The notes under the pieces: generated by a model
Databases searched by the model: none
What the model was told of the DNA's origin: nothing
What the model saw: the letters and a program-made list of their open reading frames with translations, nothing else
Assembly (NCBI GenBank): GCA_964534135.1
Contig: CAZHQC010000002.1
Coordinates: forward strand, 1 to 50,062
Length of the DNA stretch: 50,062 nucleotides
Source of the DNA: an uncultured Elusimicrobiaceae bacterium
GTDB lineage: Bacteria; Elusimicrobiota; Elusimicrobia; Elusimicrobiales; UBA9959
Direction of reading: 5' to 3'
Made by a program: the position numbers and the translations under genes
Shown here: positions 1 to 50,062 of the stretch, piece after piece
How positions within the stretch are numbered: position 1 is the stretch's first letter
How the letters are laid out: each line of letters starts with the position of its first letter

Positions 1-135
1 CTATTTTACAACAGACTTTTAACTTTTTTGTTGCACTAGCGTTTAGAACTCATGTTCTTTTTCCGTTGAAACAAAAAATTAATATCTATTTTCTATAGTA
101 TAAGAGTAGGATAAAAATAAAAGGAGGATGGTATT

Positions 136-624
136 ATGAAAACTCTAAAAACTCTTACAATTTTGGCCATTGCCATTCTTATATTACCCACCTTTTTAGC
201 TGCAAAAATGGTGAGTATTGCAACATCAAAAGCAAATGTAAGAACAGGCCCAAGCGTCGGGTATGATCTTTTATGGACAGTCGCTAAATATACGCCTTTT
301 AAAATTTTGGAATCCCAAGGAAGGTGGCACAAAGTAAAAGATTTTGAGGGCGATATAGCCTGGATACACAACTCCGTGCTTTCCGATGCACCTTGTGTCA
401 TAGTGAAGACGAAGGGAGTCAATTTAAGAGAAGACCCGGGCAGCAAAGAAATTTTATGGATTCTTGGAAAAACTTTTCCTTTGAAATTTATTGAAAAAAA
501 GGGAAATTGGCTTCACGTGAAAGGCAAAGGTGTAAACGGTTGGTTGCACAATTCAACTGTATGGGGATTCATAGAAAAATCAAAGCCAGAAAAGAAATAT
601 TTCCTTAAGAAATTAATCAACTAA
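136..624 (+). CDS. secreted protein with two bacterial SH3 (SH3b) domains
   Basis: AAGGAGG RBS upstream of the ATG. N-terminal signal-like segment LTILAIAILILPTFLAA. Two copies of the SH3b pattern (ANVRTGPS...W.V...PF.I....G.WHKV...GWIHNS and VNLREDPGS...GNWLHVKG..VNGWLHNS). Confidence 0.7.
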   Translation: MKTLKTLTILAIAILILPTFLAAKMVSIATSKANVRTGPSVGYDLLWTVAKYTPFKILESQGRWHKVKDFEGDIAWIHNSVLSDAPCVIVKTKGVNLREDPGSKEILWILGKTFPLKFIEKKGNWLHVKGKGVNGWLHNSTVWGFIEKSKPEKKYFLKKLIN

Positions 625-822
625 GATATTAGGAAATTCCTCAACTTTCTAAACTTTATACATTTTCAATCTTAATAGCGATATTATAAGGCCCTTTGAC
701 CTTTACACCGATATAATCGGCCTGTTCTAAAACCTCATTAATCTGTTTATCAATTTCCTTTTAAATCAAAAAAGTCTAATAAACGCTGGGTATTCGATAT
801 AATGAGATAAAAGCCTGAAACG

Positions 823-975
823 ATGAAAAAAGGTCGGACAGCCATAAGGAACCCGCAATCAAACGGAATTGCCGAGGTGTTTTTCGACAGCTTTAAGTGG
901 GATTATATATGGCAAAGCGAATTACAGAACTATGATGAAGTTTCAAGGAAGATAGGGAAGTGGATAAAAGAGTAA
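823..975 (+). pseudogene. IS3-type DDE transposase (rve) fragment, C-terminal part only
   Basis: My translation is MKKGRTAIRNPQSNGIAEVFFDSFKWDYIWQSELQNYDEVSRKIGKWIKE*. This matches the P-Q-x-N-G-x-x-E-x-F-F-x-x-(L/F)-K block of IS3/rve integrase cores. It is only 50 codons with no N-terminal catalytic region. Confidence 0.6.
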
Positions 976-985
976 AACTTCAGAT

Positions 986-1165
986 AATCGTGGAAAGTAT
1001 GGCCGACTTTTAAGATATATTGAAATTGACGGCAAAGATATCGGGGCCGAATTAATAAAACAAGGCTTTGCCTTTTCCTATAAAAAATATCCACATGAAA
1101 GATTTACGAAATACAACCAATTTAAAACCAAAACAATTAAAAATTAAAGCGGCTTATGGTCCGAT
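986..1165 (+). pseudogene. thermonuclease (SNase-like) 3' fragment with an in-frame stop
   Basis: My translation is NRGKYGRLLRYIEIDGKDIGAELIKQGFAFSYKKY...KTIKN*SGLWSD. It resembles the SNase C-terminal half (D-x-YGR-x-L-x-Y...G.D...ELv.qGlA ... GLWS). The N-terminus is missing and a TAA at 1145-1147 interrupts the frame. Confidence 0.55.
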
Positions 1166-1279
1166 ACTTGTAATTATAATAATGATAAAAAAGTTACTCC
1201 TAAACCAAAGAGAAAAAACTTTATTTTGCTATTTTCTCAAAAATTGTTTTAATAAGGTTGATGAAAATATGGGAGAAAT

Positions 1280-1864
1280 ATGAAAAATATACAAAAAATA
1301 CTTACTTTAATCTTTATAATAACAGTTTTAATTTCTTGTAATAAACCAAGTATTGAAAAAGCGGAAATTTTAATCAAAGCGCAGAAATATGATGAAGCTA
1401 TCAAAATTATTCGCCCGATGGCTGAAGAAGGTTTTGAAAAGGCACAGAATCATTTAGGTGTTAGGTATAACTTGGGACAAGGTGTTACGCAAGATTATAA
1501 GGAAGCAATAAAATGGTATACGAAAGCGGCTGAGCAAGGTTTAGCTAATGCGCAATTTAATTTAGGTGGTATGTATTACCTTGGACAAGGTGTTACGCAA
1601 GATTATAAGGAAGCCATAAGATGGTATACAAAAGCAGCAGAGCAAGGTTTAGCTGATGCGCAATTTAATTTAGGGAGTATATATAGAAGGGGACAAGGTG
1701 TTACACAAGATTATGTTGAAGCTCATAAATGGATAAATCTTTCTGCTGTTCAAAATACTAAAGCCATCGTGGATAGAAATAAAATTGAAACAGAAATGAC
1801 AAAGGCACAAATTGCTAAGGCGCAAAAATTAGCTTCGGAATTTGTCGTAAAAAAAGAAAAATAA
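1280..1864 (+). CDS. Sel1-repeat (SLR/TPR-like) lipoprotein
   Basis: Lipoprotein signal with lipobox LISC. Three near-identical Sel1 repeats (GQGVTQDYKEAI(K/R)WYTKAAEQGLA.AQFNLG). Confidence 0.85.
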   Translation: MKNIQKILTLIFIITVLISCNKPSIEKAEILIKAQKYDEAIKIIRPMAEEGFEKAQNHLGVRYNLGQGVTQDYKEAIKWYTKAAEQGLANAQFNLGGMYYLGQGVTQDYKEAIRWYTKAAEQGLADAQFNLGSIYRRGQGVTQDYVEAHKWINLSAVQNTKAIVDRNKIETEMTKAQIAKAQKLASEFVVKKEK

Positions 1865-1945
1865 TAAAATTTGTGTGTTATAAATAACAACTTTTACTTA
1901 TAGAAATCCTAGTTGTAAATTATTCACGAGGAGAATTTATGGAAA
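1861..1945. repeat. about 85-nt intergenic spacer, copy 1 of 2
   Basis: ataataaaatttgtgtgttataaata.caactttta.ttatagaaat.ct.gtt.(t/c)aaattattcacgaggagaatttatggaaaa recurs almost identically at 2565-2649. It carries the GAGGAG RBS and start codon of the next gene. Confidence 0.8.
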
Positions 1946-2568
1946 ATATAAAAAAAATACTCGCTTTAGTTTTCATGATAACAATTTTAATTTCTTGTAA
2001 TAAACCAACTTTAAAAGAGGCGGAAGTTTTGATTAAAGCAGCGAAATATAAGGAAGCTATAAAAATCATTCGCCCTCTTGCTAAAAAAGGTAATGACAAT
2101 GCGCAATTTGATTTAGGTTCTATGTATTACCTTGGAAAAGGTGTTAAACAAGATTATAAAAAAGCAATAAAATGGCATACGAAAGCGGCTGAGCAAGGTT
2201 ATGCTAAGTCTCAGTATAATTTAGGAGGTATATATTTTTATGGACAAGGTGTTACGCAAGATTATAAGGAAGCCATAAAATGGCATACAAAAGCAGCTAA
2301 TCAAGGGTATCCTGAGGCTCAATTTTCTTTGGGTATTATTTATGATAGGGGAGAGGAAGATTTTCTTATGATGGATCCAACTTTGACTAAACATCAACTG
2401 CGTGTAACTAAAAATTATGTTGAAGCATATAAATGGTATTATCTCGCTGCTTCTCAAAATGAAAGACATGCAGAATATAGAGATGACCTTGGTAAAAAAA
2501 TGACAAAAGAGCAAATTGCTGAGGCTAAAAAACTAGCTTTTGAGTTTGTCGCAAAAAAAGAAAAATAA
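1939..2568 (+). CDS. Sel1-repeat lipoprotein, tandem paralog
   Basis: Same lipoprotein signal (MITILISCNKP) and same Sel1 repeat units (DYK(K/E)AIKWHTKAA.QGY). The C-terminal MTKEQIAEAKKLAFEFVAKKEK is homologous to the end of 1280..1864. Confidence 0.85.
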   Translation: MENIKKILALVFMITILISCNKPTLKEAEVLIKAAKYKEAIKIIRPLAKKGNDNAQFDLGSMYYLGKGVKQDYKKAIKWHTKAAEQGYAKSQYNLGGIYFYGQGVTQDYKEAIKWHTKAANQGYPEAQFSLGIIYDRGEEDFLMMDPTLTKHQLRVTKNYVEAYKWYYLAASQNERHAEYRDDLGKKMTKEQIAEAKKLAFEFVAKKEK

Positions 2569-2649
2569 TAAAATTTGTGTGTTATAAATAGCAACTTTTA
2601 TTTATAGAAATTCTGTTTGCAAATTATTCACGAGGAGAATTTATGGAAA
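2565..2649. repeat. about 85-nt intergenic spacer, copy 2 of 2
   Basis: Near-identical to 1861-1945. Here it precedes an unrelated ORF (2643..3101). Confidence 0.8.
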
Positions 2650-3101
2650 ACAAAAAAATTGAAGAAGAAGTTGGAGCGGCAATTGGAGTTATGGCGCAAT
2701 TAGGAAAATGGGGTAAAATGGATAGTTCTATGACTGATTTTGGTGTTTATGGTAATGATGCTATTCTTTTACAAGAAGTAGGAGAATTGCTTAGCACAAA
2801 ATTTACTGTGAAGTTTATAGCTTTAAATTCTAACTATTGTACGCTCGGAGAAGAACTTTTAGAAGAATTAGATAGAACACTACAGACACTTTATTTTATT
2901 GTTACTGATCAGACAAAACATTATATTGATCAGTGGGTATTATTGGGTAAATCTTTTTCTAATATGGAATTTGAAAAAATGTTCAAGACATTAGATCTTG
3001 TTAGATATAAACTATTTAGTTTAAAACAAAGGTTTGAGGGCAAAGATTTTTATTCTATGATAATTAAAATGGATGAATATTTTCCGGTGGTCCAATCTTA
3101 A
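2643..3101 (+). CDS. hypothetical protein
   Basis: 152-aa ORF with GAGGAG RBS supplied by the repeated spacer. I recognise no motif. Confidence 0.45.
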   Translation: MENKKIEEEVGAAIGVMAQLGKWGKMDSSMTDFGVYGNDAILLQEVGELLSTKFTVKFIALNSNYCTLGEELLEELDRTLQTLYFIVTDQTKHYIDQWVLLGKSFSNMEFEKMFKTLDLVRYKLFSLKQRFEGKDFYSMIIKMDEYFPVVQS

Positions 3102-3137
3102 AGGTAATTATCAAGAATACTTAACTGAAAATATAGA

Positions 3138-3170
3138 AATATAACAAAATGCGTAAATTGTTATATTTTG
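3138..3170 (+). terminator. candidate intrinsic terminator
   Basis: 10-bp inverted repeat aatataacaa / ttgttatatt (3138-3147 / 3158-3167) followed by ttttg. The stem is AT-only, so it is weak. Confidence 0.3.
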
Positions 3171-3232
3171 CTGAAAAAAAAGTAAGATTTTATTTTTCTA
3201 TATCGGTTTTTGGAGATTTATTCAGTTCTTAA

Positions 3233-3334
3233 GTGGGGCACAATAATTTATTGTGGTATAATACTGAAAAGCCGCACAGGGGGCTTGAAGGGAAAACGCC
3301 GATGGAGAATTTTTTCAAAGGAGCGGTTCCTTGA
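3233..3334 (+). pseudogene. DDE transposase extreme C-terminal relic
   Basis: My translation is VGHNNLLWYNTEKPHRGLEGKTPMENFFKGAVP*. W-YN-x-x-(K/R)-PH-x-x-L-x-G-K-T-P is the classic C-terminal tail of IS3/IS481-type integrases. An in-frame TAA lies directly upstream. Confidence 0.55.
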
Positions 3335-3408
3335 TTCAAAAAAGCCCAATATGTATGGACATCGTACAACCCCTTGAAAAATTTATAAAAATTTGGTAAA
3401 AATAATTA

Positions 3409-4582
3409 GTGACAGTTTTAGGATTTGAGAACAGAATTAGAAAATTTTTTTACGCGTTGTGCCTGACTTTGGTTTGCGTTGTGGTATCCCCTTTATCCGT
3501 ATACTCCGAAAATTATTCCGTTTCATACCTTTGGCATTCCGATTTATCCAAGATTTCTGTGTATAAGAAAAAGATTCTTGTATTCTCGACTCGGATTGTA
3601 AGCAGAATTCATAGCCACCTTTTGAAATCGTCCGGACTTGAACCGGCCGTCGTCATAAAATCGAGAGATTGGAAACCTCAAAATAAGAAGATTGCCTTGC
3701 CCGAGCGTTTAGCGAGCGGAGCTCAAGCAAAAAAAATCACTTCCAAGCCCGAGGACCCTTTGGAAGACGAAATAGAAAAATATATTAAGAGCCAGCGTCG
3801 CCGCGGCGTAATCAGATCTAACGAGCGCACTGCCTGGGTAGTTTACGATTTTAAAACGGATAAAAAAATTGTCAGTATAAACGAAGATGTCCCCATGGAG
3901 GCTGCCAGTCTGATTAAACCTTTTATCGCCCTCGCGTTTTTTCGGGGGGGTGGAATCGGGGAAATATATTTACGGAAAAAAATCGCGGAGATTAATGGAA
4001 AAAATGATACGCAAATCCGACAACCCCTCGGCCGATTGGTTTTTGAGGTTAATGGGCGGACCTCGTTCCGTGCAAAAGATTCTTAAAAAATACTACGGCG
4101 GGATATTTAAAAATACGCGTCTGTTGGGATATATTCGGGCCAACGGGAGGACTTACCGCAACAAAGCTTCCGCTCACGATTACAGCCGTTTCCTTTATTC
4201 TCTCTGGAAAGACAAACTGTCTGGGTCCAAAGAAATCAAGAGGCTTATGAATCTTCCCAATGCCGACAGATTTTACACTTCAACTCCCGGAGTTCCCAAA
4301 GGCACCGAGGTTTACGATAAAACAGGGACAACGTCTCATCTTTGCGGAAATATGGGCATACTTGTGGCCCAACGCGAGGACGGAAGGGAGTATCCGTATA
4401 TCGTAGTCGGAATTATAGAAAAGGACAGCAAGGCGCGGAATTATTCGAGATGGATGCGCACCAGGGGGGATATAATAAGGCATGTTTCGGAAATAACTTA
4501 CGAAAGAATATCCGGCCACCACAAATTTGAGGATTTCGAATCTCTTACCGCGAGTTCCGGCGGAAGCGAAAAGCAAGAATAA
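3409..4582 (+). pseudogene. beta-lactamase/penicillin-binding-superfamily serine hydrolase, split by a frameshift in a G7 run
   Basis: Two overlapping ORFs (3409..4086 and 3950..4582). SxxK (ASLIKPF) is in the first. SDN (IRKSDNPSADW) and KTG (YDKTGTTSH) are in the second. Removing one G from the G7 run at 3944-3950 fuses them in frame (..AFFRG-VESGKYIYGKK..). Confidence 0.65.
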
Positions 4583-4706
4583 CCAATGGTTTAAGAAAAA
4601 ACAAAAAGAGTTTATGTAGTGTTCTATATGCTCTGCATTTTTATTATTATTCCTATAATTCTCATAACGATTTCAAAATTATTTTAAGTAATTTAGGGGA
4701 AATAGT

Positions 4707-5387
4707 ATGTTTGATAATTTAATTAAGTTTTGGAAGGGTGATGACTTTCTTTCCACGGTTCTTGATGAATTTCAAGAAATGTTGGTGGACTCTCAAAGAA
4801 TATTCACCTGTGTTTTTAAGTTTCTGGTGGAAAATAAAGAAACTCCGGGCCTTGAAGAAAAAGTTTTTGCCATTGATAAAAAAGTTAATCAGCTTGAAAG
4901 AGATATTAGGACAAGGATAATAGCTCATTTGGCAATTCGCCCCGAAGTAGATACAAGTATGTCTCTTTTGCTTATGAGCGTCATTAAAGACGCTGAAAGA
5001 TTGGGGGATTATGGCAAAAATCTTTTCGGCGTTAGCCAGATTCTTGACAAGCCCATAGAAAAAGCCAAATATCATGCATATTTTGGAGATATTGATAAAG
5101 ATATAATAAAACTTTTTGAAGACACCAAAAACGCTTTTATGGATAATGATAAAGGTAAGGCAGCCAAGTCCTGGAAATATGAAAATAAAATAGTTAAATT
5201 CTGTGATGAGGTTATACTTAAATTAGCCAAGAGCGATGATCTTTCAACAAATGAAGTTGTCTCTTATACGCTTATAGCCAGGTATTATAAAAGAATAGCT
5301 GCCCATTTGGCCAATATTGCAACTTCCGTAATATTGCCTTTAAATGATTTGGATTTCTACGACGAAAAACAAAAACCTCTAAAGTAA
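4707..5387 (+). CDS. PhoU-family protein
   Basis: 226 aa with two PhoU-type repeats: D.KVNQLERDIR....L...P...D......SVIKDAERLGDYGKNL and a second ending ..ARYYKRIAAHLANIATSV. Confidence 0.7.
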   Translation: MFDNLIKFWKGDDFLSTVLDEFQEMLVDSQRIFTCVFKFLVENKETPGLEEKVFAIDKKVNQLERDIRTRIIAHLAIRPEVDTSMSLLLMSVIKDAERLGDYGKNLFGVSQILDKPIEKAKYHAYFGDIDKDIIKLFEDTKNAFMDNDKGKAAKSWKYENKIVKFCDEVILKLAKSDDLSTNEVVSYTLIARYYKRIAAHLANIATSVILPLNDLDFYDEKQKPLK

Positions 5388-5596
5388 AAAATAAAATAAC
5401 AATATCATAAATAAAGTGAGAAAAGTTAGAAACCCGGGCAGCTTATTACACATTACTACTAGCCTTATTTACATAGACTATCGCAATCATCAAGGTGAGC
5501 TTAATAGCTTTGCTTCATAAATTTCGCAACACTATCTCTGGATGACCGCCAAGGTTTGCCGGCGGCCACCAGAGCGCACACCGGAGTTTTTAAAAA

Positions 5597-5847
5597 AGGC
5601 CAAAAATAGCCATAGTCATTTTTCTTTTGTTATGGGCATTTAATAGTGCCTAAAATAAGCCTATTTAAAATTAAAATTCTAAATAAAATGTATACTACCT
5701 AAGTGATAAAAATACTTTTAATTAAAAATAAATGGCTTAGCATTATCATCTCATTGACTCTTCTGATCATAATTGCCTACTTTGATGTTATCACTGGTAA
5801 TGTAATAGTTTCACTGTTTTACCTTATTCCTATACTGATTATAACTT
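5597..5847. repeat. 251-bp direct repeat, copy 1 (kinase upstream region plus first ~48 codons)
   Basis: Aligns by eye base-for-base with scattered substitutions to 7394-7644. Shared stretches include aggcc.aaaatagccatag, ctatttaaaattaaaattctaaataaaatgtatacta and gtaatagtttcactgttttacctt.ttcctatactgattataactt. Confidence 0.85.
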
Positions 5848-6737
5848 GGACTATAAATTATTACTGGGGAATATTATTTGCGCTTGTTTCATCTTCCTTA
5901 TGGTTTATTATGGCTAAAATGAGTGAAAGGATTTATATTAATTATTCCACACCTTATTGGAATGCCCTAACAAGTTTTTCTTTTTTCGTAATAATAAGTT
6001 TTTCCATATATAAAATTAAAGAACTCCTAAATAAAGAAAAACGAATTTCAAAACTTAATTCGGACATGCTTTCCGCCGTAAGCCATGAGTTTAATAATCT
6101 CCTGACTGGAATACACTTAAGCTCATATCTTCTTGAAGAAGATGAAGGAAAAAACATAAAAGCCAAAAGAATAAAACTTTACAATATGCAACATCAAAAT
6201 TATTCTGCCATGAAGGAGCAAATAAACACATTTTTAAATAAAGCGAGATTTGAATCCGGCAAAATAAAACCATTCCTTCAACGAGCTGAGATAGGAGATC
6301 TTATAGATAAAACCATAAATCTTTTACTTCCTCTAACATTAAACCAAGAACTAACTATTGTAAAAAAATTTCCTATAAATATTATTTCCGTAAAATGCGA
6401 TATTGACCTTATGAATTTGGCCGTATCAAATCTTATAAGCAATGCAATTAAATACTCTCCAAAAGATAAAGACATCTATGTCTCCATCAAACAGATAAAG
6501 GAAGATGAAGTGGAAATATCTGTTGAAGATAATGGTATAGGAATAAAGAAAAAAGAGTTTAATAAAATTTTCGGCGATTTTTACAGAACCACTGACGGGA
6601 AAGACCAGGCAAAAGGTTTCGGAATAGGATTAAGATTGACAAGGGACATTTTAAAGCTTCATAATTCCACACTGCAGTTAAAATCCGAAAAAGGCAAAGG
6701 AAGTAAGTTTTATTTTAACCTTCCGATATATAAATAA
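5703..6737 (+). CDS. sensor histidine kinase
   Basis: GTG start. N-terminal TM helices. H-box SAVSHEFNNLLTGI, N-box LISNAIKYS, G1 VEDNGIGI, G2 GFGIGL. Confidence 0.85.
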   Translation: MIKILLIKNKWLSIIISLTLLIIIAYFDVITGNVIVSLFYLIPILIITWTINYYWGILFALVSSSLWFIMAKMSERIYINYSTPYWNALTSFSFFVIISFSIYKIKELLNKEKRISKLNSDMLSAVSHEFNNLLTGIHLSSYLLEEDEGKNIKAKRIKLYNMQHQNYSAMKEQINTFLNKARFESGKIKPFLQRAEIGDLIDKTINLLLPLTLNQELTIVKKFPINIISVKCDIDLMNLAVSNLISNAIKYSPKDKDIYVSIKQIKEDEVEISVEDNGIGIKKKEFNKIFGDFYRTTDGKDQAKGFGIGLRLTRDILKLHNSTLQLKSEKGKGSKFYFNLPIYK

Positions 6738-6742
6738 ATTCC

Positions 6743-6808
6743 GCAGAGCAAATTGCTGAGGCGCAAAAATTAGTTTCTGAGTTTGTGCCGGAAAAAAAGA
6801 AGAAATAA
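6743..6808 (+). pseudogene. 3' relic of a third Sel1-repeat gene
   Basis: It translates to AEQIAEAQKLVSEFVPEKKKK*. This is homologous at DNA and protein level to the last ~20 codons of 1280..1864 and 1939..2568 (..AQIAKAQKLASEFVVKKEK* and ..EQIAEAKKLAFEFVAKKEK*). It sits immediately after the kinase stop. Confidence 0.65.
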
Positions 6809-6819
6809 AAAAATATTCT

Positions 6820-7239
6820 TTATTCTTTTTCAACATGCCAAGGTTTATCGTCCGAAGTATCATGGTTTACTTTGTGGTCACAAGTTTTCTTTACACCACG
6901 AGCTATTTCTCGTATTTCTGATACCTTAAAAGGTTTGGTTAAATAACCAGTAGCTCCCATTTGTATTGTCTTGAGAGCAATATCTAGATCCTCTTCCCCT
7001 GTAAGCATCCAAATTGTAGTCGATATTTTAGTTGTTTTGATAAGTGCTAAAACATCAAGGCCTGATAAGCCGGGCATTGTGATATCCAGAAAAACCAGAA
7101 TTGGCCTCTCTCGTTTCAATATTTCTACGGCTTCTTTTCCTTCCGAGGCGGTGAATACTAAAAAATCTTCAGAAAAAATGGTTTTAACAGCTTCTTGTAT
7201 GGATTTTTCATCATCCACTATTAACATTTTGTCTTTCAT
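6820..7239 (-). CDS. single-domain response regulator (receiver only)
   Basis: MLIVDDE, phospho-acceptor context VFLDITMPGLSGLDVL, and GYLTKPF. There is no output domain. Confidence 0.85.
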   Translation of the reverse strand: MKDKMLIVDDEKSIQEAVKTIFSEDFLVFTASEGKEAVEILKRERPILVFLDITMPGLSGLDVLALIKTTKISTTIWMLTGEEDLDIALKTIQMGATGYLTKPFKVSEIREIARGVKKTCDHKVNHDTSDDKPWHVEKE

Positions 7240-7393
7240 TTATGTCTCCCAACTTGTAGTACTGGAAATTATTTTTATATAAGTCCAAATATTAGAATAG
7301 TTTTTTATTCCCGCAAATAATCCCTACAACCATGTTACTTTTTCTAGCGAAATAATTCAAAATATTTTGAGATTTTTGTGAGTATAAAAAAAT

Positions 7394-7644
7394 AGGCCGA
7401 AAATAGCCATAGCCACTTTTCTTTTGTTATAGAGATTTAACAGTATCTAAAATAAACCTATTTAAAATTAAAATTCTAAATAAAATGTATACTATTTAAA
7501 TGATAAAAATGCTTTTAATTAAAAAGAAATGGCTTAACATTATCATCTCATTGGCTCTTCTTTTACTAATTACCTACCTTGATCTCATCACTGGCAATGT
7601 AATAGTTTCACTGTTTTACCTTGTTCCTATACTGATTATAACTT
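7394..7644. repeat. 251-bp direct repeat, copy 2
   Basis: See 5597-5847. Confidence 0.85.
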
Positions 7645-7751
7645 TTGCTTTAGTATATTTTTTCCTCGTGAAAGTTTTACCACAACAAAATTTATCGGCA
7701 CTCTGTTTGTTTGCTCCGGCGTTTTTTTCCTTTCTAAGTAATAAAGATTAG
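7500..7751 (+). pseudogene. truncated duplicate of the histidine kinase N-terminus
   Basis: The first ~48 aa (MIKMLLIKKKWLNIIISLALLLLITYLDLITGNVIVSLFYLVPILIIT) parallel the kinase N-terminus. Homology stops at 7644 and the ORF ends after 83 aa with no catalytic domains. Confidence 0.6.
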
Positions 7752-7765
7752 TTTAAGGGGGAAGT

Positions 7766-8770
7766 ATGAAAAATATTTTTAAACTTTTTTATGTGATTTT
7801 TATATCGATAATATTTTCCTCCTGTAAAAAATCTCCTCAGCTGCAAATACCTGCCATGAGTCAGCCGGAACATTTTAGTTTTGAAATCTCTTTACCTCTA
7901 TCAGAGCGAATAAAACCTATGCCAGAGTCTTTGCTTCGTTTATATCGCCAAATGGATAATAGGCCGGACTATGAGGCGTATAAACTCAGTGCTGTCGATA
8001 AAAGCCTTGTGCTTGAGTATCTATCCTTTCTCCCTTCCATATATCAAAAAGTTTTTAGAGACAATTGCGTAGGTATTTATTTTATTGAAGGTTTTATAGG
8101 TAATGGTATTGCAAGTTGGGTAGCGGGCCGAGATAATAAAGTTTATTTTCATATAACGCTTAATCCCGCTTCGCTAAAAGACAGTCTTTCTAAAACTTTA
8201 ACTGAAAGAGATAGAAGTTGTTTTATTCCTGCTCAAGGAAAAAATATTACTATTGATGCAGGCACTAAATATAAAGGTCTTGCTTATGCCCTCTTTCATG
8301 AGGCAACTCATGCTGTGGACTATGTAAAAGGTGTAACCCCTTTTGTGGAAAGAAATCTTCCTAAAAAATATTGGCCAAAAAGAAATATTAAAGAAAATAT
8401 ATTTTTTAACTTTTGGAAGGATTATGATTTACCGCTAAAGGAAAAGGATTATGTAGGACGGACTAAAATTACATTTTACACTCTTGATAATGGTCCAAAA
8501 CTCAAAATGAAAGAAGCCTCGGTTATTTATAAGGGTCTTGCAAGGAGTTCTTTTATTTCTTTATATGGCTCAAAAAATTGGGCGGAAGATTTAGCTGAAA
8601 TGGCTACATTTCAAATGATAACCGCCAAACTTGGCCAGCCTTATATTGTCACACTTAGCGGCTTTGCAAAAGAAGATATAGTTTATAAACCGATGTCTTC
8701 AAATAGAGGAAAAAGAGCTGCTGAAATTATGAAGATATTGGAATCTATTCCAGTAGGCTCTGAGAAATAA
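7766..8770 (+). CDS. lipoprotein with an HExxH motif (putative zinc metallopeptidase)
   Basis: Signal peptide with lipobox FSSC. ALFHEATHAVDY contains HExxH. I recognise no further family. Confidence 0.5.
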   Translation: MKNIFKLFYVIFISIIFSSCKKSPQLQIPAMSQPEHFSFEISLPLSERIKPMPESLLRLYRQMDNRPDYEAYKLSAVDKSLVLEYLSFLPSIYQKVFRDNCVGIYFIEGFIGNGIASWVAGRDNKVYFHITLNPASLKDSLSKTLTERDRSCFIPAQGKNITIDAGTKYKGLAYALFHEATHAVDYVKGVTPFVERNLPKKYWPKRNIKENIFFNFWKDYDLPLKEKDYVGRTKITFYTLDNGPKLKMKEASVIYKGLARSSFISLYGSKNWAEDLAEMATFQMITAKLGQPYIVTLSGFAKEDIVYKPMSSNRGKRAAEIMKILESIPVGSEK

Positions 8771-9631
8771 TTAAAACAGCATATCTGCGGGATTGATAGC
8801 CTGGACCGCTATATTATATTCATTGGCCTTTTTAATGAAAAGTTCTTTTTCAAGTATAAGTGTTTTCCGTGATTCTATGGCTAAAACATTTGCGCCGGCA
8901 TCTCTCATTATTTCCAGAGTTTTTATCCCTATTACGGGCAGGTCAAAACGCATATCTTGATTGGGGCGCGCGACTTTAACCACAACCATATTTTTTTTTG
9001 GATGTTTTTTTTCTGCATTTATTTTATTGAAAACATTGCCCGCTCTTAATATGCAATTATCTGTGCCTTCCATAGCTTCAACCGCCACCACCGTTTTATC
9101 TCGAATTACAACTGTAAGTCCGATATCCATATCGGCCATAATCTTTGCCACTTTCCAGCCGAAATGAATATCTTTATCTTGTTTTTTATTTGGTTTTAGG
9201 GAAGTTAAAAAACCTCTTTTAGGCAGAAGATGGTCCAGAAAAGTCGCTGAATTTATCAATTCAATATTATCTTTTTTAAGTTCATCGGCTACCGCGCCCA
9301 AAATTGAATTTGTTTTTTTATCTTTAAGATTAAAAAGCAGTTTGGCGGCTCTAAAATCAGGGGAAATATTACCCCCGAATATCGATACATGAGGGACATC
9401 TCCGGCCATGAGAACTCTGCTTACTTTATTGGTTTTTAGAAATTTTACTGGACTGCTTATCTGTCCAAGTTTGAAATATTTTATTTCCTTTGCATAAAAC
9501 TCAATTTGTTTTGGGGTTATCCCTTGAAGCCCTATTATGAACACTTCATAACCCAGTTTTTTTGCCTCTCTGGCGAAAAATATGGGATAGGCTCCACCGC
9601 CCGAAATTAAACCTATTTTTTTTTTAGACAT
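8771..9631 (-). CDS. lpxI: LpxI-family (DUF1009) UDP-2,3-diacylglucosamine hydrolase
   Basis: N-terminal IGLISGGGAYP, DIGLTVVIRDKTVVAVEAMEGTDNCILRAG and FDLPVIG blocks match my memory of LpxI. It overlaps the lpxA stop by 8 nt. Confidence 0.7.
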   Translation of the reverse strand: MSKKKIGLISGGGAYPIFFAREAKKLGYEVFIIGLQGITPKQIEFYAKEIKYFKLGQISSPVKFLKTNKVSRVLMAGDVPHVSIFGGNISPDFRAAKLLFNLKDKKTNSILGAVADELKKDNIELINSATFLDHLLPKRGFLTSLKPNKKQDKDIHFGWKVAKIMADMDIGLTVVIRDKTVVAVEAMEGTDNCILRAGNVFNKINAEKKHPKKNMVVVKVARPNQDMRFDLPVIGIKTLEIMRDAGANVLAIESRKTLILEKELFIKKANEYNIAVQAINPADMLF

Positions 9632-10433
9632 CAGTTCCTTCAGATTTCTTTATTTTTGATTTTGGCCGGGATATGCCGCGTTTGGATTTTTCACAAAACT
9701 CTAACATATGTTTTGCTTCCGGTAATAATTTTTCTGTTTTTAATTTCTTCAAAGCATTTGTAAAGAGATGGCCTTCAAGAAAAAGGGTTTTAAAAACATA
9801 TTTAATTGATTTTATACTTTCTCTGGATATTCCCGCTCTTTTAAGGCCGACAATATTCAGGCCTACGGGCTTTGCTCTATCTCCCTGCGCCAGAACATAA
9901 GGGATGATATCTTGGCTTACCATTGAGCCGCCGCCAAGCATTGCCAAGGTTCCTATTTGTGTAAATTGATGCAGGCCGCTAAAAGCGCTGATTGTAACAT
10001 TGTCTTCTATCCTAACATGACCTGAAGCGGCGGAGGAATTAACCATAATTACTTTATTTCCCACTCGACAATCATGGCCGATATGAGAATTAGCCATAAA
10101 CATGCAGCCATTTCCGATAGTTGTAATGGAGGTCAAAGGTGAGCCTCTATGCAGGGAAACTCCTTCCCGGATAATATTATTATCTCCTATAATAATCTTG
10201 GTTTTCTCACCGTTATATTTATAATCTTGAGGGGGAGTGCCTATAAAAGCATGGCCTGTAAAATGATTATCTTTGCCTATTTCAGCAAACTCTAATATGG
10301 AATGCGGGCCTATATAGGTTCCGCTTTTAATTTTAACTTCTTCACCTATAACGGCATAAGGTCCTATTTCAACATTTTCGTCAATTTCGGCATTTGGATT
10401 TATTATCGCGGTTGCGTGAATTTTTACACTCAT
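9624..10433 (-). CDS. lpxA: acyl-ACP:UDP-GlcNAc O-acyltransferase
   Basis: Hexapeptide-repeat left-handed beta-helix followed by a helical C-terminal domain. Canonical N-terminus MSVKIHATAIINPNAEI. I chose the ATG at 10433 (AGAGGA SD) over the ORF-track start at 10481, which would overlap fabZ. Confidence 0.9.
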   Translation of the reverse strand: MSVKIHATAIINPNAEIDENVEIGPYAVIGEEVKIKSGTYIGPHSILEFAEIGKDNHFTGHAFIGTPPQDYKYNGEKTKIIIGDNNIIREGVSLHRGSPLTSITTIGNGCMFMANSHIGHDCRVGNKVIMVNSSAASGHVRIEDNVTISAFSGLHQFTQIGTLAMLGGGSMVSQDIIPYVLAQGDRAKPVGLNIVGLKRAGISRESIKSIKYVFKTLFLEGHLFTNALKKLKTEKLLPEAKHMLEFCEKSKRGISRPKSKIKKSEGTDV

Positions 10434-10467
10434 TTTATCCTCTTGAAGTATATTTAAATAGTTTGGT

Positions 10468-10932
10468 TTAAACCATGGCAAAAATCAATTGCGCTTCGGC
10501 GCATATTTCATTATCAACAAAAGCTATGCCTTTTACTTTTCCAACGGTTTTTTTAAAGGCGGTAATTTCTACGCGCAATTTCATAACTTCACCGGGTAAA
10601 ACTTGTCTTCTGAATTTGGCGTTTTTTATGCCGGCAAAATAAGCGAATCGTTCCTTCATTTCCGGAAGCCCCATTATCATGGCGGCAGCTGTTTGCGCCA
10701 TGGATTCCAAGATTAGAACTCCCGGCATTACCGGTTTATTTGGAAAGTGACCATGAAAAAACAGTTCATTGGCGCTTACGCATTTAATGCCCACAGCCAA
10801 TTTGTTTTCTTCATGTATTTCCACTTTATCTATCAGTAGAAAAGGATAGCGATGAGGAATAATTTCCAAAATTTCTTGGCTTTCCATAATTCTGAGAGGT
10901 TTATTTTGAGGAATACTTTCTATATTCTTCAC
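10468..10932 (-). CDS. fabZ: 3-hydroxyacyl-ACP dehydratase
   Basis: IPHRYPFLLIDKV and FFHGHFPNKPVMPGVLILESMAQ motifs. GTG start 7 nt after a GAGGAGG SD. Confidence 0.9.
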   Translation of the reverse strand: MKNIESIPQNKPLRIMESQEILEIIPHRYPFLLIDKVEIHEENKLAVGIKCVSANELFFHGHFPNKPVMPGVLILESMAQTAAAMIMGLPEMKERFAYFAGIKNAKFRRQVLPGEVMKLRVEITAFKKTVGKVKGIAFVDNEICAEAQLIFAMV

Positions 10933-11010
10933 CCTACCACCTCCTCACCAATCTTTGATTGGTATTTTTTTGAGTCCCGAGATAGGCGGGACTGAGCAGG
11001 TGGTAGGGTC
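10930..11010 (-). promoter_or_regulatory. structured 5' leader that sequesters the fabZ SD and start codon
   Basis: On the mRNA strand, ACCCUACCACCUGCUC pairs with GAGGAGGUGGUAGGGU (15 of 16 positions). The second arm contains the SD and the first two nt of the GUG. The outer stem encloses two 7-bp hairpins (agtcccg/cgggact and accaatc/gattggt). Confidence 0.4.
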
Positions 11011-11108
11011 ATAAAATTCTCCTAAATTATTGTAATTTCCTTTTAAGGCTATGTTCGCGGATAGCCAAAGTTGATACTAAAAAGATACTTTGCTACCGTA
11101 TTGACGCA

Positions 11109-11969
11109 TTAAACTGTTTTTGTGACTTTGCTTTTTAATAGTTTAGCAAAATCCACATTTGTTTTATGACCGGTGTAACCCGCTTCTATGGATATATTTT
11201 TAAAATCAAATTCCATTAGTTTTAAGTCGCCTATTAAATCAAGCAATTTATGTCTGGCAAATTCATTTTCAAATCTAAGCTTGCCCGAAGATGTTAATAT
11301 TTGATTGTCATCTATGATAATTGCATTGTTTAAGGAACCGCCCAAGGCAAGTCCGTTTTTCAAAAGATAATCTATTTCATTTTTAAAGCCGAAAGTTCTG
11401 GCCGGGGCCACTTCTTTTAGATAGCTTTCATTGCTAAGGTTAATCTCAATTATTTGAGAGCCTACCAGTTTATGTTTATTGGCAAATTTAAGTTTAAATT
11501 TAAGGCCGTGATGAGCTTTTACTTTATAGTAAGATTTGCCTTCATTGAATTCAAATTCTTTTAAGAGTGTTAGAAAAGATTTAGTTTGTCCTTTTTTTTC
11601 TGTAATATTAGCTTTAATTAGAGCTTTTGCAAATTCCACAGCTGAGCCATCGAGTATGGGAGGTTCACTGGAGTTGATCTCGACATCCAAATCATCAATG
11701 GTAAGTCCGGCGCAAGCTGAAAGAATATGTTCCACCGTATGTATAATTTCAGTTTCTTCACCGATAGAAGTGCCTCGCACAGTCGTTTTTACATTTTCAA
11801 TATTGGCGTTTATTATAATTGGTTTTGAGGACTTTTTTTGTTTTACAAACCGGATGCCCAACGGTTTTTCTTGAGGTAAAAAAGTAATCTTACAAGGTTT
11901 TCCCGTATGAATACCTATGCCTTCAAGAGATATTTTATCTGATATGGTTTTTCTATTCATAATAATCAA
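11109..11969 (-). CDS. lpxC: UDP-3-O-acyl-GlcNAc deacetylase
   Basis: GIGIHTGKP, TVEHILSA and FARHKLLDLIGDL (HKxLDxxGDL) motifs. Confidence 0.9.
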   Translation of the reverse strand: MIIMNRKTISDKISLEGIGIHTGKPCKITFLPQEKPLGIRFVKQKKSSKPIIINANIENVKTTVRGTSIGEETEIIHTVEHILSACAGLTIDDLDVEINSSEPPILDGSAVEFAKALIKANITEKKGQTKSFLTLLKEFEFNEGKSYYKVKAHHGLKFKLKFANKHKLVGSQIIEINLSNESYLKEVAPARTFGFKNEIDYLLKNGLALGGSLNNAIIIDDNQILTSSGKLRFENEFARHKLLDLIGDLKLMEFDFKNISIEAGYTGHKTNVDFAKLLKSKVTKTV

Positions 11970-11991
11970 AGAGTTTTAGGATTTTGGAGTC

Positions 11992-13020
11992 TTAGATGTC
12001 TAATTTTTTTTGAATTTTTTTAATAGTCTTATATATTTCAGGAAGTTTGCCCAGAAGAACTTCAATTTTCATTGCTTCTCGATGAGGCCTGCCTACTTGT
12101 CCAAATACAATTTTGCCTTTATCTAAATTGCTCATTATGCCCGTTTTTCCCATTACTATGGCATTGTCGCCTATATTTATATGATCACTGATGGCGGATT
12201 GTCCGCCTATTATCACATTATTGCCTATTGTGCTTGAGCCTGCGATACCTACCTGCGCCATTACGAGACAATTTGTGCCCATGATGACATTGTGAGCTAT
12301 ATGAATCAAATTGTCCAGTTTTGTTCCCGCGCCTATTATTGTTTCGCCTAAAGTTGCTCTGTCTATTGTGCAATTCGCGCCTATTTCGACATTTTCCTGA
12401 ATGCGCACTTTCCCTATTTGAGGTATTTTCTCGTGATTGTCTTTAACTTTTATATAACCATAACCATCGGAACCTATTACCACGCCGCTGTGAATTATTA
12501 CTTTTTTTTCAATAATGCAATGCTGGCCAATATTTACATTGGGATGAATAAATGAATCTTCCCCTATTTGAACATTGTCTTCTATACAGCAATGAGCATT
12601 GATATGAGCGCCCTTAAAAATTTTTGTATTTTTGCCTATAATTACATAAGGACCGATAAAAACATTCTCATCTATAGTCGCAGTTTCATCTATAAGCGCG
12701 GTTTTATGGATAGAGGGTTCTTTTGTGGGATGAACTTCTTTTTCCATAATCCTCAAAAATTTTGCAAATGAATATTTTGGATTTTCGGAATATATAATAG
12801 CGCCTTCACAATCAAATGATTTGTTTTTAGATTGTATCGGAACTATGATGCATCCTGCTTTACAATTGGGCAGTAAATTTAGTTTGTCCGTATGATTTAT
12901 ATAGGTAAGATCATTTTTTTTAGCTGTTAATATGGAACCCGCGCCGGTAATTAGTATGTCTTGGGCGCTTTTAATTTCATCTCCCAATAATTCAGCTATG
13001 CGCTGAGGCTTCATCTTCAT
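11992..13020 (-). CDS. lpxD: UDP-3-O-acylglucosamine N-acyltransferase
   Basis: N-terminal IAELLG-type domain, then a long hexapeptide-repeat beta-helix. It lies in the conserved bamA-skp-lpxD arrangement. Confidence 0.9.
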   Translation of the reverse strand: MKMKPQRIAELLGDEIKSAQDILITGAGSILTAKKNDLTYINHTDKLNLLPNCKAGCIIVPIQSKNKSFDCEGAIIYSENPKYSFAKFLRIMEKEVHPTKEPSIHKTALIDETATIDENVFIGPYVIIGKNTKIFKGAHINAHCCIEDNVQIGEDSFIHPNVNIGQHCIIEKKVIIHSGVVIGSDGYGYIKVKDNHEKIPQIGKVRIQENVEIGANCTIDRATLGETIIGAGTKLDNLIHIAHNVIMGTNCLVMAQVGIAGSSTIGNNVIIGGQSAISDHINIGDNAIVMGKTGIMSNLDKGKIVFGQVGRPHREAMKIEVLLGKLPEIYKTIKKIQKKLDI

Positions 13021-13838
13021 AAAGAATTTTCTTCTTCCAATTTTAGTAATAGTTTATCTGTAAGGTCCACCGCATAATTTCCAAATAAAATGCTTCTTTT
13101 ATCTATTACCACGCTTACCCCTTCTTTAATAGCGAGTTCTTTTAAAATCATATAAATTTTTCCGAGTATGGTTTTGGTTTGGCGATTTTCATAATCTAAA
13201 AGTTCAAGTTCCGCCTGAGTTCGGTATATTTCAATTTCTTTTTTTACTTTTTCTAATTCGATCGATTTTTGAATTATGACTTTTTCTATTATGGCCGCGG
13301 AGGTGGAAATTGAAAAATTAAAATAACTTAAAGGGATATTGCTTATGCCGGGCATATCAAATACAGGTATTTTCGGCTCGGATTTTATTGTGGATGTGGA
13401 TATGGCTGTTATGGAAACAATGGAATCAGTTGAATTTGAAATATTGTCGTTTGTGCTTTGAACATCCTGCTCGGGCGTTGCGACAGTAGATGAAGACGAT
13501 AGTTGATTTAAGAGTCTTTGATTCTCAATTAAAAGAGGCAGTCTTAAAGCGAATTCTTTTTCTTGTTTAAGCTGGTTTATTTCTGCTTTAAGCGTGAATA
13601 AGCTTTTTTTCTTAGCATTTATAAAAGTTTCTTTTTCTTGCACTTTCTTTTTAAAGAAATCTTTTTGTTGATTTGTCAGGGAGTATTTTTTGAAAACTAA
13701 ATCTATATCCACATAGCCCACTGTGCCGCTTTCCGCTTTATTGCTTTCAAGTGAAAGTTCCAAGGAATAAGCTGATCCTGTTAAAAAAAAGAGGAACATG
13801 AAAATAGTTGAAAGGCTTTTTAAAAAAAGTTTATTCAT
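13017..13838 (-). CDS. OmpH/Skp-like periplasmic chaperone
   Basis: Signal peptide and Lys/Glu/Gln-rich coiled-coil segments. It occupies the position between bamA and lpxD. It carries an unusual Ser/Thr-rich insert (SSSSTVATPEQDVQSTNDNISNSTDSIVSITAISTST). Confidence 0.6.
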   Translation of the reverse strand: MNKLFLKSLSTIFMFLFFLTGSAYSLELSLESNKAESGTVGYVDIDLVFKKYSLTNQQKDFFKKKVQEKETFINAKKKSLFTLKAEINQLKQEKEFALRLPLLIENQRLLNQLSSSSTVATPEQDVQSTNDNISNSTDSIVSITAISTSTIKSEPKIPVFDMPGISNIPLSYFNFSISTSAAIIEKVIIQKSIELEKVKKEIEIYRTQAELELLDYENRQTKTILGKIYMILKELAIKEGVSVVIDKRSILFGNYAVDLTDKLLLKLEEENSL

Positions 13839-13945
13839 AAATTAATTGGTCGTACGCATGGCTTCCGACACCTCAAGAAGCATAGCTTCGTTTATTGTAC
13901 TAAAAAAATATAAAACAGAGATTGCAAAATTATTCTGTTTTCTAC

Positions 13946-16534
13946 TTAAAAGAGATTGCCAAGCGTGAAGTATATATCTGATCTCTGCTCGCCAGGCTCA
14001 TGATTGAAGCCATAGGCCCAATCCAGCCTGATGGGGAAAGCAGGCGTGGTAAATCTTATGCCAAAGCCGGCTCCCGCTTTAAGTCTTGTTGAACCCGTGC
14101 CAAAACGCATGCTTACATTATTGAAATCTTCCCAGGAATTGCCCACATCAAAAAAGAAAGCCCATTGAACAATGGTTCTTTTTCTCTCTCTGGCTAATGG
14201 GAATTTAAATTCTATATTAGCGACATTATAAACCTTGCCACCATCTTGCGGACCTATTTGACCGTTTGAATTATAACCTCTTACGGTTTCAGAACCGCCG
14301 ATGAAATATCTTTCATAGACAGGCACGGATTTTGTAGCGCCGAAACGCGCCACATAGCCAAATCTATTGGCAAATGAAAGGACAAAAGGATAGTCATCTA
14401 TCTCAAATAGCTTATGATTATAGCTATAAGAAATATTGGGTTTATAAAAGTTTACATCTCCCATTAAAGGTCCGCCGGTAAATTCCAGACCTATGGAAGA
14501 GCGGGAACCGCTTACAGGGTCCCAAATATTATTCCGCGTATCGCGCGCAAATTCCAGATAGATGGAGGATGTTATGCTGGTTCCCTCTGTTAGAACGGAG
14601 GTAAATTGACTTTCAACACCTGAGATTCTTACTTTTTCATAAGTATAAGATGTATTAAGGCGGTATTTATCGTCTTCAAATCTCGGGCCTACGGAAACCT
14701 TGCCACCGGTTCTTTTCTCCGTATAAGCTGAAAGAGAATCTTGATACGGCCGATATTTTCGGGTATTATAAATATCTCCACCCAGGCTTATGGGTTTGTC
14801 TTTTACCCAGGGAGTTGTCCAGCTGACATGATAATCTTGCACCCTTGCGCCGAATTGCCATGAAATTGAAAGTTTTTGCGCTCTGCCAAACATATTTAAA
14901 TGCTGAGCTGAAAGTGTGCCCACAAGTCCTTCATTGGATGAAACGCCCGCGCCTGCGGTTAACATCCCGGGTTTTCCTTCCAATATATCAAAGACCAAAT
15001 CCACTTTATCCGGGTCCGTTGAAGGGTTTATGGCTAATTGGACATCATCAATAAAACCAAGATTAAAAATCTTTTCCTGACTGCGTCTTATTTTTGATGA
15101 ACTGAATATGGAGCCTTCTTTCTGAGCTATTTCTCTGCGCAGAACATAAGTTTTGGTAGCTTTATTTCCTTCAACATCTATATGATCGACATAGATGGGC
15201 GTGTTTTCTTCTATCTGAAAATTTATATCCAAATTCCCGGTGTCTTTGTTCTCTATTTTCAGCGGTTTTATAAGCGCTCTTAAATAGCCTTTGTCGGCAT
15301 ATTTATTTTGAATGGCCCTTAAGGTTTCTTGAAGTCTTTCATCACTATAAAATTTATCTTTTTTATATTCCAGAAGTTCTTGTAAGTCTTTTGTGGTATA
15401 AGCGGCATTTCCGCTGAATGTTGTATCGCCGAAGGCAAATTTTAACCCTTCATTTAAGTCTATGTTTATAAAGACTTCACTTTTGTTTTCATTAAAAACA
15501 ACGGATGATGAATTAATCTTAAAATTATTAAAACCTTTGTTTCTGTAAAAGGTTTCTATTTTCTTTAAGTCATCGGCTAATTCAAGCGGAGCATAAACTT
15601 TCTTTGGCCGGTTTTTCATCTTTTTTAAAACTTTCTTCAATTTAAAAGATTTAACATTTGGAATATTTACTTCGGTTATGCGTGATTTTTCTCCTTCTTT
15701 GATAATAATTGAAAGTTTGCAAGTATTGGTTGCGGTATCAAATTGAACTTCATAATTTGTTGTCGCGTCTATAAAGCCTTTGCCTTGATATTTGTCGGTT
15801 ATAGCTATTATATCTTCGCGCACTTTGAGTTCGTCAAAAAAATCTTTTTTGGCCAAGTTCATGGCTCGTTTAACGGATGAGTCCGATAGTTTATCATTGC
15901 CCTCAACTAAAATCTTGGTAATCATTGGTTTTTCTTTTATTATGAATGTTAGCTTGACGGGGTGTTTATAGTTTAGGCCTTTTTTCTCATCAAATACAAG
16001 AAATTCATCGTCTAAAGGGGATATATCTATGGATACTGTTTCAATACTGCCAAGATCGAGTATCTTTTCTATATCCTTATTTATATTGTCTTTGTAATAG
16101 GATTTTTTCTTTTTCGCGCTCGATGTTTTGAGGATTACTTTCGGTTTAATATTGATATTGCCTTGGACTGCCAACCCTTTTATAATCCAGGTGCCTTCAG
16201 TTAGGCTTATGTTCAGTTCGGGCAAAGCCTCATTGGAATCTTCAATATTGTCGATGGGCTGTTCCTGCGGTATTGTTCCGATATTCTCGATGGTTTTTAT
16301 TATTTGTTTATCGGGAGTCGATTTTGTGTTTTCAGGTTTTACCGAATTACTTTTAATGTTTTCATTCGGTTTGTCTATTTCATTGGGCAAATCCGGAATA
16401 GGCAAAAAACTATTCCCGGTGGGAGTTTCAACTTGCTCTTTCTCAGATTCCTTCTGAGGGTTATTATCTTGAGCATTTAAATTAACTAAACCTACGGATA
16501 CAACTAAGCAGAGTAGAAGAAGTGATTTTTTCAT
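13946..16534 (-). CDS. bamA: outer membrane protein assembly factor BamA (Omp85 family)
   Basis: Signal peptide, POTRA-like repeats, and a C-terminal Omp85 barrel ending in ...DIYFTLGNLF with terminal Phe. There is a low-complexity N-terminal extension. Confidence 0.9.
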   Translation of the reverse strand: MKKSLLLLCLVVSVGLVNLNAQDNNPQKESEKEQVETPTGNSFLPIPDLPNEIDKPNENIKSNSVKPENTKSTPDKQIIKTIENIGTIPQEQPIDNIEDSNEALPELNISLTEGTWIIKGLAVQGNINIKPKVILKTSSAKKKKSYYKDNINKDIEKILDLGSIETVSIDISPLDDEFLVFDEKKGLNYKHPVKLTFIIKEKPMITKILVEGNDKLSDSSVKRAMNLAKKDFFDELKVREDIIAITDKYQGKGFIDATTNYEVQFDTATNTCKLSIIIKEGEKSRITEVNIPNVKSFKLKKVLKKMKNRPKKVYAPLELADDLKKIETFYRNKGFNNFKINSSSVVFNENKSEVFINIDLNEGLKFAFGDTTFSGNAAYTTKDLQELLEYKKDKFYSDERLQETLRAIQNKYADKGYLRALIKPLKIENKDTGNLDINFQIEENTPIYVDHIDVEGNKATKTYVLRREIAQKEGSIFSSSKIRRSQEKIFNLGFIDDVQLAINPSTDPDKVDLVFDILEGKPGMLTAGAGVSSNEGLVGTLSAQHLNMFGRAQKLSISWQFGARVQDYHVSWTTPWVKDKPISLGGDIYNTRKYRPYQDSLSAYTEKRTGGKVSVGPRFEDDKYRLNTSYTYEKVRISGVESQFTSVLTEGTSITSSIYLEFARDTRNNIWDPVSGSRSSIGLEFTGGPLMGDVNFYKPNISYSYNHKLFEIDDYPFVLSFANRFGYVARFGATKSVPVYERYFIGGSETVRGYNSNGQIGPQDGGKVYNVANIEFKFPLARERKRTIVQWAFFFDVGNSWEDFNNVSMRFGTGSTRLKAGAGFGIRFTTPAFPIRLDWAYGFNHEPGEQRSDIYFTLGNLF

Positions 16535-16535
16535 T

Positions 16536-17942
16536 TTATTTTTTTAAAAGGACTCTCTTCTTTGCTTTTGTTTTGCCTTTTTTTTTGTAGGGCGCGGCAG
16601 GTTTAGCTATTGAGGGAACCGCATTTTCGTTTTCATAATAATCCAGGCCCGAGTGATCTAAAACTTCTTCTCCCATAAGTAATCTGAGAGTGTTTTTTAG
16701 TTTGATATGTTGAATGAATAGATCGTTTTCGGCTGTTAAATCAGGTCTGCACATAGGAGATTTAAAGAAGAAACTCATCCATTCTTGAATACCTGAAAGT
16801 CCGGCTCTTTGCGCTAAGTCCAGGAATATAATTATATCCAGAAAGACGGGCGCGGCCAGAATGGAATCTCTGCAGAGAAAATTTACTTTAATTTGCATCG
16901 GCATTGACATCCAGCCGTCTATATCGATATTATCCCAACCCTCTTTAGCATCGCCTCTGGGGGGATAATAGTCTATGCGAACTTTATGAAAATAATCACC
17001 ATAGAGATCAGGATAGAGTTCAGGATTTAAGATGGAATCTAATACGGACATCTTGCTTTTTTCTTTGGTTTTGAAGGATTGCGGGTCATCTAAAACTTCA
17101 CCATCGCGATTACCTAAAATATTGGTGGAATACCAGCCTTTAAGAGCTAACATTCTGGCTTTTAAACCGGGAGCCAAAATGGTTTTCATTAAGGTTTGGC
17201 CGGTTTTAAAATCTTTGCCCATTACAGGCAAGCCTTGTTTCGCAGCCAATTCCAAGAGGGCGGGCGTGTCTATGCTTAAATTAGGCGCGCCATTGGCGAA
17301 AGGAGCTCCGCTTTTTAAAGCCGCATAAGCATAAATCATTGAAGGTGATATATGAGGAGAATTTTTTTTCAGGCCTTGTTCAAAATTTGCGAGAGTTTTA
17401 TGAACGGACGAAGGTTGTATGAAGGCTTCAGTTGAAGCGCACCATACCACGATAACTCTTTCCAGTTTGTTCTTTTTTTTAAAATCCGCTATATCTTTTA
17501 TTAAAGCAAGAGCCAAATGCATCTTTGTCTTGCCTTTTTTTATTATTTCAGGTTTCAGGTTTTTAATGAATTTATTGTCAAAAACAGCCGGCATGGGCTT
17601 AATGGCTTTTAATTCTTTGGCCACAGGCACGAGTTGCTGAGGATGAAATACTCCCGCATTAAGGGCTGACGAATAAATGGAATCTTTATAAATATCCCAA
17701 CCGCCAAACACCAAGTTTTTCATTTCTGTCAGAGGAACAAAATCTTTAATCAAAGGATTGCGGTTTTCGTAGCGCTTACCGAGGCGGATATGTTGAAGTT
17801 GAGTTATGGAGCCTATTGGCTTGCCAAGATTTTTTTTATTCATTTCAATGCCTGCTATAAGTGTGCTGGTAACCGCGCCCATTCCTGGAATGAGAACGCC
17901 AAGTTTGCCTTTTGCAGGTTTGATTGTTCTTTTGCCTGTCAT
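16536..17942 (-). CDS. myo-inositol-1-phosphate (inositol-3-phosphate) synthase
   Basis: N-terminal Rossmann motif GVLIPGMGAVTSTLIAG. Conserved FANGAPN....P.L.ELA...G.P..GKDFKTGQTLMKT block. It has a Lys-rich C-terminal tail. Its stop is 1 nt from the bamA start. Confidence 0.8.
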   Translation of the reverse strand: MTGKRTIKPAKGKLGVLIPGMGAVTSTLIAGIEMNKKNLGKPIGSITQLQHIRLGKRYENRNPLIKDFVPLTEMKNLVFGGWDIYKDSIYSSALNAGVFHPQQLVPVAKELKAIKPMPAVFDNKFIKNLKPEIIKKGKTKMHLALALIKDIADFKKKNKLERVIVVWCASTEAFIQPSSVHKTLANFEQGLKKNSPHISPSMIYAYAALKSGAPFANGAPNLSIDTPALLELAAKQGLPVMGKDFKTGQTLMKTILAPGLKARMLALKGWYSTNILGNRDGEVLDDPQSFKTKEKSKMSVLDSILNPELYPDLYGDYFHKVRIDYYPPRGDAKEGWDNIDIDGWMSMPMQIKVNFLCRDSILAAPVFLDIIIFLDLAQRAGLSGIQEWMSFFFKSPMCRPDLTAENDLFIQHIKLKNTLRLLMGEEVLDHSGLDYYENENAVPSIAKPAAPYKKKGKTKAKKRVLLKK

Positions 17943-18080
17943 ATGTTTCCTCCGTGTTAATAAATGGCAATTTGTTTATATACTGTTATTCGCGTCTATA
18001 TATACATCATATCATTTTTTTCTGGTCGCTCTAAATATGCTGAAAATTTACATTCTTAAGTTTGATAGAATAAGACTCAA

Positions 18081-19925
18081 GTGATGGATAAACAGATTAA
18101 AATAAAAATATTGGGTATATCCGCGTTTTATCATGATGCGGCGGCTGTCATCATGGAAGATGGCAGAATAATAGCCGCAGCTCAGGAAGAAAGATTTTCG
18201 AGAAAGAAAAATGACTTGAATTTCCCCATAGAAGCCATAAAGTTCTGTCTTGAATATGGCGGTTATTCTTTGGATGATTTTGACGCAATTATTTTTTATG
18301 ATAAGCCTTTTACCAAATTTGAAAGGCTTTTGGAGACCTTTTATGTATTTGCGCCAAAAGGCTTTCTTTTCTTTTTGAAGATTATTCCTATTTGGATAAA
18401 ACAAAAATTTTTTCTCAAAAAACTTATTAAAAAAGAATTGGCCAAAGTCGGCCCAATTAATGAAAAAAAGATTAATTTACTATTTTCAAAACATCATCTT
18501 TCTCATGGCGCAAGCGCTTTTTTCCCTTCGCCGTTTGATGAAGCCGCTATTCTTACCATAGACGGAGTGGGAGAGTGGGCCACGGCTTCTATTTCTTATG
18601 GAGAAAAAAATAAGATAAAACAAATTAAAGAAATGAGATTTCCTCATTCAGTGGGGCTTTTTTATTCGGCTTTTACATATTATCTTGGTTTCAAAGTTAA
18701 TAGTGGAGAATATAAACTTATGGGGCTTGCGCCTTATGGCGAAGCTTCTTCTGAAAGAGTTATAAGATACAAAAAAATCATATACGATAATATGATATCC
18801 GTAAAAGAAGATGGTTCTATTTTTTTAAATCATGATTATTTCGCTTATACAACCGAACTTAAAATGTGTAGAGACAAAAAATGGCTTGAGCTTTTTGGGT
18901 TTTCAAAAAGAAAACCTGAAAGTGAAATTCTTCAATGTTATTGTGATTTGGCTCTGGCGGTTCAGGAAATTACGGAAGATATAGTTTTTAAGATGGCTCG
19001 GACTGCAAAGAAAATAACAGGTTCCAAGAAGCTTTGTTTGGCCGGAGGAGTGGCTTTAAACTGTGTTATCAATGGAAAACTTTTAAAATCGGGAATATTT
19101 GAGGAGATATGGATTCAGCCGGCGGCGGGAGATGCGGGTGGCGCGCTTGGAGCTGCTTTTTTGGCGTATCATATGTATTTTGATAAAGAAAGGGTGATCT
19201 CAAAAGGAGATAAAATGCGGGGAGCTTATCTTGGTCCTGTTTTCAATGATTCAAATATAAAAACAATAAGTAAAAAATACAAAGCAAAACACCAGTTTTT
19301 TGAGAAGTTTGAAGACTTGGCTGAAAAAGCCGCTGGCTTGCTTTCAGAAGGTAATATTATAGGTTGGTTTCAAGGTAGGATGGAATTTGGGCCGAGGGCT
19401 TTGGGTAATCGTTCAATTCTTGCCGATGCTCGCCATAAGGGTATGCAGAAACGGCTTAATTTAAAAATAAAATTCAGAGAGAGTTTTAGACCTTTTGCTC
19501 CTTCTGTTTTAAATGAAGATGCTAAAGATTTTTTTAATATTCAAAAATCTTCGCCATATATGCTTATGACGGCGGTTATTCCGGAAAACAAAAGAAAAGA
19601 AGTGCCGGTTGGCTACAATGGCTTTGAAATGAAGGAGAAACTGGCTTGCGCACGTTCGGATTTTCCGGCTATTACGCATATTGATTTTTCCGCCAGATTT
19701 CAAACCGTTTCCAAGGAAACCAATATTAAATATTGGACTCTTATTAATAAATTTAAACAAAAAACAAATTGTCCGATGCTTATAAATACCAGTTTTAATG
19801 TTAGAAATGAACCCATAGTGTGCAATCCCGAGGACGCTTATAAATGTTTTTTAAAAACAGGAATGGATTATCTTGTAATGGGAAACTTTCTTTTTAAGAA
19901 GAGGAGTGAAAGTGGAAATAATTAA
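18081..19925 (+). CDS. carbamoyltransferase (NodU/CmcH/SxtI family)
   Basis: ILGISAFYHDAAAVIMEDGRIIAAAQEERFSRKKND N-terminus and C-terminal ...RPFAPS...TSFN... blocks are typical of the family. Confidence 0.85.
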   Translation: MMDKQIKIKILGISAFYHDAAAVIMEDGRIIAAAQEERFSRKKNDLNFPIEAIKFCLEYGGYSLDDFDAIIFYDKPFTKFERLLETFYVFAPKGFLFFLKIIPIWIKQKFFLKKLIKKELAKVGPINEKKINLLFSKHHLSHGASAFFPSPFDEAAILTIDGVGEWATASISYGEKNKIKQIKEMRFPHSVGLFYSAFTYYLGFKVNSGEYKLMGLAPYGEASSERVIRYKKIIYDNMISVKEDGSIFLNHDYFAYTTELKMCRDKKWLELFGFSKRKPESEILQCYCDLALAVQEITEDIVFKMARTAKKITGSKKLCLAGGVALNCVINGKLLKSGIFEEIWIQPAAGDAGGALGAAFLAYHMYFDKERVISKGDKMRGAYLGPVFNDSNIKTISKKYKAKHQFFEKFEDLAEKAAGLLSEGNIIGWFQGRMEFGPRALGNRSILADARHKGMQKRLNLKIKFRESFRPFAPSVLNEDAKDFFNIQKSSPYMLMTAVIPENKRKEVPVGYNGFEMKEKLACARSDFPAITHIDFSARFQTVSKETNIKYWTLINKFKQKTNCPMLINTSFNVRNEPIVCNPEDAYKCFLKTGMDYLVMGNFLFKKRSESGNN

Positions 19926-20061
19926 AGACTTATTTAAGTTTTTTAAGGAAAGAAAAAAATGGTGGCTTTTACCTGTGATATTATTGTTATTAGCTATAGG
20001 CTCGTTTATAATTCTTTCAAGCGGTTCCGCCGTAGCGCCGTTTGTATATACATTTTTTTAA
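19912..20061 (+). CDS. 49-aa small membrane protein (DUF5989/SxtK-like), absent from the ORF track
   Basis: GTG start after a GAGGAG SD, overlapping the carbamoyltransferase stop. My translation is VEIIKDLFKFFKERKKWWLLPVILLLLAIGSFIILSSGSAVAPFVYTFF*. The basic KERKKWWLLP-TM-APF(I/V)YT(L/F)F pattern matches the small proteins I recall next to these carbamoyltransferases. Confidence 0.6.
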   Translation: MEIIKDLFKFFKERKKWWLLPVILLLLAIGSFIILSSGSAVAPFVYTFF

Positions 20062-20069
20062 GAGTATTT

Positions 20070-20435
20070 ATGAATAAAATTAAAAAATTTCAAGCACTAT
20101 TTATTTTGACCATTGTTGCACTGATGGCTTATGGCATCTTTACTAAATTGTGGCTTATTTATCTGGCAGGTTTTTTTGTTATTTTGCCTTTTATAAGTTC
20201 TAAAATGGCGGAAAAGCTGCAGAGATATTGGTTGAAATTTGGCGCTATATTAGGCCGAGTAAACACTGCCATATTGCTAATTTTGGTATTTTACGCGGTG
20301 CTAACTCCTTTGGCATTTTTTTACAGGCTTTTTAATAAAAAAGCTGTTGAGCATTTTAAGAAAAATAATAAGGTGAGTTTATTTGAAGATGTTGATGGAG
20401 AATTTTCGAAGGAAGATTTTAAAAAGCTTTGGTAA
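20070..20435 (+). CDS. SxtJ-like small membrane protein
   Basis: ATG at 20070 (MNKIKKFQALFILTIVALMAYG...). It has three predicted TM segments and follows the carbamoyltransferase/small-protein pair. The longer ORF-track start at 19959 would overlap the 49-aa gene. Confidence 0.55.
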   Translation: MNKIKKFQALFILTIVALMAYGIFTKLWLIYLAGFFVILPFISSKMAEKLQRYWLKFGAILGRVNTAILLILVFYAVLTPLAFFYRLFNKKAVEHFKKNNKVSLFEDVDGEFSKEDFKKLW

Positions 20436-20464
20436 GATTAAAAAGTAAGAGGCAAGAAATAAGA

Positions 20465-20722
20465 AGTCACCCTTAGGAATCTGGTCGTTCACATAGTTCG
20501 CGACATCTGATGAACCAGAAGGTTCGTGTGCCAAAGCATAGCTTCCCTGTTCCGAAAGATTCCAAGGCTATGCCGGGTTGGCTATGTCACCGCCGCCTGC
20601 CCTCGCATTTTAGATTCCTTTGGAATCTGCAGAGGGTATCAAAAGCTATGCTATCAGACGTCCAAGGATGTTAGTCCCGTGAACAAAGTTACACAGGGAG
20701 AAGTCAGAAACTGCAGGGAAAG
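20465..20722 (+). other. GC-rich structured non-coding island (candidate cis-regulatory RNA, ncRNA or dispersed repeat)
   Basis: It is markedly more GC-rich than its flanks. Nested hairpins: tctggt/accaga (20480-85/20514-19), gcatagc/gctatgc (20536-42/20567-73), and ccctc..agattcc ttt ggaatct..gaggg (20600-20636). Duplicated ggaatctg and agattcc words allow alternative pairings. The only ORF (20526..20756) is Cys/Arg-rich and not protein-like. Confidence 0.3.
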
Positions 20723-20728
20723 AAAAAA

Positions 20729-22906
20729 ATGGGAAGAAAATATTTTAATAATTTAATGCCGGCTATAATGATAATTGTTTTTGTAATTATCGGGTTTTCC
20801 TCAATAATTTTTGCTATCAATGACAAAAAGATGGATGATTATTTTTGCAAGGATATTAAAAAGCCTTTTTTTAAAGTGGAGAATAAAACCGAGGAAGGCG
20901 CGATGATAGTCCCGGGCAGAAGCCAGGGGAGAGATTTTAAATTCCTTATGCCCAAACCGGCGGGCAAAAAAAGGATATTTATTGTGGGAGAATCGGTTGC
21001 CGGACTGATGTATTGGCCGGACAATGACTTTGTTAGTGAATTTGTGGAAAAACCTGAGGTGATAAATTGCGGGATGGGGGCTTATGATAGCGGAAGGATT
21101 CTTGATGTTTTTATGGAGGTGATGGATTATCAACCGGATCTTATAGTGGTATTAAGTGGAAACAATGAAATGGCCATGGATTCATGCCGCGGCATCAGCG
21201 CGGAAATGCGGCGCAGATTAAGGAGGATTAAGATAAATGTTAGACGGATATTTGCCGGCCGCGAAGCGAAAGAGGCCGAACATGCCGTAAACATTAAAAT
21301 TCATGAACAGCGGCTTTGCAAAATGGCTGAAACGGCAAAGAAAAAAAACATTCCTTTAATTTTGTGCACTTTGCCGGCCAATATGAGTGATTTTTCTCCT
21401 TCGGGATATTTGCCCTTGAAAATTAAAAATTTTGTAAAAGCATTTTTTTTAATGGAGGCCGGAAATATTAAAAAGGCTGAAAAAATATTTAGAAACATTT
21501 TAAATCAAAATCCGCGAGAGGCCTTTGTTCATTTTTATCTTGCTCAAATATTAGAAAAATCAAATAAATTTATAGAAGCCAAAAAGCATTATGAATTGGC
21601 CATAGAATGGGATACTAAGGGCGATCGTATTTCCCAAGAACGAAATAAAATGATTAGAGAGGTGGCAAAAAAAGAGGGGGTTTGCCTGGCCGATTTGGAA
21701 AAATCTTTTATGAAAGTTTCAAAAAATGGAATTATCAACGGGGAGTATCTAGTGGATGGAGTTCATTGGTTCAGCAAATACAATTATTTTGTTGTTTCTC
21801 AAACGCTTAAATATATTGGAAAATGCGATAAGGTGGGCGCTCTGTTTAAAAAAGATAAAATTTCAAAACTAAAAAAAATAAAAGCGAATAATTTTAAAAT
21901 AATTAAAGATGACAGTAAGAAAGAGGCTCTTGAAATATTTCATTATGGCATTGCTTTTATCAGCGGCGATATGCGGCCGGGAGAAATAAACGAACGGTCA
22001 TTGGCGATGCTCAATAGAGTTTATGAGAAGAATAAAGGTTTTATTGAAGAGGTTTCTAATTCAAAAAGCGCGTTAACAAAACATATCAGGAAAAATTTTT
22101 GGACAAAAAATATAAAGGAACCAATATCGGTGAATTTATGGTATCCTGATTTTCTGCATCATGTGGCGGAATTATTCAGAAGAAAGGGTAAGCTTGATAA
22201 AGCGAAAGATATTATCGAAAGAGTCTTGGCACTTGCCCCGGAACATCAGAGGGTTTTGCTTACAAAGCGATTGATTATCAAGGGGATGAAAAAAGGTGTT
22301 TCAGTGGAGGATTTAACTGAGGAAGTTTTAAATTATAATCGTAAGATTTTGCAAGAAGAAAATTATAAATTACATTTTGAAAAACGCATATTCAAAAGTG
22401 AAAAGAAAAAATTAAAAGATAAGAGAAAAAGAGAAGAAAAATATGTAAAGCTGGCAGATGTGCCGTATATAAAGGAGTCAAAGCGCATTGCAGATAGAGC
22501 GGTAAAAAAATATATGGCGGGGAATATTAAAGGCGCAAAGTTAGATTTCAAAAAAGCCATTGAAATAAATCCCGGAAACATAGAAGCTCAGATTAGCATG
22601 TGTTCAATAAATTTATCGCAAAAAGATTTTGATATGGCGCTTGAATATTGCGCTATTGCCATAAATATAGCGGAATTTCCTTCCAAGCATAATATAATTC
22701 TCCCTGAGATGTTATCAGATGTATTAGTAATGCGAGCTGAAATATACAGCAATATGAAAGAGTATGAAAAGGCAATGCTTGATTTAAAAAAATCATTAAA
22801 AAAGGCGCCTGTGGGTTGGAATGATTTTAAAAAAGTCAAGGCTATGGTAGTGTCGTATCAGAGGCTATGCCTACCAGACGACCAAGAAAAAAATAAGAAA
22901 TATTGA
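20729..22906 (+). CDS. membrane-anchored SGNH/GDSL-type hydrolase fused to TPR repeats
   Basis: N-terminal TM helix. SGNH blocks are RIFIVGESVAG (block I), VVLSGNNE (block III) and VDGVHWF (block V, DxxH). The C-terminal half is TPR-like, and its last ~170 aa are paralogous to the C-terminus of 25897..28404. Confidence 0.65.
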   Translation: MGRKYFNNLMPAIMIIVFVIIGFSSIIFAINDKKMDDYFCKDIKKPFFKVENKTEEGAMIVPGRSQGRDFKFLMPKPAGKKRIFIVGESVAGLMYWPDNDFVSEFVEKPEVINCGMGAYDSGRILDVFMEVMDYQPDLIVVLSGNNEMAMDSCRGISAEMRRRLRRIKINVRRIFAGREAKEAEHAVNIKIHEQRLCKMAETAKKKNIPLILCTLPANMSDFSPSGYLPLKIKNFVKAFFLMEAGNIKKAEKIFRNILNQNPREAFVHFYLAQILEKSNKFIEAKKHYELAIEWDTKGDRISQERNKMIREVAKKEGVCLADLEKSFMKVSKNGIINGEYLVDGVHWFSKYNYFVVSQTLKYIGKCDKVGALFKKDKISKLKKIKANNFKIIKDDSKKEALEIFHYGIAFISGDMRPGEINERSLAMLNRVYEKNKGFIEEVSNSKSALTKHIRKNFWTKNIKEPISVNLWYPDFLHHVAELFRRKGKLDKAKDIIERVLALAPEHQRVLLTKRLIIKGMKKGVSVEDLTEEVLNYNRKILQEENYKLHFEKRIFKSEKKKLKDKRKREEKYVKLADVPYIKESKRIADRAVKKYMAGNIKGAKLDFKKAIEINPGNIEAQISMCSINLSQKDFDMALEYCAIAINIAEFPSKHNIILPEMLSDVLVMRAEIYSNMKEYEKAMLDLKKSLKKAPVGWNDFKKVKAMVVSYQRLCLPDDQEKNKKY

Positions 22907-22939
22907 GAAACTAAATGAAAATTCAAAAAGACATATGAT

Positions 22940-22975
22940 AAGGTAAATTAAAGTATAATTTACCTTCATTATTGT
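22940..22975 (+). terminator. candidate intrinsic terminator
   Basis: 10-bp inverted repeat aaggtaaatt / aatttacctt (22940-49 / 22957-66) followed by a T-rich cattattgt. Confidence 0.35.
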
Positions 22976-23040
22976 GTGGAAGTTTGTTTAATTTAAAGCT
23001 TGTTGAAATAAAATAATATTGCTCGCAAAGGGGCGGTCAA

Positions 23041-24342
23041 ATGAAAAAAACATTTATATTGGATACCAATGTGTTAATACATGATCCATATTCCTTTTCG
23101 AAGTTTGAAGATAATACGGTAATCGTTCCGATATCCGTAATTGAAGAATTGGATAATTTTAAGACGGTTTCTGATGAAAGAGGAAAAAGCGCCAGAGTTG
23201 TGTCAAGAAATCTTGATAAATTAAGAGAAAAAGGAAAACTCAATAAAGGTGTTAAAATGGACTCCGGCGGTATTTTAAAAGTCGAATTGGATCATGTGTC
23301 CGTCCTTCCAAAAGAATTTAAATTGCAAGAAATGGATAATAGAATACTTAATACGGCCTATTGGTTTGAGAAGAAAAAACAAAATGTTGTTATGGTGACC
23401 AAGGATATTAACTTTAGGATAAAGGCGGAAGCCATAGGTTTGGAATCTCAGGATTATAAGTTTGGAAAAGTTAAAATGGATGATATTTATTCCGGCATAA
23501 CCGAACTTGATGTTCCGGCCAAATCAATAGATAAATTTTATAAAGAGAAAGAAATTTCCATTAAAGATGAGAAACTTAATCCCAATGAATTTATTTTATT
23601 TAGGGCTAAAGAAGATGCCAAAAAAACCGCGCTTGGCCGATGCGGCATTCAGGATTCTTCAAAAGTAAAAATGCTTCGTCCCGAATCTTCTCCATGGGGC
23701 ATAAGGGCTTTAAATAAAGAGCAAAAATGCGCTATGGAACTTTTGCTTGATGAATCCATAAAGCTCGTGACTTTAATAGGCACGGCCGGAACGGGTAAAA
23801 CATTGGTTTCTCTCGCTTGCGGCTTGCAAAAGGCCGTAGACGATAATGTTTATAAAAGGTTGATTGTTTGCCGATCAATAGTTCCGGTCGGCAAAGATAT
23901 AGGTTTTCTTCCGGGAAGTAAAGATGAAAAGTTGTCTCCTTGGATGGGCGCTATTTATGATAATTTGGAATTCATAATGGACCGTCGTCATCAAGATGAT
24001 TCGTTTCAGCAATTTGAGTATTTACAACAAAGCGGTAAGATAGAAGTAGCTTCCGTAACTCATATCAGAGGCCGTTCACTTCCCAAACAGTATATGATAG
24101 TTGATGACGCTCAAAATCTTACGCCTCATGAAATAAAAACCATATTAAGCCGCGCCGGCGAGGGAACAAAGGTTGTTGTTACGGGAGATCCTTATCAAAT
24201 AGATAATCCCTATCTTGATATGGAATCCAATGGTTTGATGTATATCGTCAATAGGTTTAAAGGCCAGAAACTTTATGGTCATTTAACCTTTACTAAAACC
24301 GAGAGAAGCGAACTTGCGGCTTTAGTCTCGGAGCTTCTATAA
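23041..24342 (+). CDS. PIN-domain PhoH-like ATPase (PhoH2/YlaK type)
   Basis: N-terminal PIN (FILDTNVLIHDP). Walker A GTAGTGKT. Walker B MIVDDAQN. Followed by GDPYQID. Confidence 0.9.
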   Translation: MKKTFILDTNVLIHDPYSFSKFEDNTVIVPISVIEELDNFKTVSDERGKSARVVSRNLDKLREKGKLNKGVKMDSGGILKVELDHVSVLPKEFKLQEMDNRILNTAYWFEKKKQNVVMVTKDINFRIKAEAIGLESQDYKFGKVKMDDIYSGITELDVPAKSIDKFYKEKEISIKDEKLNPNEFILFRAKEDAKKTALGRCGIQDSSKVKMLRPESSPWGIRALNKEQKCAMELLLDESIKLVTLIGTAGTGKTLVSLACGLQKAVDDNVYKRLIVCRSIVPVGKDIGFLPGSKDEKLSPWMGAIYDNLEFIMDRRHQDDSFQQFEYLQQSGKIEVASVTHIRGRSLPKQYMIVDDAQNLTPHEIKTILSRAGEGTKVVVTGDPYQIDNPYLDMESNGLMYIVNRFKGQKLYGHLTFTKTERSELAALVSELL

Positions 24343-24350
24343 GACAATAT

Positions 24351-25127
24351 ATGAGGAAACTTAATTTTGTTATTTGTATGGCGGGACTTGGAAGCAGATT
24401 CGTTTCGGCCGGTTATTTAAAACCGAAGTTTATGCTTTGCTTTGGGGAGAGAACTTTATTTGATTATTCTCTTTTGAGTCTGCCACTTGAAATGGCCTCC
24501 AAAGTGATATTCATCGCTTTGCGTGAGCATGAAGATAAGTTTCAAGTTACATCTTTTATTAGAGAAAAATTCAAGGCGCTTTCATCGAAAATGAAGAAGG
24601 AAGTAGAATGTGAAATTGTATTATTGGATAAACCTACCGATGGACAAGCTCAAACGGCGCTTTTGGCTCGAGAATTCATTGATTTATCTGATGAGATTGC
24701 GATATATAATATAGACACCTTTTTTAAGTCCAAAACCTTAAAATATCTTCTAACAAACTCTCAAAGCAAATTAGACGGGATAATAGGTTCTTTTCCTCTC
24801 AAAGGAAATGACAATAAATGGAGTTTTGCTGAAATAAATAACTGCGGTATTGTTAAGAGAACTGCTGAAAAAGTGCAAATATCAAGCAATGCCCTAACGG
24901 GGTTTTACCATTTTACGCGCGCCGCTGACTTTTTTAAAGTAGCTCAAGAAGCGGTGGCAAACGGTGATAAAAATCGCGGTGAATTTTATATCGCTCCTCT
25001 TTATAATAAACTTATAGAAGAGGGTAAAAAATTTACTTTGGATATGGTTGATATTATTATTCCAATGGGCACCCCCGAAGAAGTGCGCGCGATAAAGCCG
25101 GAAATAATCAAAGAGGCGATTGGATGA
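24351..25127 (+). CDS. sugar-phosphate nucleotidyltransferase-like protein (GT-A fold)
   Basis: N-terminal ICMAGLGSRF....KPK signature (G-x-G-(S/T)-R-(F/L)), as in NTP-transferase enzymes. The substrate cannot be told from sequence. Confidence 0.55.
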   Translation: MRKLNFVICMAGLGSRFVSAGYLKPKFMLCFGERTLFDYSLLSLPLEMASKVIFIALREHEDKFQVTSFIREKFKALSSKMKKEVECEIVLLDKPTDGQAQTALLAREFIDLSDEIAIYNIDTFFKSKTLKYLLTNSQSKLDGIIGSFPLKGNDNKWSFAEINNCGIVKRTAEKVQISSNALTGFYHFTRAADFFKVAQEAVANGDKNRGEFYIAPLYNKLIEEGKKFTLDMVDIIIPMGTPEEVRAIKPEIIKEAIG

Positions 25128-25900
25128 GTGAAAATTCATCCCACCACCCGCTTTCAGATTGTGAGATTCGCCTTTTGGCGAATAAGCGGGTGGTGGGGCC
25201 TATAAAATTTTCCATTATTATTCCTTGTTATAATGAAGCTGAAAATATGGAGTTTTTGTTAAAATCGTTTTCTTTTTTGGAAAAGCGCGGCAATGTAGAG
25301 CTAATAATAGTCAATAACGGTTCCATCGACAAAACAAGTCTGAAACTTTTGGAAATTATGCCGAATTACGCCTTTGCCCGCTCGATTAAGGTTGATAAAA
25401 ACAAAGGTTACGGCTATGGCATATTGCGCGGGCTTAAAGAGGCTAAAGGCAATTATATCGGTTGGACACATGGTGATTTGCAATTTGACGCCAAGGATTT
25501 TTTAAAAGCGATTGCTATTATAAATTCCGCGAAAACTGATGAGAAGATTTTTGTAAAAGGCTTAAGAAATAACAGACCTTTTTTGGATAGTCTTTTTACT
25601 ATGGGTATGTCGGTTTTTGAAACTATATATATGAAAGCCGGTTTATGGGATATAAATGGTCAGCCCACTATGTTTCATAGGTCGCTTCTGGCCTATTGGA
25701 AATATCCGCCTTATGATTTTTCTTTGGATTTATATGCTTATATTATTGCCCAAAAGCAAAATTTCGGGATTAGGCGTTTTGATGTTTTTTTAAAGGAGAG
25801 AATGCGCGGTTCATCCAGTTGGAATAATAATTTTTTTGACAGATTTAAATTAATAGGCAATATTTTCCGTTCAAGCTTTAGGATGAAAAAATCATTATGA
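25124..25900 (+). CDS. family 2 glycosyltransferase (polyprenol-phosphate sugar synthase-like)
   Basis: FSIIIPCYNEAENM, VNNGSIDKT and GYGYGILRGL...WTHGDLQFD resemble DPM1/GtrB-type GT2 enzymes. It overlaps its neighbours by 4 nt on each side. Confidence 0.8.
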   Translation: MSENSSHHPLSDCEIRLLANKRVVGPIKFSIIIPCYNEAENMEFLLKSFSFLEKRGNVELIIVNNGSIDKTSLKLLEIMPNYAFARSIKVDKNKGYGYGILRGLKEAKGNYIGWTHGDLQFDAKDFLKAIAIINSAKTDEKIFVKGLRNNRPFLDSLFTMGMSVFETIYMKAGLWDINGQPTMFHRSLLAYWKYPPYDFSLDLYAYIIAQKQNFGIRRFDVFLKERMRGSSSWNNNFFDRFKLIGNIFRSSFRMKKSL

Positions 25901-28404
25901 CGATAACCGGCTCTTTTCAAATGTATTTATTTTATGGCTTGATTATTTTAAGTTTCGCCATTAATTGTTTGTTTTTGTTAAAGAAATTTTATGCTTTTTT
26001 CATGCAAAGCGATATTAAAAAAAGAATAATATCGATATCGGTTTTGCTTTTAATTTTTTCTTCAAGCATGGTTTTTTTTCCTTCTGTTACGGTTAGAGGC
26101 GGTTATGATAATAATCATGACGCAGAATATTTATCCCGAAGTTTTTTTGACGCCAAACAAATTAAGATGGTTATCGGATCGAAAGAAGCTTCTCCTTTAA
26201 TTACCGACGGTATAAGCGATATTATAAGTGGGTTTTCTCTGGAAACTATTTTAATAAAAAACAGGGTATTGGTATTTTTTTCGGCTTTGATTTTATTTGC
26301 GCTTTTGCTTAAGTTAAGGCTTGATTTTTCCGCCTGTATATTGGGCTTTGGACTTTTTTATTTTAATTTTCTCACTATTTTGAATGCTAATACATTCACT
26401 ACAACAAGTTCAAATGTGTTTTTCTTTCTCAGTTCACTTTTTGCTATTGTTTGTTTTCAGGCGGAAAAAAAGAATATAAAAACCAATATTATTTGGGTCT
26501 TAAGCGCTATGTTTTTGGTGCTTACAGCCAGATATGAACTTTTTATCGTCAGTCTTATGGGTTTTTTAACCGTGATAGGAATATATATTAAGGAATGGAA
26601 AGTCCGGCTTGATTTTTTTAAGGCACATCCTTTTTTTAGCGTCGGGTTGGCCGCATATGTTGTAATTTGTTTTCTGTGGCTTATTTCTTTGGCGGGTTCC
26701 ATTTCCTATAATGGTCCGGATATTGCCGATGCTTTAAATTTATTTGGAAATTTTAATTATCAACTGATTGAACGCAATGCGGCTTTTTTTATGGCGCAAG
26801 CGTCGCTGCTTATTTGGCTATTGCTCCTGCTTTCTTTTTTTGTAATTTTATTTAGGGGCTTAAGAGATAAAGAGAGGTTTTTTAGAAATTCAATTATAGG
26901 ATTTTTTCTTGTTTTTTGGATAATTTATTTTTCAATAATTTTTGTGCCATTGGACTTATACCCGCTTCATTTTATGCGGCATAGGTTTTATTTCCTTATT
27001 CCTTTTATTATTCTTTTTCCTTTTACCATGGATTCCGGAATATTTTTTTTAAAGACTAAGCGATGGGTTAAAATTATTAAGCCCTTAACGCTTATTATTT
27101 TGCTGATAGCTTATATTTCGTCAAATATTTTTACGGTTAAATCTTTGCAAAATGAAAGAAGGACAAATGATATTGAGCTGGAGTTTTTATCCAAGGCGCA
27201 AAGAGAATTGGCCAATAAATATACCGTTATTTATCCGGCTTTTGACAGCAAAGTTTTTTTATTGGAGAAGTATTTTCCATTTTCTGAGGATTGTTCGCGG
27301 ATTAAAGAAAGGCGTTATTTGAAATATGTTTCATCCGAGAAATTTATTATGAAAAGAAAGGGGCGTTTAATTCAGGAATATCATCCCTCCAAAATAAATT
27401 ATATAAGCGAAAAAGAAAAGCCGCTCTTTGGCTTGTCGTTTAAACATAAATTTTACACGATGTTTTCAGATAGAGAAAATCGCGCTGAAGTGCCGCTTGA
27501 AATAGGGTTTTATCGGGCTGATAGTTCTAAAGATAGGGCATGGATTTTAAATTCCAAGGGGCAGTGTAAGTTTAAAGGCGGTAATTTTAACGGAGCTCTG
27601 AAAGATTTTGAAGCTGCCGTTAAAATTGATCCGGGGTGTATTGTTTGCGCTTATAATGTCTGCGCCATTTGCGCTTTTCTTGATAGAGAAAAGGATGCTT
27701 TGCTCGCGCTTAAAAACAATATTGAATCCCGCAAGGCTTATGGAGCTCCGGCTTTTGAAAATGCTCTTATTCGCCTTGCCGCCGGAGAAAAAAAAGAGGC
27801 TAAGCGGCTTTTGGAAAGTTTTATGAAGGATGATATGGAAAAAAATCATCATCAAAATGAAGTTTTATTAAACATGGCGGGAATGTATTTGGATAAATTG
27901 AATAATTGGAGTTTGCGTGATGAGAAGTTTGAAATGGAAAATAAGAAAAATTGGGACAGGGAACACAGGAATTTGTCCGATGTGGCATATATAAAAGAAT
28001 CAAAGAAAATGCTGGCTAAAGGGATAAAGAAGTATGTGGCGGGCGATATTAAAGGAGCGAAATTGGATTTAAAAAAAGCCATAAGGATAAATTCCGCTAA
28101 TATCGAAGCTCAAATTACCATGTGTTCAATAAATTTATCTCAAAAAGATTTTAATGAAGCTCTGAAATATTGCGATATTGCCGCTAATATGGCGGAATTT
28201 CCCGCCAAACACGGCATAATTAATCCGATTATGTCGGCTGATATTTTGTTTTTACGCGCTGAAATATATGGCAATATGAAAAAATACAAAAAAGCATCGC
28301 TTGATTTGAAAAAAGCCTTAAAAAAAGCTCCGAAAAATTGGAAAGATTTTAAAAGAGCCGGAAAAAAATTAAAAAAAATTGAAAAGCTCGAATTGGGCGT
28401 TTAA
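25897..28404 (+). CDS. large polytopic membrane protein with a C-terminal TPR domain (possible GT-C-type transferase)
   Basis: About 12 hydrophobic segments in the first ~420 aa, then a soluble region with TPR-like repeats. The GT-C assignment is inferred only from topology and the upstream GT2 coupling. Confidence 0.5.
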   Translation: MTITGSFQMYLFYGLIILSFAINCLFLLKKFYAFFMQSDIKKRIISISVLLLIFSSSMVFFPSVTVRGGYDNNHDAEYLSRSFFDAKQIKMVIGSKEASPLITDGISDIISGFSLETILIKNRVLVFFSALILFALLLKLRLDFSACILGFGLFYFNFLTILNANTFTTTSSNVFFFLSSLFAIVCFQAEKKNIKTNIIWVLSAMFLVLTARYELFIVSLMGFLTVIGIYIKEWKVRLDFFKAHPFFSVGLAAYVVICFLWLISLAGSISYNGPDIADALNLFGNFNYQLIERNAAFFMAQASLLIWLLLLLSFFVILFRGLRDKERFFRNSIIGFFLVFWIIYFSIIFVPLDLYPLHFMRHRFYFLIPFIILFPFTMDSGIFFLKTKRWVKIIKPLTLIILLIAYISSNIFTVKSLQNERRTNDIELEFLSKAQRELANKYTVIYPAFDSKVFLLEKYFPFSEDCSRIKERRYLKYVSSEKFIMKRKGRLIQEYHPSKINYISEKEKPLFGLSFKHKFYTMFSDRENRAEVPLEIGFYRADSSKDRAWILNSKGQCKFKGGNFNGALKDFEAAVKIDPGCIVCAYNVCAICAFLDREKDALLALKNNIESRKAYGAPAFENALIRLAAGEKKEAKRLLESFMKDDMEKNHHQNEVLLNMAGMYLDKLNNWSLRDEKFEMENKKNWDREHRNLSDVAYIKESKKMLAKGIKKYVAGDIKGAKLDLKKAIRINSANIEAQITMCSINLSQKDFNEALKYCDIAANMAEFPAKHGIINPIMSADILFLRAEIYGNMKKYKKASLDLKKALKKAPKNWKDFKRAGKKLKKIEKLELGV

Positions 28405-28442
28405 AGTCCTTTTTTGAGGCGTTTAAAGCAGAGCTAAAGTTA

Positions 28443-28471
28443 TTGACAATATTGGTTTTTTATCCTAAACT
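28443..28471 (+). promoter_or_regulatory. sigma70-like promoter candidate
   Basis: TTGACA (28443-48), a 17-nt spacer, then TAAACT (28466-71), about 75 nt upstream of the ATG at 28545. Confidence 0.35.
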
Positions 28472-28544
28472 ATCCTATACGGCTGTAGGTACATTTCATT
28501 TTGTAATCTAAATGTGTCATTCTTGCTTGCGAGGGGGAGGTTTT

Positions 28545-29375
28545 ATGGAAAATGAAAGAATTTTAACTATTCAATTTCAATTGACAAAATCCAAAATACT
28601 GGTAATTTTGACAGCTTTATTTATTTGTTTTCATCCCAAAATTCTGGGCTCTGAACAATTAACTCTTACCACCTATTATCCATCCCCATATGGCGGCTAT
28701 GCCAAACTTCTCACTACAGACCAGACTGTATTGGCAAGAGACGATAACACAACCAGCAAAGTTGGTATTGGGACAGCGGCACCAGCAGGGAAACTACATG
28801 TAGCAGGGACAGGAAATGTTTTGTTCAACACATCGGGCAAGGTCGGTATAGGCACGACAAGTCCTGAAAGGGAGCTGCATGTTGCGGGCACTGGCAAGAT
28901 TAGAGTGGGGGCAGGCAGTGTCGCAACAAATGACACAAGAGGCGTTTATTGGCATAGCGGCGATGCTTATGGGATATATAGAGAAGCGGGCGCATGGACT
29001 CATCCTTACCCGGATCTTAGGATAGCGTTTCATACGGGAATAAGCCTTGGCGCCAATGCCAATTATAATGGCATAAGATTCTTTAGTGACTATAATATGG
29101 CGTCTCTCGTGATGTCAGTTAATGATCTCAGTACCGGCGGCGCAGGGAATGTTTATATGTCCGGCATACTTAAGGGATTGTGTAGAGAAGTAAGGTATAC
29201 TCTCGCGGGATCTTCTTCATTTTGCGGGGCAAATGAAAGAGTTTTTGCTCATTATGGAGACGGCGTTCCTAGAGTAACCGGTTTTTTGCCAAGGACTGGC
29301 TCTGACAATGTGGGAACATATATAGCCCTTGGTCAGGATTGGAACGGAACTATGTTATGTTGTAAGATTCAATAG
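28545..29375 (+). CDS. secreted Gly-rich protein with tail-fibre-like KVGIGT..P...LHVAG repeats
   Basis: I chose the ATG at 28545 (GGGGGAGG SD). Signal/TM segment ILVILTALFICF. Repeated SKVGIGTAAPAGKLHVAGTG and GKVGIGTTSPERELHVAGTG. The C-terminus is Cys-containing (..MLCCKIQ). GC content is visibly higher than the flanks. Confidence 0.55.
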   Translation: MENERILTIQFQLTKSKILVILTALFICFHPKILGSEQLTLTTYYPSPYGGYAKLLTTDQTVLARDDNTTSKVGIGTAAPAGKLHVAGTGNVLFNTSGKVGIGTTSPERELHVAGTGKIRVGAGSVATNDTRGVYWHSGDAYGIYREAGAWTHPYPDLRIAFHTGISLGANANYNGIRFFSDYNMASLVMSVNDLSTGGAGNVYMSGILKGLCREVRYTLAGSSSFCGANERVFAHYGDGVPRVTGFLPRTGSDNVGTYIALGQDWNGTMLCCKIQ

Positions 29376-29438
29376 AGTGGAAGTAGTAGGGATGGTTGGA
29401 AATTTCAGTGATTTAAAATTGCGCGAGGAGAGAAAAAA

Positions 29439-29918
29439 TTGAAACAGTCAAAAGAGAAAATTTCATTGAAATGCGATTTAAAAAAGTATTCTTTGGATGA
29501 TATGAGATATGCCGCTTATTCCGTTACCGACGAGGCGCATGTTTTGTTGAAGAAATTGAATTTGAAAACAATTGAGGTTTCTTTTAAGCGGAAAGGGAAA
29601 GTGTTTCTTGCAAAGACCGTAAAGCGGTTTGCTCAAGAGCTTAAAGATGAAAAGATTCGCGCGGGGATATTTAAAGAAAATTCGGAACTTAGAGAATTTT
29701 TGATTCTCAGCGCCTTAAACTATGAAGAGAAATCTGTGCCCAAAGAAGATTCGATGGGATTAACGCCCGAGCAAGAGAAAGAATTGGATAGTCTTATTAG
29801 TCAAGTTGAGGAGGAAATAAAGAAAGAGACCTCTTCTTCCAAAAAATCAGATCCATTAAAAATAAATCAGACCTGGGAAGAAAAAAATGAAGCTAAAGCT
29901 AAAAAACACAAAAAATAA
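29439..29918 (+). CDS. HxsD-like small protein, copy 1, with a charged C-terminal extension
   Basis: TTG start after a GAGGAGAG SD. It is homologous to 31472..31774: L..D...YS.......AAY.......A........IEV.FK......L...F..EL.D..IR....K.NS.....I...AL. It directly precedes and overlaps an HxsB-like gene. The HxsD assignment comes from context plus a weak match to the motif region I recall for that family. Confidence 0.45.
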   Translation: MKQSKEKISLKCDLKKYSLDDMRYAAYSVTDEAHVLLKKLNLKTIEVSFKRKGKVFLAKTVKRFAQELKDEKIRAGIFKENSELREFLILSALNYEEKSVPKEDSMGLTPEQEKELDSLISQVEEEIKKETSSSKKSDPLKINQTWEEKNEAKAKKHKK

Positions 29919-31344
29919 ATCGAAAGCCAAGGATCTCGTTTCTTGTGCTCGTTGGCGCAAAATTTCAGGGAAATATCTTTTGATTAATGATTTTGGTAAT
30001 TTTGAGTATCTTAAACCGACTGAATTCGATAAGTGGCTAAAATCCAAATTACCTGAAAAATCCAAGGTTTTTACAAGTTTGGCTGAAAAAGGTTTTATTA
30101 GAAATCGCATGGATTTTGATAATTTGTCATCAAAGTGGAGAAATGCGAATAGTTATCTTTTTGGCAGCGCGGGTTTGCATATTCTTGTCATGACATTAAG
30201 ATGTAATCACAGTTGTGTCTATTGTCAGTCAAGTGCGATTGATCCGTCCAAAAAAAAGACCGATATGTCATACAGGACAGCTAAGGCTAGTGTGGATTTT
30301 GCTTTTAAAAGTCCCAATCCTACAATCACAATAGAATTTCAAGGTGGAGAACCGCTTTTGAATTGGGATGTTCTAAAAAAAACAGTGACCTATGCCAAGG
30401 GTATGGAGAAAAAAACAAAAAAGAGTTTGATTCTCGCTTTGGTTTCCAATTTTTCTTTAATGACCGAAAAAAAGGCGAAATTTTTAATGGAGAATGAGGT
30501 TTCCATTTGTACTTCTTTGGACGGGCCTAAAAAAATTCATAATAAGAACAGAACATATCTTAAGGAAAGCTCCTATGATGTGACGGTTAAGTGGCTTAAA
30601 TATTTTAATGCCAAGCATGACAAACAAAATAAAAAATATAGAATATTCAAACCCAGCGCTCTTCTTACGGTTTCAAAAAATTCTCTTGCTTATGCAGAGA
30701 AGATAGTTAATGAATATGTCGCGCGGGGTTTGGAAGATATTTTTATAAGACCTTTGGCGCCCATAGGCTATGCCAAAAAATATTGGAATAGCATCGGTTA
30801 TTCAGCTGAGAATTTTATTTCTTTTTATAGAAAGTCCTTAAAACACATAATTAAGCTTAATGCCAAAAAAGTCATAAGAGAAAAAACCGCTATGATGATT
30901 TTGGATAAGGTTTTAAACGCGCATGATCCCGGCTATCTTGATATGAGATGTCCTTGCGGCGCTTCAATAGGGCAGATAGCTTATAATCATAATGGCGATT
31001 TATATACTTGCGATGAAGGAAGAATGATAGGTTGGACCGGTGATGATATATTTAAAACGGGTAATGTTTTTAAAGATTCATATTCGTCTATTATGAGCAG
31101 TCCGGTAACGAAAAGCTGTGTTTTGTCCTCAAATCTTGAACAACAACCTTTATGTTTCCGTTGCGCTTATAAGCCTTATTGTGGAGTTTGTCCGGTTTAT
31201 AATTATGAAACGCAAAATTCTCCCTGGGGCAATATGCCATCCAATGACAGGTGTAAACTATTTATGGGCATATTCGATACAATATTTGAATTACTTGATA
31301 AGCCCAAAGAGGCGGCTATTTTAAGTAAATGGGTGCAAAAATGA
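29887..31344 (+). CDS. hxsB: HxsB-like radical SAM/SPASM maturase, paralog 1
   Basis: CX3CX2C (RCNHSCVYCQ). IEFQGGEPLLNW SAM-binding block. SPASM-type Cys clusters CPCGASIGQIAYNHNGDLYTCDEGRM and CFRCAYKPYCGVCPVYNY. The ~100-aa N-terminal domain is shared with paralogs 2 and 3. Confidence 0.65.
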   Translation: MKLKLKNTKNKSKAKDLVSCARWRKISGKYLLINDFGNFEYLKPTEFDKWLKSKLPEKSKVFTSLAEKGFIRNRMDFDNLSSKWRNANSYLFGSAGLHILVMTLRCNHSCVYCQSSAIDPSKKKTDMSYRTAKASVDFAFKSPNPTITIEFQGGEPLLNWDVLKKTVTYAKGMEKKTKKSLILALVSNFSLMTEKKAKFLMENEVSICTSLDGPKKIHNKNRTYLKESSYDVTVKWLKYFNAKHDKQNKKYRIFKPSALLTVSKNSLAYAEKIVNEYVARGLEDIFIRPLAPIGYAKKYWNSIGYSAENFISFYRKSLKHIIKLNAKKVIREKTAMMILDKVLNAHDPGYLDMRCPCGASIGQIAYNHNGDLYTCDEGRMIGWTGDDIFKTGNVFKDSYSSIMSSPVTKSCVLSSNLEQQPLCFRCAYKPYCGVCPVYNYETQNSPWGNMPSNDRCKLFMGIFDTIFELLDKPKEAAILSKWVQK

Positions 31345-31471
31345 CTTTGTTCACCTGCTTATGTGTCAAAAGGTGTGTTTGATAGATAAAAGTTGGCAGG
31401 ACAATAATGAGAGAATGAAGTGTTGTTAAAAGTTTTAAAGAGCGGCTTATGATCGCTAAGGAGATTGTAAA

Positions 31472-31774
31472 GTGAAAAATACTGATAATGATGTAAGGAC
31501 GCTTGTTCTTGATGAAGAGATATATTCCAAAGAAGCTATAACCTTAGCAGCTTATATTTATTCGGAAAAGGCGGAGATAGGGCATAAGAAAAAAAGTGGC
31601 AAAGTTGAGATTAAATTTAAAGCAATTGAGTCGTCTAATGAAAATTTGGCGGATGATTTTGTCAATGAGATTTTAAATCAGCAGTGCAGAATAGATTTGA
31701 CTAAGAAAAACTCTAAGGTTTCTCAGATAATAACAACGAAAGCTTTATTATCAGCCGCGGGAGAGCGCATATAA
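31472..31774 (+). CDS. HxsD-like small protein, copy 2
   Basis: GTG start after an AAGGAG SD. 100 aa. It is homologous to the first ~95 aa of 29439..29918. Confidence 0.45.
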   Translation: MKNTDNDVRTLVLDEEIYSKEAITLAAYIYSEKAEIGHKKKSGKVEIKFKAIESSNENLADDFVNEILNQQCRIDLTKKNSKVSQIITTKALLSAAGERI

Positions 31775-31788
31775 GGGGTTGATGGTTT

Positions 31789-32916
31789 ATGAAAAAAGGT
31801 TTGATATTAATAACGGTTATTTTATTCGTTTTAATACTGGCATTGAGATATGTAGAGGAAAAAAGCGGAAGATCTGATAGAGACGGCGCTATAATTCAGA
31901 CTGAAAAAGGCGTTGAGGGTGTTTCTTTACCTAAAGGAAAGGACTCGGAGAATCTTATGCCTGAGTTGGAACCGGAAAGTTATGATGGCGGTTTAGTGTC
32001 ATATAATGACCCTCTTACTTTATCTGAAGGTGAAGAAAAATTGAAAAAAGCCTGTAAAAAGGGTTCTGTTAAGGACATCTTCATGGCGCATGGTCAAATT
32101 TGGGGATATGGCATAGCAAGCTCGAAAAGTTTTAACGGTGAAGAGAGTAAAACGATTTATGACCGTTTAGCTCAATATACTGCATGTAGGGCAGCGGCTA
32201 AGAGAAATGTTGATTATTGTAATAGGCTGCCCTCTGGATTAAAAGGTGTTCGGAATATTCCCGCGCGCCTGAGTTCGCAGCACGAATGCATTGATATTGC
32301 CAATAATGTTATTTTTTCCGATTTTATGGCCGGAAATATTAAAGATACATCTTCTTGTTTATTGCTTTTATCGGGTGATATGTTTAAAAATGTCCCAATT
32401 CCGAATGATATGTTTTGTAAGGCTGCGGGAACAGGGCTTGAAAATATTTGCGAATCTTTTAAAAAACTGGGCGTTAAAGGTACCGACAAAGATTTGCCTC
32501 CGTGCTATAAATTTTTTCCGCGTAAATTATCCGATTGTGCTTCAAATTCTTGCAGGCTTAGATATAAGATTTATCAGGGAATAAAAGACAAGAAACCAGA
32601 AAATTGTCCTGATGGCTATAAGAGCGTATGCAGCGCGTATCTTTCGAGATCTACAAAGTCTTGTGAGAAATTGGCATTGAGTCTTTCCAAGACCTATTGT
32701 AATTTTCTTAAGCGTGTTAATAAAGCGAGTGGCAATGCGCCCGGCATGAGTGATGATGAAATAAAACAACATGCTGCACAATTAGAAATGGAAGCAGCAG
32801 AGAAAAGACAGCGTGCAGAAGAAGAACGTCTTTTTGAGAAAAAACGTAAAAAAGAGGATGAGAAGGTAATCAAAGAGATTAATTCGAGAGTAAAAAAACT
32901 TTTGGGGAAAAAATAG
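31789..32916 (+). CDS. membrane-anchored or exported Cys-rich protein with a charged coiled-coil tail
   Basis: N-terminal hydrophobic helix GLILITVILFVLILAL. About 20 Cys are spread through the central domain. The C-terminus is EMEAAEKRQRAEEERLFEKKRKKEDEKVIKE. I recognise no family. Confidence 0.5.
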   Translation: MKKGLILITVILFVLILALRYVEEKSGRSDRDGAIIQTEKGVEGVSLPKGKDSENLMPELEPESYDGGLVSYNDPLTLSEGEEKLKKACKKGSVKDIFMAHGQIWGYGIASSKSFNGEESKTIYDRLAQYTACRAAAKRNVDYCNRLPSGLKGVRNIPARLSSQHECIDIANNVIFSDFMAGNIKDTSSCLLLLSGDMFKNVPIPNDMFCKAAGTGLENICESFKKLGVKGTDKDLPPCYKFFPRKLSDCASNSCRLRYKIYQGIKDKKPENCPDGYKSVCSAYLSRSTKSCEKLALSLSKTYCNFLKRVNKASGNAPGMSDDEIKQHAAQLEMEAAEKRQRAEEERLFEKKRKKEDEKVIKEINSRVKKLLGKK

Positions 32917-32924
32917 AGGTTTTT

Positions 32925-33290
32925 ATGAAGAAAAAAAATAAAATAGGTAAAAACATAAAAATGTTTTTGAATAGTGAAGAAGGCAAAATGCTTGATTCTG
33001 ATATAGTTAAGACCGGACTTGCTTTGGGTATTCTTGGAGGAGCCATAATGGATGCGAGTGTGGCCCATGGCGTGATTCATTCAAATTACTTTAGGTCCAC
33101 TTATCATGTAAGCCATCAAAGCCACGGTTCTCACGGTTCTCACGGTTCTCATGGCTCCCATGCTTCTCACGGCTCGCATAGTTCGCATGGTTCGCATGGT
33201 TCGCATGGTTCGCATGGTTCTCACGGCTCTCATGGTTCTCACGGCTCTCACGGCTCTCATGGCTCTCATGCCAGAGGCGGTTGGTGTTGA
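32925..33290 (+). CDS. hxsA: His-Xaa-Ser repeat precursor protein (HxsA-type)
   Basis: 121 aa. It has a basic N-terminus, FLNSEEG, a hydrophobic segment GLALGILGGAIM, then 18 uninterrupted H-x-S triplets (HVS HQS HGSx4 HAS HGS HSS HGSx9), ending HARGGWC. An AGAGG RBS precedes it. Confidence 0.8.
   Translation: MKKKNKIGKNIKMFLNSEEGKMLDSDIVKTGLALGILGGAIMDASVAHGVIHSNYFRSTYHVSHQSHGSHGSHGSHGSHASHGSHSSHGSHGSHGSHGSHGSHGSHGSHGSHGSHARGGWC
33105..33266 (+). repeat. 18 tandem 9-bp units (CAY-GGY-TCN) encoding the HxS array
   Basis: Read directly: cat/cac ggt/ggc tct/tcg/tcc units. A run of three identical catggttcg units occurs in the middle. Synonymous variation elsewhere argues for selection on the peptide rather than simple slippage. 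Confidence 0.9.
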
Positions 33291-33335
33291 TGAAATATGC
33301 GAACGCTTTTTGCAGTTAAGTGTTTTTTTTGTTTA

Positions 33336-33400
33336 AAATTCCGCTTAAGCCCTTTTTCATCATATAGTTGGGAAATGGCTTAAGCGGAATTTGTTTTCTT
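33336..33400 (+). terminator. strong hairpin (terminator or attenuator) after hxsA
   Basis: Perfect 16-bp inverted repeat aaattccgcttaagcc / ggcttaagcggaattt (33336-51 / 33377-92) followed by gttttctttatt. Confidence 0.6.
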
Positions 33401-33475
33401 TATTGAAGCGTTTAGAACTTTTTAAATTGCAGTATATCCATATTATTAGTCTTTATTACTCGGGAGTAAATTAAA

Positions 33476-34540
33476 ATGCCATCCTTTGCTGATAACAATT
33501 TAAAATATATTCAAAAAAAATTTAAAAATATTGATTTGCCGGTTATAAAAGCCAGAATAAAAAACATACAATGGCCTGTTTGGAAAAAAGCCAAAGTATG
33601 CGAAGTAACGGTAAATTCAATATGCAATAACAGGTGTTTATTTTGCTATAACAGTGAAAAATATTTTGGTAGTGAACCTGATGCTGATTTTAAAGCAGTT
33701 TGTCGGGCCTTATATGAAGGAAGAAAGCAAGGGGCGTGGATTGCGGCTATTATCGGGGGAGAACCGTCTTTAAATAAAGATATAGGAAAGCTCGCTTCCG
33801 TCGCGAGAAAGATAGGGTATGATTGCGTTAAGATATGCACCAATGGCCTTAAACTTTCAGATAAGGCTTATACTCGACATTTGGTTGAAAGCGGTTTTAA
33901 TATGTTTGATATTTCAATACACGGGCATACTGCCAAAATACATGATACGCTTGTAAATTCAAAAGGGGCTTTTTCAAAAATAATGAAAGCTGCGGAAAAT
34001 GTAAAAGATTATTCCGCGGAACTCGGAACAAATCAAGTTATCAATAAACTTAATTATAAAAGTTTTCCTAAATTTTTTAAGTTGGCCTATGTGGATTTGG
34101 GGATAAATTATTACAATATTATCTATTCTCATTATCGCGGTATGATGTGGAAAAACAAGCAGGTGCTTAAAATTCCCATTACAAAGACCGCGCCATATAT
34201 AAAAGAAGGTTTTAAAGTAATAAAAGATTTAAAAATGCCTGTTTTTTCCAGAATGCTGGTTAATTTTCCGCCTTGCATATTTCCCGAATATCTTGATATT
34301 TTGGCTGATTGGGAATCTGAAGAGGAAGGAGCTGATTCTCTTTTGCTTCCCGGGGGTGAAATTGTAAATATGGCGGAAATGAAAAATAAACAGGCGGCAA
34401 AATCCGCATCTTGCGCGCAATGTTTTTTAAATGATAAATGTCATGGTATAGATAAAGAATACTTGGACATTTTCGGAGGAAAGGAATTTAAGCCTATAAA
34501 AAAGAAAGATATAAAAAAATATTTTAAAACGATATTTTAG
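33476..34540 (+). CDS. radical SAM protein, C-type paralog 1 (HxsC-like?)
   Basis: CNNRCLFCYN (CX3CX2C), IIGGEPSL, internal NFPPCIF, and C-terminal CAQCFLNDKCHGIDKEYLDIFG. It has a ~45-aa N-terminal extension. Confidence 0.7.
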   Translation: MPSFADNNLKYIQKKFKNIDLPVIKARIKNIQWPVWKKAKVCEVTVNSICNNRCLFCYNSEKYFGSEPDADFKAVCRALYEGRKQGAWIAAIIGGEPSLNKDIGKLASVARKIGYDCVKICTNGLKLSDKAYTRHLVESGFNMFDISIHGHTAKIHDTLVNSKGAFSKIMKAAENVKDYSAELGTNQVINKLNYKSFPKFFKLAYVDLGINYYNIIYSHYRGMMWKNKQVLKIPITKTAPYIKEGFKVIKDLKMPVFSRMLVNFPPCIFPEYLDILADWESEEEGADSLLLPGGEIVNMAEMKNKQAAKSASCAQCFLNDKCHGIDKEYLDIFGGKEFKPIKKKDIKKYFKTIF

Positions 34541-34553
34541 GTTTTTCTAGGTA

Positions 34554-35642
34554 GTGATGAATACATTTAATAAAGAAATAAATAAATTTAAAATAGCTTT
34601 AACTTCCGATTGTTGTTTGAGGTGTTCACATTGTTTTATTGATAAAGATTTGAAGGAAAAAACGAATCGTAAGATGGTGGATAGCGTATTGGATTTGTTT
34701 ATAAATTCCAAGGGGACAAAAAAGATTCTTGAAATTTATGGTGGAGAGCCTTTTTTGGAATTTGAATTATTAAAAGAAGTTGTGGCTTTGGCGCGAAAAA
34801 AAGCTTTAAAAAAAAGAAAAGAACTTTCCATATCGGTAGCTAGCAATGGAGTGCTTATTTTAAATAAACATCTTAACTACATGCTTGAAAATAATATAAG
34901 GCTTTCCATCAGTTTTTCCGGGACAAAAGAAACTCAAGATTTGGTTCGAAAATTCCCGGGTGGTGAAGGCAGTTACCTTATTATAAAAAAGAAACTTCCC
35001 AATATTTTAGCTAAACTCGGCCAAAAACTGCATATTATTTTTTGTGTTCATCCTTTAAGGAGTTCTTTTGTTTATAAGGATTTTAAGGCTCTTGTTGCTA
35101 TGGGCGTTAAAAACATAGGAATAGAGTGTGTACATGGATTTAAATGGACGGAGTCGGATTATAAGAATTTTTCAAAAGGAATGGAAAAGATAAGTTCTTA
35201 TGTAATTAAAAAAGTTAAATCAGGAGATTTTATTCTTCTAGAGTCTTTAATGGAAGCCTTTAGGGAAAAAACTTATGAAAATGATTTTTGTCCGTTTTTA
35301 AGAGATTTAGAGATGTTTCCCGATGGCACCCTATCATTATATCCATATCCTTTTGTTAAAGGTTTGGCGCAGAGGAAAAAAATATCCGTAGGCACCGCTT
35401 TAAAAGGAATTAAAAAAAAATATTCTTCTTGTTTGCCAAAATCAGGGTCTGTAAAGTGTAATAATTGTTTAGCCAAGTATTATCAGCTTTCGGGGCTTTA
35501 TGAAGGAAGTGTGGCATATAATATGAGAACGGATATAAGTGTAAAAGCTGTAAGAGATATCCTTGATATGTCCAAACAAGACGGAGTTTTGAGAGATTAT
35601 CTTAAAACCTTATTAAAACTTTTCAAAAAAGGATACACCTAA
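34554..35642 (+). CDS. radical SAM protein, X-type 1 (SPASM/twitch-like C-terminus)
   Basis: DCCLRCSHCFI, IYGGEPFLEF, and C-terminal Cys residues (FCPF...., SSCLPKSGSVKCNNCL). It is related to 42584..43645. Confidence 0.65.
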   Translation: MMNTFNKEINKFKIALTSDCCLRCSHCFIDKDLKEKTNRKMVDSVLDLFINSKGTKKILEIYGGEPFLEFELLKEVVALARKKALKKRKELSISVASNGVLILNKHLNYMLENNIRLSISFSGTKETQDLVRKFPGGEGSYLIIKKKLPNILAKLGQKLHIIFCVHPLRSSFVYKDFKALVAMGVKNIGIECVHGFKWTESDYKNFSKGMEKISSYVIKKVKSGDFILLESLMEAFREKTYENDFCPFLRDLEMFPDGTLSLYPYPFVKGLAQRKKISVGTALKGIKKKYSSCLPKSGSVKCNNCLAKYYQLSGLYEGSVAYNMRTDISVKAVRDILDMSKQDGVLRDYLKTLLKLFKKGYT

Positions 35643-35695
35643 TTCAAATAGTTTAGTGTTTGGGTAATACCTAAGTAAAGTTATAAATCGGAGCA

Positions 35696-37126
35696 ATGGA
35701 GATTCAAAATTCGATGAAAAAAGAAGTTTACCGACCTTTTATAAATTATTTCCAAAGATCTCCGCGCGGCTATTTTCTTTCAAATGATGCCGGGTATAAT
35801 ATCACTTTAACTAAAAAGCAATTTGAGAGTTTTCTAAAAGGAAATTTAAAAGACAAAAAATGCAAAAATCAATTGGTTGAAAAGGCATTTTTTAGAAACA
35901 GGCTTAATTTTGATTTATTGTCGGAAAGATTAGGTTCGTATTTGCTTAAAGATTGGAAAGGGCCGCACATACATATAATAAGCCTTACAAAAAGATGTGA
36001 TTCAAATTGTTTTTATTGCGGAGCAAATGCGACTAACAGTCTTGTGCGCAAGCATGATATGTCTCTTGAAATTGCCGAGAAAACGGTGGATTTTATTTTC
36101 AAGGTTCAATCTCAAGACTTAATGATAGAGTTTCAAGGCGGAGAACCGCTTTTAAATTTTAAAATTGTTAAATTTATTGTTAATTATGCCAAAAAGAAAA
36201 ATAAGATATTTAAAAGAAATATTCATTTTTCCATAGTGACTAATTTAATAGGCATGGATGAAAAAAAATTGGCTTTTTTAATAAAAAATAAAGTTACGGT
36301 TTGTTCTTCTTTGGACGGTCCGCAAGTTCTTCATGATAAAAACAGAAAGATATCCAAGGGGTCTGCTCATTCGATAGTGGCAAAATGGCTGAAAAAAATA
36401 AGTCTTCTTGCTAAAAAAAATACCGCTATTGAAGCGCCAAATGCCATTTGCACAATAAGCCGTTCTTCGCTTAAATATCCGGAAAAAATAGTGGATGAGT
36501 TTTTAAAATGCGGGCTCAATCGTGTGCAATTAGGGCCATTGGATCCTTTAGGCAGGGCGGCGCTTAATTGGGATAAAGTGGGCTATGATGCTAAAGAGTT
36601 TTTAAATTTTTATAAAAAGGCTTTTGATTATATTATTGAGTTGAATAAGAAGGGCATAGATATTTATGAGAAAGGGGCTTTGATGTTCGCTCGCCAGATA
36701 TTAACGGGAGAACGCCCGAGATATCAAAATTTGGATTTTATATATAGACTTGCCTACAATTATAATGGGAATATTTATGGGAGTGATGAGGCAAGAATGT
36801 TAAGCAATAGCGCCGATGAGTTTTTTCAATTGGGTAATGTTTATGAAGATTCTTTTGGAAGTCTTTTAAATAAGCCAATTAGCAGAACTCTTTTTCTCTC
36901 CGCTTTTGGTTTTTTAACTCAGCCCAAATGCGCTCGCTGCGCTTATAATCCGTATTGCCATATTATGCCGGTCTATAACTATGCGGCGCAAGGAAGTTTT
37001 TGGGGCAATATGGCTATCAATGAGAGATGCAAAATTTTTAAAGGCGTTTTTGATATAATTATAAGTAAAATGGAGGACAAAACCGTCAAAAGAATGTTTA
37101 TCAATTGGACAAAAAATTATCAGTGA
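35696..37126 (+). CDS. hxsB: HxsB-like radical SAM maturase, paralog 2 (degenerate SPASM cysteines)
   Basis: RCDSNCFYCG and IEFQGGEPLLNF. The first auxiliary-cluster block is Cys-free (YQNLDFIYRLAYNYNGNIYGSDEARM). The last block keeps only CARCAYNPYC (HIMPVYNY replaces GVCPVYNY). Confidence 0.6.
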   Translation: MEIQNSMKKEVYRPFINYFQRSPRGYFLSNDAGYNITLTKKQFESFLKGNLKDKKCKNQLVEKAFFRNRLNFDLLSERLGSYLLKDWKGPHIHIISLTKRCDSNCFYCGANATNSLVRKHDMSLEIAEKTVDFIFKVQSQDLMIEFQGGEPLLNFKIVKFIVNYAKKKNKIFKRNIHFSIVTNLIGMDEKKLAFLIKNKVTVCSSLDGPQVLHDKNRKISKGSAHSIVAKWLKKISLLAKKNTAIEAPNAICTISRSSLKYPEKIVDEFLKCGLNRVQLGPLDPLGRAALNWDKVGYDAKEFLNFYKKAFDYIIELNKKGIDIYEKGALMFARQILTGERPRYQNLDFIYRLAYNYNGNIYGSDEARMLSNSADEFFQLGNVYEDSFGSLLNKPISRTLFLSAFGFLTQPKCARCAYNPYCHIMPVYNYAAQGSFWGNMAINERCKIFKGVFDIIISKMEDKTVKRMFINWTKNYQ

Positions 37127-37141
37127 TATTGCGGCATTATA

Positions 37142-38041
37142 ATGAAAAGAATAGATATTAAAGTCGGATTTGAATGTAATAATTATTGTGATTTTTGCGC
37201 GCAGGGGAATAAAAGAGACGGCATTAAAAGGAAGTCTCTGAAAGAAATAACGGATATTCTTAAGGATGCCAGAAAAAAAGATATTTTAGGCGTAGTTTTT
37301 ACGGGTGGAGAGCCCACTATGCATCCCAATCTTATTGATGCTGTTAAGGCCGCTAAAAAAATGGGATTTTTTTCCATTCAAATTCAAACCAATGGCAGAA
37401 GATTCGCTTACTACGATTATTGTCTTGAGCTTAAGCGCGCGGGTGTTACCGAAATGGGGCCGTCTTTGCATGGCTCGAAGCCTGAAATTCATGACAAATT
37501 AACTAATGCCAAGGGAAGTTTTAAAGAAGTTGTTAAAGGCATAATAAACTGTAAAAAACTCGGTATGTATGTTTTAACAAATACCGTTATAACTTCGGAT
37601 AATTATAAAGACTTGCCCGATTTGGCCCGCTTATTGACTCATCTTAAAGTGGATCATTTTCAGTTCGCTTTTGTTCATATAATCGGAACGGCATTGAAAA
37701 ATAAAAAATGGATAGTGCCCCGGAAAAAACTGATTATGAAATATGTTCATAAAGGGCTTGATATAGGTTTAAATGCGGGAATTAATTGTTTTACTGAAGC
37801 TATACCTTATTGTTTTATGAAAGGTTATGAACAATGTGTGGCGGAAGAGGTAATTCCGGAAGGGCCGGTGGCGGATGCGGATATTTATGTTGAAAGTTAT
37901 GGCGATTATAGAAGAAATCAAGGTAAAATAAAACATAAAAAATGTAAAAAATGCCTGTATTTTGAAAAATGCGAAGGACCGTGGCGGGAATATCCGGAAA
38001 TCTATGGCTGGGACGAATTTGTGCCCATTAAAAAGCTTTAG
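37142..38041 (+). CDS. radical SAM protein, C-type paralog 2
   Basis: CNNYCDFCAQ, FTGGEPTMH, AIPYCFMKGYE, CKKCLYFEKCEGPWREYPEIYG. Confidence 0.7.
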   Translation: MKRIDIKVGFECNNYCDFCAQGNKRDGIKRKSLKEITDILKDARKKDILGVVFTGGEPTMHPNLIDAVKAAKKMGFFSIQIQTNGRRFAYYDYCLELKRAGVTEMGPSLHGSKPEIHDKLTNAKGSFKEVVKGIINCKKLGMYVLTNTVITSDNYKDLPDLARLLTHLKVDHFQFAFVHIIGTALKNKKWIVPRKKLIMKYVHKGLDIGLNAGINCFTEAIPYCFMKGYEQCVAEEVIPEGPVADADIYVESYGDYRRNQGKIKHKKCKKCLYFEKCEGPWREYPEIYGWDEFVPIKKL

Positions 38042-38059
38042 AAGTAAAAAGGCGGCAAA

Positions 38060-39478
38060 GTGAAAAAAAATAATTTATGTAATTTTAATTTCGAAAAACT
38101 TGGAAAAGATTATTTTATTTCCAATGATTTCGGCAATTGGCTGGTAATTAACGCAAGTGATTTTAATAAAATTTCAAATAATAATTTTTCCGCGAAATCA
38201 GAAATTTATCGGCATTTAAAAAAGGAAGGTTTTTTAAAGGACTACTTGGATTTTGACGGTTTATCGCGGCAGCTTAATAAACTTATGCCCTTTGCTCATA
38301 TAGGCCCGAGTTTACATATTATTGTTGTAACGCTTAAATGTAATCATGCTTGTGTTTATTGTAGAGCCATTAGCCACGAAAATAATTTTCAAAATACAAA
38401 CATGTCTTTTGCCACGGTTCAGAAAAGCGTCAATATGGCGCTTGAAAGTCCAAATCAAAATATAACGCTGGAATTTCAAGGCGGTGAAGCGCTTATAAAT
38501 TGGGCTATTGTTAAAAAGGCCATTAAATATGCCAAGGCGAAAAATAAAAAAACAAAAAAGAATCTTATTATTTCACTTGTCAGTAATTTTAGTTTAATGG
38601 ATAATGAGAAATTTAAATTTTTATCCGATGAAAATATTTCCGTATGCACTTCCTTGGATGGCCCCGGGTTTATTCATAATAAGAATAGAGTTTATCTGGG
38701 TGGCAATTCTTATGATTTGACTGTTAAATGGCTAAAGAAATTTTCTAAGAAAACGGCTACATTAAAAGGAAAAGAAGATTCCTTGCCTTCAGCTTTAATG
38801 ACAACTACAAAATATTCTTTGGCATATCCAAAAAAAATAGTGGATGAATATTATAATTTGGGTTTTGGCGGAATTTTTCTCCGGACTTTATCGCCTATCG
38901 GTTATGCCAAAGAGGTTTGGGGCGAGATTGGCTATGCTCCCGAAGAGTATCTTCGTTTTTATGAAAAAGCTATGGATTGTATTTTGAAGTTAAATAAAGA
39001 GAAGGGTAAATTTGTTGAGAGAACGGCAGCTATAATATTGCGAAAAATTTTAAAAAAAGAAGATCCCAACTATTTGGATTTGCGTTCTCCATGCGGGGCA
39101 AGCATAGGGCAGATGGCTTATAATTACAATGGAGATATTTATACATGCGATGAAGGGAGGATGGTGGCGGCAAAAGGTGATACTTCTTTCCGCATTGGAA
39201 ATGTTACCGGCAGTTCTTATAAAGATTTGATTAATTCCAATGCTTCAAAAGTATGCCTTATATCTTCCTGCCTTGAAAATCAGGTTAAATGCTTTCGTTG
39301 CGCATTTAAGCCTTTTTGCGGCGTATGTCCGGTGCATAATTATGAAACGCAAAATTCTCCCTGGGGCAATATGGCGGATAGCGATTGGTGTAAAATACAA
39401 AAAGGAATTTTTAAAATTATAGTGAAAAAACTTCAAAAAAAAGAATACAAGAAAATTTTTGAAAGTTGGTTTGAATAA
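38060..39478 (+). CDS. hxsB: HxsB-like radical SAM/SPASM maturase, paralog 3
   Basis: GTG start. KCNHACVYCR, LEFQGGEALINW, SPCGASIGQMAYNYNGDIYTCDEGRM, CFRCAFKPFCGVCPVHNY. It shares a 38-nt identical stretch with paralog 1 (39336-39373 = 31199-31236). Confidence 0.65.
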   Translation: MKKNNLCNFNFEKLGKDYFISNDFGNWLVINASDFNKISNNNFSAKSEIYRHLKKEGFLKDYLDFDGLSRQLNKLMPFAHIGPSLHIIVVTLKCNHACVYCRAISHENNFQNTNMSFATVQKSVNMALESPNQNITLEFQGGEALINWAIVKKAIKYAKAKNKKTKKNLIISLVSNFSLMDNEKFKFLSDENISVCTSLDGPGFIHNKNRVYLGGNSYDLTVKWLKKFSKKTATLKGKEDSLPSALMTTTKYSLAYPKKIVDEYYNLGFGGIFLRTLSPIGYAKEVWGEIGYAPEEYLRFYEKAMDCILKLNKEKGKFVERTAAIILRKILKKEDPNYLDLRSPCGASIGQMAYNYNGDIYTCDEGRMVAAKGDTSFRIGNVTGSSYKDLINSNASKVCLISSCLENQVKCFRCAFKPFCGVCPVHNYETQNSPWGNMADSDWCKIQKGIFKIIVKKLQKKEYKKIFESWFE

Positions 39479-40362
39479 TGCCCGATATAGCTTTTTGGAA
39501 TAAATGCAATAGCAATTGCATAATGTGCACCAATATGGATTCTTTTATTAATCAAGATTCGGCGCAATATGGCCTTAAAGAACAGATTAAAAAATTTGAG
39601 AGTTATTTATTGAGAGGCGGAACTTATTTGAAAAATCCTGAGGATGACAGTTTTCTTAATTTAACGGGCGGCGAGCCCACGCTGCATCCTAATTTTTTTA
39701 AGCTTATTGTTTATTTTAGAAGGCGTGTTCCGCTTGCAAGAATTGTTTTGCTCACCAATGGCAGAAAATTTTCAAGTTTAACTTTTACCAAGAAATTTAT
39801 GAGTGTGGCAAAACCGCCTTTTGAAATTGCCTGCGCTCTTCACGGCTCAACTCCGGCAAAGCATGACGCTGTTACAAGAGTGAAAGGAAGCTTCAAGCAG
39901 GCCTTGAAAGGCATTGAAAATATATTGAAATTATCAAAAGGGCAGAAACTGGAAATAAGAATTGTTCTCATTAAACAGAATATAAATGATTTTGAAAATA
40001 TTCTAAAGTTGTTTTTGAAAAAATTTCCCGACACCTCAAAATATAGGATTATTATCATTCATTATGAAATTGAGGGCATGTCTTTGCTAAATCATGAGAA
40101 AATATCTTTAAGTTTAAAAGAGTCTTCCGGCATTATAAATAAATCCTTTAAATTTATTGGAAAATTTAAGGATTTTAGGCTTTACCATTTTCCGTTATGC
40201 TTATTAACTGCGAGGCTTCGTAAATATGCTTGGATTACTCTGCCTATGGAAGATCGCATATATAAAAAAGAGTGCCGAAGATGTTCAGAGAGAAAGAATT
40301 GTCTGGGGCTTATGAAAACTTATTATGAGTATTTCGGTGATGATGAAATTCATGCTTTGTAA
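39478..40362 (+). CDS. radical SAM protein, C-type paralog 3
   Basis: TAATG overlap with the upstream gene. CNSNCIMCTN, LTGGEPTLH, HFPLCLL, CRRCSERKNCLGLMKTYYEYFG. Confidence 0.7.
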   Translation: MPDIAFWNKCNSNCIMCTNMDSFINQDSAQYGLKEQIKKFESYLLRGGTYLKNPEDDSFLNLTGGEPTLHPNFFKLIVYFRRRVPLARIVLLTNGRKFSSLTFTKKFMSVAKPPFEIACALHGSTPAKHDAVTRVKGSFKQALKGIENILKLSKGQKLEIRIVLIKQNINDFENILKLFLKKFPDTSKYRIIIIHYEIEGMSLLNHEKISLSLKESSGIINKSFKFIGKFKDFRLYHFPLCLLTARLRKYAWITLPMEDRIYKKECRRCSERKNCLGLMKTYYEYFGDDEIHAL

Positions 40363-40449
40363 GGCGGCGCCGTGAGGCGTGTATAAAGAAAATTGAGATT
40401 AAGAATTTTCCCCATTATTAAACTCGAAATCAATGTTGATTTTTAAATT

Positions 40450-41619
40450 ATGAACAAAATATCTTTTATAGCTTTAATTGTTTTTGCCGGTTGGTCCATA
40501 GCGGTTGTAAAAGAGGATTTTGAAATTCAAAAAATCCGTAATAAAAAAATTCTGCTTGGCATAAAATTTTTCGTTTTATTCTTTCTGGCAATGGCATATA
40601 ATACTTACTTGGGTTATACGGGCCAGGTTGACAGTTTTCTTAATATTGATTTTTACGGTCTTTGGGTTATTCATTTCGCTTGGACATTTCTTGCCGCGAT
40701 AATACTTTGGTATGGTGAGATTTGGCCCGCGGGAGACGCTAAGTTTTTTATTTTGATAAGTTCCTGTCTTCCTCTTATAAATCCTTTTATAAAAACTTTC
40801 CCGCATTATCTCTTTTTAAGTTTGCTTATAAATGTTTTTGTTGTCGCGGCTATTTTTGCTTTTATAAATTATGTGTCTGAAGGTATAAGGCAGGCAAGCC
40901 CGGGAGATTTTTTTAATGAGCAATGGCAGGCTTTGCGAAAGCGAGCAATTGCTTTATCTGAGGAAGGGGGCTTGAAAAAATTTTATATATTTTTTTACGC
41001 CATAAATATAGGTTTTATTTTTTTACTGCATCAGATATTTGCCATGGAATTAAAAAACACTTTCGGCCGTATTATATTGAGGACTGAAATAATTTATTTT
41101 ATTCTTTTCTTTTTATGGGAGAAAGTGGCGGAAAACTTTAGAAGCAAGAAATGGGTTTATATCTCTCTTGTAGCTTATGGCATCTATTTTATTAGCGGTT
41201 ATTTTCTTTTTCCTTATCGGCTTATGGATTTATTGATGATTGCTTTAATGAATGTCCTTAAATTTAGCGTTATACTTTTCGTGGGAAGATATATGTTTGA
41301 ATTTATTATGGAAAAAAAAGATACTTATTCTGTCGAAGCCGGGGAACTGATGCCTCATATGGTTTTATCTTCAAAGATGATGAGAACCTTAAGAGATAAT
41401 CCTGTTTTTGAAGGAGCTTTTGACGATTGTTTTAAAGATGGGCTTACAACCGAACAAATTGATCTTTTATCTGATTGGCTCAGTAAATTAAAAGTTGAGA
41501 AACCAAAAGTTGAAATTATAAAAGGCCGGCCTTTTGCTTTGTGGATATTTGTGGGCGCGGTTATTTTTCTTCTTTTTAATAATAATATTGTGGATATAGC
41601 GGGGATATTTAAAAAGTGA
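40450..41619 (+). CDS. polytopic membrane protein with a prepilin-peptidase (A24, TadV/CpaA-like) N-terminal domain
   Basis: First Asp context AVVKEDFEIQKIRNKKILL (compare D-l-x-x-x-x-I-P-N). Second Asp in WPAGDAKFFIL (compare G-x-G-D-x-K-L). Further TM helices and a soluble C-terminal region follow. Confidence 0.5.
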   Translation: MNKISFIALIVFAGWSIAVVKEDFEIQKIRNKKILLGIKFFVLFFLAMAYNTYLGYTGQVDSFLNIDFYGLWVIHFAWTFLAAIILWYGEIWPAGDAKFFILISSCLPLINPFIKTFPHYLFLSLLINVFVVAAIFAFINYVSEGIRQASPGDFFNEQWQALRKRAIALSEEGGLKKFYIFFYAINIGFIFLLHQIFAMELKNTFGRIILRTEIIYFILFFLWEKVAENFRSKKWVYISLVAYGIYFISGYFLFPYRLMDLLMIALMNVLKFSVILFVGRYMFEFIMEKKDTYSVEAGELMPHMVLSSKMMRTLRDNPVFEGAFDDCFKDGLTTEQIDLLSDWLSKLKVEKPKVEIIKGRPFALWIFVGAVIFLLFNNNIVDIAGIFKK

Positions 41620-42554
41620 ATAAAAAATCGTCCAAAAAAATTAAAATTGTTATTTTTACGGGTTATGCCTGCAATAATAATTGCCGGTTTTGTATAAATT
41701 CAAATAAGCGGGAACTTCTGGAAAAGACAACGGATGAATTAATTAAAGAAATTTATCTGGCTAAAAAAAAGAAAGCAGATATCATAGAAATAATAGGGGG
41801 AGAATCTACCATAAGGTCTGATTACACGCATTTGGTTTCATTCGCGAAAAAAATCGGAATTAAAGAGGTTTTAAGCGCCACAAACGGCAGGATATTTTCG
41901 GATTTTTCCGCCGCTAAAAAAATAGTGGATAGCGGTATTACGGGGCTTATATTTTCTTTGCACGGACATAATTCAAAAACCCATGATTATTTGACCAGAA
42001 GCCCGGGCAGTTTTAATGAATTGATAAAAGGAATAGAGAATTTAAAAAAGCTTGGTTTTAGAAGGATAAATGGCAATACTACTATTGTTAAGCAGAATAT
42101 GCGGTTTTTACCTGAAATAGCGGAAATATATGCCAGGTATCATGTGCGCAATGTTGAATATATTTTTGTCGATCCGACTTATGGTGGGGCTTATGATAAT
42201 TTTGAAATGTTGGTGCCAAAAATATCAAAAGCGAGTGTATATATGAAAAAAGCCATTGATATCGGTCTTGAGTATGGTTATTCACAATGGAAAGCCAGAT
42301 ATGTTCCACTTTGTTATTTCAAGGGTTATGAAAAACATATAAGTGAAATCAATGAGAGAATTCTTTTTTCTACTGAACACTGGGCTCCGGATTTTAAAAA
42401 TACGGACGCTTTAGCTTCAAGACAGCTGGTGTCAAGAAAAAAAACAATGCGTTGTAAGGGTTGTTCGTTTTATAATGCCTGTGAAGGTATATGGGTGGAA
42501 TATATTAATCATTATGGTGATAGTGAGCTTAAGCCGGTAAAGAAAATAGAGTAA
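41616..42554 (+). CDS. radical SAM protein, C-type paralog 4
   Basis: GTGA overlap with the upstream gene. CNNNCRFCIN, IIGGESTIR, YVPLCYFKGYE, CKGCSFYNACEGIWVEYINHYG. Confidence 0.7.
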   Translation: MNKKSSKKIKIVIFTGYACNNNCRFCINSNKRELLEKTTDELIKEIYLAKKKKADIIEIIGGESTIRSDYTHLVSFAKKIGIKEVLSATNGRIFSDFSAAKKIVDSGITGLIFSLHGHNSKTHDYLTRSPGSFNELIKGIENLKKLGFRRINGNTTIVKQNMRFLPEIAEIYARYHVRNVEYIFVDPTYGGAYDNFEMLVPKISKASVYMKKAIDIGLEYGYSQWKARYVPLCYFKGYEKHISEINERILFSTEHWAPDFKNTDALASRQLVSRKKTMRCKGCSFYNACEGIWVEYINHYGDSELKPVKKIE

Positions 42555-42583
42555 ATAATAAGAAGAAAGAATATAGTGAAGCC

Positions 42584-43645
42584 ATGGAGAGAGTTTTAAT
42601 GAATGCGCCGAATAATCTTGTTATATATATGAGCGGTTTATGTAATCTTAGATGCTCCTATTGCTATGTTAAAGACACCGTTTTTGAAAAGCCAATAGAG
42701 AAAAAAGTTTTACTAAGAGCTGTTTCAAAGTTTTTAAATTCTCCGGGTAAAAGCAAGAAAATAACCTTTCTTGGGGGAGAGCCTTTTCTGCATTTTAATT
42801 TGATAAAAGCTGTCATAATTTTTATAAGAAAAGAAACAAAAAACAATTTGCCTGTGCATATATTTACCAATGGTTTGTTAATTGATGAAAAAATATCTAA
42901 GTTTATAAAAGATTTCAATATTAATCTGATTGTCAGTTTAAATGAGCGGGATATGTCTGTCGGAATATTCAAAGCGAGAAGAGATATCAAAAAGATTTTT
43001 AAATATATTGAGCTTGGAAAGACAACTGTATCCTTGGTAATAAAGAAAGAAGCGGCAAATGATTTGTTTAACCATGTTTCAAGCTTGTATAAATTAGGGT
43101 TTAGGCATATTGCCTGGTCTCCGGATATAACAAAAATCTGGAATGAAAAGGAAATTTTAGCCTTGAAGCGTGAAATGCTTAGACTCCGAAGGCATTATCT
43201 CCAATTGATTAAAAAAGGGCTTGAGCTTTATGAAATTGCCAACGCGTATGAAATTATGGATAAAATTCTCAAGCGTCCCTTCATCGACGCATGTATGAGC
43301 GTGATTCTTTGTTCCGATGGAAATTTCATTCCTTGTGATAAGCTTATTGCAAGTGATAAAAATGGTGTTGAAAAGTATGCTTCATCTCAAGTGGCGGGCG
43401 GAAAGAAAAAAAATCTTTTTTTTAAAGAAGCTTTAAAATATGGCGCGGATGTAAAAAATTTAATGTGTCCCGTAGGGGCGTTCGCGTATAGTAAATATGT
43501 TTTAAAAAGCGGGGCTTCCGAGGTTAAAAGGGCGGTGAAACAGCATATAAAATTATCCGCTGTTATTGAAGAGAATTATTTTTTATTATTTAAGCAAGCC
43601 TTGAAATATTCGGCATTTAGAAAGGCGTATAATATTAATGATTAA
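42584..43645 (+). CDS. radical SAM protein, X-type 2
   Basis: CNLRCSYCYV, FLGGEPFLHF, and late Cys cluster DACMSVILCSDGNFIPCDKL ... LMCPVG. Confidence 0.65.
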   Translation: MERVLMNAPNNLVIYMSGLCNLRCSYCYVKDTVFEKPIEKKVLLRAVSKFLNSPGKSKKITFLGGEPFLHFNLIKAVIIFIRKETKNNLPVHIFTNGLLIDEKISKFIKDFNINLIVSLNERDMSVGIFKARRDIKKIFKYIELGKTTVSLVIKKEAANDLFNHVSSLYKLGFRHIAWSPDITKIWNEKEILALKREMLRLRRHYLQLIKKGLELYEIANAYEIMDKILKRPFIDACMSVILCSDGNFIPCDKLIASDKNGVEKYASSQVAGGKKKNLFFKEALKYGADVKNLMCPVGAFAYSKYVLKSGASEVKRAVKQHIKLSAVIEENYFLLFKQALKYSAFRKAYNIND

Positions 43646-44855
43646 AAAAGCTAAAATTTCCAAAAAAGCAATAAGTGATGATATGAAAAAAGAATCACTA
43701 AATAAATGCTATGAGATAATTCTCAATTATAATTGTAACGCCAAGTGTCTTTTTTGTTCGCAGGGCTCATTTGATAAGTCTTTAAACGCCGGTTTTGATA
43801 ATATAGCCAAGAATATATATTCAGCTTATAAAATGGGTTATCGCCGGCTTGGCTTTACGGGCGGTGAGCCTTTATTGCGCGGCGATATAATAAAAATTAT
43901 TTCTTTGGCGAAATCTATCGGTTTTGATTTTATAAGAATTCAGACAAACGGGATAAAACTTGCGAATAAAAAATTCGCCGGGCAATTGGTCGAAGCCGGT
44001 CTTACTGTTTGCAAATTTTCTTTTTTAAGTGATAAGGCCAAGGTTCATGATGAATTGGTGGGCGTAAAGGGAGCTTGGAAAAAAGCAATGCTTGGCTTGA
44101 AAAATTTAAAAAGCCAGAAAGTAAGAGTTGGGACCAATATACTTATCAATAAATATAATTTTAACCGCCTTGATGAGATAATATATTATTTCCTTGAAAA
44201 GGGAATAAGCAATTTTGTGATGATTTATCCCATGTATATAGGAAGCATGAAAGCTAATCATTTAAAAATCGGCGTTTCTCTGCCTAAGGCAAAAAAATAT
44301 TTTATAAGCGCCATTAAAGTTATGAAAAAGGCGGGCTTGCCCGATGAAATCCTTTTTTTAAATGTGCCTCCTTGTTTTTTGAAGGGCTATGAATCCTTAT
44401 CCATAGGACTTGAGAATTTTAATACTTTAGTTACCGATCCCAGCGGCATTAAAACCGATTTGGATGAAAACGCGGACAAGGCCAAAGTCCGCATTCCGTT
44501 GTGCCGGACTTGCGTTTTTAAGAAAAAATGTTCGGGCATAGACAAAAATTATATTGATATATGGGGCCTGCCAAAATTTATTTCTCAGGAAAAAAAGAAA
44601 AAAACATCTGCACTTGGCGAAAAAGTATTTTTCTCCGACAATGAAAGATGTTTTATTGAAATACTCAAAAGCAAAGTTCCCGCTTCAACGGCTGAGGTAT
44701 TGAAGTTGGCGAAAAATATAATTTTATGTCGTGATTGTTCGGACGGCAATGCCGTTATAGTTGCCGCTGAAAGTCTTATAAAGAAAAAAATTGTCGAGAA
44801 AATTTTTAAAAAAGGGCGCTATTATTGGACACTTAAAAGCGCTGGGAAAAAGTAA
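43638..44855 (+). CDS. radical SAM protein, C-type paralog 5, with a ~90-aa winged-helix-like C-terminal extension
   Basis: CNAKCLFCSQ, FTGGEPLLR, NVPPCFLKGYE, CRTCVFKKKCSGIDKNYIDIWG. The extension is ERCFIEILKSKVPASTAEVLKLAKNI....VIVAAESLIKKKIVEKIFKKGRYYWTL. Confidence 0.7.
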   Translation: MIKKAKISKKAISDDMKKESLNKCYEIILNYNCNAKCLFCSQGSFDKSLNAGFDNIAKNIYSAYKMGYRRLGFTGGEPLLRGDIIKIISLAKSIGFDFIRIQTNGIKLANKKFAGQLVEAGLTVCKFSFLSDKAKVHDELVGVKGAWKKAMLGLKNLKSQKVRVGTNILINKYNFNRLDEIIYYFLEKGISNFVMIYPMYIGSMKANHLKIGVSLPKAKKYFISAIKVMKKAGLPDEILFLNVPPCFLKGYESLSIGLENFNTLVTDPSGIKTDLDENADKAKVRIPLCRTCVFKKKCSGIDKNYIDIWGLPKFISQEKKKKTSALGEKVFFSDNERCFIEILKSKVPASTAEVLKLAKNIILCRDCSDGNAVIVAAESLIKKKIVEKIFKKGRYYWTLKSAGKK

Positions 44856-45701
44856 ATGGCTTTATTGCGTATTATTCATACTTGTAATCAAGATTGCGTG
44901 TTTTGTTCTTATCTTGGGAAAAACGCGAAGAATAAAAAATATGATTTTAAGGAATATTCTCTTGAAATAATTAAATCCAAAGACAAACTTATCCAGATAT
45001 CCGGCGGGGAGCCGTTTCTTTTGGGTGGAATAAATCTCTTAAAGCTGGTTCTTTTTGCTGTTAAAAATAATAAGAAAGTGGAGATACAAAGCAATGCTTC
45101 CCTTATTAAGGATATCTCTTTAGATATTTTAAAAAAATTGATTAAGGCGGTTAATTTATCGAAAGGTTACTTTAATATTAATCTTTCAGCGGCAGATGTT
45201 ATTACGGACGAAAGAGTAGCTGGCGCGAAAAATATATTCGCGGATAAAATAAAAGGCATAAAATTATTATATACGCTTGGCGCTGATATAAGATTGACTT
45301 ATATTATTTGCAGATCGAATTATAAACAAACTCCTGAATTTGTAAATTTTATACTCAAAGAATTTCCCGGCATTAAGTGGGTGCAATTTAGTTTTGTTAA
45401 GGCCATGGGAAAAGCTTTAACTAAGAAAATAGTTCCCAAATATCGGACTGTAAAAAAATATATTATTAAAGCGGCTTCGCTTTGTGAAAAAAATAAAATA
45501 ATGTGTGAAATAGATCATATTCCGTTATGTATGCTGGGCTCTTATTATCGTTTTAACGTTGATATAGGAAAAATAAATGAAAATAAAAACGGTTTACATA
45601 GGCAAGAGAAAACGCATATAAAAAGATGCTTAAAATGTAAATATGTTAATATTTGCTCGGGACCGAGAAAAGATTATCTTAAAATATACGGAGATTTATA
45701 A
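44856..45701 (+). CDS. radical SAM protein, C-type paralog 6
   Basis: CNQDCVFCSY, ISGGEPFLL, HIPLCMLGSYY, CLKCKYVNICSGPRKDYLKIYG. Confidence 0.7.
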   Translation: MALLRIIHTCNQDCVFCSYLGKNAKNKKYDFKEYSLEIIKSKDKLIQISGGEPFLLGGINLLKLVLFAVKNNKKVEIQSNASLIKDISLDILKKLIKAVNLSKGYFNINLSAADVITDERVAGAKNIFADKIKGIKLLYTLGADIRLTYIICRSNYKQTPEFVNFILKEFPGIKWVQFSFVKAMGKALTKKIVPKYRTVKKYIIKAASLCEKNKIMCEIDHIPLCMLGSYYRFNVDIGKINENKNGLHRQEKTHIKRCLKCKYVNICSGPRKDYLKIYGDL

Positions 45702-46954
45702 TGAGGGGCGCAAAAAATATTTTGCCTTTAAAAAAGGAATTTCCCGCATTAAAGCGCAGGATTTCAAAAAAAGCGATAGTTTATCTTGATAGCGCTTGCA
45801 CCGCTTTAAAAATGAAATCAGCGGCTCGCGAGCAGAGCGATTTCTTGCTTGAATCCGGAGCTTGCGCCGGCAAAAGATCCGTTCATTTGCTTAGCCGCGA
45901 AGTGGAAAATAAAATTTGCGCGGCGCGTAAAGCCATTGCTTCATTTATCGGAGCGGATAGCTTGGACGAAATAGTTTTTACAAGCGGAACAACTGAAAGC
46001 GCCAATATCGCGGCCGCAAGTTTTCCTTTTAAAAAAGGAGCCGAAGTTATCCTATCTCCTTTAGAGCATAATAGTGTTTTTCTCCCGTTTTATCGTTTAG
46101 CTGGAGAAGGCAAAATAAAGCTTAAAATTATTCCGCTTAAGAATTTTAAACCGGATTTTAACGTTTATAAAAAAATGCTTAATTCTAAAACGGCTCTTGT
46201 TTGCATAACTCATGCTTCCAATATTTTTGGCGGTATTGTGGATATCAAAAAATTTATAAATGCCGCTCATAAGAAAGGGGCCAAAGTTTTTATTGATGAC
46301 GCTCAGTATATCCCTTCGCATAAAGAAAATGTCAGCGCTTTGAATGCGGATATGCTGGCTTTTTCAGGTCATAAAATGGGCGCTCCTTTTGGCACCGGGA
46401 TTTTATATATTAAGAGAAGTCTTTTTAAATTTTTAAAATCTTCAAAGTTGGGTGGGGGAACTATTAAGGAAATAGTTCTTGAAGATGGCCTATATAGAGT
46501 TTGTTTTCTTGAAAATAATTTGGCTTATGAAGCCGGTATTCAGAACTATTCCGGTATTGCGGCGCTTAAAAAATCTTTTGAATTATTACATGAAATCGGC
46601 TATGAAAATATAAGGAAGCACCTTCAAGAGATTGTTGAATATGCTTATGCGAAACTTTCGTCTTTTAAAGAAATAAAAATTATAGGCAATCAGAGAGATT
46701 TGTCAAAAGGAAGTCTTATATCTTTTGTATGTGAAAATCCTAAATTTTCCATTATTGATTTTAATCTTTTCTTGCAGGAATATTCGGCTAAATATTTTGT
46801 GGCTGTAAGATGTGGCCGACATTGCGCGGATTTAGCTATTTTAAATTCGGATATAAAATCTACGGTTAGATTGTCATTTTTTATTTATAGCTCAAAGCGC
46901 GATATTGATGTTTTTTACCGGGCCTTAATTCTTTATCTAAAATCTTTTTCATGA
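45701..46954 (+). CDS. class V aminotransferase / cysteine desulfurase (SufS/NifS-like)
   Basis: TAATG overlap with the upstream gene. HASNIFGG, DDAQY, PLP-lysine context FSGHKMGAPFGTGILYI, and catalytic-Cys context RCGRHCA. Confidence 0.75.
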   Translation: MRGAKNILPLKKEFPALKRRISKKAIVYLDSACTALKMKSAAREQSDFLLESGACAGKRSVHLLSREVENKICAARKAIASFIGADSLDEIVFTSGTTESANIAAASFPFKKGAEVILSPLEHNSVFLPFYRLAGEGKIKLKIIPLKNFKPDFNVYKKMLNSKTALVCITHASNIFGGIVDIKKFINAAHKKGAKVFIDDAQYIPSHKENVSALNADMLAFSGHKMGAPFGTGILYIKRSLFKFLKSSKLGGGTIKEIVLEDGLYRVCFLENNLAYEAGIQNYSGIAALKKSFELLHEIGYENIRKHLQEIVEYAYAKLSSFKEIKIIGNQRDLSKGSLISFVCENPKFSIIDFNLFLQEYSAKYFVAVRCGRHCADLAILNSDIKSTVRLSFFIYSSKRDIDVFYRALILYLKSFS

Positions 46955-47874
46955 AAAAAAAATCCATTAATGACGCGGAACCCAATCTTTTTCTGACTGC
47001 CGAATGCAATCAGAATTGTATTTTTTGTTCGGCCAAGGGGGAAGATAGGAGTATGACAAAAAAGGAGCTTTCAGCCTGCCTCGCTTTGGGTTATAAATCG
47101 CTTGCTTTTGAAGGCGGCGAGCCTCTTATGAGTAAAGATTTAATATATTGGACTGAGCGCGCAAAAAAAAGTGGGGCGGATGAAATTATATTGCTTACAA
47201 ACGGGCTTTTGCTTACAGAGAATAAATTGAAGCTTTTAATACAAAAGGGAATAACCAAATTTGAATTTAATTTACCGTCTCATATAGTGAAACTTCATGA
47301 TACCTTGACCGGGTCAAAAAAGCAATTTCCAAAGAGAATAAGGGCGATTAAAAGGACGCTTAAATATATCAAAGACGGAGTAATAATAACTTTTGTTTTA
47401 AACGCCTTAAACTATAAAACCTTGCCTGCCTATATTAATTTTATAGCGAAAGAATTTCCTGGAACATTTTTTATAGCTTTAAATTTCATTAAAATAAAAG
47501 GGCTTGTTAAAAAAAGAAAATATCTTGTGCCAAAATTAAGCGAAACGAAGTTTTATATTCTTAAAGCTTTGGAAAAGGCCAAAAAAATGCATATGCCGAT
47601 TATATTGGATGGTTTTCCTTTATGCGTTTTAGACGGTTATGAGGAATATTCCAGAGATATCGACAGAATTATTAAAAGCGATAAGTCTTATCTGGGAGAG
47701 AAAAAGCATATAAAAAAATGTTTAAAATGCTCTTTAAAAGATATCTGCGCGGGGCCAAGAAAAGATTATTTGAACTTATTTGGAGATAAAGAGATTTCAG
47801 CTTCATCAAAAAAAATCGCGCCCATAATAAATAAAGTAAAAAAAGGCCAACTGCGATTGAATATTAAAGCTTAG
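46951..47874 (+). CDS. radical SAM protein, C-type paralog 7
   Basis: ATGA overlap with the upstream gene. CNQNCIFCSA, FEGGEPLMS, GFPLCVLDGYE, CLKCSLKDICAGPRKDYLNLFG. Confidence 0.7.
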   Translation: MKKKSINDAEPNLFLTAECNQNCIFCSAKGEDRSMTKKELSACLALGYKSLAFEGGEPLMSKDLIYWTERAKKSGADEIILLTNGLLLTENKLKLLIQKGITKFEFNLPSHIVKLHDTLTGSKKQFPKRIRAIKRTLKYIKDGVIITFVLNALNYKTLPAYINFIAKEFPGTFFIALNFIKIKGLVKKRKYLVPKLSETKFYILKALEKAKKMHMPIILDGFPLCVLDGYEEYSRDIDRIIKSDKSYLGEKKHIKKCLKCSLKDICAGPRKDYLNLFGDKEISASSKKIAPIINKVKKGQLRLNIKA

Positions 47875-49264
47875 GTAAATTTTTAGCTTGCTTGGAGTAA
47901 TTTATAATTATCTCAGGTTGAAAAAAAACTTTCCTTATCACACTCCATTGAGTCCTTTCCATTTTAATTGATTTCTTATCAACAAAAACTCCCTGATTTT
48001 TTAATTCATCCAATTCAAGCGGGAATATTGCGGCTAAGTCCTTTTTAAAAGTTTTTTTAAAATCTTTAAATAATAAAATGGCGGGTTCAAAGTTTAAGCT
48101 TTCAAGAATAAAATAAATCATTTCATCTTTTATTGAAGTTTGAATGCCTTTTTTTGCAGGCAATATTTCCAAAGCCAGGTCTTTTCTGTATTGAGCCCAA
48201 TTAATTGTGTTTATATATCTGAGATGGCTCCAGGCGCGTGAAACTGAACCTATGCCTATGCCGAGAAGAGATTTTTTGTTTTTTAAATCCGAGGTCTGAT
48301 AATTTTTTGATTTTAAAGTAAGTCCCACCGAATCGGAATCTAATTTTTTATAACCCATTTTAAATAAAATTTTAAAGCCTTCTTCCTGGAGTTTTTTTAT
48401 TTTTTTTTCATTTATGGGTTTTCCGCCTTTCATGGAATAGATGGTATAAGGCGTGGTGGAAAAAATATTCAAATGTATTTGGTCGGGTTTTAAGGAAGCC
48501 ACGGTTTTTAAATCATGAATAAAACTTTCATCGCTTTGATTGGGAAGACCACAAATTAAATCGACATTGATTTTATTGATTCCCATTTTTTGAGCTAACT
48601 TATATGTTTGTTCAAAGGAATCATCTTTTTGAGTTCTTTGAACTTTATGCAGGGTTTCTTGGTTCATCGTTTGCACGCCGATACAGAGTCTGTTAATTCC
48701 GTTCTTTTTAAAAGCTTTAATTTCTTTTAAGCCTATTTCAGGACTTATTTCCATTAACATTTGCGCTTTATTTTTAAATTTAAAATTCTTTCTAAGAAGG
48801 GTAAAAAATTTCTCTATTTGTTTTAGATTCATCATGGAGGGGGTTCCTCCGCCTATATAGAGAGAGTTGAAATTTCTTTTTTTAAAAATGGGAGTAAGCA
48901 AGGCTATTTCTTTTTCTAGGTAGTTCAAATAGGTGTCAAAGGCCTTATCTATATGTTGTCTCTTGTGTCCGGTGCAAATTACGGGCAGAAAGCAAAAGGC
49001 GCATTTTACTTTACAGAAAGGCACATTTATAAATAAATCAATATTTCCTTTATCCTTTGAGACAGCTGTCCATGCATTAATTACGGCTTTGTTTTTTTTC
49101 TCTAAATTAGGCCAGGACCCAAAGGGAGGATATTGCTGGGTATAACCCGTATAATCCAATTTTTGTAAATTGCTTAATATTTTAGCGAACAAAACGCCTG
49201 AACATTTTATCATAAGTATTTCTCTAAAGAATGGTTCCCAGTATTTTATAAATATTATACTCAA
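47864..49264 (-). CDS. HemN/HemW-like radical SAM protein (coproporphyrinogen-III-oxidase family)
   Basis: FCKVKCAFCF (CX3CX2C), LYIGGGTPSMM, and a HemN-type C-terminal domain. Its 3' end overlaps the last forward radical SAM gene by 11 nt. The true start may be an internal Met. Confidence 0.6.
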   Translation of the reverse strand: MSIIFIKYWEPFFREILMIKCSGVLFAKILSNLQKLDYTGYTQQYPPFGSWPNLEKKNKAVINAWTAVSKDKGNIDLFINVPFCKVKCAFCFLPVICTGHKRQHIDKAFDTYLNYLEKEIALLTPIFKKRNFNSLYIGGGTPSMMNLKQIEKFFTLLRKNFKFKNKAQMLMEISPEIGLKEIKAFKKNGINRLCIGVQTMNQETLHKVQRTQKDDSFEQTYKLAQKMGINKINVDLICGLPNQSDESFIHDLKTVASLKPDQIHLNIFSTTPYTIYSMKGGKPINEKKIKKLQEEGFKILFKMGYKKLDSDSVGLTLKSKNYQTSDLKNKKSLLGIGIGSVSRAWSHLRYINTINWAQYRKDLALEILPAKKGIQTSIKDEMIYFILESLNFEPAILLFKDFKKTFKKDLAAIFPLELDELKNQGVFVDKKSIKMERTQWSVIRKVFFQPEIIINYSKQAKNLPKL

Positions 49265-49454
49265 ATCTAAGGCTTTGAGAGATAAATTTTATAGCGGCGA
49301 AAGTATTTGTTTTAATGAAAACCCTTTGATTTTAGCTTGGAACTCGTTATAATAGTAATAGAGACGTTAGGGTTTATTTAACTTTTTAATAGGTTCTTTC
49401 ACCGGTTAATTTCAAACAAACTTAATTTAAAATTGATTACTTAAAGGAGAATAT

Positions 49455-50062
49455 ATGATAGATGCAAAAAAGATAAATGCCGCTGTAAAAAAACAGGAAA
49501 AAAATATAGTTAATTTTGCCAGGGATTTAGTGAGAATTCCAAGTTTTTCAGGTCAGGAAGGAAATCTTGTTAAAAGAGTTGCCAAGGAAATGAAAAAGGT
49601 CGGTTTTGACAAAATAAAAATAGATAAAATGGGTAATATCGTAGGTTTTATAGGCAAGGGAAAGAAAAAAATAATGATGGATGCGCATTTGGATGTTGTT
49701 GGGGTGGGAGATAGAGCCGCTTGGAAGATAGATCCTTTTGCCGCGGTTTTCAAAAACAATACTATTTATGGAAGAGGCGCTACCGATCAAAAGTTATCAA
49801 TGGCTTCCATGGTGTATGCGGGAAAACTCATAAAGGATCTTAAACTTTATAATGATTTTACTTTGATGATAGTTGGTTCCTGCCAGGAAGAAGATTGTGA
49901 CGGACTTCCCTTGCTTCACATAATCAATAAAGAAAAAATAAAGCCTGATTATGTTGTTTTAACCGAACCCACCAATCTTGCCGTTTATAGAGGACATAGA
50001 GGAAGAATGGAAATGAAGGTTGTAGTTAAGGGGAAATCCTGCCATGCTTCAGCTCCCGAGCG
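49455..50062 (+). CDS. M20-family metallohydrolase (ArgE/DapE/YgeY-like), 3'-truncated by the window edge
   Basis: Absent from the ORF track because no stop falls in the window. AAGGAG RBS. My translation is MIDAKKINAAVKKQEKNIVNFARDLVRIPSFSGQEGNLV...MMDAHLDVVGVGD...GRGATDQK...CQEEDCDG...GHRGRMEM. These are typical M20 metal-binding blocks. Confidence 0.7.
   Translation, partial: MIDAKKINAAVKKQEKNIVNFARDLVRIPSFSGQEGNLVKRVAKEMKKVGFDKIKIDKMGNIVGFIGKGKKKIMMDAHLDVVGVGDRAAWKIDPFAAVFKNNTIYGRGATDQKLSMASMVYAGKLIKDLKLYNDFTLMIVGSCQEEDCDGLPLLHIINKEKIKPDYVVLTEPTNLAVYRGHRGRMEMKVVVKGKSCHASAPE

What the first reader, a model, noticed from the sequence alone, without database searches (positions are those of the whole stretch)
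29439..47874. Hyper-expanded His-Xaa-Ser (Hxs-type) RiPP-like operon: one HGS-repeat precursor, 12 co-directional radical SAM genes, an A24 peptidase and a cysteine desulfurase
Canonical Hxs loci, as I recall them from the TIGRFAMs/NCBIfam definitions (HxsA repeat protein, HxsB and HxsC radical SAM maturases, small HxsD), are four-gene units with no established chemistry.

Here an HxsA-type precursor (18 HxS triplets) sits in an 18-kb unidirectional block containing:
- 2 HxsD-like genes;
- 3 HxsB-like SPASM enzymes;
- 7 paralogs of a ~300-aa radical SAM family;
- 2 further radical SAM enzymes of a third type;
- a Cys-rich exported protein;
- a prepilin-peptidase-like membrane protein;
- a SufS-like desulfurase.

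From 33476 to 47874 no gap exceeds about 90 nt. Many junctions are TAATG, ATGA or GTGA overlaps (39478, 41616, 43638, 45701, 46951), which implies a single translationally coupled operon. The genes occur in recurring pairs (C1-X1, B2-C2, B3-C3, C4-X2).

Twelve radical SAM enzymes for one repetitive 54-residue core suggests iterative or combinatorial chemistry. One possibility is His-centred three-residue cyclophane-type crosslinks, by analogy with radical SAM/SPASM enzymes that act on aromatic-X-X motifs. Others are epimerisation, methylation or Ser modification. The product could be a heavily modified His-rich metal-binding peptide or filament. I know of no description of such an expanded architecture.
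Basis: partly seen in the sequence, partly recalled or inferred. Interest (0 to 1): 0.95.

Follow-up and report, generated by a model that had tools for sequence, protein, structure and literature searches.

The report
Expanded His-Xaa-Ser peptide maturation locus
An uncultured Elusimicrobiota bacterium carries a real, conserved 19-21-gene locus in which 12-13 radical SAM enzymes, a prepilin-type membrane protease and a cysteine desulfurase surround an exported peptide with 18 His-Xaa-Ser repeats; it is an unusually large, undescribed variant of the Hxs system, whose four-gene form was shown in 2026 to block phage DNA entry.

Summary
Curated models assign the precursor to HxsA4, the three ~475-aa enzymes to HxsB and one small protein to HxsD. 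All seven ~300-aa enzymes are HxsC-like but score below the curated cut-offs.

The membrane protein is a divergent A24 aspartyl peptidase. This rests on two invariant Asp motifs and on Pfam hits in homologues only.

The locus is not unique. The same synteny occurs in many Elusimicrobiota, at a fixed chromosomal site near bamA and phoH. There is a 4-7-enzyme basal form with no nearby HxsA4, and an 8-12-enzyme expanded form. The window is at the upper end.

Simpler relatives occur in Omnitrophota, CPR bacteria and DPANN archaea. The HxsA4 family has at least 1,120 members, and PGAP already names some.

The claim of "no established chemistry" is outdated (Li et al., Nat Commun 2026). "Twelve enzymes for one core" is doubtful, because the basal enzyme set occurs without a nearby HxsA4.

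The system also extends beyond the given coordinates: a conserved secreted protein upstream (28545-29375), and probably a HemN-like radical SAM gene downstream.

Verdict: new variant of a known kind. Chemistry and function are unknown. Interest 0.6.

The parts
28545..29375 (+). U287: secreted protein. It has a signal peptide, an invariant SE-x-LTLTTYYPSPYGGY N-terminus, a hypervariable middle and a conserved Cys-containing C-terminus (GTMLCC). It is a conserved left-hand neighbour of HxsD-HxsB and lies outside the finding's coordinates.
   Evidence: It sits next to D1-B1 in Elusimicrobiota and Omnitrophota loci. Alignment A4 shows the conserved and variable parts. It is 51% identical to the close relative, against 80-95% for most other locus genes. 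The longest ORF starts at 28512; homologues support 28545.
29439..29918 (+). D1: HxsD-like protein with a charged C-terminal tail
   Evidence: TIGR03976 gives 37.5 bits, below the cut-off of 50. Positional orthologues carry PF27806 HxsD.
29887..31344 (+). B1: HxsB radical SAM/SPASM maturase
   Evidence: TIGR03978 gives 478.7 bits against a cut-off of 370. CxxxCxxC at residue 106, with a full set of C-terminal Cys.
31472..31774 (+). D2: HxsD
   Evidence: TIGR03976 gives 54.9 bits against a cut-off of 50.
31789..32916 (+). CysR: exported protein with 14 Cys and a Lys/Glu-rich tail. It forms a two-gene module with hxsA4.
   Evidence: It has no family hit. A CysR-like gene lies directly upstream of hxsA4 in L017, L019, L067, L101 and L005, and also in L018, which has no radical SAM gene close to the pair.
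32925..33290 (+). HxsA4 precursor. It has a Lys-rich leader with FLNSEEG, an invariant small residue (Gly31) before a short hydrophobic segment, 18 HxS triplets and a C-terminal ARGGWC.
   Evidence: NF038313 gives 67.3 bits against a cut-off of 55. The residue 11 positions after the SEEG Gly is G, A or S in 113 of 113 sequences.
33336..33392 (+). Long hairpin followed by a U-rich tract, directly after hxsA4. It is a candidate attenuator or 3' stabiliser.
   Evidence: The 120-nt segment 33291-33410 that contains the hairpin folds at -38.8 kcal/mol with z = -4.8. Hairpins of different sequence follow hxsA4 in L101, L017, L019 and L067.
33476..34540 (+). C1: HxsC-like radical SAM enzyme
   Evidence: Best hits are HxsC4 at 112 bits and HxsC at 90 bits, both below cut-off. 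It has CxxxCxxC and a C-terminal CxxCx5C.
34554..35642 (+). X1: PapB-like radical SAM/SPASM-type enzyme without an N-terminal extension
   Evidence: NF047865 gives 132 bits against a cut-off of 340.
35696..37126 (+). B2: HxsB paralogue that lacks several SPASM cysteines
   Evidence: TIGR03978 gives 411.3 bits.
37142..38041 (+). C2: HxsC-like radical SAM enzyme
   Evidence: HxsC4 gives 137 bits and HxsC 107 bits, both below cut-off. It is 65-90% identical to positional orthologues.
38060..39478 (+). B3: HxsB paralogue
   Evidence: TIGR03978 gives 499.3 bits.
39478..40362 (+). C3: the most HxsC-like radical SAM enzyme, overlapping B3 by 1 nt
   Evidence: TIGR03977 gives 153.5 bits against a cut-off of 267.9. 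It is the best match to canonical HxsC.
40450..41619 (+). Mem: divergent A24-type (prepilin-peptidase-like) polytopic membrane protein with a C-terminal soluble domain
   Evidence: D23, N31 and W-x-A-G-D96-A-K are invariant across phyla. Ten of 20 homologues hit PF01478, and the archaeal homologues hit PF06819. The window protein itself has no hit.
41616..42554 (+). C4: HxsC-like radical SAM enzyme, overlapping Mem by 4 nt
   Evidence: HxsC4 gives 141.6 bits, below cut-off. It is 58-65% identical to orthologues in more distant Elusimicrobiota loci.
42584..43645 (+). X2: second PapB-like radical SAM enzyme
   Evidence: NF047865 gives 106.5 bits. An X2 orthologue was found in expanded loci but not in the basal Elusimicrobiota loci.
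43638..44855 (+). C5: HxsC-like radical SAM enzyme with a ~108-aa C-terminal extension
   Evidence: A weak S10_plectin (winged-helix) hit, E = 0.021.
44856..45701 (+). C6: HxsC-like radical SAM enzyme, always paired with the desulfurase
45701..46954 (+). SufS-type PLP cysteine desulfurase
   Evidence: TIGR01979 gives 303 bits against a cut-off of 475. The SGHK lysine and the RCGRHCA cysteine are present.
46951..47874 (+). C7: HxsC-like radical SAM enzyme
47864..49264 (-). HemN/HemW-like radical SAM gene, convergent with C7 and overlapping it by 11 nt. It is a probable 13th member.
   Evidence: TIGR00538 gives 184 bits, below cut-off. It is 94% identical in the relative. HemN-like genes lie inside the co-directional block in L017, L021, L068, L072, L076, L077 and L079.

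Best explanation
This is a chromosomal, vertically inherited "type 4" His-Xaa-Ser system of an Elusimicrobiota bacterium. It is a maturation and export pathway for the small protein HxsA4.

Shown:
- The family assignments (HxsA4, three HxsB, HxsD).
- Intact radical SAM motifs in all 12 enzymes.
- Conserved synteny across genomes.
- A conserved leader architecture in the precursor family.

Inferred pathway:
1. HxsA4 is made with a Lys-rich leader carrying the conserved FLxSEEG motif. The leader is recognised in the cytoplasm by the ~95-105-aa N-terminal extensions of the HxsB enzymes and/or by the HxsD adaptors. In E. coli, HxsD binds HxsC.
2. The three HxsB SPASM enzymes, the HxsC-like enzymes and the two PapB-like enzymes install radical modifications on the 18 HxS triplets and possibly on the conserved ARGGWC tail. 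The most likely chemistry is crosslinking within triplets (His C2 to residue-3 C-beta, as in triceptides), or the uncharacterised +8 Da Hxs modification. The paralogues are old and individually conserved, so they do different jobs rather than the same job many times.
3. The A24-type membrane peptidase removes the leader at the invariant small residue just before the hydrophobic segment, as in prepilin processing. The peptide then reaches the periplasm, where CysR, always encoded next to it, is its partner.
4. The SufS-type desulfurase supplies sulfur for the roughly 25-35 Fe-S clusters of the enzyme set, or for a thio-modification.

The product is an envelope-resident array of modified histidines. 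[quoted passage not shown] The fixed chromosomal position beside bamA, ompH and lpxD argues for a constitutive envelope role.
For: - HMM assignments.
- All 12 enzymes keep CxxxCxxC. The C-types share a C-terminal CxxCx5C.
- C paralogues are 20-33% identical to each other, but 35-92% identical to their positional orthologues in other genomes.
- The leader motif F[LI]xSEEG is present in 81 of the 120 top family members. The residue 11 positions after its Gly is G, A or S in 113 of 113. An AxA-like site follows the hydrophobic segment.
- The A24-like peptidase sits inside HxsA4 loci of Elusimicrobiota, Omnitrophota, Woesearchaeota and Nanoarchaeota, and directly after hxsA4 in L094. Its two Asp motifs are invariant.
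- E. coli HxsA needs non-canonical N-terminal cleavage by an unidentified protease, as well as rSAM activity.
- A hairpin follows hxsA4 in five genomes.
- There is His-x-x crosslink precedent.
- The site next to bamA and phoH recurs in the window, L016, L019 and the P0225 contig.
Against: - No modification, cleavage or export has been observed; everything after gene content is inference.
- None of the seven C-type enzymes reaches the HxsC or HxsC4 cut-off.
- At least 12 distinct basal loci contain B1, D1, D2, C3, the peptidase, C4 and C5, often with C6 and SufS, but no HxsA4 within 10 kb.
- HxsA4 loci in CPR bacteria (L004, L008) and in one Nanoarchaeota genome (L013) lack the peptidase.
- The hydrophobic segment is short (11-16 aa) and is followed by an AxA-type site. 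Ordinary Sec and signal peptidase I processing would therefore suffice, leaving the A24 enzyme without an obvious need.
- The window peptidase itself has no Pfam hit, and neither Foldseek nor a PDB profile search recovered A24 structures.
- The +8 Da shift seen in E. coli is not the -2 Da expected for a simple cyclophane.
Confidence: 0.5

Rival explanations
1. The block is a composite of two systems. An ancestral basal module (U287, D1, B1, D2, C3, the A24 peptidase, C4, C5, C6, SufS) matures a different substrate: U287 with its invariant YYPSPYGGY motif, CysR, or an unlinked precursor. Only the add-on genes (CysR-HxsA4, B2, B3, X1, X2, C1) act on the HxS repeats.
For: - Twelve metagenomic loci, plus L016, have the basal set with U287 but no HxsA4-type leader or His-rich ORF within 10 kb.
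- HxsA4 was found in every B2/B3-containing locus whose upstream region is covered: the window, L017, L019, L057, L067, L076, L079 and L101.
- U287 is adjacent to HxsD-HxsB in two phyla.
Against: - In Omnitrophota a single B1-like HxsB, C3- and C4-like enzymes and the peptidase sit directly around HxsA4. The basal enzyme types therefore do co-occur with HxsA4.
- Several basal loci have a second HxsB gene, in two of them followed by a CysR-like gene, about 3-4 kb downstream at the locus edge. A CysR-HxsA4 pair can also lie far from any radical SAM gene (L018). Remote precursors are therefore plausible.
- P0225 has HxsA4 without B2 or B3.
Confidence: 0.3
2. It is functionally an antiphage defence system like canonical HXS. 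Matured HxsA4 sits in the periplasm and blocks incoming phage DNA. U287 is a fast-evolving surface component involved in the same conflict.
For: - It is homologous to the only characterised Hxs system, in which exported, rSAM-matured HxS repeats are essential and bind DNA.
- U287 has a swapped middle region between close relatives (51% identity against 80-95% for most other genes).
- U287 shares its N-terminus with tail-fibre-like proteins carrying PF13884.
- A barnase-barstar pair flanks the locus in L014, L016 and L019.
Against: - The locus has a fixed chromosomal position and conserved gene order across peptidase identities of 31-95%. Canonical hxsB is mostly on conjugative plasmids: 276 of the 349 matching plasmid records.
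- HxsA4 has no peptidoglycan-binding domain and no basic residues in its repeats (HGS rather than HRS).
- PADLOC gives only generic viperin-, SspA- and DndA-like hits.
Confidence: 0.25
3. The product is mainly a metal-handling peptide: a periplasmic Ni, Zn, Cu or Fe buffer, or a metallophore. The radical SAM modifications pre-organise the 19 histidines.
For: - The core composition is 19 His, 19 Ser and 16 Gly out of 61 residues.
- His-crosslinked copper-binding RiPPs exist (title of PMC10206099).
- The family has a conserved C-terminal aromatic or Cys residue.
Against: - There is no metal transporter, regulator or chaperone in or beside the locus.
- The argument rests on composition alone.
Confidence: 0.15
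4. The radical SAM set makes a peptide-derived or small-molecule cofactor (as for PQQ or mycofactocin), or belongs to the radical SAM suites reported next to nitrogenase paralogues in Elusimicrobia.
For: - Large radical SAM suites, up to 13 genes, are known in groundwater Elusimicrobia (bioRxiv 10.1101/765248).
- Relatives carry U32-family and B12-radical SAM genes in the cluster.
Against: - There is no nifH, nifD or nifK paralogue and no cofactor-dependent dehydrogenase in the window or in related loci.
- A precursor with a signal-like segment and 7-30 repeats is unlike known cofactor precursors.
Confidence: 0.05

Closest known systems
Canonical HXS antiphage system (HxsD-HxsB-HxsC-HxsA; Li et al., Nat Commun 2026, PMC13128918; TIGR03976-03979)
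   Same: - HxsB orthologues: 35-36% identical to an Aeromonas plasmid HxsB, and above the TIGR03978 cut-off.
- An HxsD protein is present.
- An HxsC-like partner lies directly after HxsB.
- The substrate is exported, has tandem HxS triplets and needs N-terminal processing.
   Different: - 12-13 radical SAM genes instead of 2.
- The C-type enzymes are only 20-25% identical to HxsC, lack its ~100-aa N-terminal domain and miss the cut-off.
- The precursor has 18 HGS-type repeats, a distinct FLxSEEG leader and no peptidoglycan-binding domain.
- It adds an A24 peptidase, a SufS-type desulfurase, CysR and U287.
- It is chromosomal and syntenic across a phylum, rather than plasmid-borne in Pseudomonadota.
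NCBIfam HxsA4 (NF038313) and HxsC4 (NF038332) "rare" Hxs variant models
   Same: The precursor passes the HxsA4 cut-off. PGAP already names Omnitrophota homologues HxsA4. HxsC4 is the best hit for C1, C2 and C4.
   Different: No C-type enzyme here or in the Omnitrophota loci reaches the HxsC4 cut-off of 500 bits; the best score is 207.7. I found no publication describing the type-4 system, its peptidase or its expansion.
Triceptide (three-residue cyclophane) radical SAM/SPASM synthases HaaB, HtkB and YhhB
   Same: These are SPASM enzymes that act iteratively on repeated aromatic-x-x motifs. They include His C2 to residue-3 C-beta crosslinks on HAA, HTK and HNR (PMC11499958). B1-B3 give weak YhhB hits of 43-60 bits.
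   Different: The scores are far below the YhhB cut-off of 445. No -2 Da product has been shown for any Hxs system, and the E. coli modification is +8 Da.
Flp/Tad and type IV prepilins with their A24 peptidases (TadV, CpaA, PilD, FlaK)
   Same: - A dedicated A24-type peptidase is encoded with its presumed substrate.
- The substrate has a charged leader ending in a small residue (Gly) just before a hydrophobic segment.
- FLxSEEG resembles the Flp FLKDESG motif; this resemblance is recalled from memory, not tested.
   Different: - There is no assembly ATPase, platform protein or secretin.
- The hydrophobic segment is short and is followed by an AxA site.
- The peptidase is much longer (389 aa) with a C-terminal domain, and is barely detectable by PF01478.
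Radical SAM suites next to nitrogenase paralogues in groundwater Elusimicrobia (Méheust et al. 2020)
   Same: The same phylum, and a comparable number of clustered radical SAM genes.
   Different: It is a different locus: nifHDK paralogues are present there and absent here, and no Hxs components are reported there.

Membership tests
His-Xaa-Ser (Hxs) system | HxsB equivalog (TIGR03978, cut-off 370 bits) | tested here: met
   B1 scores 478.7, B2 411.3 and B3 499.3 bits.
His-Xaa-Ser (Hxs) system | HxsC equivalog (TIGR03977, cut-off 267.9) or HxsC4 (NF038332, cut-off 500) | tested here: not met
   The best HxsC score is 153.5 (C3) and the best HxsC4 score is 141.6 (C4). These are nonetheless the top hits for all seven C-types.
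His-Xaa-Ser (Hxs) system | HxsD (TIGR03976, cut-off 50) | tested here: met
   D2 scores 54.9. D1 scores only 37.5, but its orthologues carry PF27806 HxsD.
His-Xaa-Ser (Hxs) system | Repeat protein with tandem His-Xaa-Ser triplets (an HxsA-type model) | tested here: met
   NF038313 HxsA4 gives 67.3 bits against a cut-off of 55, and there are 18 contiguous triplets. In relatives the model also covers the leader.
His-Xaa-Ser (Hxs) system | [quoted passage not shown] | tested here: not met
   There are 19-21 genes in the order D-B-D-CysR-A-..., and HxsA4 has no peptidoglycan-binding domain.
His-Xaa-Ser (Hxs) system | rSAM-dependent maturation of HxsA and antiphage activity | not testable with these tools
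   This needs expression, mass spectrometry and phage assays.
Peptidase family A24 (prepilin or type IV leader peptidase) | Two catalytic Asp in a polytopic membrane protein, the second in a GxGD-type motif | tested here: met
   D23 (D-x4-K-I-x-N) and W-P/S-A-G-D96-A-K are invariant in 20 sequences from four phyla and in 34 Elusimicrobiota sequences. The motif is xAGD rather than strict GxGD.
Peptidase family A24 (prepilin or type IV leader peptidase) | Match to Pfam PF01478 at its gathering score (26.5 bits) | tested here: inconclusive
   The window protein has no hit even at E = 10. Among homologues, 10 of 20 hit at E < 1, the best at 27.5 bits. The archaeal homologues pass PF06819 Arc_PepC.
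Peptidase family A24 (prepilin or type IV leader peptidase) | Fold similarity to solved A24 structures | tested here: inconclusive
   The AF2 model has pLDDT 81, but Foldseek against the PDB gave no match with E < 1. The PDB sequence-profile search also found nothing.
SufS/CsdA group II cysteine desulfurase | Curated SufS model cut-off; PLP lysine and catalytic cysteine | tested here: inconclusive
   TIGR01979 gives 303.3 bits, below the cut-off of 475.1. K225 in SGHK and C375 in RCGRHCA are both present.
PapB-type ranthipeptide maturases (X1, X2) | NF047865 cut-off of 340 bits | tested here: not met
   X1 scores 132.3 and X2 scores 106.5 bits. This is the top hit only.
Triceptide synthases (YhhB, GrrM, FxsB models) | Curated model cut-offs | tested here: not met
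   YhhB scores are 43-60 bits against a cut-off of 445. The resemblance is in substrate logic only.
RiPP pathway in general | A gene-encoded precursor with leader and core, next to its modifying enzymes | tested here: met
   There is a conserved leader and a repeat core, and the precursor is adjacent to SPASM enzymes in more than 15 loci. The modification itself is not testable here.

The most novel reading that the evidence does not exclude
HxsA4-type loci define a widespread, undescribed envelope system of uncultivated lineages (Elusimicrobiota, Omnitrophota, CPR bacteria, DPANN archaea).

In this reading, a prepilin-like (class III-type) leader directs a His-Xaa-Ser repeat peptide first to a battery of up to 13 non-redundant radical SAM enzymes. 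A dedicated A24 peptidase then processes it. This would be a "pilin-style" RiPP.

The combinatorially modified polyhistidine tail, together with CysR and the hypervariable secreted protein U287, would form a constitutive periplasmic or surface structure, for example a gate against phage DNA entry.
Probability: 0.25. Interest if true: 0.85.

Novelty: new variant of a known kind. Interest (0 to 1): 0.6.

Why it matters
The chemistry of the Hxs system is still unsolved. The E. coli work found an unexplained +8 Da change and an unidentified protease.

This variant offers three things the canonical system does not:
- A precursor with 18 near-identical target triplets, which gives strong mass-spectrometry signals.
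- A candidate for the missing protease.
- A graded natural series of loci with 4 to 12 enzymes, each enzyme a distinct orthologous group. This series could be used to assign individual reactions.

It also shows that Hxs-like maturation is not confined to mobile defence islands of Proteobacteria. It is a core chromosomal trait in several candidate phyla, with a precursor family of more than 1,000 members. That bears on what these systems are for.

Tried and rejected
- **Collagen-like reading of the GSH repeats.** Pfam Collagen scores 27.5 against a gathering score of 27.2, and there are Scl hits. I rejected this because relatives use HAS, HSS and HTS repeats without Gly. His and Ser are the conserved positions.
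- **Fold evidence for the peptidase.** Foldseek of the AF2 model (pLDDT 81) against the PDB gave nothing. A profile search and an archaeal homologue searched against PDB sequences also gave nothing.
- **U287 structure.** The AF2 model has pLDDT 53, so it is unusable and I ran no fold search.
- **PADLOC.** It returned only generic viperin-, SspA- and DndA-like hits.
- **Link to the nitrogenase-paralogue radical SAM suites of Elusimicrobia.** This is a different locus.
- **Glycosylation idea.** The upstream NTP-transferase, GT2 and 835-aa TPR membrane protein might form a periplasmic glycosylation module. The membrane domain has no Pfam hit, so this is untested.
- **Search for any His-rich or leader-bearing ORF in basal loci.** None was found.
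- **Consensus terminator scan.** It missed the post-precursor hairpin because of its loop-size limit.
- **Not used.** The exhaustive representative-protein search, the Rfam search and the viral collections were not needed for the question.

Full report

Yes.

The ORF at 32925-33290 encodes 121 aa. Residues 61-114 are 18 uninterrupted H-x-S triplets (14 of them HGS), followed by ARGGWC. The DNA carries a 9-nt unit repeated 16 times.

All twelve co-directional radical SAM ORFs keep CxxxCxxC.

The largest gap between 33476 and 47874 is 87 nt.

This cannot be chance. Orthologues of every gene, in the same order, occur in independent assemblies.

**2. Family assignments**

NCBIfam results:

| Gene(s) | Best model | Score (bits) | Cut-off | Passes? 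|
|---|---|---|---|---|
| B1, B2, B3 | HxsB (TIGR03978) | 478.7 / 411.3 / 499.3 | 370 | yes |
| D2 | HxsD (TIGR03976) | 54.9 | 50 | yes |
| D1 | HxsD (TIGR03976) | 37.5 | 50 | no |
| Precursor | HxsA4 (NF038313) | 67.3 | 55 | yes |
| C1-C7 | HxsC (TIGR03977), best is C3 | 153.5 | 267.9 | no |
| C1-C7 | HxsC4 (NF038332), best is C4 | 141.6 | 500 | no |
| X1, X2 | PapB family (NF047865) | 132 / 106 | 340 | no |
| Desulfurase | SufS (TIGR01979) | 303 | 475 | no |

- D1's positional orthologues carry Pfam PF27806 HxsD.
- In close relatives the HxsA4 model aligns over the leader as well as the repeats. PGAP already names Omnitrophota homologues "HxsA4".
- HxsC or HxsC4 is the top hit for all seven ~300-aa enzymes, so they are HxsC-like but not members by the curated test.
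- The desulfurase has both catalytic residues.

Against a textbook canonical locus on an Aeromonas plasmid:
- HxsB is 35-36% identical to B1-B3.
- HxsC is only 20-25% identical to C1-C7 and carries an extra ~100-aa N-terminal domain.
- HxsD is 22% identical to D2.
- HxsA shares nothing with HxsA4 except the triplets.

**3. The membrane protein (40450-41619)**

It has no Pfam or NCBIfam hit, even at E = 10. The first homologue search found 173 homologues, essentially all from Elusimicrobia. Further relatives lie in HxsA4 loci of Omnitrophota, Woesearchaeota and Nanoarchaeota.

Across these phyla the invariant residues are D23 and N31 (D-x4-K-I-x-N) and W-x-A-G-D96-A-K. These are the positions of the two catalytic aspartates of A24 peptidases.

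Ten of 20 homologues hit PF01478, the best at 27.5 bits against a gathering score of 26.5, and the hits map to residues 11-136. The two archaeal homologues pass PF06819, the archaeal A24 C-terminal domain.

An AF2 model (pLDDT 81) found nothing by Foldseek, and PDB sequence searches were empty.

I accept "divergent A24-type peptidase" on motif and profile evidence only.

**4. Organism and context**

The nearest relatives are MAGs labelled Elusimicrobiota: B3 is 81-85% identical to them, and the peptidase is up to 95% identical to its closest homologues.

Upstream of the locus the window encodes LpxD, BamA, inositol-phosphate synthase, a carbamoyltransferase, PhoH/PIN, an NTP-transferase, a GT2 glycosyltransferase and an 835-aa TPR membrane protein.

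BamA and PhoH/PIN recur just upstream of the locus in L016, L019 and the P0225 contig; L019 also shows OmpH and LpxD. The NTP-transferase, GT2 and TPR trio recurs in L047 and L101. The locus therefore sits at a fixed, housekeeping-type chromosomal site. By contrast, canonical hxsB matched 349 plasmid records, 276 of them conjugative.

**5. How common is the expanded form?**

A profile of the peptidase recovered 306 relatives in metagenomes. Gene-order strings for the loci with long flanks, together with L014-L019, show two grades.

- **Basal:** U287, D1, B1, D2, [CysR, C2], C3, peptidase, C4, C5, [C6, SufS]. This form has 4-7 radical SAM genes and appears in at least 12 distinct loci. No HxS ORF, no HxsA4-type leader (HMM search) and no His-rich ORF lies within 10 kb.
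- **Expanded:** adds CysR-HxsA4, B2, B3 and X2, and variably C1, X1 and a HemN-like gene. This form has 8-12 radical SAM genes: L003, L017, L019, L021, L057, L067/L078, L068, L069, L072, L073, L076, L077, L079, L100/L101 and the window.

A close relative, a 388-kb JGI contig, has the identical 12+1 arrangement.

HxsA4 loci found through HxsB in CPR bacteria, Omnitrophota and archaea carry roughly 5-8 radical SAM genes.

"Hyper-expanded" is therefore true relative to the canonical two enzymes, and the window is at the observed maximum. It is not unique.

The C paralogues are 20-33% identical to one another, but 35-92% identical to their positional orthologues. They are old, individually conserved lineages, not a recent amplification.

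**6. The precursor family**

The common architecture is:
- A Lys-rich N-terminus.
- A leader of the form LPxIKKxIxxF[LI]xSEEG[KR][IV][ST]K. The core motif F[LI]xSEEG is present in 81 of the top 120.
- Exactly 11 residues after the SEEG Gly, a small residue: G in 100, A in 10 and S in 3 of 113.
- A short hydrophobic segment.
- Usually an AxA-like site.
- A linker, often H-S/T-N/S-x-F.
- From 7 to 30 HxS triplets.
- An aromatic or Cys terminus: GQW 21, GWC 12, GSW 9, NSW 6 and SSY 6 of 120.

A CysR-like gene always precedes hxsA4, even in L018, where the pair has no radical SAM gene nearby.

A long hairpin followed by a U-rich tract comes directly after hxsA4; the 120-nt segment containing it folds at -38.8 kcal/mol with z = -4.8. 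Hairpins of unrelated sequence occupy the same place in four other Elusimicrobiota genomes. This fits the usual RiPP arrangement, in which the precursor transcript outnumbers the enzyme transcripts. It also qualifies the "single coupled operon" reading.

**7. What is known**

Li et al. (Nat Commun 2026, PMC13128918) showed that the four-gene HXS system of E. coli blocks phage DNA entry:
- HxsA is exported and is cleaved N-terminally in a way that needs HxsB, HxsC and HxsD.
- It carries a +8 Da modification on SHRSS and binds DNA.
- HxsC binds HxsD.
- 99.7% of systems are in Pseudomonadota, and more than 99.8% have four genes.

Radical SAM/SPASM triceptide synthases make His C2 to residue-3 C-beta crosslinks on HAA, HTK and HNR motifs (PMC11499958).

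I found no paper on HxsA4-type or expanded loci. The radical SAM suites reported in Elusimicrobia lie beside nitrogenase paralogues and are a different locus.

**8. Most likely mechanism (inferred)**

1. The leader of HxsA4 is recognised by the N-terminal extensions of the HxsB enzymes and/or by HxsD.
2. The HxsB, HxsC-like and PapB-like enzymes modify the triplets, and perhaps the ARGGWC tail, in the cytoplasm.
3. The A24 peptidase removes the leader at Gly31, at the cytoplasmic membrane face.
4. The peptide reaches the periplasm, where CysR is its partner.
5. The desulfurase feeds Fe-S assembly or a thio-modification.

The peptidase would be the type-4 counterpart of the unidentified protease of the E. 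coli system.

Main weaknesses:
- The basal loci lack a nearby HxsA4.
- Some HxsA4 loci lack the peptidase (L004, L008, L013).
- The AxA site would allow ordinary signal peptidase processing.

The chief rival is a composite system in which the basal enzymes act on U287 or CysR.

Function remains open. The options are a phage-entry barrier by analogy, a constitutive envelope component (favoured by the fixed chromosomal site), or metal handling (composition only).

**9. Verdict**

This is a real, coherent, conserved locus. It is a new, much enlarged variant of a known kind: the Hxs system, in its HxsA4 type. It carries an added A24 peptidase, a desulfurase and two conserved exported partners, and it is not described in the searchable literature.

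Interest is 0.6. It is notable to radical SAM and RiPP specialists and useful for solving Hxs chemistry. However, it is recurrent, partly anticipated by NCBIfam naming, and functionally untested.

Noticed in passing
window 28545-29375 (longest ORF starts at 28512): The secreted protein U287 has an invariant N-terminal SE-x-LTLTTYYPSPYGGY motif and a conserved C-terminal GTMLCC. Its central region is completely different in a close relative: 51% identity, against 80-95% for most other locus genes. The N-terminal module is shared with tail-fibre-like proteins carrying PF13884. It always lies just upstream of HxsD-HxsB in Elusimicrobiota and Omnitrophota.
   Followed up: partly
window 33336-33392: A 16-bp perfect-stem hairpin with a U-rich tail lies directly after hxsA4. 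Hairpins of different sequence occupy the same position in L101, L017, L019 and L067, but not in the Omnitrophota locus L005.
   Followed up: partly
window 47864-49264 (minus strand): A HemN/HemW-like radical SAM gene is convergent with C7 and overlaps it by 11 nt. HemN-like genes are co-directional members of the cluster in several related loci, once as a 794-aa fusion in L017.
   Followed up: partly
window 24351-28404: An NTP-transferase, a GT2 glycosyltransferase and an 835-aa polytopic membrane protein with C-terminal TPRs lie directly upstream and are syntenic in L047 and L101; the TPR protein alone also recurs in L014, L036, L043 and L057. They could form a periplasmic glycosylation module for the Ser-rich products. 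The membrane domain has no Pfam hit.
   Followed up: partly
window 35696-37126 (B2): This HxsB paralogue lacks several of the SPASM-domain cysteines that B1 and B3 have. It probably holds one fewer auxiliary cluster.
   Followed up: no
window 43638-44855 (C5): C5 is the only C-type enzyme with a ~108-aa C-terminal extension. A weak winged-helix-like hit (S10_plectin, E = 0.021) suggests a possible peptide- or nucleic-acid-binding domain.
   Followed up: no
L014 2957-3915; L016 5079-6053; L019 5016-5953: A barnase-type ribonuclease and barstar pair lies immediately upstream of U287 in several related loci. It is absent from the window.
   Followed up: no
L014 13318-15845; L016 3058-4014: Peptidase_U32-family genes (the family of O2-independent hydroxylases, as I recall) are inserted in or beside the cluster. 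B12-binding radical SAM genes are also present in L014, L005 and the P0225 contig. Other members of this locus family therefore add further anaerobic chemistry.
   Followed up: no
L011 8098-8664 (minus strand); L013 11253-11846: Archaeal ORFs carry the same FLxSE(E/Q)G leader but have Cys/His-rich, non-HxS cores. The leader may therefore be a general module used with other cores.
   Followed up: no
L018 9208-10330: A CysR-like gene and an hxsA4 gene occur next to isocitrate dehydrogenase, with no radical SAM gene close to the pair (the nearest, cut by the locus edge, is about 10 kb away). Precursor modules can therefore be unlinked from the enzymes.
   Followed up: partly
L047 19389-21143; L048 18145-21128; L039 20133-21161; L027 20574-21143: In basal-type loci a second HxsB gene, followed in L047 and L048 by a CysR-like gene, starts about 3-4 kb downstream of the desulfurase, beyond M20 peptidase and ornithine carbamoyltransferase genes. 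The loci end before a possible hxsA4.
   Followed up: no

What the first reader, a model, noticed from the sequence alone, without database searches (positions are those of the whole stretch)
32925..33290. Precursor peptide: 18 uninterrupted His-Xaa-Ser triplets (14 are HGS) ending in HARGGWC
Residues 61-114 are HVS-HQS-(HGS)4-HAS-HGS-HSS-(HGS)9 with no spacer residues. A unique C-terminal heptapeptide HARGGWC follows, with Trp and Cys as the last two residues. The coding DNA uses mixed synonymous codons (cat/cac, ggt/ggc, tct/tcg/tcc) outside one run of three identical 9-mers. The periodicity is therefore maintained at the protein level rather than being a recent microsatellite expansion. The N-terminal 60 aa (basic head, acidic patch, Gly-rich hydrophobic helix) look like a leader or anchor. 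The repeat also produces repeat-derived phantom ORFs on both strands. The terminal Trp-Cys could be a capping or macrocyclisation handle, or a recognition site.
Basis: seen in the sequence. Interest (0 to 1): 0.85.

Follow-up and report, generated by a model that had tools for sequence, protein, structure and literature searches.

The report
HxsA4 His-Xaa-Ser repeat precursor peptide
This is a real gene for a small histidine/serine-repeat peptide of the already catalogued HxsA4 family, sitting in an Elusimicrobiota chromosome among a dozen radical-SAM enzymes that probably modify it; it is a distant, uncharacterised cousin of the recently described HXS anti-phage system.

Summary
ORF 32925-33290 (+) encodes 121 aa with 18 uninterrupted His-Xaa-Ser triplets (14 HGS) ending in HARGGWC. 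The gene is real: against its orthologue there are 43 synonymous and 5 non-synonymous codon differences, and repeat number varies only in frame (3-29) across more than 300 homologs. It is not a new class. It scores above the curated cut-off of NCBIfam HxsA4 and lies beside HxsB (three copies above cut-off) and HxsD. The leader motif F-L-x-S-E-E-G-K and a C-terminal Trp are conserved family-wide; GGWC marks one subfamily. It differs clearly from the characterised HXS anti-phage system of Pseudomonadota (Li et al. 2026). It has no peptidoglycan-binding domain, Gly instead of Arg in the repeats, and 12 intact radical SAM genes instead of two. The cluster also holds two HxsD-like genes, a SufS-like desulfurase and a divergent prepilin-type (A24) peptidase. 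The setting is a core chromosomal locus next to LPS and BamA genes that is conserved across Elusimicrobiota. Most likely the peptide is modified by radical SAM enzymes, loses its leader and is exported to the envelope. Its chemistry and its role (phage barrier or metal binding) remain open. It is a new member of a known kind, of moderate interest.

The parts
32916..32919 (+). Shine-Dalgarno GAGG, 5 nt before the ATG. It overlaps the stop of the upstream gene U375, so translational coupling is plausible.
   Evidence: Read directly from the sequence.
32925..33290 (+). hxsA4: the 121-aa His-Xaa-Ser repeat precursor protein (the finding).
   Evidence: ORF. NCBIfam NF038313 HxsA4 67.3 bits vs cut-off 55. 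320 homologs. Purifying selection.
32925..32963 (+). Residues 1-13, the Lys-rich basic head (MKKKNKIGKNIKM).
   Evidence: Family median is 6 K/R residues before the motif.
32964..32987 (+). Residues 14-21, the conserved leader motif F-L-N-S-E-E-G-K. This is the probable docking motif for the maturation machinery (inferred).
   Evidence: Invariant E18 and E19; at least 90% F14, L15, S17, G20, K21. Family logo from 116 sequences.
33012..33065 (+). Residues 30-47, the hydrophobic segment TGLALGILGGAIMDASVA. Two candidate cleavage sites flank it: prepilin-like K29-x-G31|L32, and signal-peptidase-I-like A-S-V-A47|H48.
   Evidence: Hydropathy. Uncharged run median 16 aa, and small-x-small at its end in 104/116. 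[KR]-x-[GA] before the hydrophobic run: K/R in 90/116 and G/A in 113/116. AF2 helix 24-47.
33078..33092 (+). Residues 52-56, HSNYF, a conserved H-[ST]-N-aromatic motif that precedes the repeats.
   Evidence: H52 at least 90% conserved.
33105..33266 (+). Residues 61-114, 18 uninterrupted His-Xaa-Ser triplets (14 HGS). This is the presumed site of radical-SAM modification.
   Evidence: Predicted unstructured, pLDDT about 50.
33267..33290 (+). Residues 115-121, HARGGWC, plus the stop codon. W120 is invariant in the family alignment.
   Evidence: The GGWC tail is kept even in relatives whose core has lost strict HxS periodicity (P0254, P0258).
33336..33392 (+). 16-bp perfect stem hairpin followed by a U-rich tract directly after hxsA4. 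It is a candidate intrinsic terminator or attenuator, or a transcript stabiliser.
   Evidence: MFE -38 kcal/mol, z = -5.9, 0/200 shuffles as good. GC-rich hairpins follow hxsA in L004 and L028 (z about -2.6) but not in L008 or L009.
33081..33269 (-). Repeat-derived phantom ORF (MRAMRAVR...). Not a gene.
   Evidence: It is the antisense reading of the HGS repeat.
28512..29375 (+). U287: a secreted or anchored protein with VGIGT..LHV fibre-type repeats. It is the first gene of the conserved core.
   Evidence: Upstream of HxsD' in most loci. Weak PDB match to Bdellovibrio fibre adhesins 8ojn and 8ond, E 1e-4.
29439..29918 (+). HxsD-like protein (159 aa).
   Evidence: TIGR03976 37.5 bits, below the cut-off of 50. 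The orthologue in L004 carries PF27806 HxsD.
29887..31344 (+). HxsB-1, radical SAM/SPASM maturase.
   Evidence: TIGR03978 478.7 bits vs cut-off 370. CxxxCxxC intact.
31472..31774 (+). HxsD (100 aa).
   Evidence: TIGR03976 54.9 bits vs cut-off 50.
31789..32916 (+). U375: a conserved partner of unknown function. It has an N-terminal TM helix, a disordered linker, an all-helical domain (10 Cys invariant across the protein) and a long K/E-rich C-terminal helix.
   Evidence: Immediately upstream of hxsA in most loci. Alignment A2. AF2 pLDDT 61.6. No Pfam, NCBIfam, PDB or fold match.
33476..34540 (+). HxsC/HxsC4-like radical SAM protein (C4a).
   Evidence: NF038332 112 bits (cut-off 500) and TIGR03977 90.5 bits (cut-off 267.9). 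CxxxCxxC intact.
34554..35642 (+). PapB-like radical SAM/SPASM protein (Pap1).
   Evidence: NF047865 132 bits, cut-off 340. CxxxCxxC intact.
35696..37126 (+). HxsB-2.
   Evidence: TIGR03978 411.3 bits vs cut-off 370.
37142..38041 (+). HxsC4-like radical SAM protein (C4b).
   Evidence: NF038332 137 bits, cut-off 500.
38060..39478 (+). HxsB-3.
   Evidence: TIGR03978 499.3 bits vs cut-off 370.
39478..40362 (+). HxsC-like radical SAM protein (Cc).
   Evidence: TIGR03977 153.5 bits, cut-off 267.9.
40450..41619 (+). U389: a polytopic membrane protein, a divergent A24 (type IV prepilin-type) aspartyl peptidase. It is the candidate leader peptidase for HxsA4.
   Evidence: Invariant D23..K-I-P-N31 and W-P-A-G-D96-A-K-F. 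15/33 family members hit PF01478, best E 4.4e-6. Homologs are named prepilin peptidase. The window copy alone gives no Pfam hit.
41616..42554 (+). HxsC4-like radical SAM protein (C4d).
   Evidence: NF038332 141.6 bits, cut-off 500.
42584..43645 (+). PapB-like radical SAM protein (Pap2).
   Evidence: NF047865 106.5 bits, cut-off 340.
43638..44855 (+). HxsC-like radical SAM protein (Ce).
   Evidence: TIGR03977 102.9 bits.
44856..45701 (+). HxsC-like radical SAM protein (Cf).
   Evidence: TIGR03977 90.3 bits.
45701..46954 (+). SufS-family cysteine desulfurase-like protein inside the radical SAM train.
   Evidence: TIGR01979 303 bits, cut-off 475. The same position is kept in a related genome.
46951..47874 (+). 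HxsC-like radical SAM protein (Cg), the last gene of the plus-strand array.
   Evidence: TIGR03977 92 bits.

Best explanation
ORF 32925-33290 is the structural gene for an HxsA4-family His-Xaa-Ser repeat protein of an Elusimicrobiota bacterium. It is the ribosomally made substrate of the Hxs-type radical SAM maturation machinery encoded around it.

Working model, with the status of each step:
1. SHOWN: the gene is real, is under purifying selection and belongs to the curated HxsA4 family. It sits in a conserved operon-like core: U287, HxsD', HxsB, HxsD, U375, HxsA4.
2. INFERRED: in the cytoplasm the conserved leader motif F14-L-x-S-E-E-G-K21 docks the peptide to HxsD/HxsB/HxsC-type enzymes. 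This follows the leader/core logic of RiPPs and the HxsC-HxsD complex reported for canonical HXS.
3. INFERRED by homology: the radical SAM enzymes covalently modify the HxS units. The PapB-like enzymes may act on the C-terminal Cys. The chemistry is unknown; the only datum for the family is a +8 Da change on one HxS repeat of canonical HxsA.
4. INFERRED from sequence: the hydrophobic segment 30-47 takes the peptide into or across the inner membrane, and the leader is removed. One option is cleavage by the cluster-encoded A24-type peptidase U389 at the conserved [KR]-x-[GA]|hydrophobic site (G31|L32), which would leave a pilin-like membrane-anchoring helix. The other is cleavage by signal peptidase I after A-x-A (A47|H48), which would release a soluble peptide of about 74 residues.
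5. INFERRED: the mature, unstructured, modified poly-(His-Xaa-Ser) array ending in GGWC acts in the periplasm or envelope of this diderm cell, probably together with the membrane-anchored Cys-rich partner U375.

For the end use, my default (about 0.35) is an envelope barrier related to the one proven role of the family, blocking phage DNA entry. Metal-ion binding by the histidine array is nearly as likely (about 0.3).
For: - Family membership: HxsA4 67.3 > 55 bits. HxsB three times, 411-499 > 370 bits. HxsD 54.9 > 50 bits. All 32 aligned relatives hit HxsA4.
- Real coding gene: 43 synonymous vs 5 non-synonymous codon differences against L008, 45 vs 8 against L009, with in-frame repeat indels. 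320 homologs carry 3-29 in-frame repeats.
- Leader and tail conservation.
- Conserved core synteny in 23 of 34 informative loci, plus variable radical SAM trains.
- All 12 radical SAM genes keep CxxxCxxC and are old paralogs at 20-50% identity, with separate orthologues in other genomes.
- Export features: basic head, uncharged run of median 16 aa, small-x-small in 104/116, helix 24-47.
- A24 peptidase in the train.
- Diderm envelope context, with LpxI/A/C/D, FabZ-type dehydratase, OmpH and BamA in the window.
- Experimental precedent for radical-SAM-dependent maturation, N-terminal processing and periplasmic action of an HxS-repeat protein: Li et al. 2026, PMC13128918.
Against: - No step of maturation, cleavage or export has been observed for any HxsA4.
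- The seven HxsC-like enzymes all score below the curated HxsC and HxsC4 cut-offs, so their substrate is assumed rather than shown.
- Radical SAM gene number does not scale with repeat number (rho -0.15, p 0.46). In some genomes the train lies more than 10 kb from hxsA4. Some genomes have a second hxsA4 elsewhere (L042 and L052). Part of the train may therefore serve another substrate.
- The window's own U389 gives no Pfam hit by itself, and the hydrophobic segment does not start with a classical pilin G|F..E5 motif.
- The anti-phage reading is weakened by four things: no peptidoglycan-binding domain, no basic residues in the repeat (0 K/R vs 4 in the 21-residue Aeromonas repeat), a core-genome rather than mobile setting, and no PADLOC defence hits beyond generic radical SAM similarity.
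Confidence: 0.7

Rival explanations
1. It works exactly like canonical HXS. The matured peptide sits in the periplasm and blocks entry of phage DNA by multivalent electrostatic binding.
For: This is the only experimentally established role of an HxsA/B/C/D system. HxsB and HxsD here pass the equivalog cut-offs. The peptide has export-type N-terminal features. Repeat number, U375 and U287 evolve fast between species, as is usual for host-parasite interfaces. At pH 6 or below the 21 His residues of the core (residues 48-121) would make it strongly cationic, with calculated charge +12.5 at pH 6.
Against: There is no peptidoglycan-binding domain, which was essential in E. coli. Xaa is Gly rather than Arg, so the repeat's net charge at pH 7 is only +1.6. 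The locus is syntenic core chromosome next to lpx and bamA genes across many Elusimicrobiota species, with no mobile-element or defence neighbours. PADLOC gives nothing specific. Relatives with the same leader and GGWC tail have His/Asp-rich cores (P0254, P0258), which are poorly suited to binding DNA.
Confidence: 0.3
2. It is a periplasmic metal-handling peptide (binding, buffering or delivery of Ni, Zn, Cu or Fe). The every-third-residue histidine array, possibly cross-linked by the radical SAM enzymes, together with the terminal Cys forms the ligand set.
For: There are 21 His in the 74-residue core, plus a C-terminal Cys, and the region is predicted unstructured. Relatives that have lost HxS periodicity keep His- and Asp-rich cores and the GGWC tail. 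The core-genome setting is conserved across the phylum. From general knowledge, His-rich stretches in Hpn, HypB, UreE and transporter loops bind Ni or Zn.
Against: No metal transporter, metal-sensing regulator or riboswitch is present in the window. Plain metal binding would not need 12 radical SAM enzymes. The one characterised family member has a different role.
Confidence: 0.3
3. Most of the downstream radical SAM train (35.7-47.9 kb) is a separate pathway that merely neighbours hxsA4 (for example cofactor or tetrapyrrole tailoring, as proposed for radical-SAM-rich Elusimicrobia loci). Only HxsB1, HxsD and one or two enzymes act on the peptide.
For: Minimal loci exist with HxsB plus one further radical SAM gene within 10 kb (L034, L035, L038). 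In the L038 genome the train lies elsewhere on the contig. There is no correlation between repeats and enzyme number. NifH-like genes lie near related loci. Meheust et al. linked comparable radical SAM suites to a nitrogenase paralog.
Against: HxsB2 and HxsB3 pass the HxsB equivalog cut-off, and the train enzymes are all closest to HxsC/HxsC4. The train is contiguous and co-oriented with hxsA4 in the window and in L004, L028, L030, L045 and L052. No Nif-like gene is in the window. The train contains a leader-type peptidase.
Confidence: 0.25
4. The ORF is not a gene. It is a 9-bp microsatellite that happens to be open, or a collagen-like low-complexity artefact.
For: TRF detects a period-9 array. 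Pfam Collagen scores 27.5 vs 27.2 bits. The repeat opens phantom ORFs on both strands.
Against: Synonymous changes outnumber non-synonymous ones 43:5. There are 11 different 9-mers for 18 units. The leader and tail are conserved in hundreds of homologs, and only in-frame length variation is seen. The peptide passes a curated family cut-off. A Shine-Dalgarno sequence is present. The collagen hit reflects Gly periodicity only.
Confidence: 0.01

Closest known systems
NCBIfam NF038313 'His-Xaa-Ser repeat protein HxsA4' (with the related HxsA3, NF038309)
   Same: The window peptide scores 67.3 bits against a cut-off of 55. All 32 aligned relatives hit the model. It shares the basic head, the FLxSEEGK leader, a hydrophobic stretch, an HxS array and a C-terminal Trp. 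Public MAG proteins from Elusimicrobiales and Omnitrophota are already named HxsA4.
   Different: The companion family HxsC4 (NF038332, cut-off 500) is not matched; the best score is 141.6 bits. The maturase set here is therefore not the one the HxsA4/HxsC4 pair was defined on. No HxsA4 has been studied experimentally.
HXS anti-phage system hxsD-hxsB-hxsC-hxsA of Pseudomonadota (Li et al., Nat Commun 2026, PMC13128918; family first defined by Haft and Basu 2011)
   Same: It uses HxsB-type radical SAM/SPASM enzymes, an HxsD small protein, HxsC-type radical SAM enzymes, and a substrate with tandem HxS triplets and an N-terminal export signal. Maturation requires the enzymes and includes N-terminal processing.
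   Different: Canonical HxsA is 190-214 aa, with a plain signal peptide, 5-7 Arg-rich repeats (HRS/HSS) and a C-terminal peptidoglycan-binding domain. Here the protein is 121 aa, has 18 Gly-rich repeats, no such domain, a conserved FLxSEEGK leader and a GGWC tail. Canonical systems have four genes in D-B-C-A order, often on plasmids near restriction-modification or transposon genes. Here there are 12 radical SAM genes, two HxsD-like genes, U287, U375, an A24 peptidase and SufS, in a core chromosomal locus. 99.7% of canonical systems are in Pseudomonadota; this one is in Elusimicrobiota.
Radical-SAM RiPPs built on repeated three-residue motifs (triceptides and three-residue cyclophane-forming enzymes such as GrrM/OscB, YhhB, FxsB)
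   Same: A leader plus a core of repeated three-residue units whose first residue is aromatic or imidazole, processed by radical SAM/SPASM enzymes. This resemblance is drawn from general knowledge.
   Different: HxsB scores only 41-66 bits against these families, whose cut-offs are 310-445. No cyclophane chemistry has been shown for any Hxs system. The reported +8 Da change does not match a simple -2 Da cross-link.
PapB-family ranthipeptide maturases (thioether from Cys)
   Same: Two PapB-like radical SAM/SPASM genes are in the cluster. PapB-like genes occur downstream in 18/26 loci whose HxsA ends with a Cys-containing tail and in 0/10 with Cys-free tails.
   Different: Scores are 106-132 bits against a cut-off of 340. 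The core has no Asp or Glu acceptor of the kind PapB uses. The co-occurrence is confounded by phylogeny.
Class III (prepilin-type) signal peptides and A24 leader peptidases (PilD, TadV, FlaK)
   Same: The leader is long and basic, followed by [KR]-x-[GA] and then a hydrophobic helix. A divergent A24-type peptidase with both Asp motifs is encoded in the cluster.
   Different: There is no G|F-x-x-x-E motif and no pilus-assembly genes in the window. The peptidase has an extra C-terminal domain and falls below Pfam detection on its own. Cleavage has not been shown.

Membership tests
HxsA4 (NCBIfam NF038313) | Whole-protein score at or above the curated cut-off (55 bits) | tested here: met
   67.3 bits, E 1.7e-18. 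All 32 of 32 aligned relatives also match.
HxsA4 (NCBIfam NF038313) | Genomic association with an HxsB radical SAM maturase | tested here: met
   Three HxsB genes above the TIGR03978 cut-off lie within 6 kb. HxsB is adjacent in most related loci.
HxsA4 (NCBIfam NF038313) | Companion radical SAM protein HxsC4 (NF038332, cut-off 500) | tested here: not met
   Best scores are 112-142 bits. The enzymes are HxsC-like but belong to neither curated HxsC family.
Canonical HxsA (TIGR03979) | Match to the HxsA model | tested here: not met
   No hit at E <= 0.01 for the window peptide. Only 2 of 32 relatives hit weakly.
Canonical HxsA / HXS defence effector (Li et al. 2026) | C-terminal peptidoglycan-binding domain, which is essential for activity | tested here: not met
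   The protein ends 7 residues after the repeat. The only Pfam hit is the collagen artefact. Compare the Aeromonas HxsA.
Canonical HxsA / HXS defence effector (Li et al. 2026) | Basic-residue-enriched HxS repeats | tested here: not met
   There are 0 K/R in the 54 repeat residues, against 4 in the 21-residue Aeromonas array.
HXS defence system (Li et al. 2026) | [quoted passage not shown] | tested here: not met
   The order here is HxsD'-HxsB-HxsD-U375-HxsA, followed by 11 more radical SAM genes.
HXS defence system (Li et al. 2026) | HxsB and HxsD equivalogs present | tested here: met
   HxsB 478.7, 411.3 and 499.3 bits vs cut-off 370. HxsD 54.9 bits vs cut-off 50.
HXS defence system (Li et al. 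2026) | HxsC equivalog (TIGR03977, cut-off 267.9) | tested here: not met
   Best score is 153.5 bits (39478-40362). The other six score 83-107 bits.
HXS defence system (Li et al. 2026) | Protection against phage; radical-SAM-dependent +8 Da modification and N-terminal cleavage | not testable with these tools
   Needs expression, phage challenge and mass spectrometry.
RiPP precursor (generic) | Conserved leader, variable core, co-located modifying enzymes | tested here: met
   Leader conservation. Variable repeat number and alternative cores on the same leader. 12 radical SAM genes and a peptidase in the cluster.
Triceptide / three-residue cyclophane RiPPs | Maturase belongs to the GrrM/OscB, YhhB or FxsB families | tested here: not met
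   41-66 bits against cut-offs of 310-445.
Collagen triple-helix repeat (PF01391) | Genuine Gly-X-Y collagen repeats | tested here: inconclusive
   27.5 vs 27.2 bits, formally at threshold. The match is explained by the Gly periodicity of HGS and there is no Pro. I judge it a low-complexity artefact.
Peptidase A24 (for U389) | Two catalytic Asp motifs (D..IPN and GxGDxK) in a polytopic membrane protein, plus a Pfam PF01478 match | tested here: inconclusive
   Both motifs are invariant in the family, and 15/33 members hit PF01478. The window copy gives no hit even at E <= 10, and the profile finds no PDB relative.

The most novel reading that the evidence does not exclude
The Elusimicrobiota HxsA4 locus is not an HXS-type defence cassette but a distinct, lineage-wide envelope system. 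In it a prepilin-like precursor is tailored by up to a dozen specialised radical SAM enzymes, with sulfur supplied by a dedicated SufS-like desulfurase. A cluster-encoded A24 peptidase cuts it, and it is displayed at the inner membrane as a chemically novel poly-(modified His-Xaa-Ser) array, for example a metal- or redox-active peptide cofactor, working with U375 and the fibre-like U287. This could also reinterpret the 'extensive suite of radical SAM proteins' reported around Elusimicrobia nitrogenase paralogs.
Probability: 0.3. Interest if true: 0.75.

Novelty: new member of a known kind. Interest (0 to 1): 0.45.

Why it matters
The chemistry installed by HxsB and HxsC has been open since the family was predicted in 2011. 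It is still unresolved after the 2026 functional study, which found only a +8 Da shift on one repeat and achieved no in-vitro reconstitution. A short, soluble-looking HxsA4 with 18 identical target units and many separable paralogous enzymes could be a better substrate for working out that chemistry.

The comparison also shows that the HxS-repeat/HxsB/HxsD module is used well beyond Pseudomonadota defence islands. It occurs in a core, envelope-linked locus of Elusimicrobiota and in Omnitrophota, CPR and DPANN bins, with different anchoring logic and an in-cluster prepilin-type peptidase. That cautions against annotating every Hxs locus as anti-phage.

Tried and rejected
- PADLOC scan of ten cluster proteins gave only generic viperin-type radical SAM similarity.
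- U375: Pfam, NCBIfam and PDB sequence searches found nothing. An AF2 model from a 6-sequence alignment had pLDDT 61.6, and Foldseek against the PDB gave no hit better than E 1.3. Its function stays unknown.
- A profile of the U389 family against PDB sequences found nothing.
- The viral-contig scan gave 11 hits, all to the low-complexity repeat only (query residues 47 or higher) and none with the leader. There is therefore no evidence of HxsA4 on phage contigs.
- I tested whether the number of radical SAM genes tracks the number of repeats. It does not (rho -0.15, p 0.46).
- The leader-only exhaustive search returned just 18 representatives. One was a spurious match to a plant-type PPR repeat protein (P0246), which I rejected.
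- The Rfam and tRNA scans of the window were empty.
- The simple terminator scan missed the hairpin after hxsA4 because its loop exceeds the scanner's limit.
- Haft and Basu 2011 (PMC3133131) and the journal version of Meheust 2020 (PMC7785019) are not held. I used the bioRxiv version of the latter.
- For several high-GC loci the tblastn matches were to antisense phantom frames of the repeat, so my frame picker returned non-HxS translations. I did not use those loci for peptide statistics.
- Correction: my earlier running count of 13 plus-strand radical SAM genes was wrong. The correct figure is 12, with the HemN-like gene on the minus strand as the 13th in the region.
Full report
**Observation**

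Reading the window directly confirms a 121-aa ORF at 32925-33290 on the plus strand: MKKKNKIGKNIKMFLNSEEGKMLDSDIVKTGLALGILGGAIMDASVAHGVIHSNYFRSTY-(HxS)18-HARGGWC. Residues 61-114 are 18 uninterrupted His-Xaa-Ser triplets, 14 of them HGS. A GAGG Shine-Dalgarno sequence lies 5 nt upstream, and two TGA stops follow.

Codon usage in the repeat is mixed, with 11 different 9-mers for 18 units. This is the only HxS run and the only leader-like motif in all six frames of the 50-kb window.

**Is it a gene?**

Yes. The nearest orthologue (L008, Elusimicrobiota MAG) differs at 43 codons synonymously and at only 5 non-synonymously. L009 differs at 45 and 8. Repeat number differs only by whole triplets.

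A search of 5.8 billion proteins found 320 relatives. Repeat number ranges from about 3 to 29, always in frame. In a 32-sequence alignment E18, E19 and W120 are invariant, and F14, L15, S17, G20, K21 and H52 are at least 90% conserved.

**What it is**

NCBIfam places the peptide in the curated family HxsA4 (67.3 bits, cut-off 55). Its neighbours are HxsB (three copies, all above the equivalog cut-off) and HxsD (above cut-off). All 32 aligned relatives hit HxsA4, and some public MAG proteins already carry that name. The kind is therefore known, having been defined in silico by Haft and Basu in 2011 (cited).

In 2026 the canonical four-gene version, hxsD-B-C-A, was shown to be an anti-phage system (PMC13128918). 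The findings were:
- The mature protein acts in the periplasm, anchored by a peptidoglycan-binding domain.
- It blocks phage DNA entry, possibly through its basic repeats.

**How this locus differs**

I pulled a canonical cassette from an Aeromonas plasmid. Its HxsA is 192 aa, with a plain signal peptide, seven Arg-rich repeats (HRS/HSS/HYS) and a C-terminal peptidoglycan-binding domain. It sits beside restriction-modification and transposon genes.

The window peptide has none of these features. It does not match the canonical HxsA model. It has no domain after the repeat and no Lys or Arg in its 54 repeat residues. It carries a conserved leader motif, F-L-x-S-E-E-G-K, that the Aeromonas HxsA sequence lacks.

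The gene neighbourhood is also very different:

| Coordinates | Gene |
|---|---|
| 28512 | U287, fibre-like |
| 29439 | HxsD-like |
| 29887 | HxsB1 |
| 31472 | HxsD |
| 31789 | U375, unknown membrane-anchored Cys-rich protein |
| 32925 | HxsA4 |
| 33476-47874 | Eleven further co-oriented radical SAM genes: two HxsB, seven HxsC-like, two PapB-like |
| 40450 | U389, a membrane protein, inside the train |
| 45701 | SufS-like cysteine desulfurase, inside the train |

All 12 radical SAM genes keep the CxxxCxxC motif and share only 20-50% identity. Each has its own orthologue in related genomes, so the array is old rather than a recent amplification. None of the HxsC-like proteins reaches the curated HxsC or HxsC4 cut-offs.

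**Taxonomy and conservation**

A scan of species-representative genomes with the family alignment gave 97 relatives, and the top 80 are nearly all Elusimicrobiota MAGs. The core U287-HxsD'-HxsB-HxsD-U375-HxsA is complete in 23 of 34 loci with enough upstream sequence. The downstream radical SAM train varies from 1 to at least 9 genes within 10 kb. In one genome with a "minimal" locus, a train of 13 or more radical SAM genes, again containing U389 and ending in SufS and an M20 peptidase, lies elsewhere on the same contig. The window ends with the same SufS ... M20 order.

The rest of the window is core chromosome: LpxI, LpxA, a FabA/FabZ-type dehydratase, LpxC, LpxD, OmpH, BamA and PIN-PhoH. 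Relatives share this synteny. No mobile-element or defence genes are present, and PADLOC gives nothing specific. The organism is a diderm, so a periplasmic destination is meaningful.

**N-terminal anatomy and a peptidase**

Across 116 family members the pattern is consistent:
- A basic head, with a median of 6 K/R residues.
- The motif F-L-x-S-E-E-G-K.
- About eight residues, then [KR]-x-[GA] (K/R in 90/116, G/A in 113/116).
- An uncharged stretch, median 16 residues.
- A small-x-small motif at its end (104/116).
- H-[ST]-N, then the repeats.

AF2 predicts helices at 4-16 and 24-47 and nothing structured in the repeat.

U389 turned out to belong to a family in which D23..K-I-P-N31 and W-P-A-G-D96-A-K-F are invariant. 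From my own knowledge these are the two catalytic-Asp signatures of A24 prepilin-type peptidases. Fifteen of 33 members hit Pfam Peptidase_A24 (best E 4e-6), and NCBI names some of them prepilin peptidase. The window copy is too divergent to hit on its own.

This gives two testable routes for leader removal. The first is U389 cutting at G31|L32, which would leave a pilin-like anchor helix and functionally replace the missing peptidoglycan-binding domain. The second is signal peptidase I cutting after A47.

**The C-terminus**

GGWC ends 32 of 121 sequences, and most others end in Trp or in Cys-rich tails. Relatives that have lost strict HxS periodicity but keep the leader still end in GGWC (P0254, P0258). 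PapB-like radical SAM/SPASM genes occur downstream in 18/26 loci with a Cys-containing tail and in 0/10 with Cys-free tails (Fisher p 3e-4). The Cys-free tails form essentially one clade, so this is a lead rather than a result.

**Mechanism**

Shown: the gene, its family, its conservation and its context.

Inferred:
- Leader-guided modification of the HxS units, and perhaps Cys121, by Hxs-type radical SAM enzymes in the cytoplasm.
- Leader removal and export or membrane insertion.
- Action in the envelope together with U375.

The end use is open. The single experimental precedent argues for a phage-entry barrier. The lack of basic residues and of a peptidoglycan anchor, the core-genome setting, and His/Asp-rich sister cores argue for something else, most plausibly metal binding. 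I rate these about 0.35 and 0.3.

A further caveat is that part of the train may serve another substrate. Enzyme number does not track repeat number. Some genomes carry a second hxsA4 (L042 and L052). NifH-like genes neighbour five related loci, which recalls the radical-SAM-rich nitrogenase-paralog loci of Meheust et al.. No such gene is in this window.

**Verdict**

It is a new member of a known kind (HxsA4), within an unusually large and still undescribed maturase cluster. Interest is moderate (0.45). The most valuable new leads are the in-cluster A24-type peptidase with its matching conserved cleavage-like motif, the conserved partner U375, and the contrast with canonical HXS.

Noticed in passing
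window 33476-47874 (+): An uninterrupted, co-oriented train of 11 radical SAM genes follows hxsA4, making 12 with HxsB1 upstream. All have intact CxxxCxxC motifs and share only 20-50% identity. None of the HxsC-like ones reaches the curated HxsC or HxsC4 cut-offs.
   Followed up: yes
window 40450-41619 (+): U389 is a polytopic membrane protein with invariant D..KIPN and WPAGDAKF motifs. It is a divergent A24 prepilin-type peptidase embedded in the radical SAM train, and similar genes travel with Hxs-type trains in CPR and other phyla (L062, L069, L083).
   Followed up: yes
window 31789-32916 (+): U375 is a fast-evolving membrane-anchored protein with 10 invariant Cys and a long K/E-rich C-terminal helix. 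It sits directly upstream of hxsA4 in most loci carrying this type of hxsA4. It has no family, PDB or fold match.
   Followed up: partly
window 28512-29375 (+): U287 has VGIGT..LHV repeats and a weak match to Bdellovibrio fibre adhesins (8ojn, 8ond). It is conserved as the first gene of the Hxs core in most Elusimicrobiota loci.
   Followed up: partly
window 33336-33392 (+): A 16-bp perfect-stem hairpin plus U tract lies right after the hxsA4 stop (z = -5.9). It is a possible attenuator giving excess precursor transcript. Comparable hairpins are present in L004 and L028 but not in L008 or L009.
   Followed up: partly
window 45701-46954 (+) and ~49440-50062 (+): A SufS-like cysteine desulfurase lies inside the train, and an M20 peptidase (truncated by the window end) lies just beyond it. 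The same SufS ... M20 ending is seen in a related genome. The desulfurase may supply sulfur for Fe-S clusters or for the product.
   Followed up: partly
L023, L029, L049, L050, L059: NifH-family ATPase genes (GKGGIGKST...CDPK) lie within 10 kb of HxsA4 or HxsB in five related Elusimicrobia loci. The radical SAM suites reported around Elusimicrobia nitrogenase paralogs (Meheust 2020) may overlap with Hxs trains. No such gene is in the window.
   Followed up: partly
L042 and L052 (same contig DYIF01000003.1): One Elusimicrobium genome carries two hxsA4 loci. One has the full core and a GGWC tail. The other is U375-HxsA(GSY tail)-SufS. Extra maturase pairs may therefore serve additional precursors encoded elsewhere.
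   Followed up: no
P0254, P0258, P0253: The same leader is attached to non-periodic His/Asp-rich cores that still end in GGWC, or to Cys-rich tails. This is a leader family with alternative cores, as in RiPP precursor families.
   Followed up: partly
P0048, L041, L061, L062, L031, L086: HxsA4-like peptides with the full leader occur in bins labelled DPANN archaea (Diapherotrites, Woesearchaeota), CPR (Parcubacteria, Azambacteria, Saccharibacteria) and Planctomycetia. That is a much wider spread than the Pseudomonadota-centred picture of HXS.
   Followed up: no
genome of L038 (contig of 86,507 bp): A 67-aa ORF directly follows the U389 orthologue inside the radical SAM train. It could be a second small substrate. 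No DNA was available to inspect it.
   Followed up: no
window 1452-1714 (+): A 108-bp tandem repeat (2.4 copies) lies inside a Sel1-repeat gene (1280-1864). This is ordinary protein-repeat DNA.
   Followed up: partly
window 32925-33290: Pfam Collagen (27.5 vs 27.2 bits) and the streptococcal collagen-like adhesin models hit the HGS repeat. These are Gly-periodicity artefacts that could mislead automatic annotation.
   Followed up: yes

What the first reader, a model, noticed from the sequence alone, without database searches (positions are those of the whole stretch)
33476..47874. Seven-member paralog family of compact radical SAM enzymes with a shared P-x-C ... CxxCx5CxG...Y...(Y/F/W)G C-terminal signature
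The genes at 33476, 37142, 39478, 41616, 43638, 44856 and 46951 all have an N-terminal CX3CX2C and a GGE(P/S) block. All have a conserved internal Cys (NFPPC, IPYC, FPLC, VPLC, VPPC, IPLC, FPLC, mostly followed by ..GYE). All have a near-terminal motif:
- CAQCFLNDKCHG..YLDIFG
- CKKCLYFEKCEG..YPEIYG
- CRRCSERKNCLG..YYEYFG
- CKGCSFYNACEG..YINHYG
- CRTCVFKKKCSG..YIDIWG
- CLKCKYVNICSG..YLKIYG
- CLKCSLKDICAG..YLNLFG
Four conserved Cys outside the SAM cluster fit one auxiliary [4Fe-4S] site, a minimal SPASM/twitch-like unit. The paralogs are strongly diverged outside these motifs. That divergence argues for sub-functionalisation (different positions or reactions) rather than recent amplification. 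Whether this family equals HxsC is uncertain from memory.
Basis: partly seen in the sequence, partly recalled or inferred. Interest (0 to 1): 0.7.

Follow-up and report, generated by a model that had tools for sequence, protein, structure and literature searches.

The report
Seven compact HxsC-like radical SAM paralogs
One Elusimicrobiota operon carries seven old, diverged copies of a shortened HxsC-type radical SAM enzyme that most likely work together, with five other radical SAM enzymes in the operon and a sixth encoded convergently next to it, to rebuild a (His-Gly-Ser)n repeat protein; this is an undescribed, much expanded relative of the four-gene HXS antiphage system.

Summary
All seven genes exist at the stated coordinates. 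Each has CX3CX2C, GGE(P/S), a Cys after strand beta6 (PxC) and a terminal CxxCx5CxG...Y...(Y/F/W)G. The window holds no eighth copy.

**Family.** They are homologues of HxsC. Klebsiella and Leptospira HxsC share the same four extra Cys. All seven score below the NCBIfam cut-offs for HxsC and HxsC4, and all lack the ~95-residue N-terminal domain of canonical HxsC.

**Age of the copies.** The copies are 20-35% identical to each other but 41-61% identical to their own orthologues. C2, C3 and C4 orthologues occur in Elusimicrobia and CPR bacteria; C2 and C4 also reach DPANN-type archaea, C2 and C3 Omnitrophota, and C2 Myxococcota. The duplications are therefore old, which fits sub-functionalisation.

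**Fusions.** Public proteins fuse two or three such modules, sometimes with PapB-like or HemN-like modules. This suggests the paralogs act together.

**Auxiliary cluster.** One auxiliary [4Fe-4S] site is the best reading of the four Cys, but it is inferred. No SPASM HMM hit was found and model coordinates could not be measured.

**Context.** The operon has 18 genes: an HxsA4 precursor with about 20 HxS repeats, three HxsB, two HxsD, two PapB-like enzymes, SufS and a divergent A24 leader peptidase. I found no literature on it. I rate it a new variant of a known kind.

The parts
33476..34540 (+). C1: compact HxsC-like radical SAM enzyme (354 aa). CNNRCLFC, GGEP, NFPPC, CAQCFLNDKCHG..YLDIFG. About 40 extra N-terminal residues.
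   Evidence: The orthogroup was found only in Elusimicrobia loci; bootstrap support 94.
37142..38041 (+). C2: compact HxsC-like radical SAM enzyme (299 aa). It is the most conserved paralog and sits 15 nt after HxsB-2.
   Evidence: Orthologues at 42-90% identity occur in 50 loci from Elusimicrobia, CPR, Omnitrophota, Myxococcota and archaea. AF2 pLDDT is 96.1.
39478..40362 (+). C3: compact HxsC-like radical SAM enzyme (294 aa). It is the closest to canonical HxsC, has the short 25-residue Cys linker, and its start overlaps the HxsB-3 stop by 1 nt.
   Evidence: TIGR03977 score 153.5 bits, the best of the seven. Sister to canonical HxsC in the outgroup-rooted NJ tree. Linker lengths.
41616..42554 (+). 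C4: compact HxsC-like radical SAM enzyme (312 aa, GTG start, GGES). It overlaps the A24-like peptidase gene by 4 nt.
   Evidence: Orthologues at about 46-87% identity include CPR bacteria and archaea.
43638..44855 (+). C5: HxsC-like core plus a conserved C-terminal extension of about 90 residues. The extension is predicted to be a winged helix with three invariant Cys: C338 and C364xxC367.
   Evidence: AF2 model with pLDDT 84 shows helices 334-382 and a hairpin at 386-399. Invariant columns come from 40 orthologues.
44856..45701 (+). C6: compact HxsC-like radical SAM enzyme (281 aa), the shortest and most diverged copy. It lacks the HD of the HGxxxxxHD block.
   Evidence: Closest paralog is C7 at 33-35% identity.
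46951..47874 (+). C7: compact HxsC-like radical SAM enzyme (307 aa). It overlaps SufS by 4 nt.
32925..33290 (+). HxsA4-type precursor (121 aa). It has a leader ..FLNSEEGK.., a hydrophobic helix, about 20 His-Xaa-Ser repeats (mostly HGS) and ends in RGGWC. It is the presumed substrate.
   Evidence: NF038313 HxsA4 scores 67.3 bits against a cut-off of 55. Homologous precursors occur in 12 related loci.
29439..29918 (+). HxsD-like protein 1 (159 aa), below the family cut-off.
   Evidence: TIGR03976 scores 37.5 bits against a cut-off of 50. Conserved in related loci.
29887..31344 (+). HxsB-1, a radical SAM/SPASM maturase.
   Evidence: TIGR03978 scores 478.7 bits against a cut-off of 370.
31472..31774 (+). 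HxsD-2 (100 aa).
   Evidence: TIGR03976 scores 54.9 bits against a cut-off of 50.
35696..37126 (+). HxsB-2, a radical SAM/SPASM maturase.
   Evidence: TIGR03978 scores 411.3 bits.
38060..39478 (+). HxsB-3, a radical SAM/SPASM maturase.
   Evidence: TIGR03978 scores 499.3 bits.
34554..35642 (+). PapB-like radical SAM enzyme 1, below the family cut-off.
   Evidence: NF047865 scores 132 bits against a cut-off of 340.
42584..43645 (+). PapB-like radical SAM enzyme 2, below the family cut-off.
   Evidence: NF047865 scores 106 bits.
40450..41619 (+). Divergent A24 (prepilin-peptidase-like, GxGD) membrane protease with about 8 TM segments. It is the candidate HxsA4 leader peptidase.
   Evidence: D23 and G95-D96-A97-K98 are invariant in 36 orthologues. 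Orthologues at about 50% identity hit PF01478 over the full profile at E 4e-6 to 3e-3, and NCBI names two of them 'prepilin peptidase'. The window copy itself gives no HMM hit.
45701..46954 (+). SufS-family cysteine desulfurase, below the family cut-off.
   Evidence: TIGR01979 scores 303 bits against a cut-off of 475. Conserved after C6 in 15 or more related loci.
47864..49264 (-). HemN/ChuW-class radical SAM enzyme, convergent with C7 and overlapping it by 11 nt. It is probably part of the system.
   Evidence: TIGR00538 at E 3.5e-54 and ChuW/HutW at 1.6e-37, both below cut-offs. It lies next to C1 in L003, L004, L007, L013 and L014. It is fused to C-like modules in public proteins.
31789..32916 (+). 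Cys-rich protein of unknown function with an N-terminal hydrophobic helix, located between HxsD-2 and HxsA4.
   Evidence: No Pfam, NCBIfam or PDB hit. Conserved at 24-33% identity in Elusimicrobia loci.
28512..29375 (+). Gly-rich protein just upstream of HxsD-1. It may be part of the system.
   Evidence: Conserved upstream of HxsD in 9 loci, including Omnitrophota L027. Weak match to Bdellovibrio fibre proteins 8ojn and 8ond at E 1e-4.

Best explanation
**What the genes are.** The seven genes encode N-terminally shortened members of the HxsC branch of the radical SAM superfamily.

**Predicted cofactors.** Each should bind the SAM-cleaving [4Fe-4S] cluster through CX3CX2C. This is shown by sequence. 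Each most likely also binds one auxiliary [4Fe-4S] cluster. Its ligands would be the CxxCx5C triad plus the Cys that follows strand beta6 (PxC). That arrangement would resemble the Aux II site of SPASM enzymes with the fourth ligand moved upstream. This step is inferred.

**Age of the copies.** The seven are products of old duplications, not fresh copies. C2, C3 and C4 form a core that travels with a divergent A24 leader peptidase across Elusimicrobia and CPR bacteria; C2 and C4 also reach DPANN-type archaea, C2 and C3 Omnitrophota, and C2 Myxococcota. C1, C5, C6 and C7 are additions seen in Elusimicrobia. C3 is the counterpart of canonical HxsC.

**Proposed mechanism (inferred).**
1. The paralogs act in the cytoplasm, probably as a physical assembly. 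Partners would be three HxsB SPASM enzymes, two PapB-like enzymes, a HemN-class enzyme and two HxsD proteins.
2. Each paralog carries out a different radical step, or acts at a different position, on the tandem His-Xaa-Ser repeats of the HxsA4 precursor.
3. An in-operon SufS supplies sulfur, most simply for the many Fe-S clusters.
4. The A24-like protease then removes the conserved leader, and the hydrophobic segment places the modified repeat tail at the cell envelope.
For: **Family assignment.**
- The best NCBIfam hits of all seven are HxsC or HxsC4.
- The four extra Cys and the Gly align column for column with Klebsiella and Leptospira HxsC.
- All seven Cys are invariant in 120 and in 220 homologues.

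**Substrate context.**
- HxsA4 scores above its cut-off, three HxsB score above theirs, and HxsD is present.
- The 18 genes lie on one strand with gaps of -32 to +185 nt and many overlapping stops and starts.
- The same gene sets recur in 50 or more loci from several phyla.

**Old duplications.** Orthogroup trees and identities support this.

**Acting together.**
- 118 of the 150 best cluster representatives carry 2-3 C-like modules in one polypeptide.
- Some are also fused to PapB-like or HemN-like modules.

**Auxiliary site.**
- CxxCx5C aligns with the SPASM CX2CX5C of HxsB.
- The AF2 models of C2 (pLDDT 96) and C5 (pLDDT 84) both show beta6, Cys, hairpin, helix, CxxCx5C in that order.
- Foldseek alignments reach nearly full length only on the SPASM/twitch enzymes SuiB, CteB and SkfB, with TMq 0.64-0.69.
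- The closest PDB sequences all belong to the SPASM/twitch group.

**Peptidase.**

**Precedent.** In the canonical system HxsB and HxsC are needed for a site-specific +8 Da change in an HxS repeat and for N-terminal processing of HxsA, and HxsC binds HxsD (PMC13128918).
Against: - No SPASM or twitch HMM hit on the C-terminal fragments, even at E<=10.
- The profile-profile match covers only 15 columns at 30% probability.
- C3 and canonical HxsC have only 24-25 residues between the upstream Cys and CxxC, so the hairpin-helix element is not general.
- No experiment links any compact paralog to HxsA4.
- A compact C2-like enzyme sits in a Clostridium NHLP-type RiPP cluster without any Hxs gene, so substrate choice in this family is not fixed.
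- Bootstrap support for the C4, C5 and C6 groups is weak.
- The fusion count comes from a list ranked by summed score, which favours multi-module proteins.
Confidence: 0.62

Rival explanations
1. The four extra Cys do not form a full auxiliary [4Fe-4S] site. One option is that they hold a structural zinc or a mononuclear iron. Another is that only the CxxCx5C triad binds a cluster with an open iron, while the Cys after beta6 is a catalytic residue (hydrogen-atom donor or thiyl) at the mouth of the barrel.
For: No SPASM or twitch HMM hit. Only a 15-column motif match. The upstream Cys sits about five residues after beta6, at the active-site end of the barrel, in both AF2 models. The spacing to CxxC varies from 24 to 75 residues. 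From memory: MoaA and some sactisynthases have three-Cys auxiliary clusters with an open site, and YydG-type epimerases use a Cys as hydrogen-atom donor.
Against: All four Cys are equally invariant across 220 sequences and two domains of life. From memory, CX2CX5C plus one distal Cys is the ligand set of SPASM Aux II. The operon carries its own cysteine desulfurase.
Confidence: 0.22
2. The compact paralogs act on a non-peptide substrate such as a sugar nucleotide, lipid or cofactor precursor made alongside the Hxs peptide, and not on HxsA4 itself.
For: The best PDB matches for the core are BlsE (a sugar-nucleotide decarboxylase), GDGT-MAS (lipid), viperins and MoaA. The compact enzymes lack the N-terminal domain of canonical HxsC. 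A nucleotidyltransferase, a GT2 glycosyltransferase and a large TPR membrane protein lie just upstream.
Against: The top family hits are the peptide-system enzymes HxsC and HxsC4, ahead of BlsE and MoaA. The genes are interleaved and translationally coupled with HxsB genes and follow the precursor. Linkage with HxsA-like, HxsB and HxsD genes is conserved across phyla. The one relative found outside Hxs loci is again in a RiPP cluster. The upstream sugar genes are conserved in only 1-3 related loci.
Confidence: 0.1
3. The seven copies are a recent, largely redundant amplification kept for dosage, without division of labour.
For: They share one fold and one motif set, and the precursor is itself a monotonous repeat.
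Against: Paralogs are only 20-35% identical, while each has orthologues at 41-61% mean identity. C2, C3 and C4 orthologues occur in other phyla, and C2 and C4 in archaea. Each orthogroup has its own conserved positions. C5 has its own conserved extra domain. Gene order is conserved among Elusimicrobia.
Confidence: 0.03

Closest known systems
HxsC (TIGR03977) of the four-gene HXS antiphage system HxsD-B-C-A (Haft & Basu 2011; Li et al., Nat Commun 2026, PMC13128918)
   Same: It is the best family hit. It has the same radical SAM core and the same four extra Cys plus Gly (PxC ... CxxCx5CxG) in aligned columns. It also co-occurs with HxsB, HxsD and a His-Xaa-Ser repeat protein. C3 overlaps its HxsB gene, as hxsC does in Klebsiella.
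   Different: - Scores are 83-153 bits against a cut-off of 267.9.
- The ~95-residue N-terminal domain is absent.
- There are seven copies instead of one.
- The tail Y..(Y/F/W)G is absent from canonical HxsC.
- The host is Elusimicrobiota; canonical HXS is 99.7% Pseudomonadota and more than 99.8% of systems have just four proteins.
- The precursor has about 20 repeats and no peptidoglycan-binding domain.
- The operon adds PapB-like enzymes, SufS and an A24 peptidase, with a HemN-like gene convergent at its 3' end.
- It lies in a chromosomal, syntenic context next to BamA, LpxD and PhoH2 rather than on IS-flanked plasmids.
HxsC4 (NCBIfam NF038332, 'rare' exception model) with HxsA4 (NF038313)
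   Same: The window precursor passes the HxsA4 cut-off. C1, C2 and C4 hit HxsC4 best, at 112-142 bits.
   Different: The cut-off is 500 bits. No window paralog reaches it, and none of 120 relatives does (best about E 2.7e-99). NCBI names the orthologues only 'radical SAM protein'. I found no paper on HxsA4 or HxsC4.
SPASM/twitch radical SAM peptide maturases (anSME, SuiB, CteB, PqqE; twitch: SkfB, BtrN)
   Same: They share the core subgroup and a CX2CX5C motif after a hairpin-helix element. The context is RiPP-like.
   Different: There are four extra Cys, not seven, and no CX9-15GX4C. The last Cys of CX2CX5CX3C is missing and there is no downstream Cys. No PF13186 hit was found. The linker is as short as 24 residues in part of the family.
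BlsE (7vob) and GDGT-MAS/Tes (7tol), the closest solved structures
   Same: They are the best sequence and fold matches for residues about 5-200 of the core (E 3e-27 and 8e-14).
   Different: The match stops before the C-terminal Cys region (about 200 aligned columns, TMq 0.6). Their substrates are non-peptide, and there is no shared gene context.

Membership tests
Radical SAM superfamily (PF04055) | Pfam hit above the gathering score, plus a CX3CX2C cluster motif and a GGE SAM-binding motif. | tested here: met
   All seven score 42-100 bits against a cut-off of 29.5. CX3CX2C and GGE are invariant.
HxsC equivalog (TIGR03977) | Whole-protein score at or above the curated cut-off of 267.9 bits. 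| tested here: not met
   The seven score 83.4-153.5 bits. The best of 120 relatives has E 6.3e-62, still below the cut-off.
HxsC equivalog (TIGR03977) | Gene context with HxsB, HxsD and a His-Xaa-Ser repeat protein. | tested here: met
   HxsB x3, HxsD and HxsA4 score above their cut-offs in the same operon. C2 and C3 directly follow HxsB genes.
HxsC equivalog (TIGR03977) | Architecture of annotated HxsC: about 370 aa with about 95 residues before the CX3CX2C. | tested here: not met
   The CX3CX2C starts at residue 10-50 in the seven, against residue 101 in Klebsiella HxsC.
HxsC equivalog (TIGR03977) | C-terminal PxC ... CxxCx5CxG cysteines, as seen in annotated HxsC. | tested here: met
   Columns C317, C342, C345, C351 and G353 of Klebsiella HxsC are invariant across all nine aligned sequences.
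HxsC4 (NF038332) | Whole-protein score at or above 500 bits. | tested here: not met
   The seven score 35.5-141.6 bits. The best relative has E 2.7e-99.
SPASM domain (PF13186 / TIGR04085) | HMM hit and the seven-Cys motif CX9-15GX4C - CX2CX5CX3C - C that binds two auxiliary clusters. | tested here: not met
   No SPASM family among the Pfam hits for the full proteins or for the C-terminal fragments at E<=10. Only four extra Cys are present. hhalign against the HxsB SPASM region aligns only the 15-column CX2CX5C motif, at 30% probability.
Twitch domain (a truncated SPASM with one auxiliary cluster) | A beta-hairpin plus helix after the core, carrying Cys ligands that converge on one Fe-S cluster. 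| tested here: inconclusive
   The AF2 models of C2 and C5 show Cys, hairpin, helix, CxxCx5C in order. The SkfB, SuiB and CteB alignments extend furthest.
Auxiliary [4Fe-4S] cluster enzyme | About eight Fe and eight S per monomer, with a second cluster signal that depends on the extra Cys. | not testable with these tools
   This needs anaerobic reconstitution and spectroscopy.
HXS antiphage defence system (PMC13128918) | Four-gene D-B-C-A cassette, an HxsA with a signal peptide, peptidoglycan-binding domain and five HxS repeats, and protection against phage. | tested here: not met
   The operon has 18 genes. HxsA4 is 121 aa and gave no peptidoglycan-binding-domain hit in NCBIfam or Pfam, and carries about 20 repeats. 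PADLOC gives only generic viperin-like hits. The phenotype cannot be tested here.

The most novel reading that the evidence does not exclude
The window may show the full form of an ancient radical SAM assembly line. It is kept vertically in Elusimicrobia and shared with CPR bacteria, DPANN-type archaea, Omnitrophota and Myxococcota. In it, up to nine HxsC-like modules, fused into single mega-enzymes in some organisms, would together with HxsB, PapB-like and HemN-like enzymes convert the poly(His-Xaa-Ser) tail of a pilin-like precursor into a heavily cross-linked or heterocyclic polymer at the cell surface. The precursor would be processed by its own A24 peptidase. On this reading the system is a new class of ribosomal material and a standing envelope component, not an accessory phage-defence island. 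The four-gene HXS system of Proteobacteria would be its reduced offshoot.
Probability: 0.2. Interest if true: 0.85.

Novelty: new variant of a known kind. Interest (0 to 1): 0.6.

Why it matters
**State of the field.** HxsC-type enzymes were only linked to a function in 2026, in antiphage HXS. Their chemistry, a +8 Da change in an HxS motif, is still unsolved.

**What this locus adds.**
- The HxsC fold carries four invariant extra Cys that the published work does not discuss. The words 'auxiliary' and 'SPASM' do not occur in that paper.
- Canonical HxsC appears to be one branch (nearest C3; 45-65% bootstrap support) of a much larger radiation of compact enzymes. About 4,100 cluster representatives score at E<=1e-30.
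- Nature stacks up to nine of these enzymes, or fuses them, around one very simple repetitive substrate.

**Why that is useful.** It gives an experimentally tractable set. The enzymes are small, the repeat substrate is defined, and natural fusions hint at which modules pair. This could help work out what HxsC enzymes do chemically and why an auxiliary cluster would be needed.

**Biological question.** The system is retained in very small CPR genomes, for example a 689-kb Nealsonbacteria genome (L048), and in archaea. That raises the question of what the product does for the cell envelope.

Tried and rejected
- **Pfam on C-terminal fragments** of all seven at E<=10: no SPASM, Fer4 or any meaningful hit.
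- **hhalign** of the family C-terminus against the SPASM regions of HxsB: only the 15-column Cys motif aligns, at 30% probability.
- **PDB sequence search** with the C2 profile and with Klebsiella HxsC: core-only matches and no HxsC structure.
- **Foldseek against PDB:** generic radical SAM cores. No residue-level alignment is returned, and model coordinates are not exposed in /data. Cys-Cys distances therefore could not be measured.
- **PADLOC:** only viperin-like similarity of the cores.
- **Flp/Tad-pilin reading of the HxsA4 leader.** From memory it resembles FLKDESG|ATAIEYG. Pfam scans of eight leaders at E<=10 gave nothing, so I keep it as a lead only.
- **The A24-like protein itself:** no Pfam, NCBIfam or PDB hit. 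It was identified only through its orthologues.
- **Promoter and terminator scan of the operon:** counts are no higher than in shuffled sequence.
- **tRNA and Rfam scans of the window:** nothing.
- **Literature:** Haft & Basu 2011 (PMC3133131) is not held. The Elusimicrobia radical SAM clusters described by Meheust et al. flank nitrogenase paralogs and are a different system.
- **Recent amplification:** rejected on the trees.
- **An eighth copy in the window:** rejected.

Full report
**1.

The window has ORFs at 33476, 37142, 39478, 41616, 43638, 44856 and 46951 on the + strand, 281-405 aa long. I call them C1 to C7.

In a MAFFT alignment of the seven, the invariant columns (C1 numbering) are:
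- C50 N51 C54 C57, the CX3CX2C motif
- G94 G95 E96
- N123, N193 and G222
- P265 and C267
- C313, C316, C322 and G324
- Y329 and G334

All seven pass Pfam Radical_SAM. tblastn of the seven against the whole window finds no further copy or pseudogene. Pairwise identity is only 20-35%, so 'strongly diverged outside the motifs' is correct.

**2. What family they belong to**

The best NCBIfam hit of every copy is either HxsC (TIGR03977) or HxsC4 (NF038332), ahead of MoaA, NirJ, AhbD, PqqE and BlsE. All scores are far below the curated cut-offs: 83-153 bits against 267.9, and 35-142 bits against 500.

I fetched annotated hxsC genes from a Klebsiella and a Leptospira plasmid and aligned them with the seven. 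The four extra Cys and the Gly fall in the same columns (Klebsiella C317, C342, C345, C351, G353).

- The PxC...CxxCx5CxG signature is therefore a property of the whole HxsC family, not of this locus.
- The window copies lack the ~95 residues that precede the CX3CX2C in canonical HxsC.
- The tail Y..(Y/F/W)G is specific to the compact clade. It occurs in 154 of 220 homologues and is absent from both canonical sequences.

**3. Organism and spread**

C2 has 87-90% identical orthologues in Elusimicrobiota MAGs. It has about 50% identical orthologues in Saccharibacteria, Parcubacteria/Nealsonbacteria, Omnitrophota, Myxococcota and DPANN-type archaea.

I classified all ORFs of the 58 fetched loci against the window proteins.
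- Elusimicrobia keep the order C1, PapB-like, HxsB, C2, HxsB, C3, membrane protein, C4, PapB-like, C5, C6, SufS, (C7).
- A reduced Elusimicrobia form has HxsD, HxsB, HxsD, Cys-rich protein, C2, C3, membrane protein, C4, C5, C6, SufS.
- Loci from other phyla typically have HxsD, HxsB and an HxS-repeat protein, followed by several C-like genes. These often include C2-, C4- and C3-type copies and the membrane protein.
- Up to nine C-like genes occur per 20-kb locus.

Of 256 C-like ORFs, 236 carry both Cys motifs, and most of the failures are cut by contig ends. In a 220-sequence alignment the upstream Cys, which was not used for selection, is 100% conserved. In 120 sequences from other genomes, the invariant columns are the seven Cys plus the Gly of the CxG motif.

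None of those 120 reaches the HxsC or HxsC4 cut-off. NCBI names the orthologues just 'radical SAM protein'.

**4. Old paralogs, not a fresh amplification**

In an NJ tree rooted on canonical HxsC, each window copy sits in its own clade.
- C2: 51 sequences from 50 loci, spanning Elusimicrobia, Myxococcota, CPR, Omnitrophota and archaea.
- C3: 30 sequences.
- C4: 29 sequences, including archaea.
- C1, C5 and C6: only Elusimicrobia and unclassified MAGs.
- C7: 3 sequences.

Each window member is on average 41-61% identical to its own group, against 20-35% to the other paralogs. Each large group has 4-24 positions that are at least 90% conserved within it and differ in every other group.

I then built a 79-sequence tree rooted on the HxsB and PapB-like cores, with 100 bootstraps.
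- Monophyly support is 100 for C3, 94 for C1, 92 for C2 and 80 for C7.
- Support is weak for C6 (53), C5 (24) and C4 (6).
- Canonical HxsC is sister to C3 in the best tree. It pairs with C3 alone in 45% of replicates and with C3 plus unassigned sequences in a further 20%.

C3 also has the best HxsC score. It shares the short 24-25-residue Cys linker of canonical HxsC. It overlaps its HxsB gene as hxsC does in Klebsiella. C3 is thus the likely counterpart of canonical HxsC, and canonical HxsC looks like one branch of a wider radiation.

**5. The paralogs probably work together**

A profile of the seven was searched against 1.84 billion cluster representatives. It finds 103,986 proteins at E<=1e-3, which are mostly generic radical SAM enzymes, and 4,100 at E<=1e-30.

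Of the best 150, 118 contain two or three complete C-like modules in a single polypeptide.
- The commonest pairs are C2-C4 and C4-C4 (13 each), C4-C2 (8), and C2-C2 and C2-C5 (7 each).
- Some are fused to PapB-like modules (P0361, 1318 aa: PapB-like-C4-C2-C1).
- Some are fused to HemN-like modules (P0372).

The list is ranked by summed score, which favours such proteins. It therefore shows that fusions exist in many independent clusters, not how frequent they are. Fusion of separate paralog types is classic evidence for joint action. It also ties the convergent HemN-class gene (47864-49264, minus strand) to the system. That gene sits next to C1 in five related loci.

**6. The auxiliary site**

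The sequence profile of C2 matches solved structures only over residues 5-200. The matches are BlsE, GDGT-MAS, PqqE, SkfB, viperins, MoaA, SuiB and anSME.

AF2 gives a confident model of C2 (pLDDT 96.1, pTM 0.91). After beta6 (215-219) come Cys224, a beta-hairpin (243-245 and 248-250), a helix (253-261), and then C268, C271 and C277. The C5 model (pLDDT 84) repeats this order.

Foldseek hits that cover only the core have TMq about 0.6. The longest alignments, 260-343 columns with TMq 0.64-0.69, are to the twitch/SPASM peptide maturases SkfB, SuiB and CteB.

hhalign of the family C-terminus against the SPASM region of HxsB aligns CxxCx5C with the SPASM CX2CX5C. The match is only 15 columns at 30% probability. 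Pfam finds no SPASM domain even at E<=10.

From memory of anSME: the first three Cys of CX2CX5CX3C plus a downstream Cys bind Aux II, and the fourth Cys binds Aux I. The HxsC family keeps the triad, lacks both the fourth Cys and any downstream Cys, and has one invariant upstream Cys. My best reading is a single Aux-II-like [4Fe-4S] completed by the Cys after beta6.

This is inference. I could not obtain model coordinates. The linker ranges from 24 to 75 residues, so the hairpin-helix is not part of the minimal unit. The published HXS paper does not mention an auxiliary cluster.

**7. The surrounding system**

Positions 29439 to 47874 hold 18 genes on one strand, with gaps of -32 to +185 nt. 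In order they are:
1. an HxsD-like protein
2. HxsB-1 (479 bits)
3. HxsD-2
4. a Cys-rich unknown protein
5. HxsA4, which scores above its cut-off and has about 20 HxS repeats, mostly HGS, ending in RGGWC
6. C1
7. a PapB-like enzyme
8. HxsB-2
9. C2
10. HxsB-3
11. C3
12. a membrane protein
13. C4
14. a PapB-like enzyme
15. C5
16. C6
17. a SufS-family desulfurase
18. C7

Counting the HemN-class gene, that is 13 radical SAM enzymes.

*The membrane protein.* It has no HMM hit itself. Its orthologues at about 50% identity hit Peptidase_A24 over the whole profile (E 4e-6 to 3e-3, one above the gathering score), and two are named prepilin peptidase. D23 and the G95-D96-A97-K98 motif are invariant in 36 orthologues. 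It is a divergent GxGD aspartyl leader peptidase, and it travels with C2, C3 and C4 across phyla.

*The precursors.* HxsA4-type precursors in 12 loci share a leader K..FL(T/N/S)SEEGK, a hydrophobic helix and 7-36 HxS repeats.

*C5.* It carries a conserved C-terminal winged-helix-like domain with invariant C338 and C364xxC367. This may be a recognition or metal-binding module.

**8. Comparison with what is known**

The canonical HXS system is a four-gene cassette, HxsD-B-C-A. It is 99.7% Pseudomonadota, and more than 99.8% of systems have just four proteins. HxsB and HxsC are required for a +8 Da change in one HxS motif and for N-terminal processing. HxsC binds HxsD. Mature HxsA blocks phage DNA entry (PMC13128918).

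The window system shares the parts list but differs in several ways:
- scale
- the precursor: no peptidoglycan-binding-domain hit, and four times as many repeats
- added functions: A24 peptidase, SufS, PapB-like and HemN-like enzymes
- host range
- genomic setting

On the last point, the cluster lies beside BamA, LpxD and a PhoH2-like gene. The PhoH2-like gene is syntenic upstream of the cluster in seven Elusimicrobia loci. The Klebsiella cassette is flanked by IS elements.

NCBIfam has curated HxsA4 and HxsC4 models, so the type has been noticed. I found no paper on it. PADLOC 2.0 has no matching model.

A compact C2-like enzyme with the full signature also sits in a Clostridium perfringens NHLP-type RiPP cluster without Hxs genes. 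The compact family is therefore a broader class of peptide maturases.

**9. Verdict**

- The sequence observation is fully confirmed.
- The sub-functionalisation reading is supported.
- HxsC membership resolves to 'same superfamily, not the equivalog'.
- The auxiliary-cluster reading is the best available but remains untested.

I rate this a new variant of a known kind, with interest 0.6. The most useful new points are:
- the universal four-Cys site in HxsC enzymes
- the placement of canonical HxsC next to C3 inside a large radiation
- the natural multi-module fusions
- the dedicated A24 peptidase

Noticed in passing
window 40450-41619 (+): The ~8-TM protein between C3 and C4 is a divergent A24 (prepilin-peptidase-like) aspartyl protease. 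D23 and G95-D96-A97-K98 are invariant in 36 orthologues, and orthologues hit PF01478. The window copy itself gives no HMM hit. It co-travels with C2, C3 and C4 across phyla.
   Followed up: yes
window 32925-33290 (+); L004, L020, L022, L026, L027, L029, L031, L035, L040, L044, L045, L048: HxsA4-type precursors share a leader K..FL(T/N/S)SEEGK(I/M) followed by a hydrophobic helix and 7-36 HxS repeats. From memory the leader resembles Flp/Tad prepilin leaders, but Pfam gave no support. In L029 and L048 the repeats are followed by a Cys-Cys motif and a ~330-aa extra domain.
   Followed up: partly
proteins P0361-P0510 (public cluster representatives): Many public proteins are natural fusions of 2-3 HxsC-like modules. 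Some also include PapB-like or HemN-like radical SAM modules, for example P0361 (1318 aa, PapB-like-C4-C2-C1). Their genomic context could not be looked up with the tools allowed.
   Followed up: partly
window 44630-44855 (C-terminal ~90 aa of C5): C5 and its ~400-aa orthologues carry a C-terminal winged-helix-like domain (four helices plus a hairpin in AF2). C338, C364, C367 and the DGN of CRDCSDGN are invariant, which suggests a further metal site or a recognition domain.
   Followed up: partly
window 47864-49264 (-): A HemN/ChuW-class radical SAM gene converges on C7 and overlaps it by 11 nt. Homologues lie next to C1 in five related loci and are fused to C-like modules elsewhere. This class includes C1-transferring enzymes, which is notable because the modification reported for canonical HxsA is +C/-4H.
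   Followed up: partly
window 45701-46954 (+): A SufS-family cysteine desulfurase is embedded between C6 and C7, with 1-nt and 4-nt overlaps. It is conserved in that position in 15 or more related loci. It could serve Fe-S supply or sulfur insertion.
   Followed up: no
window 28512-29375 (+): A Gly-rich protein ending in CCKIQ lies just upstream of HxsD-1. It is conserved there in nine loci, including an Omnitrophota genome. It weakly resembles Bdellovibrio fibre proteins 8ojn and 8ond (E 1e-4).
   Followed up: partly
window 31789-32916 (+): A 375-aa Cys-rich protein lies between HxsD-2 and HxsA4. It has an N-terminal hydrophobic helix and a Lys/Glu-rich tail. No family or structure match was found. 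It is conserved at 24-33% identity in Elusimicrobia loci.
   Followed up: partly
L061:4986-5900 (Clostridium perfringens plasmid NZ_CP075938): A 305-aa compact C2-like enzyme with the full signature (FPPC ... CVGCDRNQKCGG..Y..FYGWEEF) lies in an NHLP-type (Os1348 family) RiPP cluster. That cluster also has DUF6365 proteins, another radical SAM enzyme, MtnK and MetK, but no Hxs genes.
   Followed up: partly
window 11992-24342: The flank holds core envelope and housekeeping genes: LpxD (11992-13020, -), BamA (13946-16534, -), a NodU-like carbamoyltransferase (18081-19925) and a PhoH2-like helicase (23041-24342). The PhoH2-like gene is syntenic upstream of the cluster in seven Elusimicrobia loci. 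This argues for a chromosomal, vertically kept locus.
   Followed up: partly
window 24351-28404 (+): A sugar nucleotidyltransferase, a GT2 glycosyltransferase and an 835-aa multi-TM protein with C-terminal TPR repeats lie directly upstream of the cluster. They are conserved in only 1-3 related loci, so they are probably not part of the system.
   Followed up: partly
window 33291-33475: The 185-nt gap after the precursor gene is the longest in the operon. It contains no ORF, and the simple scan found no terminator there. A possible regulatory RNA structure was not examined.
   Followed up: no

Follow-up and report, generated by a model that had tools for sequence, protein, structure and literature searches.

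Peptidases of family A24, among them TadV/CpaA, PilD and FlaK, are, to our knowledge, known only for the processing of pilins, pseudopilins and archaeal flagellins/archaellins. Their known substrates, the type IV and Flp prepilins, are cut where the hydrophobic helix begins. The GxGD active site is shared between A24 enzymes and the presenilins and signal peptide peptidases (SPP), which act on signal sequences, and we know of no bacterial A24 enzyme that cuts inside a helix. Autotransporters carry an extended signal peptide region, i.e. a conserved N-terminal extension ahead of a normal Sec signal. For the system described below, the autotransporter extension and presenilin/SPP are analogies only, with no sequence relationship.

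The HXS system (HxsABCD) of E. coli and Klebsiella was shown to be an antiphage defence in 2026 (PMC13128918). E. coli HxsA undergoes a non-canonical, radical-SAM-dependent N-terminal processing, by a protease left unidentified there, and then acts in the periplasm (PMC13128918). The canonical system consists of four genes and lacks a membrane peptidase. The window (the whole stretch of 50,062 nucleotides analysed here) resembles it in its HxsB equivalogs, its HxsC-like and HxsD-like genes and its signal-peptide-bearing His-Xaa-Ser repeat protein, but differs in its approximately 14 radical-SAM genes, its precursor of 121 aa and a membrane protein with the motifs of an A24 peptidase. Loci rich in radical-SAM genes, with paralogues of group VI nitrogenase, have been described from groundwater Elusimicrobia by Meheust et al. 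(bioRxiv 10.1101/765248); the paper proposes tetrapyrrole reduction, and its main text speaks of neither a peptidase nor His-Xaa-Ser proteins.

The membrane protein, its family and its neighbours

The ORF at 40450..41619 (start codon ATG; on the forward strand, as are all features given below) encodes a protein of 389 aa, which is very probably a divergent homologue of the A24 (GxGD-type) aspartic membrane peptidases. The first-pass annotation had proposed this identity from two Asp-containing motifs, both present as quoted, KEDFEIQKIRNKKILL at residues 21-36 and WPAGDAKFF at residues 92-100. The putative catalytic D23 (codon 40516-40518) lies within V-K-E-D-F-E-I-Q-K-I-R-N and the putative catalytic D96 (codon 40735-40737) within W-P-A-G-D-A-K-F; the two-Asp pattern of A24 enzymes (D-x5-[IVL]-P-[ND] and G-x-G-D-x-K-[LF]) is recovered in these motifs, the first of which reads D-F-E-I-Q-K-I-R-N in the window protein and D-L-A-T-x-K-I-P-N in the family consensus. 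D23 and W92-P-A-G-D96-A-K-F99 do not vary among 54 orthologues, and D23, G95, D96 and K98 do not vary among 69 distant relatives of about 22% identity. The motifs are not a product of chance, since they are invariant in both sets; a lack of such conservation had been named beforehand as one outcome that would speak against the assignment.

The window protein itself has no match among the Pfam and NCBIfam models at E<=1. In the proposed check against the Peptidase_A24 profile (PF01478, 104 positions, curated cut-off 26.5 bits), a part of its relatives match. The profile is matched by 25 of the 54 orthologues at E<=1 (best E 4.4e-6) and by 28 of the 69 distant relatives at E<=0.01. Overall, 53 of 121 relatives match, spanning profile positions 2-103 of 104, and in the orthologues it is residues ~11-135 that align to positions 2-103/104. 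A single relative, P0112, exceeds the curated cut-off (27.5 bits), and two orthologues are named 'prepilin peptidase' by NCBI's pipeline.

The AF2 model of the full protein contains ten membrane helices (pLDDT 84.6, pTM 0.80). Residues 1-150 (40450..40899), delimited by the PF01478 matches of the orthologues and by AF2, form the putative A24 catalytic core, with five helices at residues 2-26, 31-56, 66-88, 94-110 and 121-148 (pLDDT 95.6 when modelled alone). The ~240 residues beyond the core (40900..41619) are an addition specific to this peptidase family, recognised from AF2 secondary structure and conservation, and match nothing in Pfam, NCBIfam or the PDB. AF2 places here about five further membrane helices, a soluble alpha/beta domain (residues ~290-360, nt 41317-41529) with the conserved motif NPVFEGAFDDCFKDGLTxEQ, and a last helix. 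From a hand reading of loop charges, with K/R-rich loops at residues 21-33 and 143-176, the N-terminus would be outside and D23, D96 and the soluble domain would face the cytoplasm. A Foldseek search of the PDB with the full and core AF2 models retrieved nothing at E<=0.001, and hence no A24 fold of the kind solved for FlaK, and the fold match that had been expected of the predicted structure is thus missing; the test is of low power, because E. coli GspO itself finds no PDB A24 chain by sequence. Sequence searches of the PDB with the protein and two family profiles likewise yielded nothing relevant, but as GspO fails the same search, this outcome carries no information.

One close counterpart among known A24 enzymes is TadV/CpaA, which processes Flp prepilins. 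In hmmsearch, the profile of the family pairs its two Asp motifs with those of a Ralstonia TadV (SDLRSRRVPN / MGAGDVKFF, p 2.8e-6), whose gene adjoins cpaB/cpaF and a Flp gene. When the core alignment is compared with this one TadV sequence in hhalign, the first Asp motif alone is recovered (P 1.5e-4). Both have motifs of the form D-x5-[IV]-[PR]-N and G-x-G-D-[AV]-K-[FL] at similar spacing and a short five-helix core without an N-methyltransferase domain, and the candidate substrate shares the F-L-x-[DS]-E-x-G box of Flp prepilins. The window protein differs from TadV/CpaA in a surplus of ~240 residues that form five helices and a soluble domain, in falling below the Pfam threshold, and in its position in a radical-SAM operon without tad/cpa assembly genes; its candidate substrate lacks the mature Flp N-terminus, A-T-A-I-E-Y with an immediate helix of ~22 residues. 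With PilD/GspO it shares the GxGD motifs, the first of which aligns with I-D-F-R-T-Q-L-L-P-D of E. coli GspO, but it lacks the Cys-rich N-terminal methyltransferase region and stands in another genomic context. The alignments of the family to E. coli GspO are not significant with hhalign or hmmsearch, and cover the first Asp motif alone. The protein is likely to be catalytically active, and its family constitutes a new, probably active A24 subfamily.

The family comprises 829 representative clusters at E<=1e-3. A search for orthologues gave 173, all named ones of which come from Elusimicrobia. Directly upstream of the peptidase gene lies an HxsC-like radical SAM gene (39478..40362, 294 aa; TIGR03977, 153 bits, below the cut-off of 268), and downstream an HxsC4-like one (41616..42554, 312 aa; NF038332, 141.6 bits, below the cut-off of 500), the start of which overlaps the peptidase stop codon by 4 bases. 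The HxsC-like gene adjoins the peptidase upstream in 91 of 128 loci, and the HxsC4-like gene adjoins it downstream in 90 of 119; any radical-SAM gene directly precedes the peptidase in 112/128 and directly follows it in 110/119. These flanking genes encode proteins of ~300 aa, and the arrangement persists in family members of 24-27% identity. Next, at 42584..47874, come four further radical SAM genes together with a gene for a class V aminotransferase (45701-46954), assigned with Pfam, all of which travel with the peptidase; the same set adjoins distant family members in L135 and L157. Peptidase, small radical-SAM genes and aminotransferase are also found together without HxsA4 or HxsD nearby. 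The tight partners of the peptidase are the small radical-SAM genes. A family of hundreds of sequence clusters has become part of radical-SAM operons, and Pfam and NCBIfam overlook most of it; even if its client is another than the one considered below, a protease firmly attached to small radical-SAM enzymes would imply an unrecognised membrane step. Distant peptidases in L064, L066, L140 and L148 stand beside a radical-SAM gene and ORFs that read as nitrogenase-like from their N-terminal sequences, and we judge these to be loci of the kind described by Meheust et al.

The HxsA4 precursor and its N-terminal box

The ORF at 32925..33290 encodes an HxsA4-type His-Xaa-Ser repeat precursor of 121 aa (NF038313, 67.3 bits, cut-off 55), the relatives of which carry the NCBI name HxsA4. 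Its N-terminus, MKKKNKIGKNIKMFLNSEEG|KMLDSDIVKTGLALGILGGAIM..., is that reported by the first-pass annotation. The precursor is composed of an N-terminal extension, a Sec-like signal, and then HSNYF..(HGS)n..RGGWC. A Collagen match of Pfam to this protein was rejected as an artefact, because the HGS repeats have a Gly-x-x period.

The extension, defined by alignments and hhalign, covers residues 1-20 (32925..32984) and ends in a Flp-like box, F14-L-N-S-E-E-G20, which makes G20|K21 a candidate A24 cleavage site. The box F-L-x-x-E-E-[G/A] is present in all 122 HxsA4 relatives, and its last residue, at -1, is solely Gly or Ala. F14, S17, E18, E19 and D26 do not vary among 25 precursor sequences, where G20 is kept in at least 90%, with Ala as the alternative; in 103 further relatives, all with the box, the -1 residue is Gly in 96 and Ala in 7. 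Positional statistics on the 122 sequences and the alignment delimit the Sec-signal-like part that follows (32985..33065), with a basic n-region K21-MLDSDIV-K29, an h-region of 13 residues (T30-M42), and D-A-S-V-A47|H48, a putative signal peptidase I site by the -3/-1 rule. Position +1 is Lys in 92% of the 122 sequences; +4, +5 and +9 are mostly Lys (+5 being Lys, Ala or Ser) and +6 is Asp in 70%. It is at +10 that the uncharged hydrophobic run sets in; its median length is 13 residues, and an A-x-A site lies downstream of it in 76 of 122 precursors (62%). Inside the h-region T-G-L-A-L-G-I-L-G-G, G35 and G38 are nearly invariant and form a G-x-x-x-G-like pattern. Read from its sequence, the part behind the box has the anatomy of an ordinary Sec signal peptide, here preceded by an N-terminal extension.

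The first-pass annotation had compared the whole N-terminus to a class III/Flp prepilin signal, a comparison that is supported for the segment ahead of the candidate cleavage point and not beyond it. Aligned by hhalign to three real Flp prepilins, the precursors score 26.9-28.4 (P 7e-5 to 1.3e-4), compared with a maximum of 18.0 over 40 column shuffles. G20 is paired with the Flp cleavage Gly, F-L-N-S-E-E-G facing K-F-L-R-D-E-Q-G of real Flp genes, and the score persists when everything beyond the Gly is shuffled, so that the signal resides within the box. The Flp_Fap HMM, however, has no match at E<=10 among 25 HxsA4-type precursors. The helix of ~20 residues that starts at +1 in Flp, with Glu at +5 and Tyr at +6, is absent, and unlike in known A24 substrates G20 stands 9 residues ahead of the hydrophobic run. 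The box is lacking in the canonical HxsA of Klebsiella and in an HxS-repeat ORF beside hxsD in Leptospira, and the Klebsiella and Leptospira stretches examined contain no annotated peptidase gene.

Candidate clients and rival explanations

We tentatively favour a divergent, probably active A24 peptidase for which the HxsA4 precursor is the best candidate client in the window, while rating this reading somewhat below an even chance. That the precursor is the substrate is plausible but unproven, and we lean slightly against it; that the cut falls exactly after G20 is doubtful. With the Asp residues and the soluble domain facing the cytoplasm, as the loop charges suggest, the enzyme would cut a cytoplasm-exposed N-terminal segment, and its client would be a membrane-targeted product of the radical-SAM cluster. 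The His-Xaa-Ser core would be modified by the cytoplasmic maturases, the peptidase would then remove the extension of 20 residues after F-L-N-S-E-E-G20, and an ordinary Sec signal starting at K21 would remain; signal peptidase I would cut near A47 and send the His-rich product to the periplasm. The HxsA4 branch would in this way provide candidates for both the protease and the cleavage box of the N-terminal cut in HXS systems, and the scope of A24 would extend to peptide or effector maturation.

A more elaborate form, which we consider unlikely, makes the peptidase a licensing protease, linking export to radical-SAM maturation. Through its acidic F-L-x-S-E-E-G extension the HxsA4 precursor would stay bound to the maturases and thereby cytoplasmic, and a dedicated TadV-derived GxGD peptidase would dock on them via its cytoplasmic domain; removal of the extension upon completed modification would unmask the Sec signal from Lys+1. 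If true, this would be the first A24 enzyme recruited to the maturation of a peptide natural product or defence effector, and might explain the non-canonical N-terminal processing reported for HXS systems.

The linkage of peptidase and HxsA4 is loose. Among the 82 peptidase loci for which 9 kb or more of upstream DNA was available, only 16 have an HxsA4 leader within 10 kb, whereas 33 loci have HxsD without the leader. Conversely, no peptidase homologue is found up to 10 kb on each side of HxsA4 in at least four loci, L159 and L164-L166. Co-occurrence of the two genes over deep divergence speaks for the link: they are ~45 bp apart in L058, in L070 a peptidase of 341 aa accompanies two precursors, and in L157 a peptidase of 27% identity has a precursor 9.5 kb upstream. 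A leader HMM searched against 38,507 six-frame ORFs of the loci retrieved HxsA4 genes solely, plus one new case in L157, and among the small ORFs of the distant loci L157 and L158 no further gene resembled a precursor. Our literature search on prepilin peptidases together with radical SAM and RiPP or precursor peptides found no paper.

These distributions bear on the rival that we regard as quite possible, though not as the expected outcome, namely that Sec exports the precursor, that signal peptidase I, acting after A-x-A, is the only enzyme to cut it, and that the A24-like protein serves another client of the radical-SAM module. The F-L-x-S-E-E-G-K box would then be recognised by HxsB/HxsD in the manner of a RiPP leader, or would hold the precursor back as the extended region of autotransporters does. 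The typical n/h/c anatomy speaks for it, with Lys at +1, +4, +5 and +9, a 13-residue h-region and A-x-A in 76/122, as does the company kept by either gene: HxsD, HxsB and a small protein (Cys-rich in L164) adjoin HxsA4 in every examined locus, including the four without a peptidase in up to 10 kb of flanking DNA, and the peptidase accompanies small radical-SAM genes and the aminotransferase where HxsA4 and HxsD are absent. The Gly or Ala at -1 in 122/122 follows the A24 site rule and counts against this rival, because a mere binding motif would not require it; the box, moreover, resembles the Flp pre-cleavage box, and near the peptidase no other client turned up whose N-terminus carries a class III-like signal. 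Cleavage of SPP-like type within the Gly-rich h-region, before or after signal peptidase I, would release or clear an N-terminal fragment and accords with the GxGD active site and with the near-invariance of G35 and G38 in their G-x-x-x-G-like pattern. It is quite improbable: it has no precedent among bacterial A24 enzymes known to us, signal peptides often have Gly-rich h-regions, and the conserved box upstream would be left unexplained.

Two further rivals concern the protein rather than the precursor. It might be a non-catalytic membrane scaffold or export adaptor that tethers small radical-SAM enzymes via its cytoplasmic domain, with the A24 core as a relic. The tight coupling to radical-SAM genes on both sides and the large family-specific extension with its soluble domain fit such a role, but a relic is improbable, since invariance of both Asp residues, the Gly before and the Lys after the second one across 69 sequences of ~22% identity is what is expected of an active site. 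As an A24 homologue, the protein could also be the general prepilin peptidase of the cell, act on type IV, Tad or T2SS pilins from other loci and stand in the operon by accident, and a pilin-like N_methyl gene does lie 10 kb from one Omnitrophota HxsA4 locus. This we hold to be highly improbable, given its embedding among radical-SAM genes in more than 85% of ~120 loci from at least two phyla, its lack of a methyltransferase domain, its unusual extension of 240 residues and a window without pilus genes. The last point had already been made by the first-pass annotation and stands: no Tad or pilus assembly genes were seen in the ORF translations of the window or in HMM scans of the cluster genes, nor are Tad/Cpa assembly genes contained in the gene tables of related loci.

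Remaining genes of the cluster

Upstream of the precursor the cluster contains, assigned by synteny, a secreted TTYYP protein (28512-29375), an HxsD-like gene (29439-29918), HxsB (29887-31344), a second HxsD-like gene (31472-31774) and a Cys-rich N-anchored protein (31789-32916). The HxsD assignments draw additionally on PF27806, recorded on the orthologous genes of other loci; the window's own HxsD-like genes have no Pfam match. The TTYYP protein was considered as a client of the peptidase and rejected, as it lacks a Gly/Ala site ahead of its N-terminal hydrophobic run and, furthermore, has a plain signal peptide in Omnitrophota. Six radical SAM maturase genes lie between the precursor and the HxsC-like gene (33476..39478), two of which are HxsB equivalogs (35696-37126 and 38060-39478; TIGR03978, 411 and 499 bits, cut-off 370). 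Of the HXS-system genes beside the repeat protein, HxsB thus exceeds its cut-off, whereas the best HxsC remains below (153 bits vs 268). A promoter/terminator scan of the cluster returned counts on the level of shuffled sequence and hence does not bear on operon breaks. In Elusimicrobia such clusters are uncharacterised and very large, and Omnitrophota share some of their components.

The A24-like peptidase family

The ORF at 40450-41619 (+) encodes a membrane protein of 389 residues with the motifs V-K-E-D23-F-E-I-Q-K-I-R-N and W-P-A-G-D96-A-K-F-F. The window protein itself has no match in Pfam, NCBIfam or the PDB, but Pfam Peptidase_A24 (PF01478) is matched by 25 of 54 aligned relatives, at residues ~11-135 and profile positions 2-103 of 104; the best of them, a single relative, reaches 27.5 bits against a curated cut-off of 26.5. 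Close relatives number 173, the organism-named ones all being Elusimicrobia, and two were already named prepilin peptidase by the NCBI pipeline. In the alignment of 54, D23 and the entire W-P-A-G-D-A-K-F block are invariant, and the first motif has the consensus D-L-A-T-x-K-I-P-N, the classic A24 form. An exhaustive profile search yields 829 representative clusters (E<=1e-3). Among 69 diverse members of about 22% identity, D23, W87, G95, D96, K98, N128 and F362 are invariant, and 28 match PF01478 at E<=0.01. The TadV-like peptidase of a reference Flp locus on a Ralstonia plasmid (order Flp, peptidase, cpaB, secretin, cpaF) aligns with the family core HMM over 92 residues (p 2.8e-6, single comparison), its S-D-L-R-S-R-R-V-P-N falling on the D23 motif and its G-A-G-D-V-K-F-F on G-D96-A-K.

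The A24 assignment made in the first-pass annotation is thus upheld by the matches of the relatives, the two invariant Asp motifs and the TadV alignment, although the HMM match is confined to relatives. Judged by sequence, the protein is a diverged homologue of the A24 peptidases whose active-site signature is intact, and a predicted catalyst of new architecture and new genomic role. Its 240-residue extension is covered by no described family, and neither NCBIfam nor any other curated source was found to hold a model for the peptidase family. The AlphaFold2 model is confident (pLDDT 84.6 for the whole protein, 95.6 for the core). We read the loop charges as placing the N-terminus outside and both Asp residues, with a soluble domain (residues ~290-360), on the cytoplasmic side. 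The A24 fold match that the first-pass annotation had looked to was not found by Foldseek, a negative of little weight, since A24 structures are scarce in the PDB and a sequence search of it finds none even for E. coli GspO.

Radical-SAM genes as neighbours

Related loci, each up to ~10 kb per side, were compared from species-representative genomes and metagenomes (n=145). The gene immediately upstream of the peptidase encodes a ~300-aa radical-SAM protein in 112 of 128 loci, and the one immediately downstream in 110 of 119, where a 4-base overlap is frequent; in the window, the start of the next radical-SAM gene shares bases with the stop codon of the peptidase. The same flanking occurs in members of 24-27% identity and in one Omnitrophota genome. 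A module recurs that combines the peptidase with a class V aminotransferase and several small radical-SAM enzymes; it is therefore to radical-SAM enzymes that the peptidase is tightly tied. The literature searched yielded no paper that connects a prepilin peptidase with radical-SAM or RiPP maturation.

Members at about 25-29% identity are present in four loci (L064, L066, L140 and L148, ~10 kb around position 10000), next to a radical-SAM gene, TPR-like ORFs and ORFs that, judged by their N-terminal sequences only, look nitrogenase-like; these loci contain no HxsA4 within 10 kb. In our judgement they are the radical-SAM-rich loci described for groundwater Elusimicrobia, in a paper whose main text does not mention any peptidase (bioRxiv 10.1101/765248).

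The precursor and its candidate protease

The His-rich, HxsA4-type precursor (32925-33290, +) has the N-terminus given in the first-pass annotation and scores 67.3 bits with the NCBIfam HxsA4 model (cut-off 55). In all 122 precursors collected, from Elusimicrobia, Omnitrophota and one deltaproteobacterial bin, the box [FY]-[LFM]-x-x-E-E-[G/A] is followed by Lys; of 103 precursors counted at the position before this Lys, 96 have Gly and 7 have Ala, which makes the Gly/Ala-Lys junction a conserved feature of a Flp-like box. The box is missing from canonical Klebsiella HxsA and from a Leptospira HxS-repeat ORF adjoining hxsD (a gene labelled merely hypothetical), and the annotation of both stretches shows no peptidase gene. 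Aligned by hhalign with three real Flp prepilins, the precursors score 26.9-28.4 (P 7e-5 to 1.3e-4), with G20 opposite the Flp cleavage Gly; a reversed control gives 14 and 40 column shuffles at most 18. Shuffling the Flp leader alone lowers the mean score to 15, while shuffling only the post-Gly part leaves it at 26, so that the resemblance is real but sits in the pre-cleavage box only.

Counted from the box Gly, position +1 is Lys in 92% of precursors, +4 and +5 are mostly Lys, +6 is Asp in 70% and +9 Lys in 89%; an uncharged run (median 13 residues) begins at +10 and is followed by A-x-A in 62%. None of 25 precursors compared with the Flp_Fap model matches it. The post-Gly part is laid out in n-, h- and c-regions like a Sec signal for signal peptidase I, with the predicted window site after S-V-A47 and before H48, and the box makes up an N-terminal extension ahead of it. 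The Flp-like leader proposed in the first-pass annotation holds for the box; as a Flp-type signal throughout, it goes beyond the evidence. Apart from the HGS repeats, the mature part (33078-33290, residues 52-121) has a conserved H-x-N-Y-F start and a C-terminal R-G-G-W-C, which is shared by most full-length relatives. A Pfam Collagen match on the precursor was rejected as an artefact of Gly period.

With its active side predicted to face the cytoplasm, the peptidase would cut some client that is targeted to the membrane, within an N-terminal segment. The best candidate for this client is HxsA4; naming it the substrate, as previously done, overreaches. Cleavage after G20 would leave a normal Sec signal, which signal peptidase I could then take off. 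The proposal fits E. coli HxsA, whose N-terminus is reported to be processed in a non-canonical way that depends on the maturases, by an unknown protease, before the protein acts in the periplasm (PMC13128918, 2026); unlike the window cluster, the E. coli HXS system has no such peptidase gene. Peptidase and precursor genes lie about 45 bp apart in one locus (L058), a 341-aa peptidase version stands among two precursors in another (L070), and in a third (L157) the precursor is 9.5 kb upstream of a 27%-identity peptidase, with a shikimate gene block between them. In one genome both appear to be on one 67-kb contig, >10 kb apart.

In the main rival reading, the box would serve the maturases for recognition or hold-back, and the protease would act on another client. 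Of 82 peptidase loci that extend >=9 kb upstream, only 16 contain the leader, and 33 peptidase loci have HxsD and HxsB without a precursor. Conversely, four HxsA4 loci (L159, L164-L166) have no peptidase homologue in the flanking DNA covered (up to 10 kb either way); the constant precursor neighbours there are HxsD, HxsB and a small unannotated adjacent protein (Cys-rich in L164). Absence from a locus is not absence from the genome, because clusters often extend past the 10-kb limit. Three further rivals carry less weight: an SPP-like cut within the Gly-rich h-region, which leaves the conserved box upstream unexplained; a scaffold role for the peptidase, beside its invariant Asp residues; and a housekeeping prepilin peptidase, which the A24 signature would suit, beside the radical-SAM flanking and a window in whose ORFs, as already noted at first pass, no Tad or pilus genes are seen.

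Other components of the cluster

The window has a G+C content of 32-39%, and its closest protein relatives are from Elusimicrobia metagenome bins. All genes from 28.5 to 47.9 kb are on the + strand: one secreted protein, two HxsD-like genes, three HxsB genes (two above the TIGR03978 cut-off), a Cys-rich N-anchored protein (31789-32916) directly 5' of the precursor, about a dozen further radical-SAM genes and a class V aminotransferase / cysteine-desulfurase-like gene (45701-46954). The last is a constant part of the peptidase module and also occurs in L135 (by sequence), L157 (Pfam Aminotran_5) and most Elusimicrobia loci. In L157 (1-11266), the shikimate-pathway block, chorismate mutase/shikimate dehydrogenase through EPSP synthase, splits the precursor from the radical-SAM/peptidase module.

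In most Elusimicrobia loci the Hxs cluster opens with the secreted protein (28512-29375, +; likely true start 28545), whose mature N-terminus is L-T-L-T-T-Y-Y-P-S-P-Y-G-G-Y. As Pfam has no match for it, it would seem to be a core component of HxsA4 systems that has escaped recognition. L070 contains three copies of this type, and the Omnitrophota HxsA4 locus L164 a counterpart with I-T-I-T-N-Y-Y-P-S-P-F-G-V-Y. The Cys-rich protein has no family match; relatives are found by tblastn in L023 and L038, and its slot beside the precursor is taken by unannotated genes of 218-360 aa in L073, L159, L160, L164 and L165, that of L164 being visibly Cys-rich. A barnase-type ribonuclease/barstar gene pair, absent from the window, lies just 5' of the Hxs cluster in the related loci L072 (4044-5007) and L160 (97-1064). 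Two large membrane/TPR-like proteins of the window (20729-22906 and 25897-28404, +) have nearly identical C-terminal ~150 residues (…IKESK…GAKLD.KKAI.IN..NIEAQI.MCSINLSQKDF…), as though by duplication of one end.
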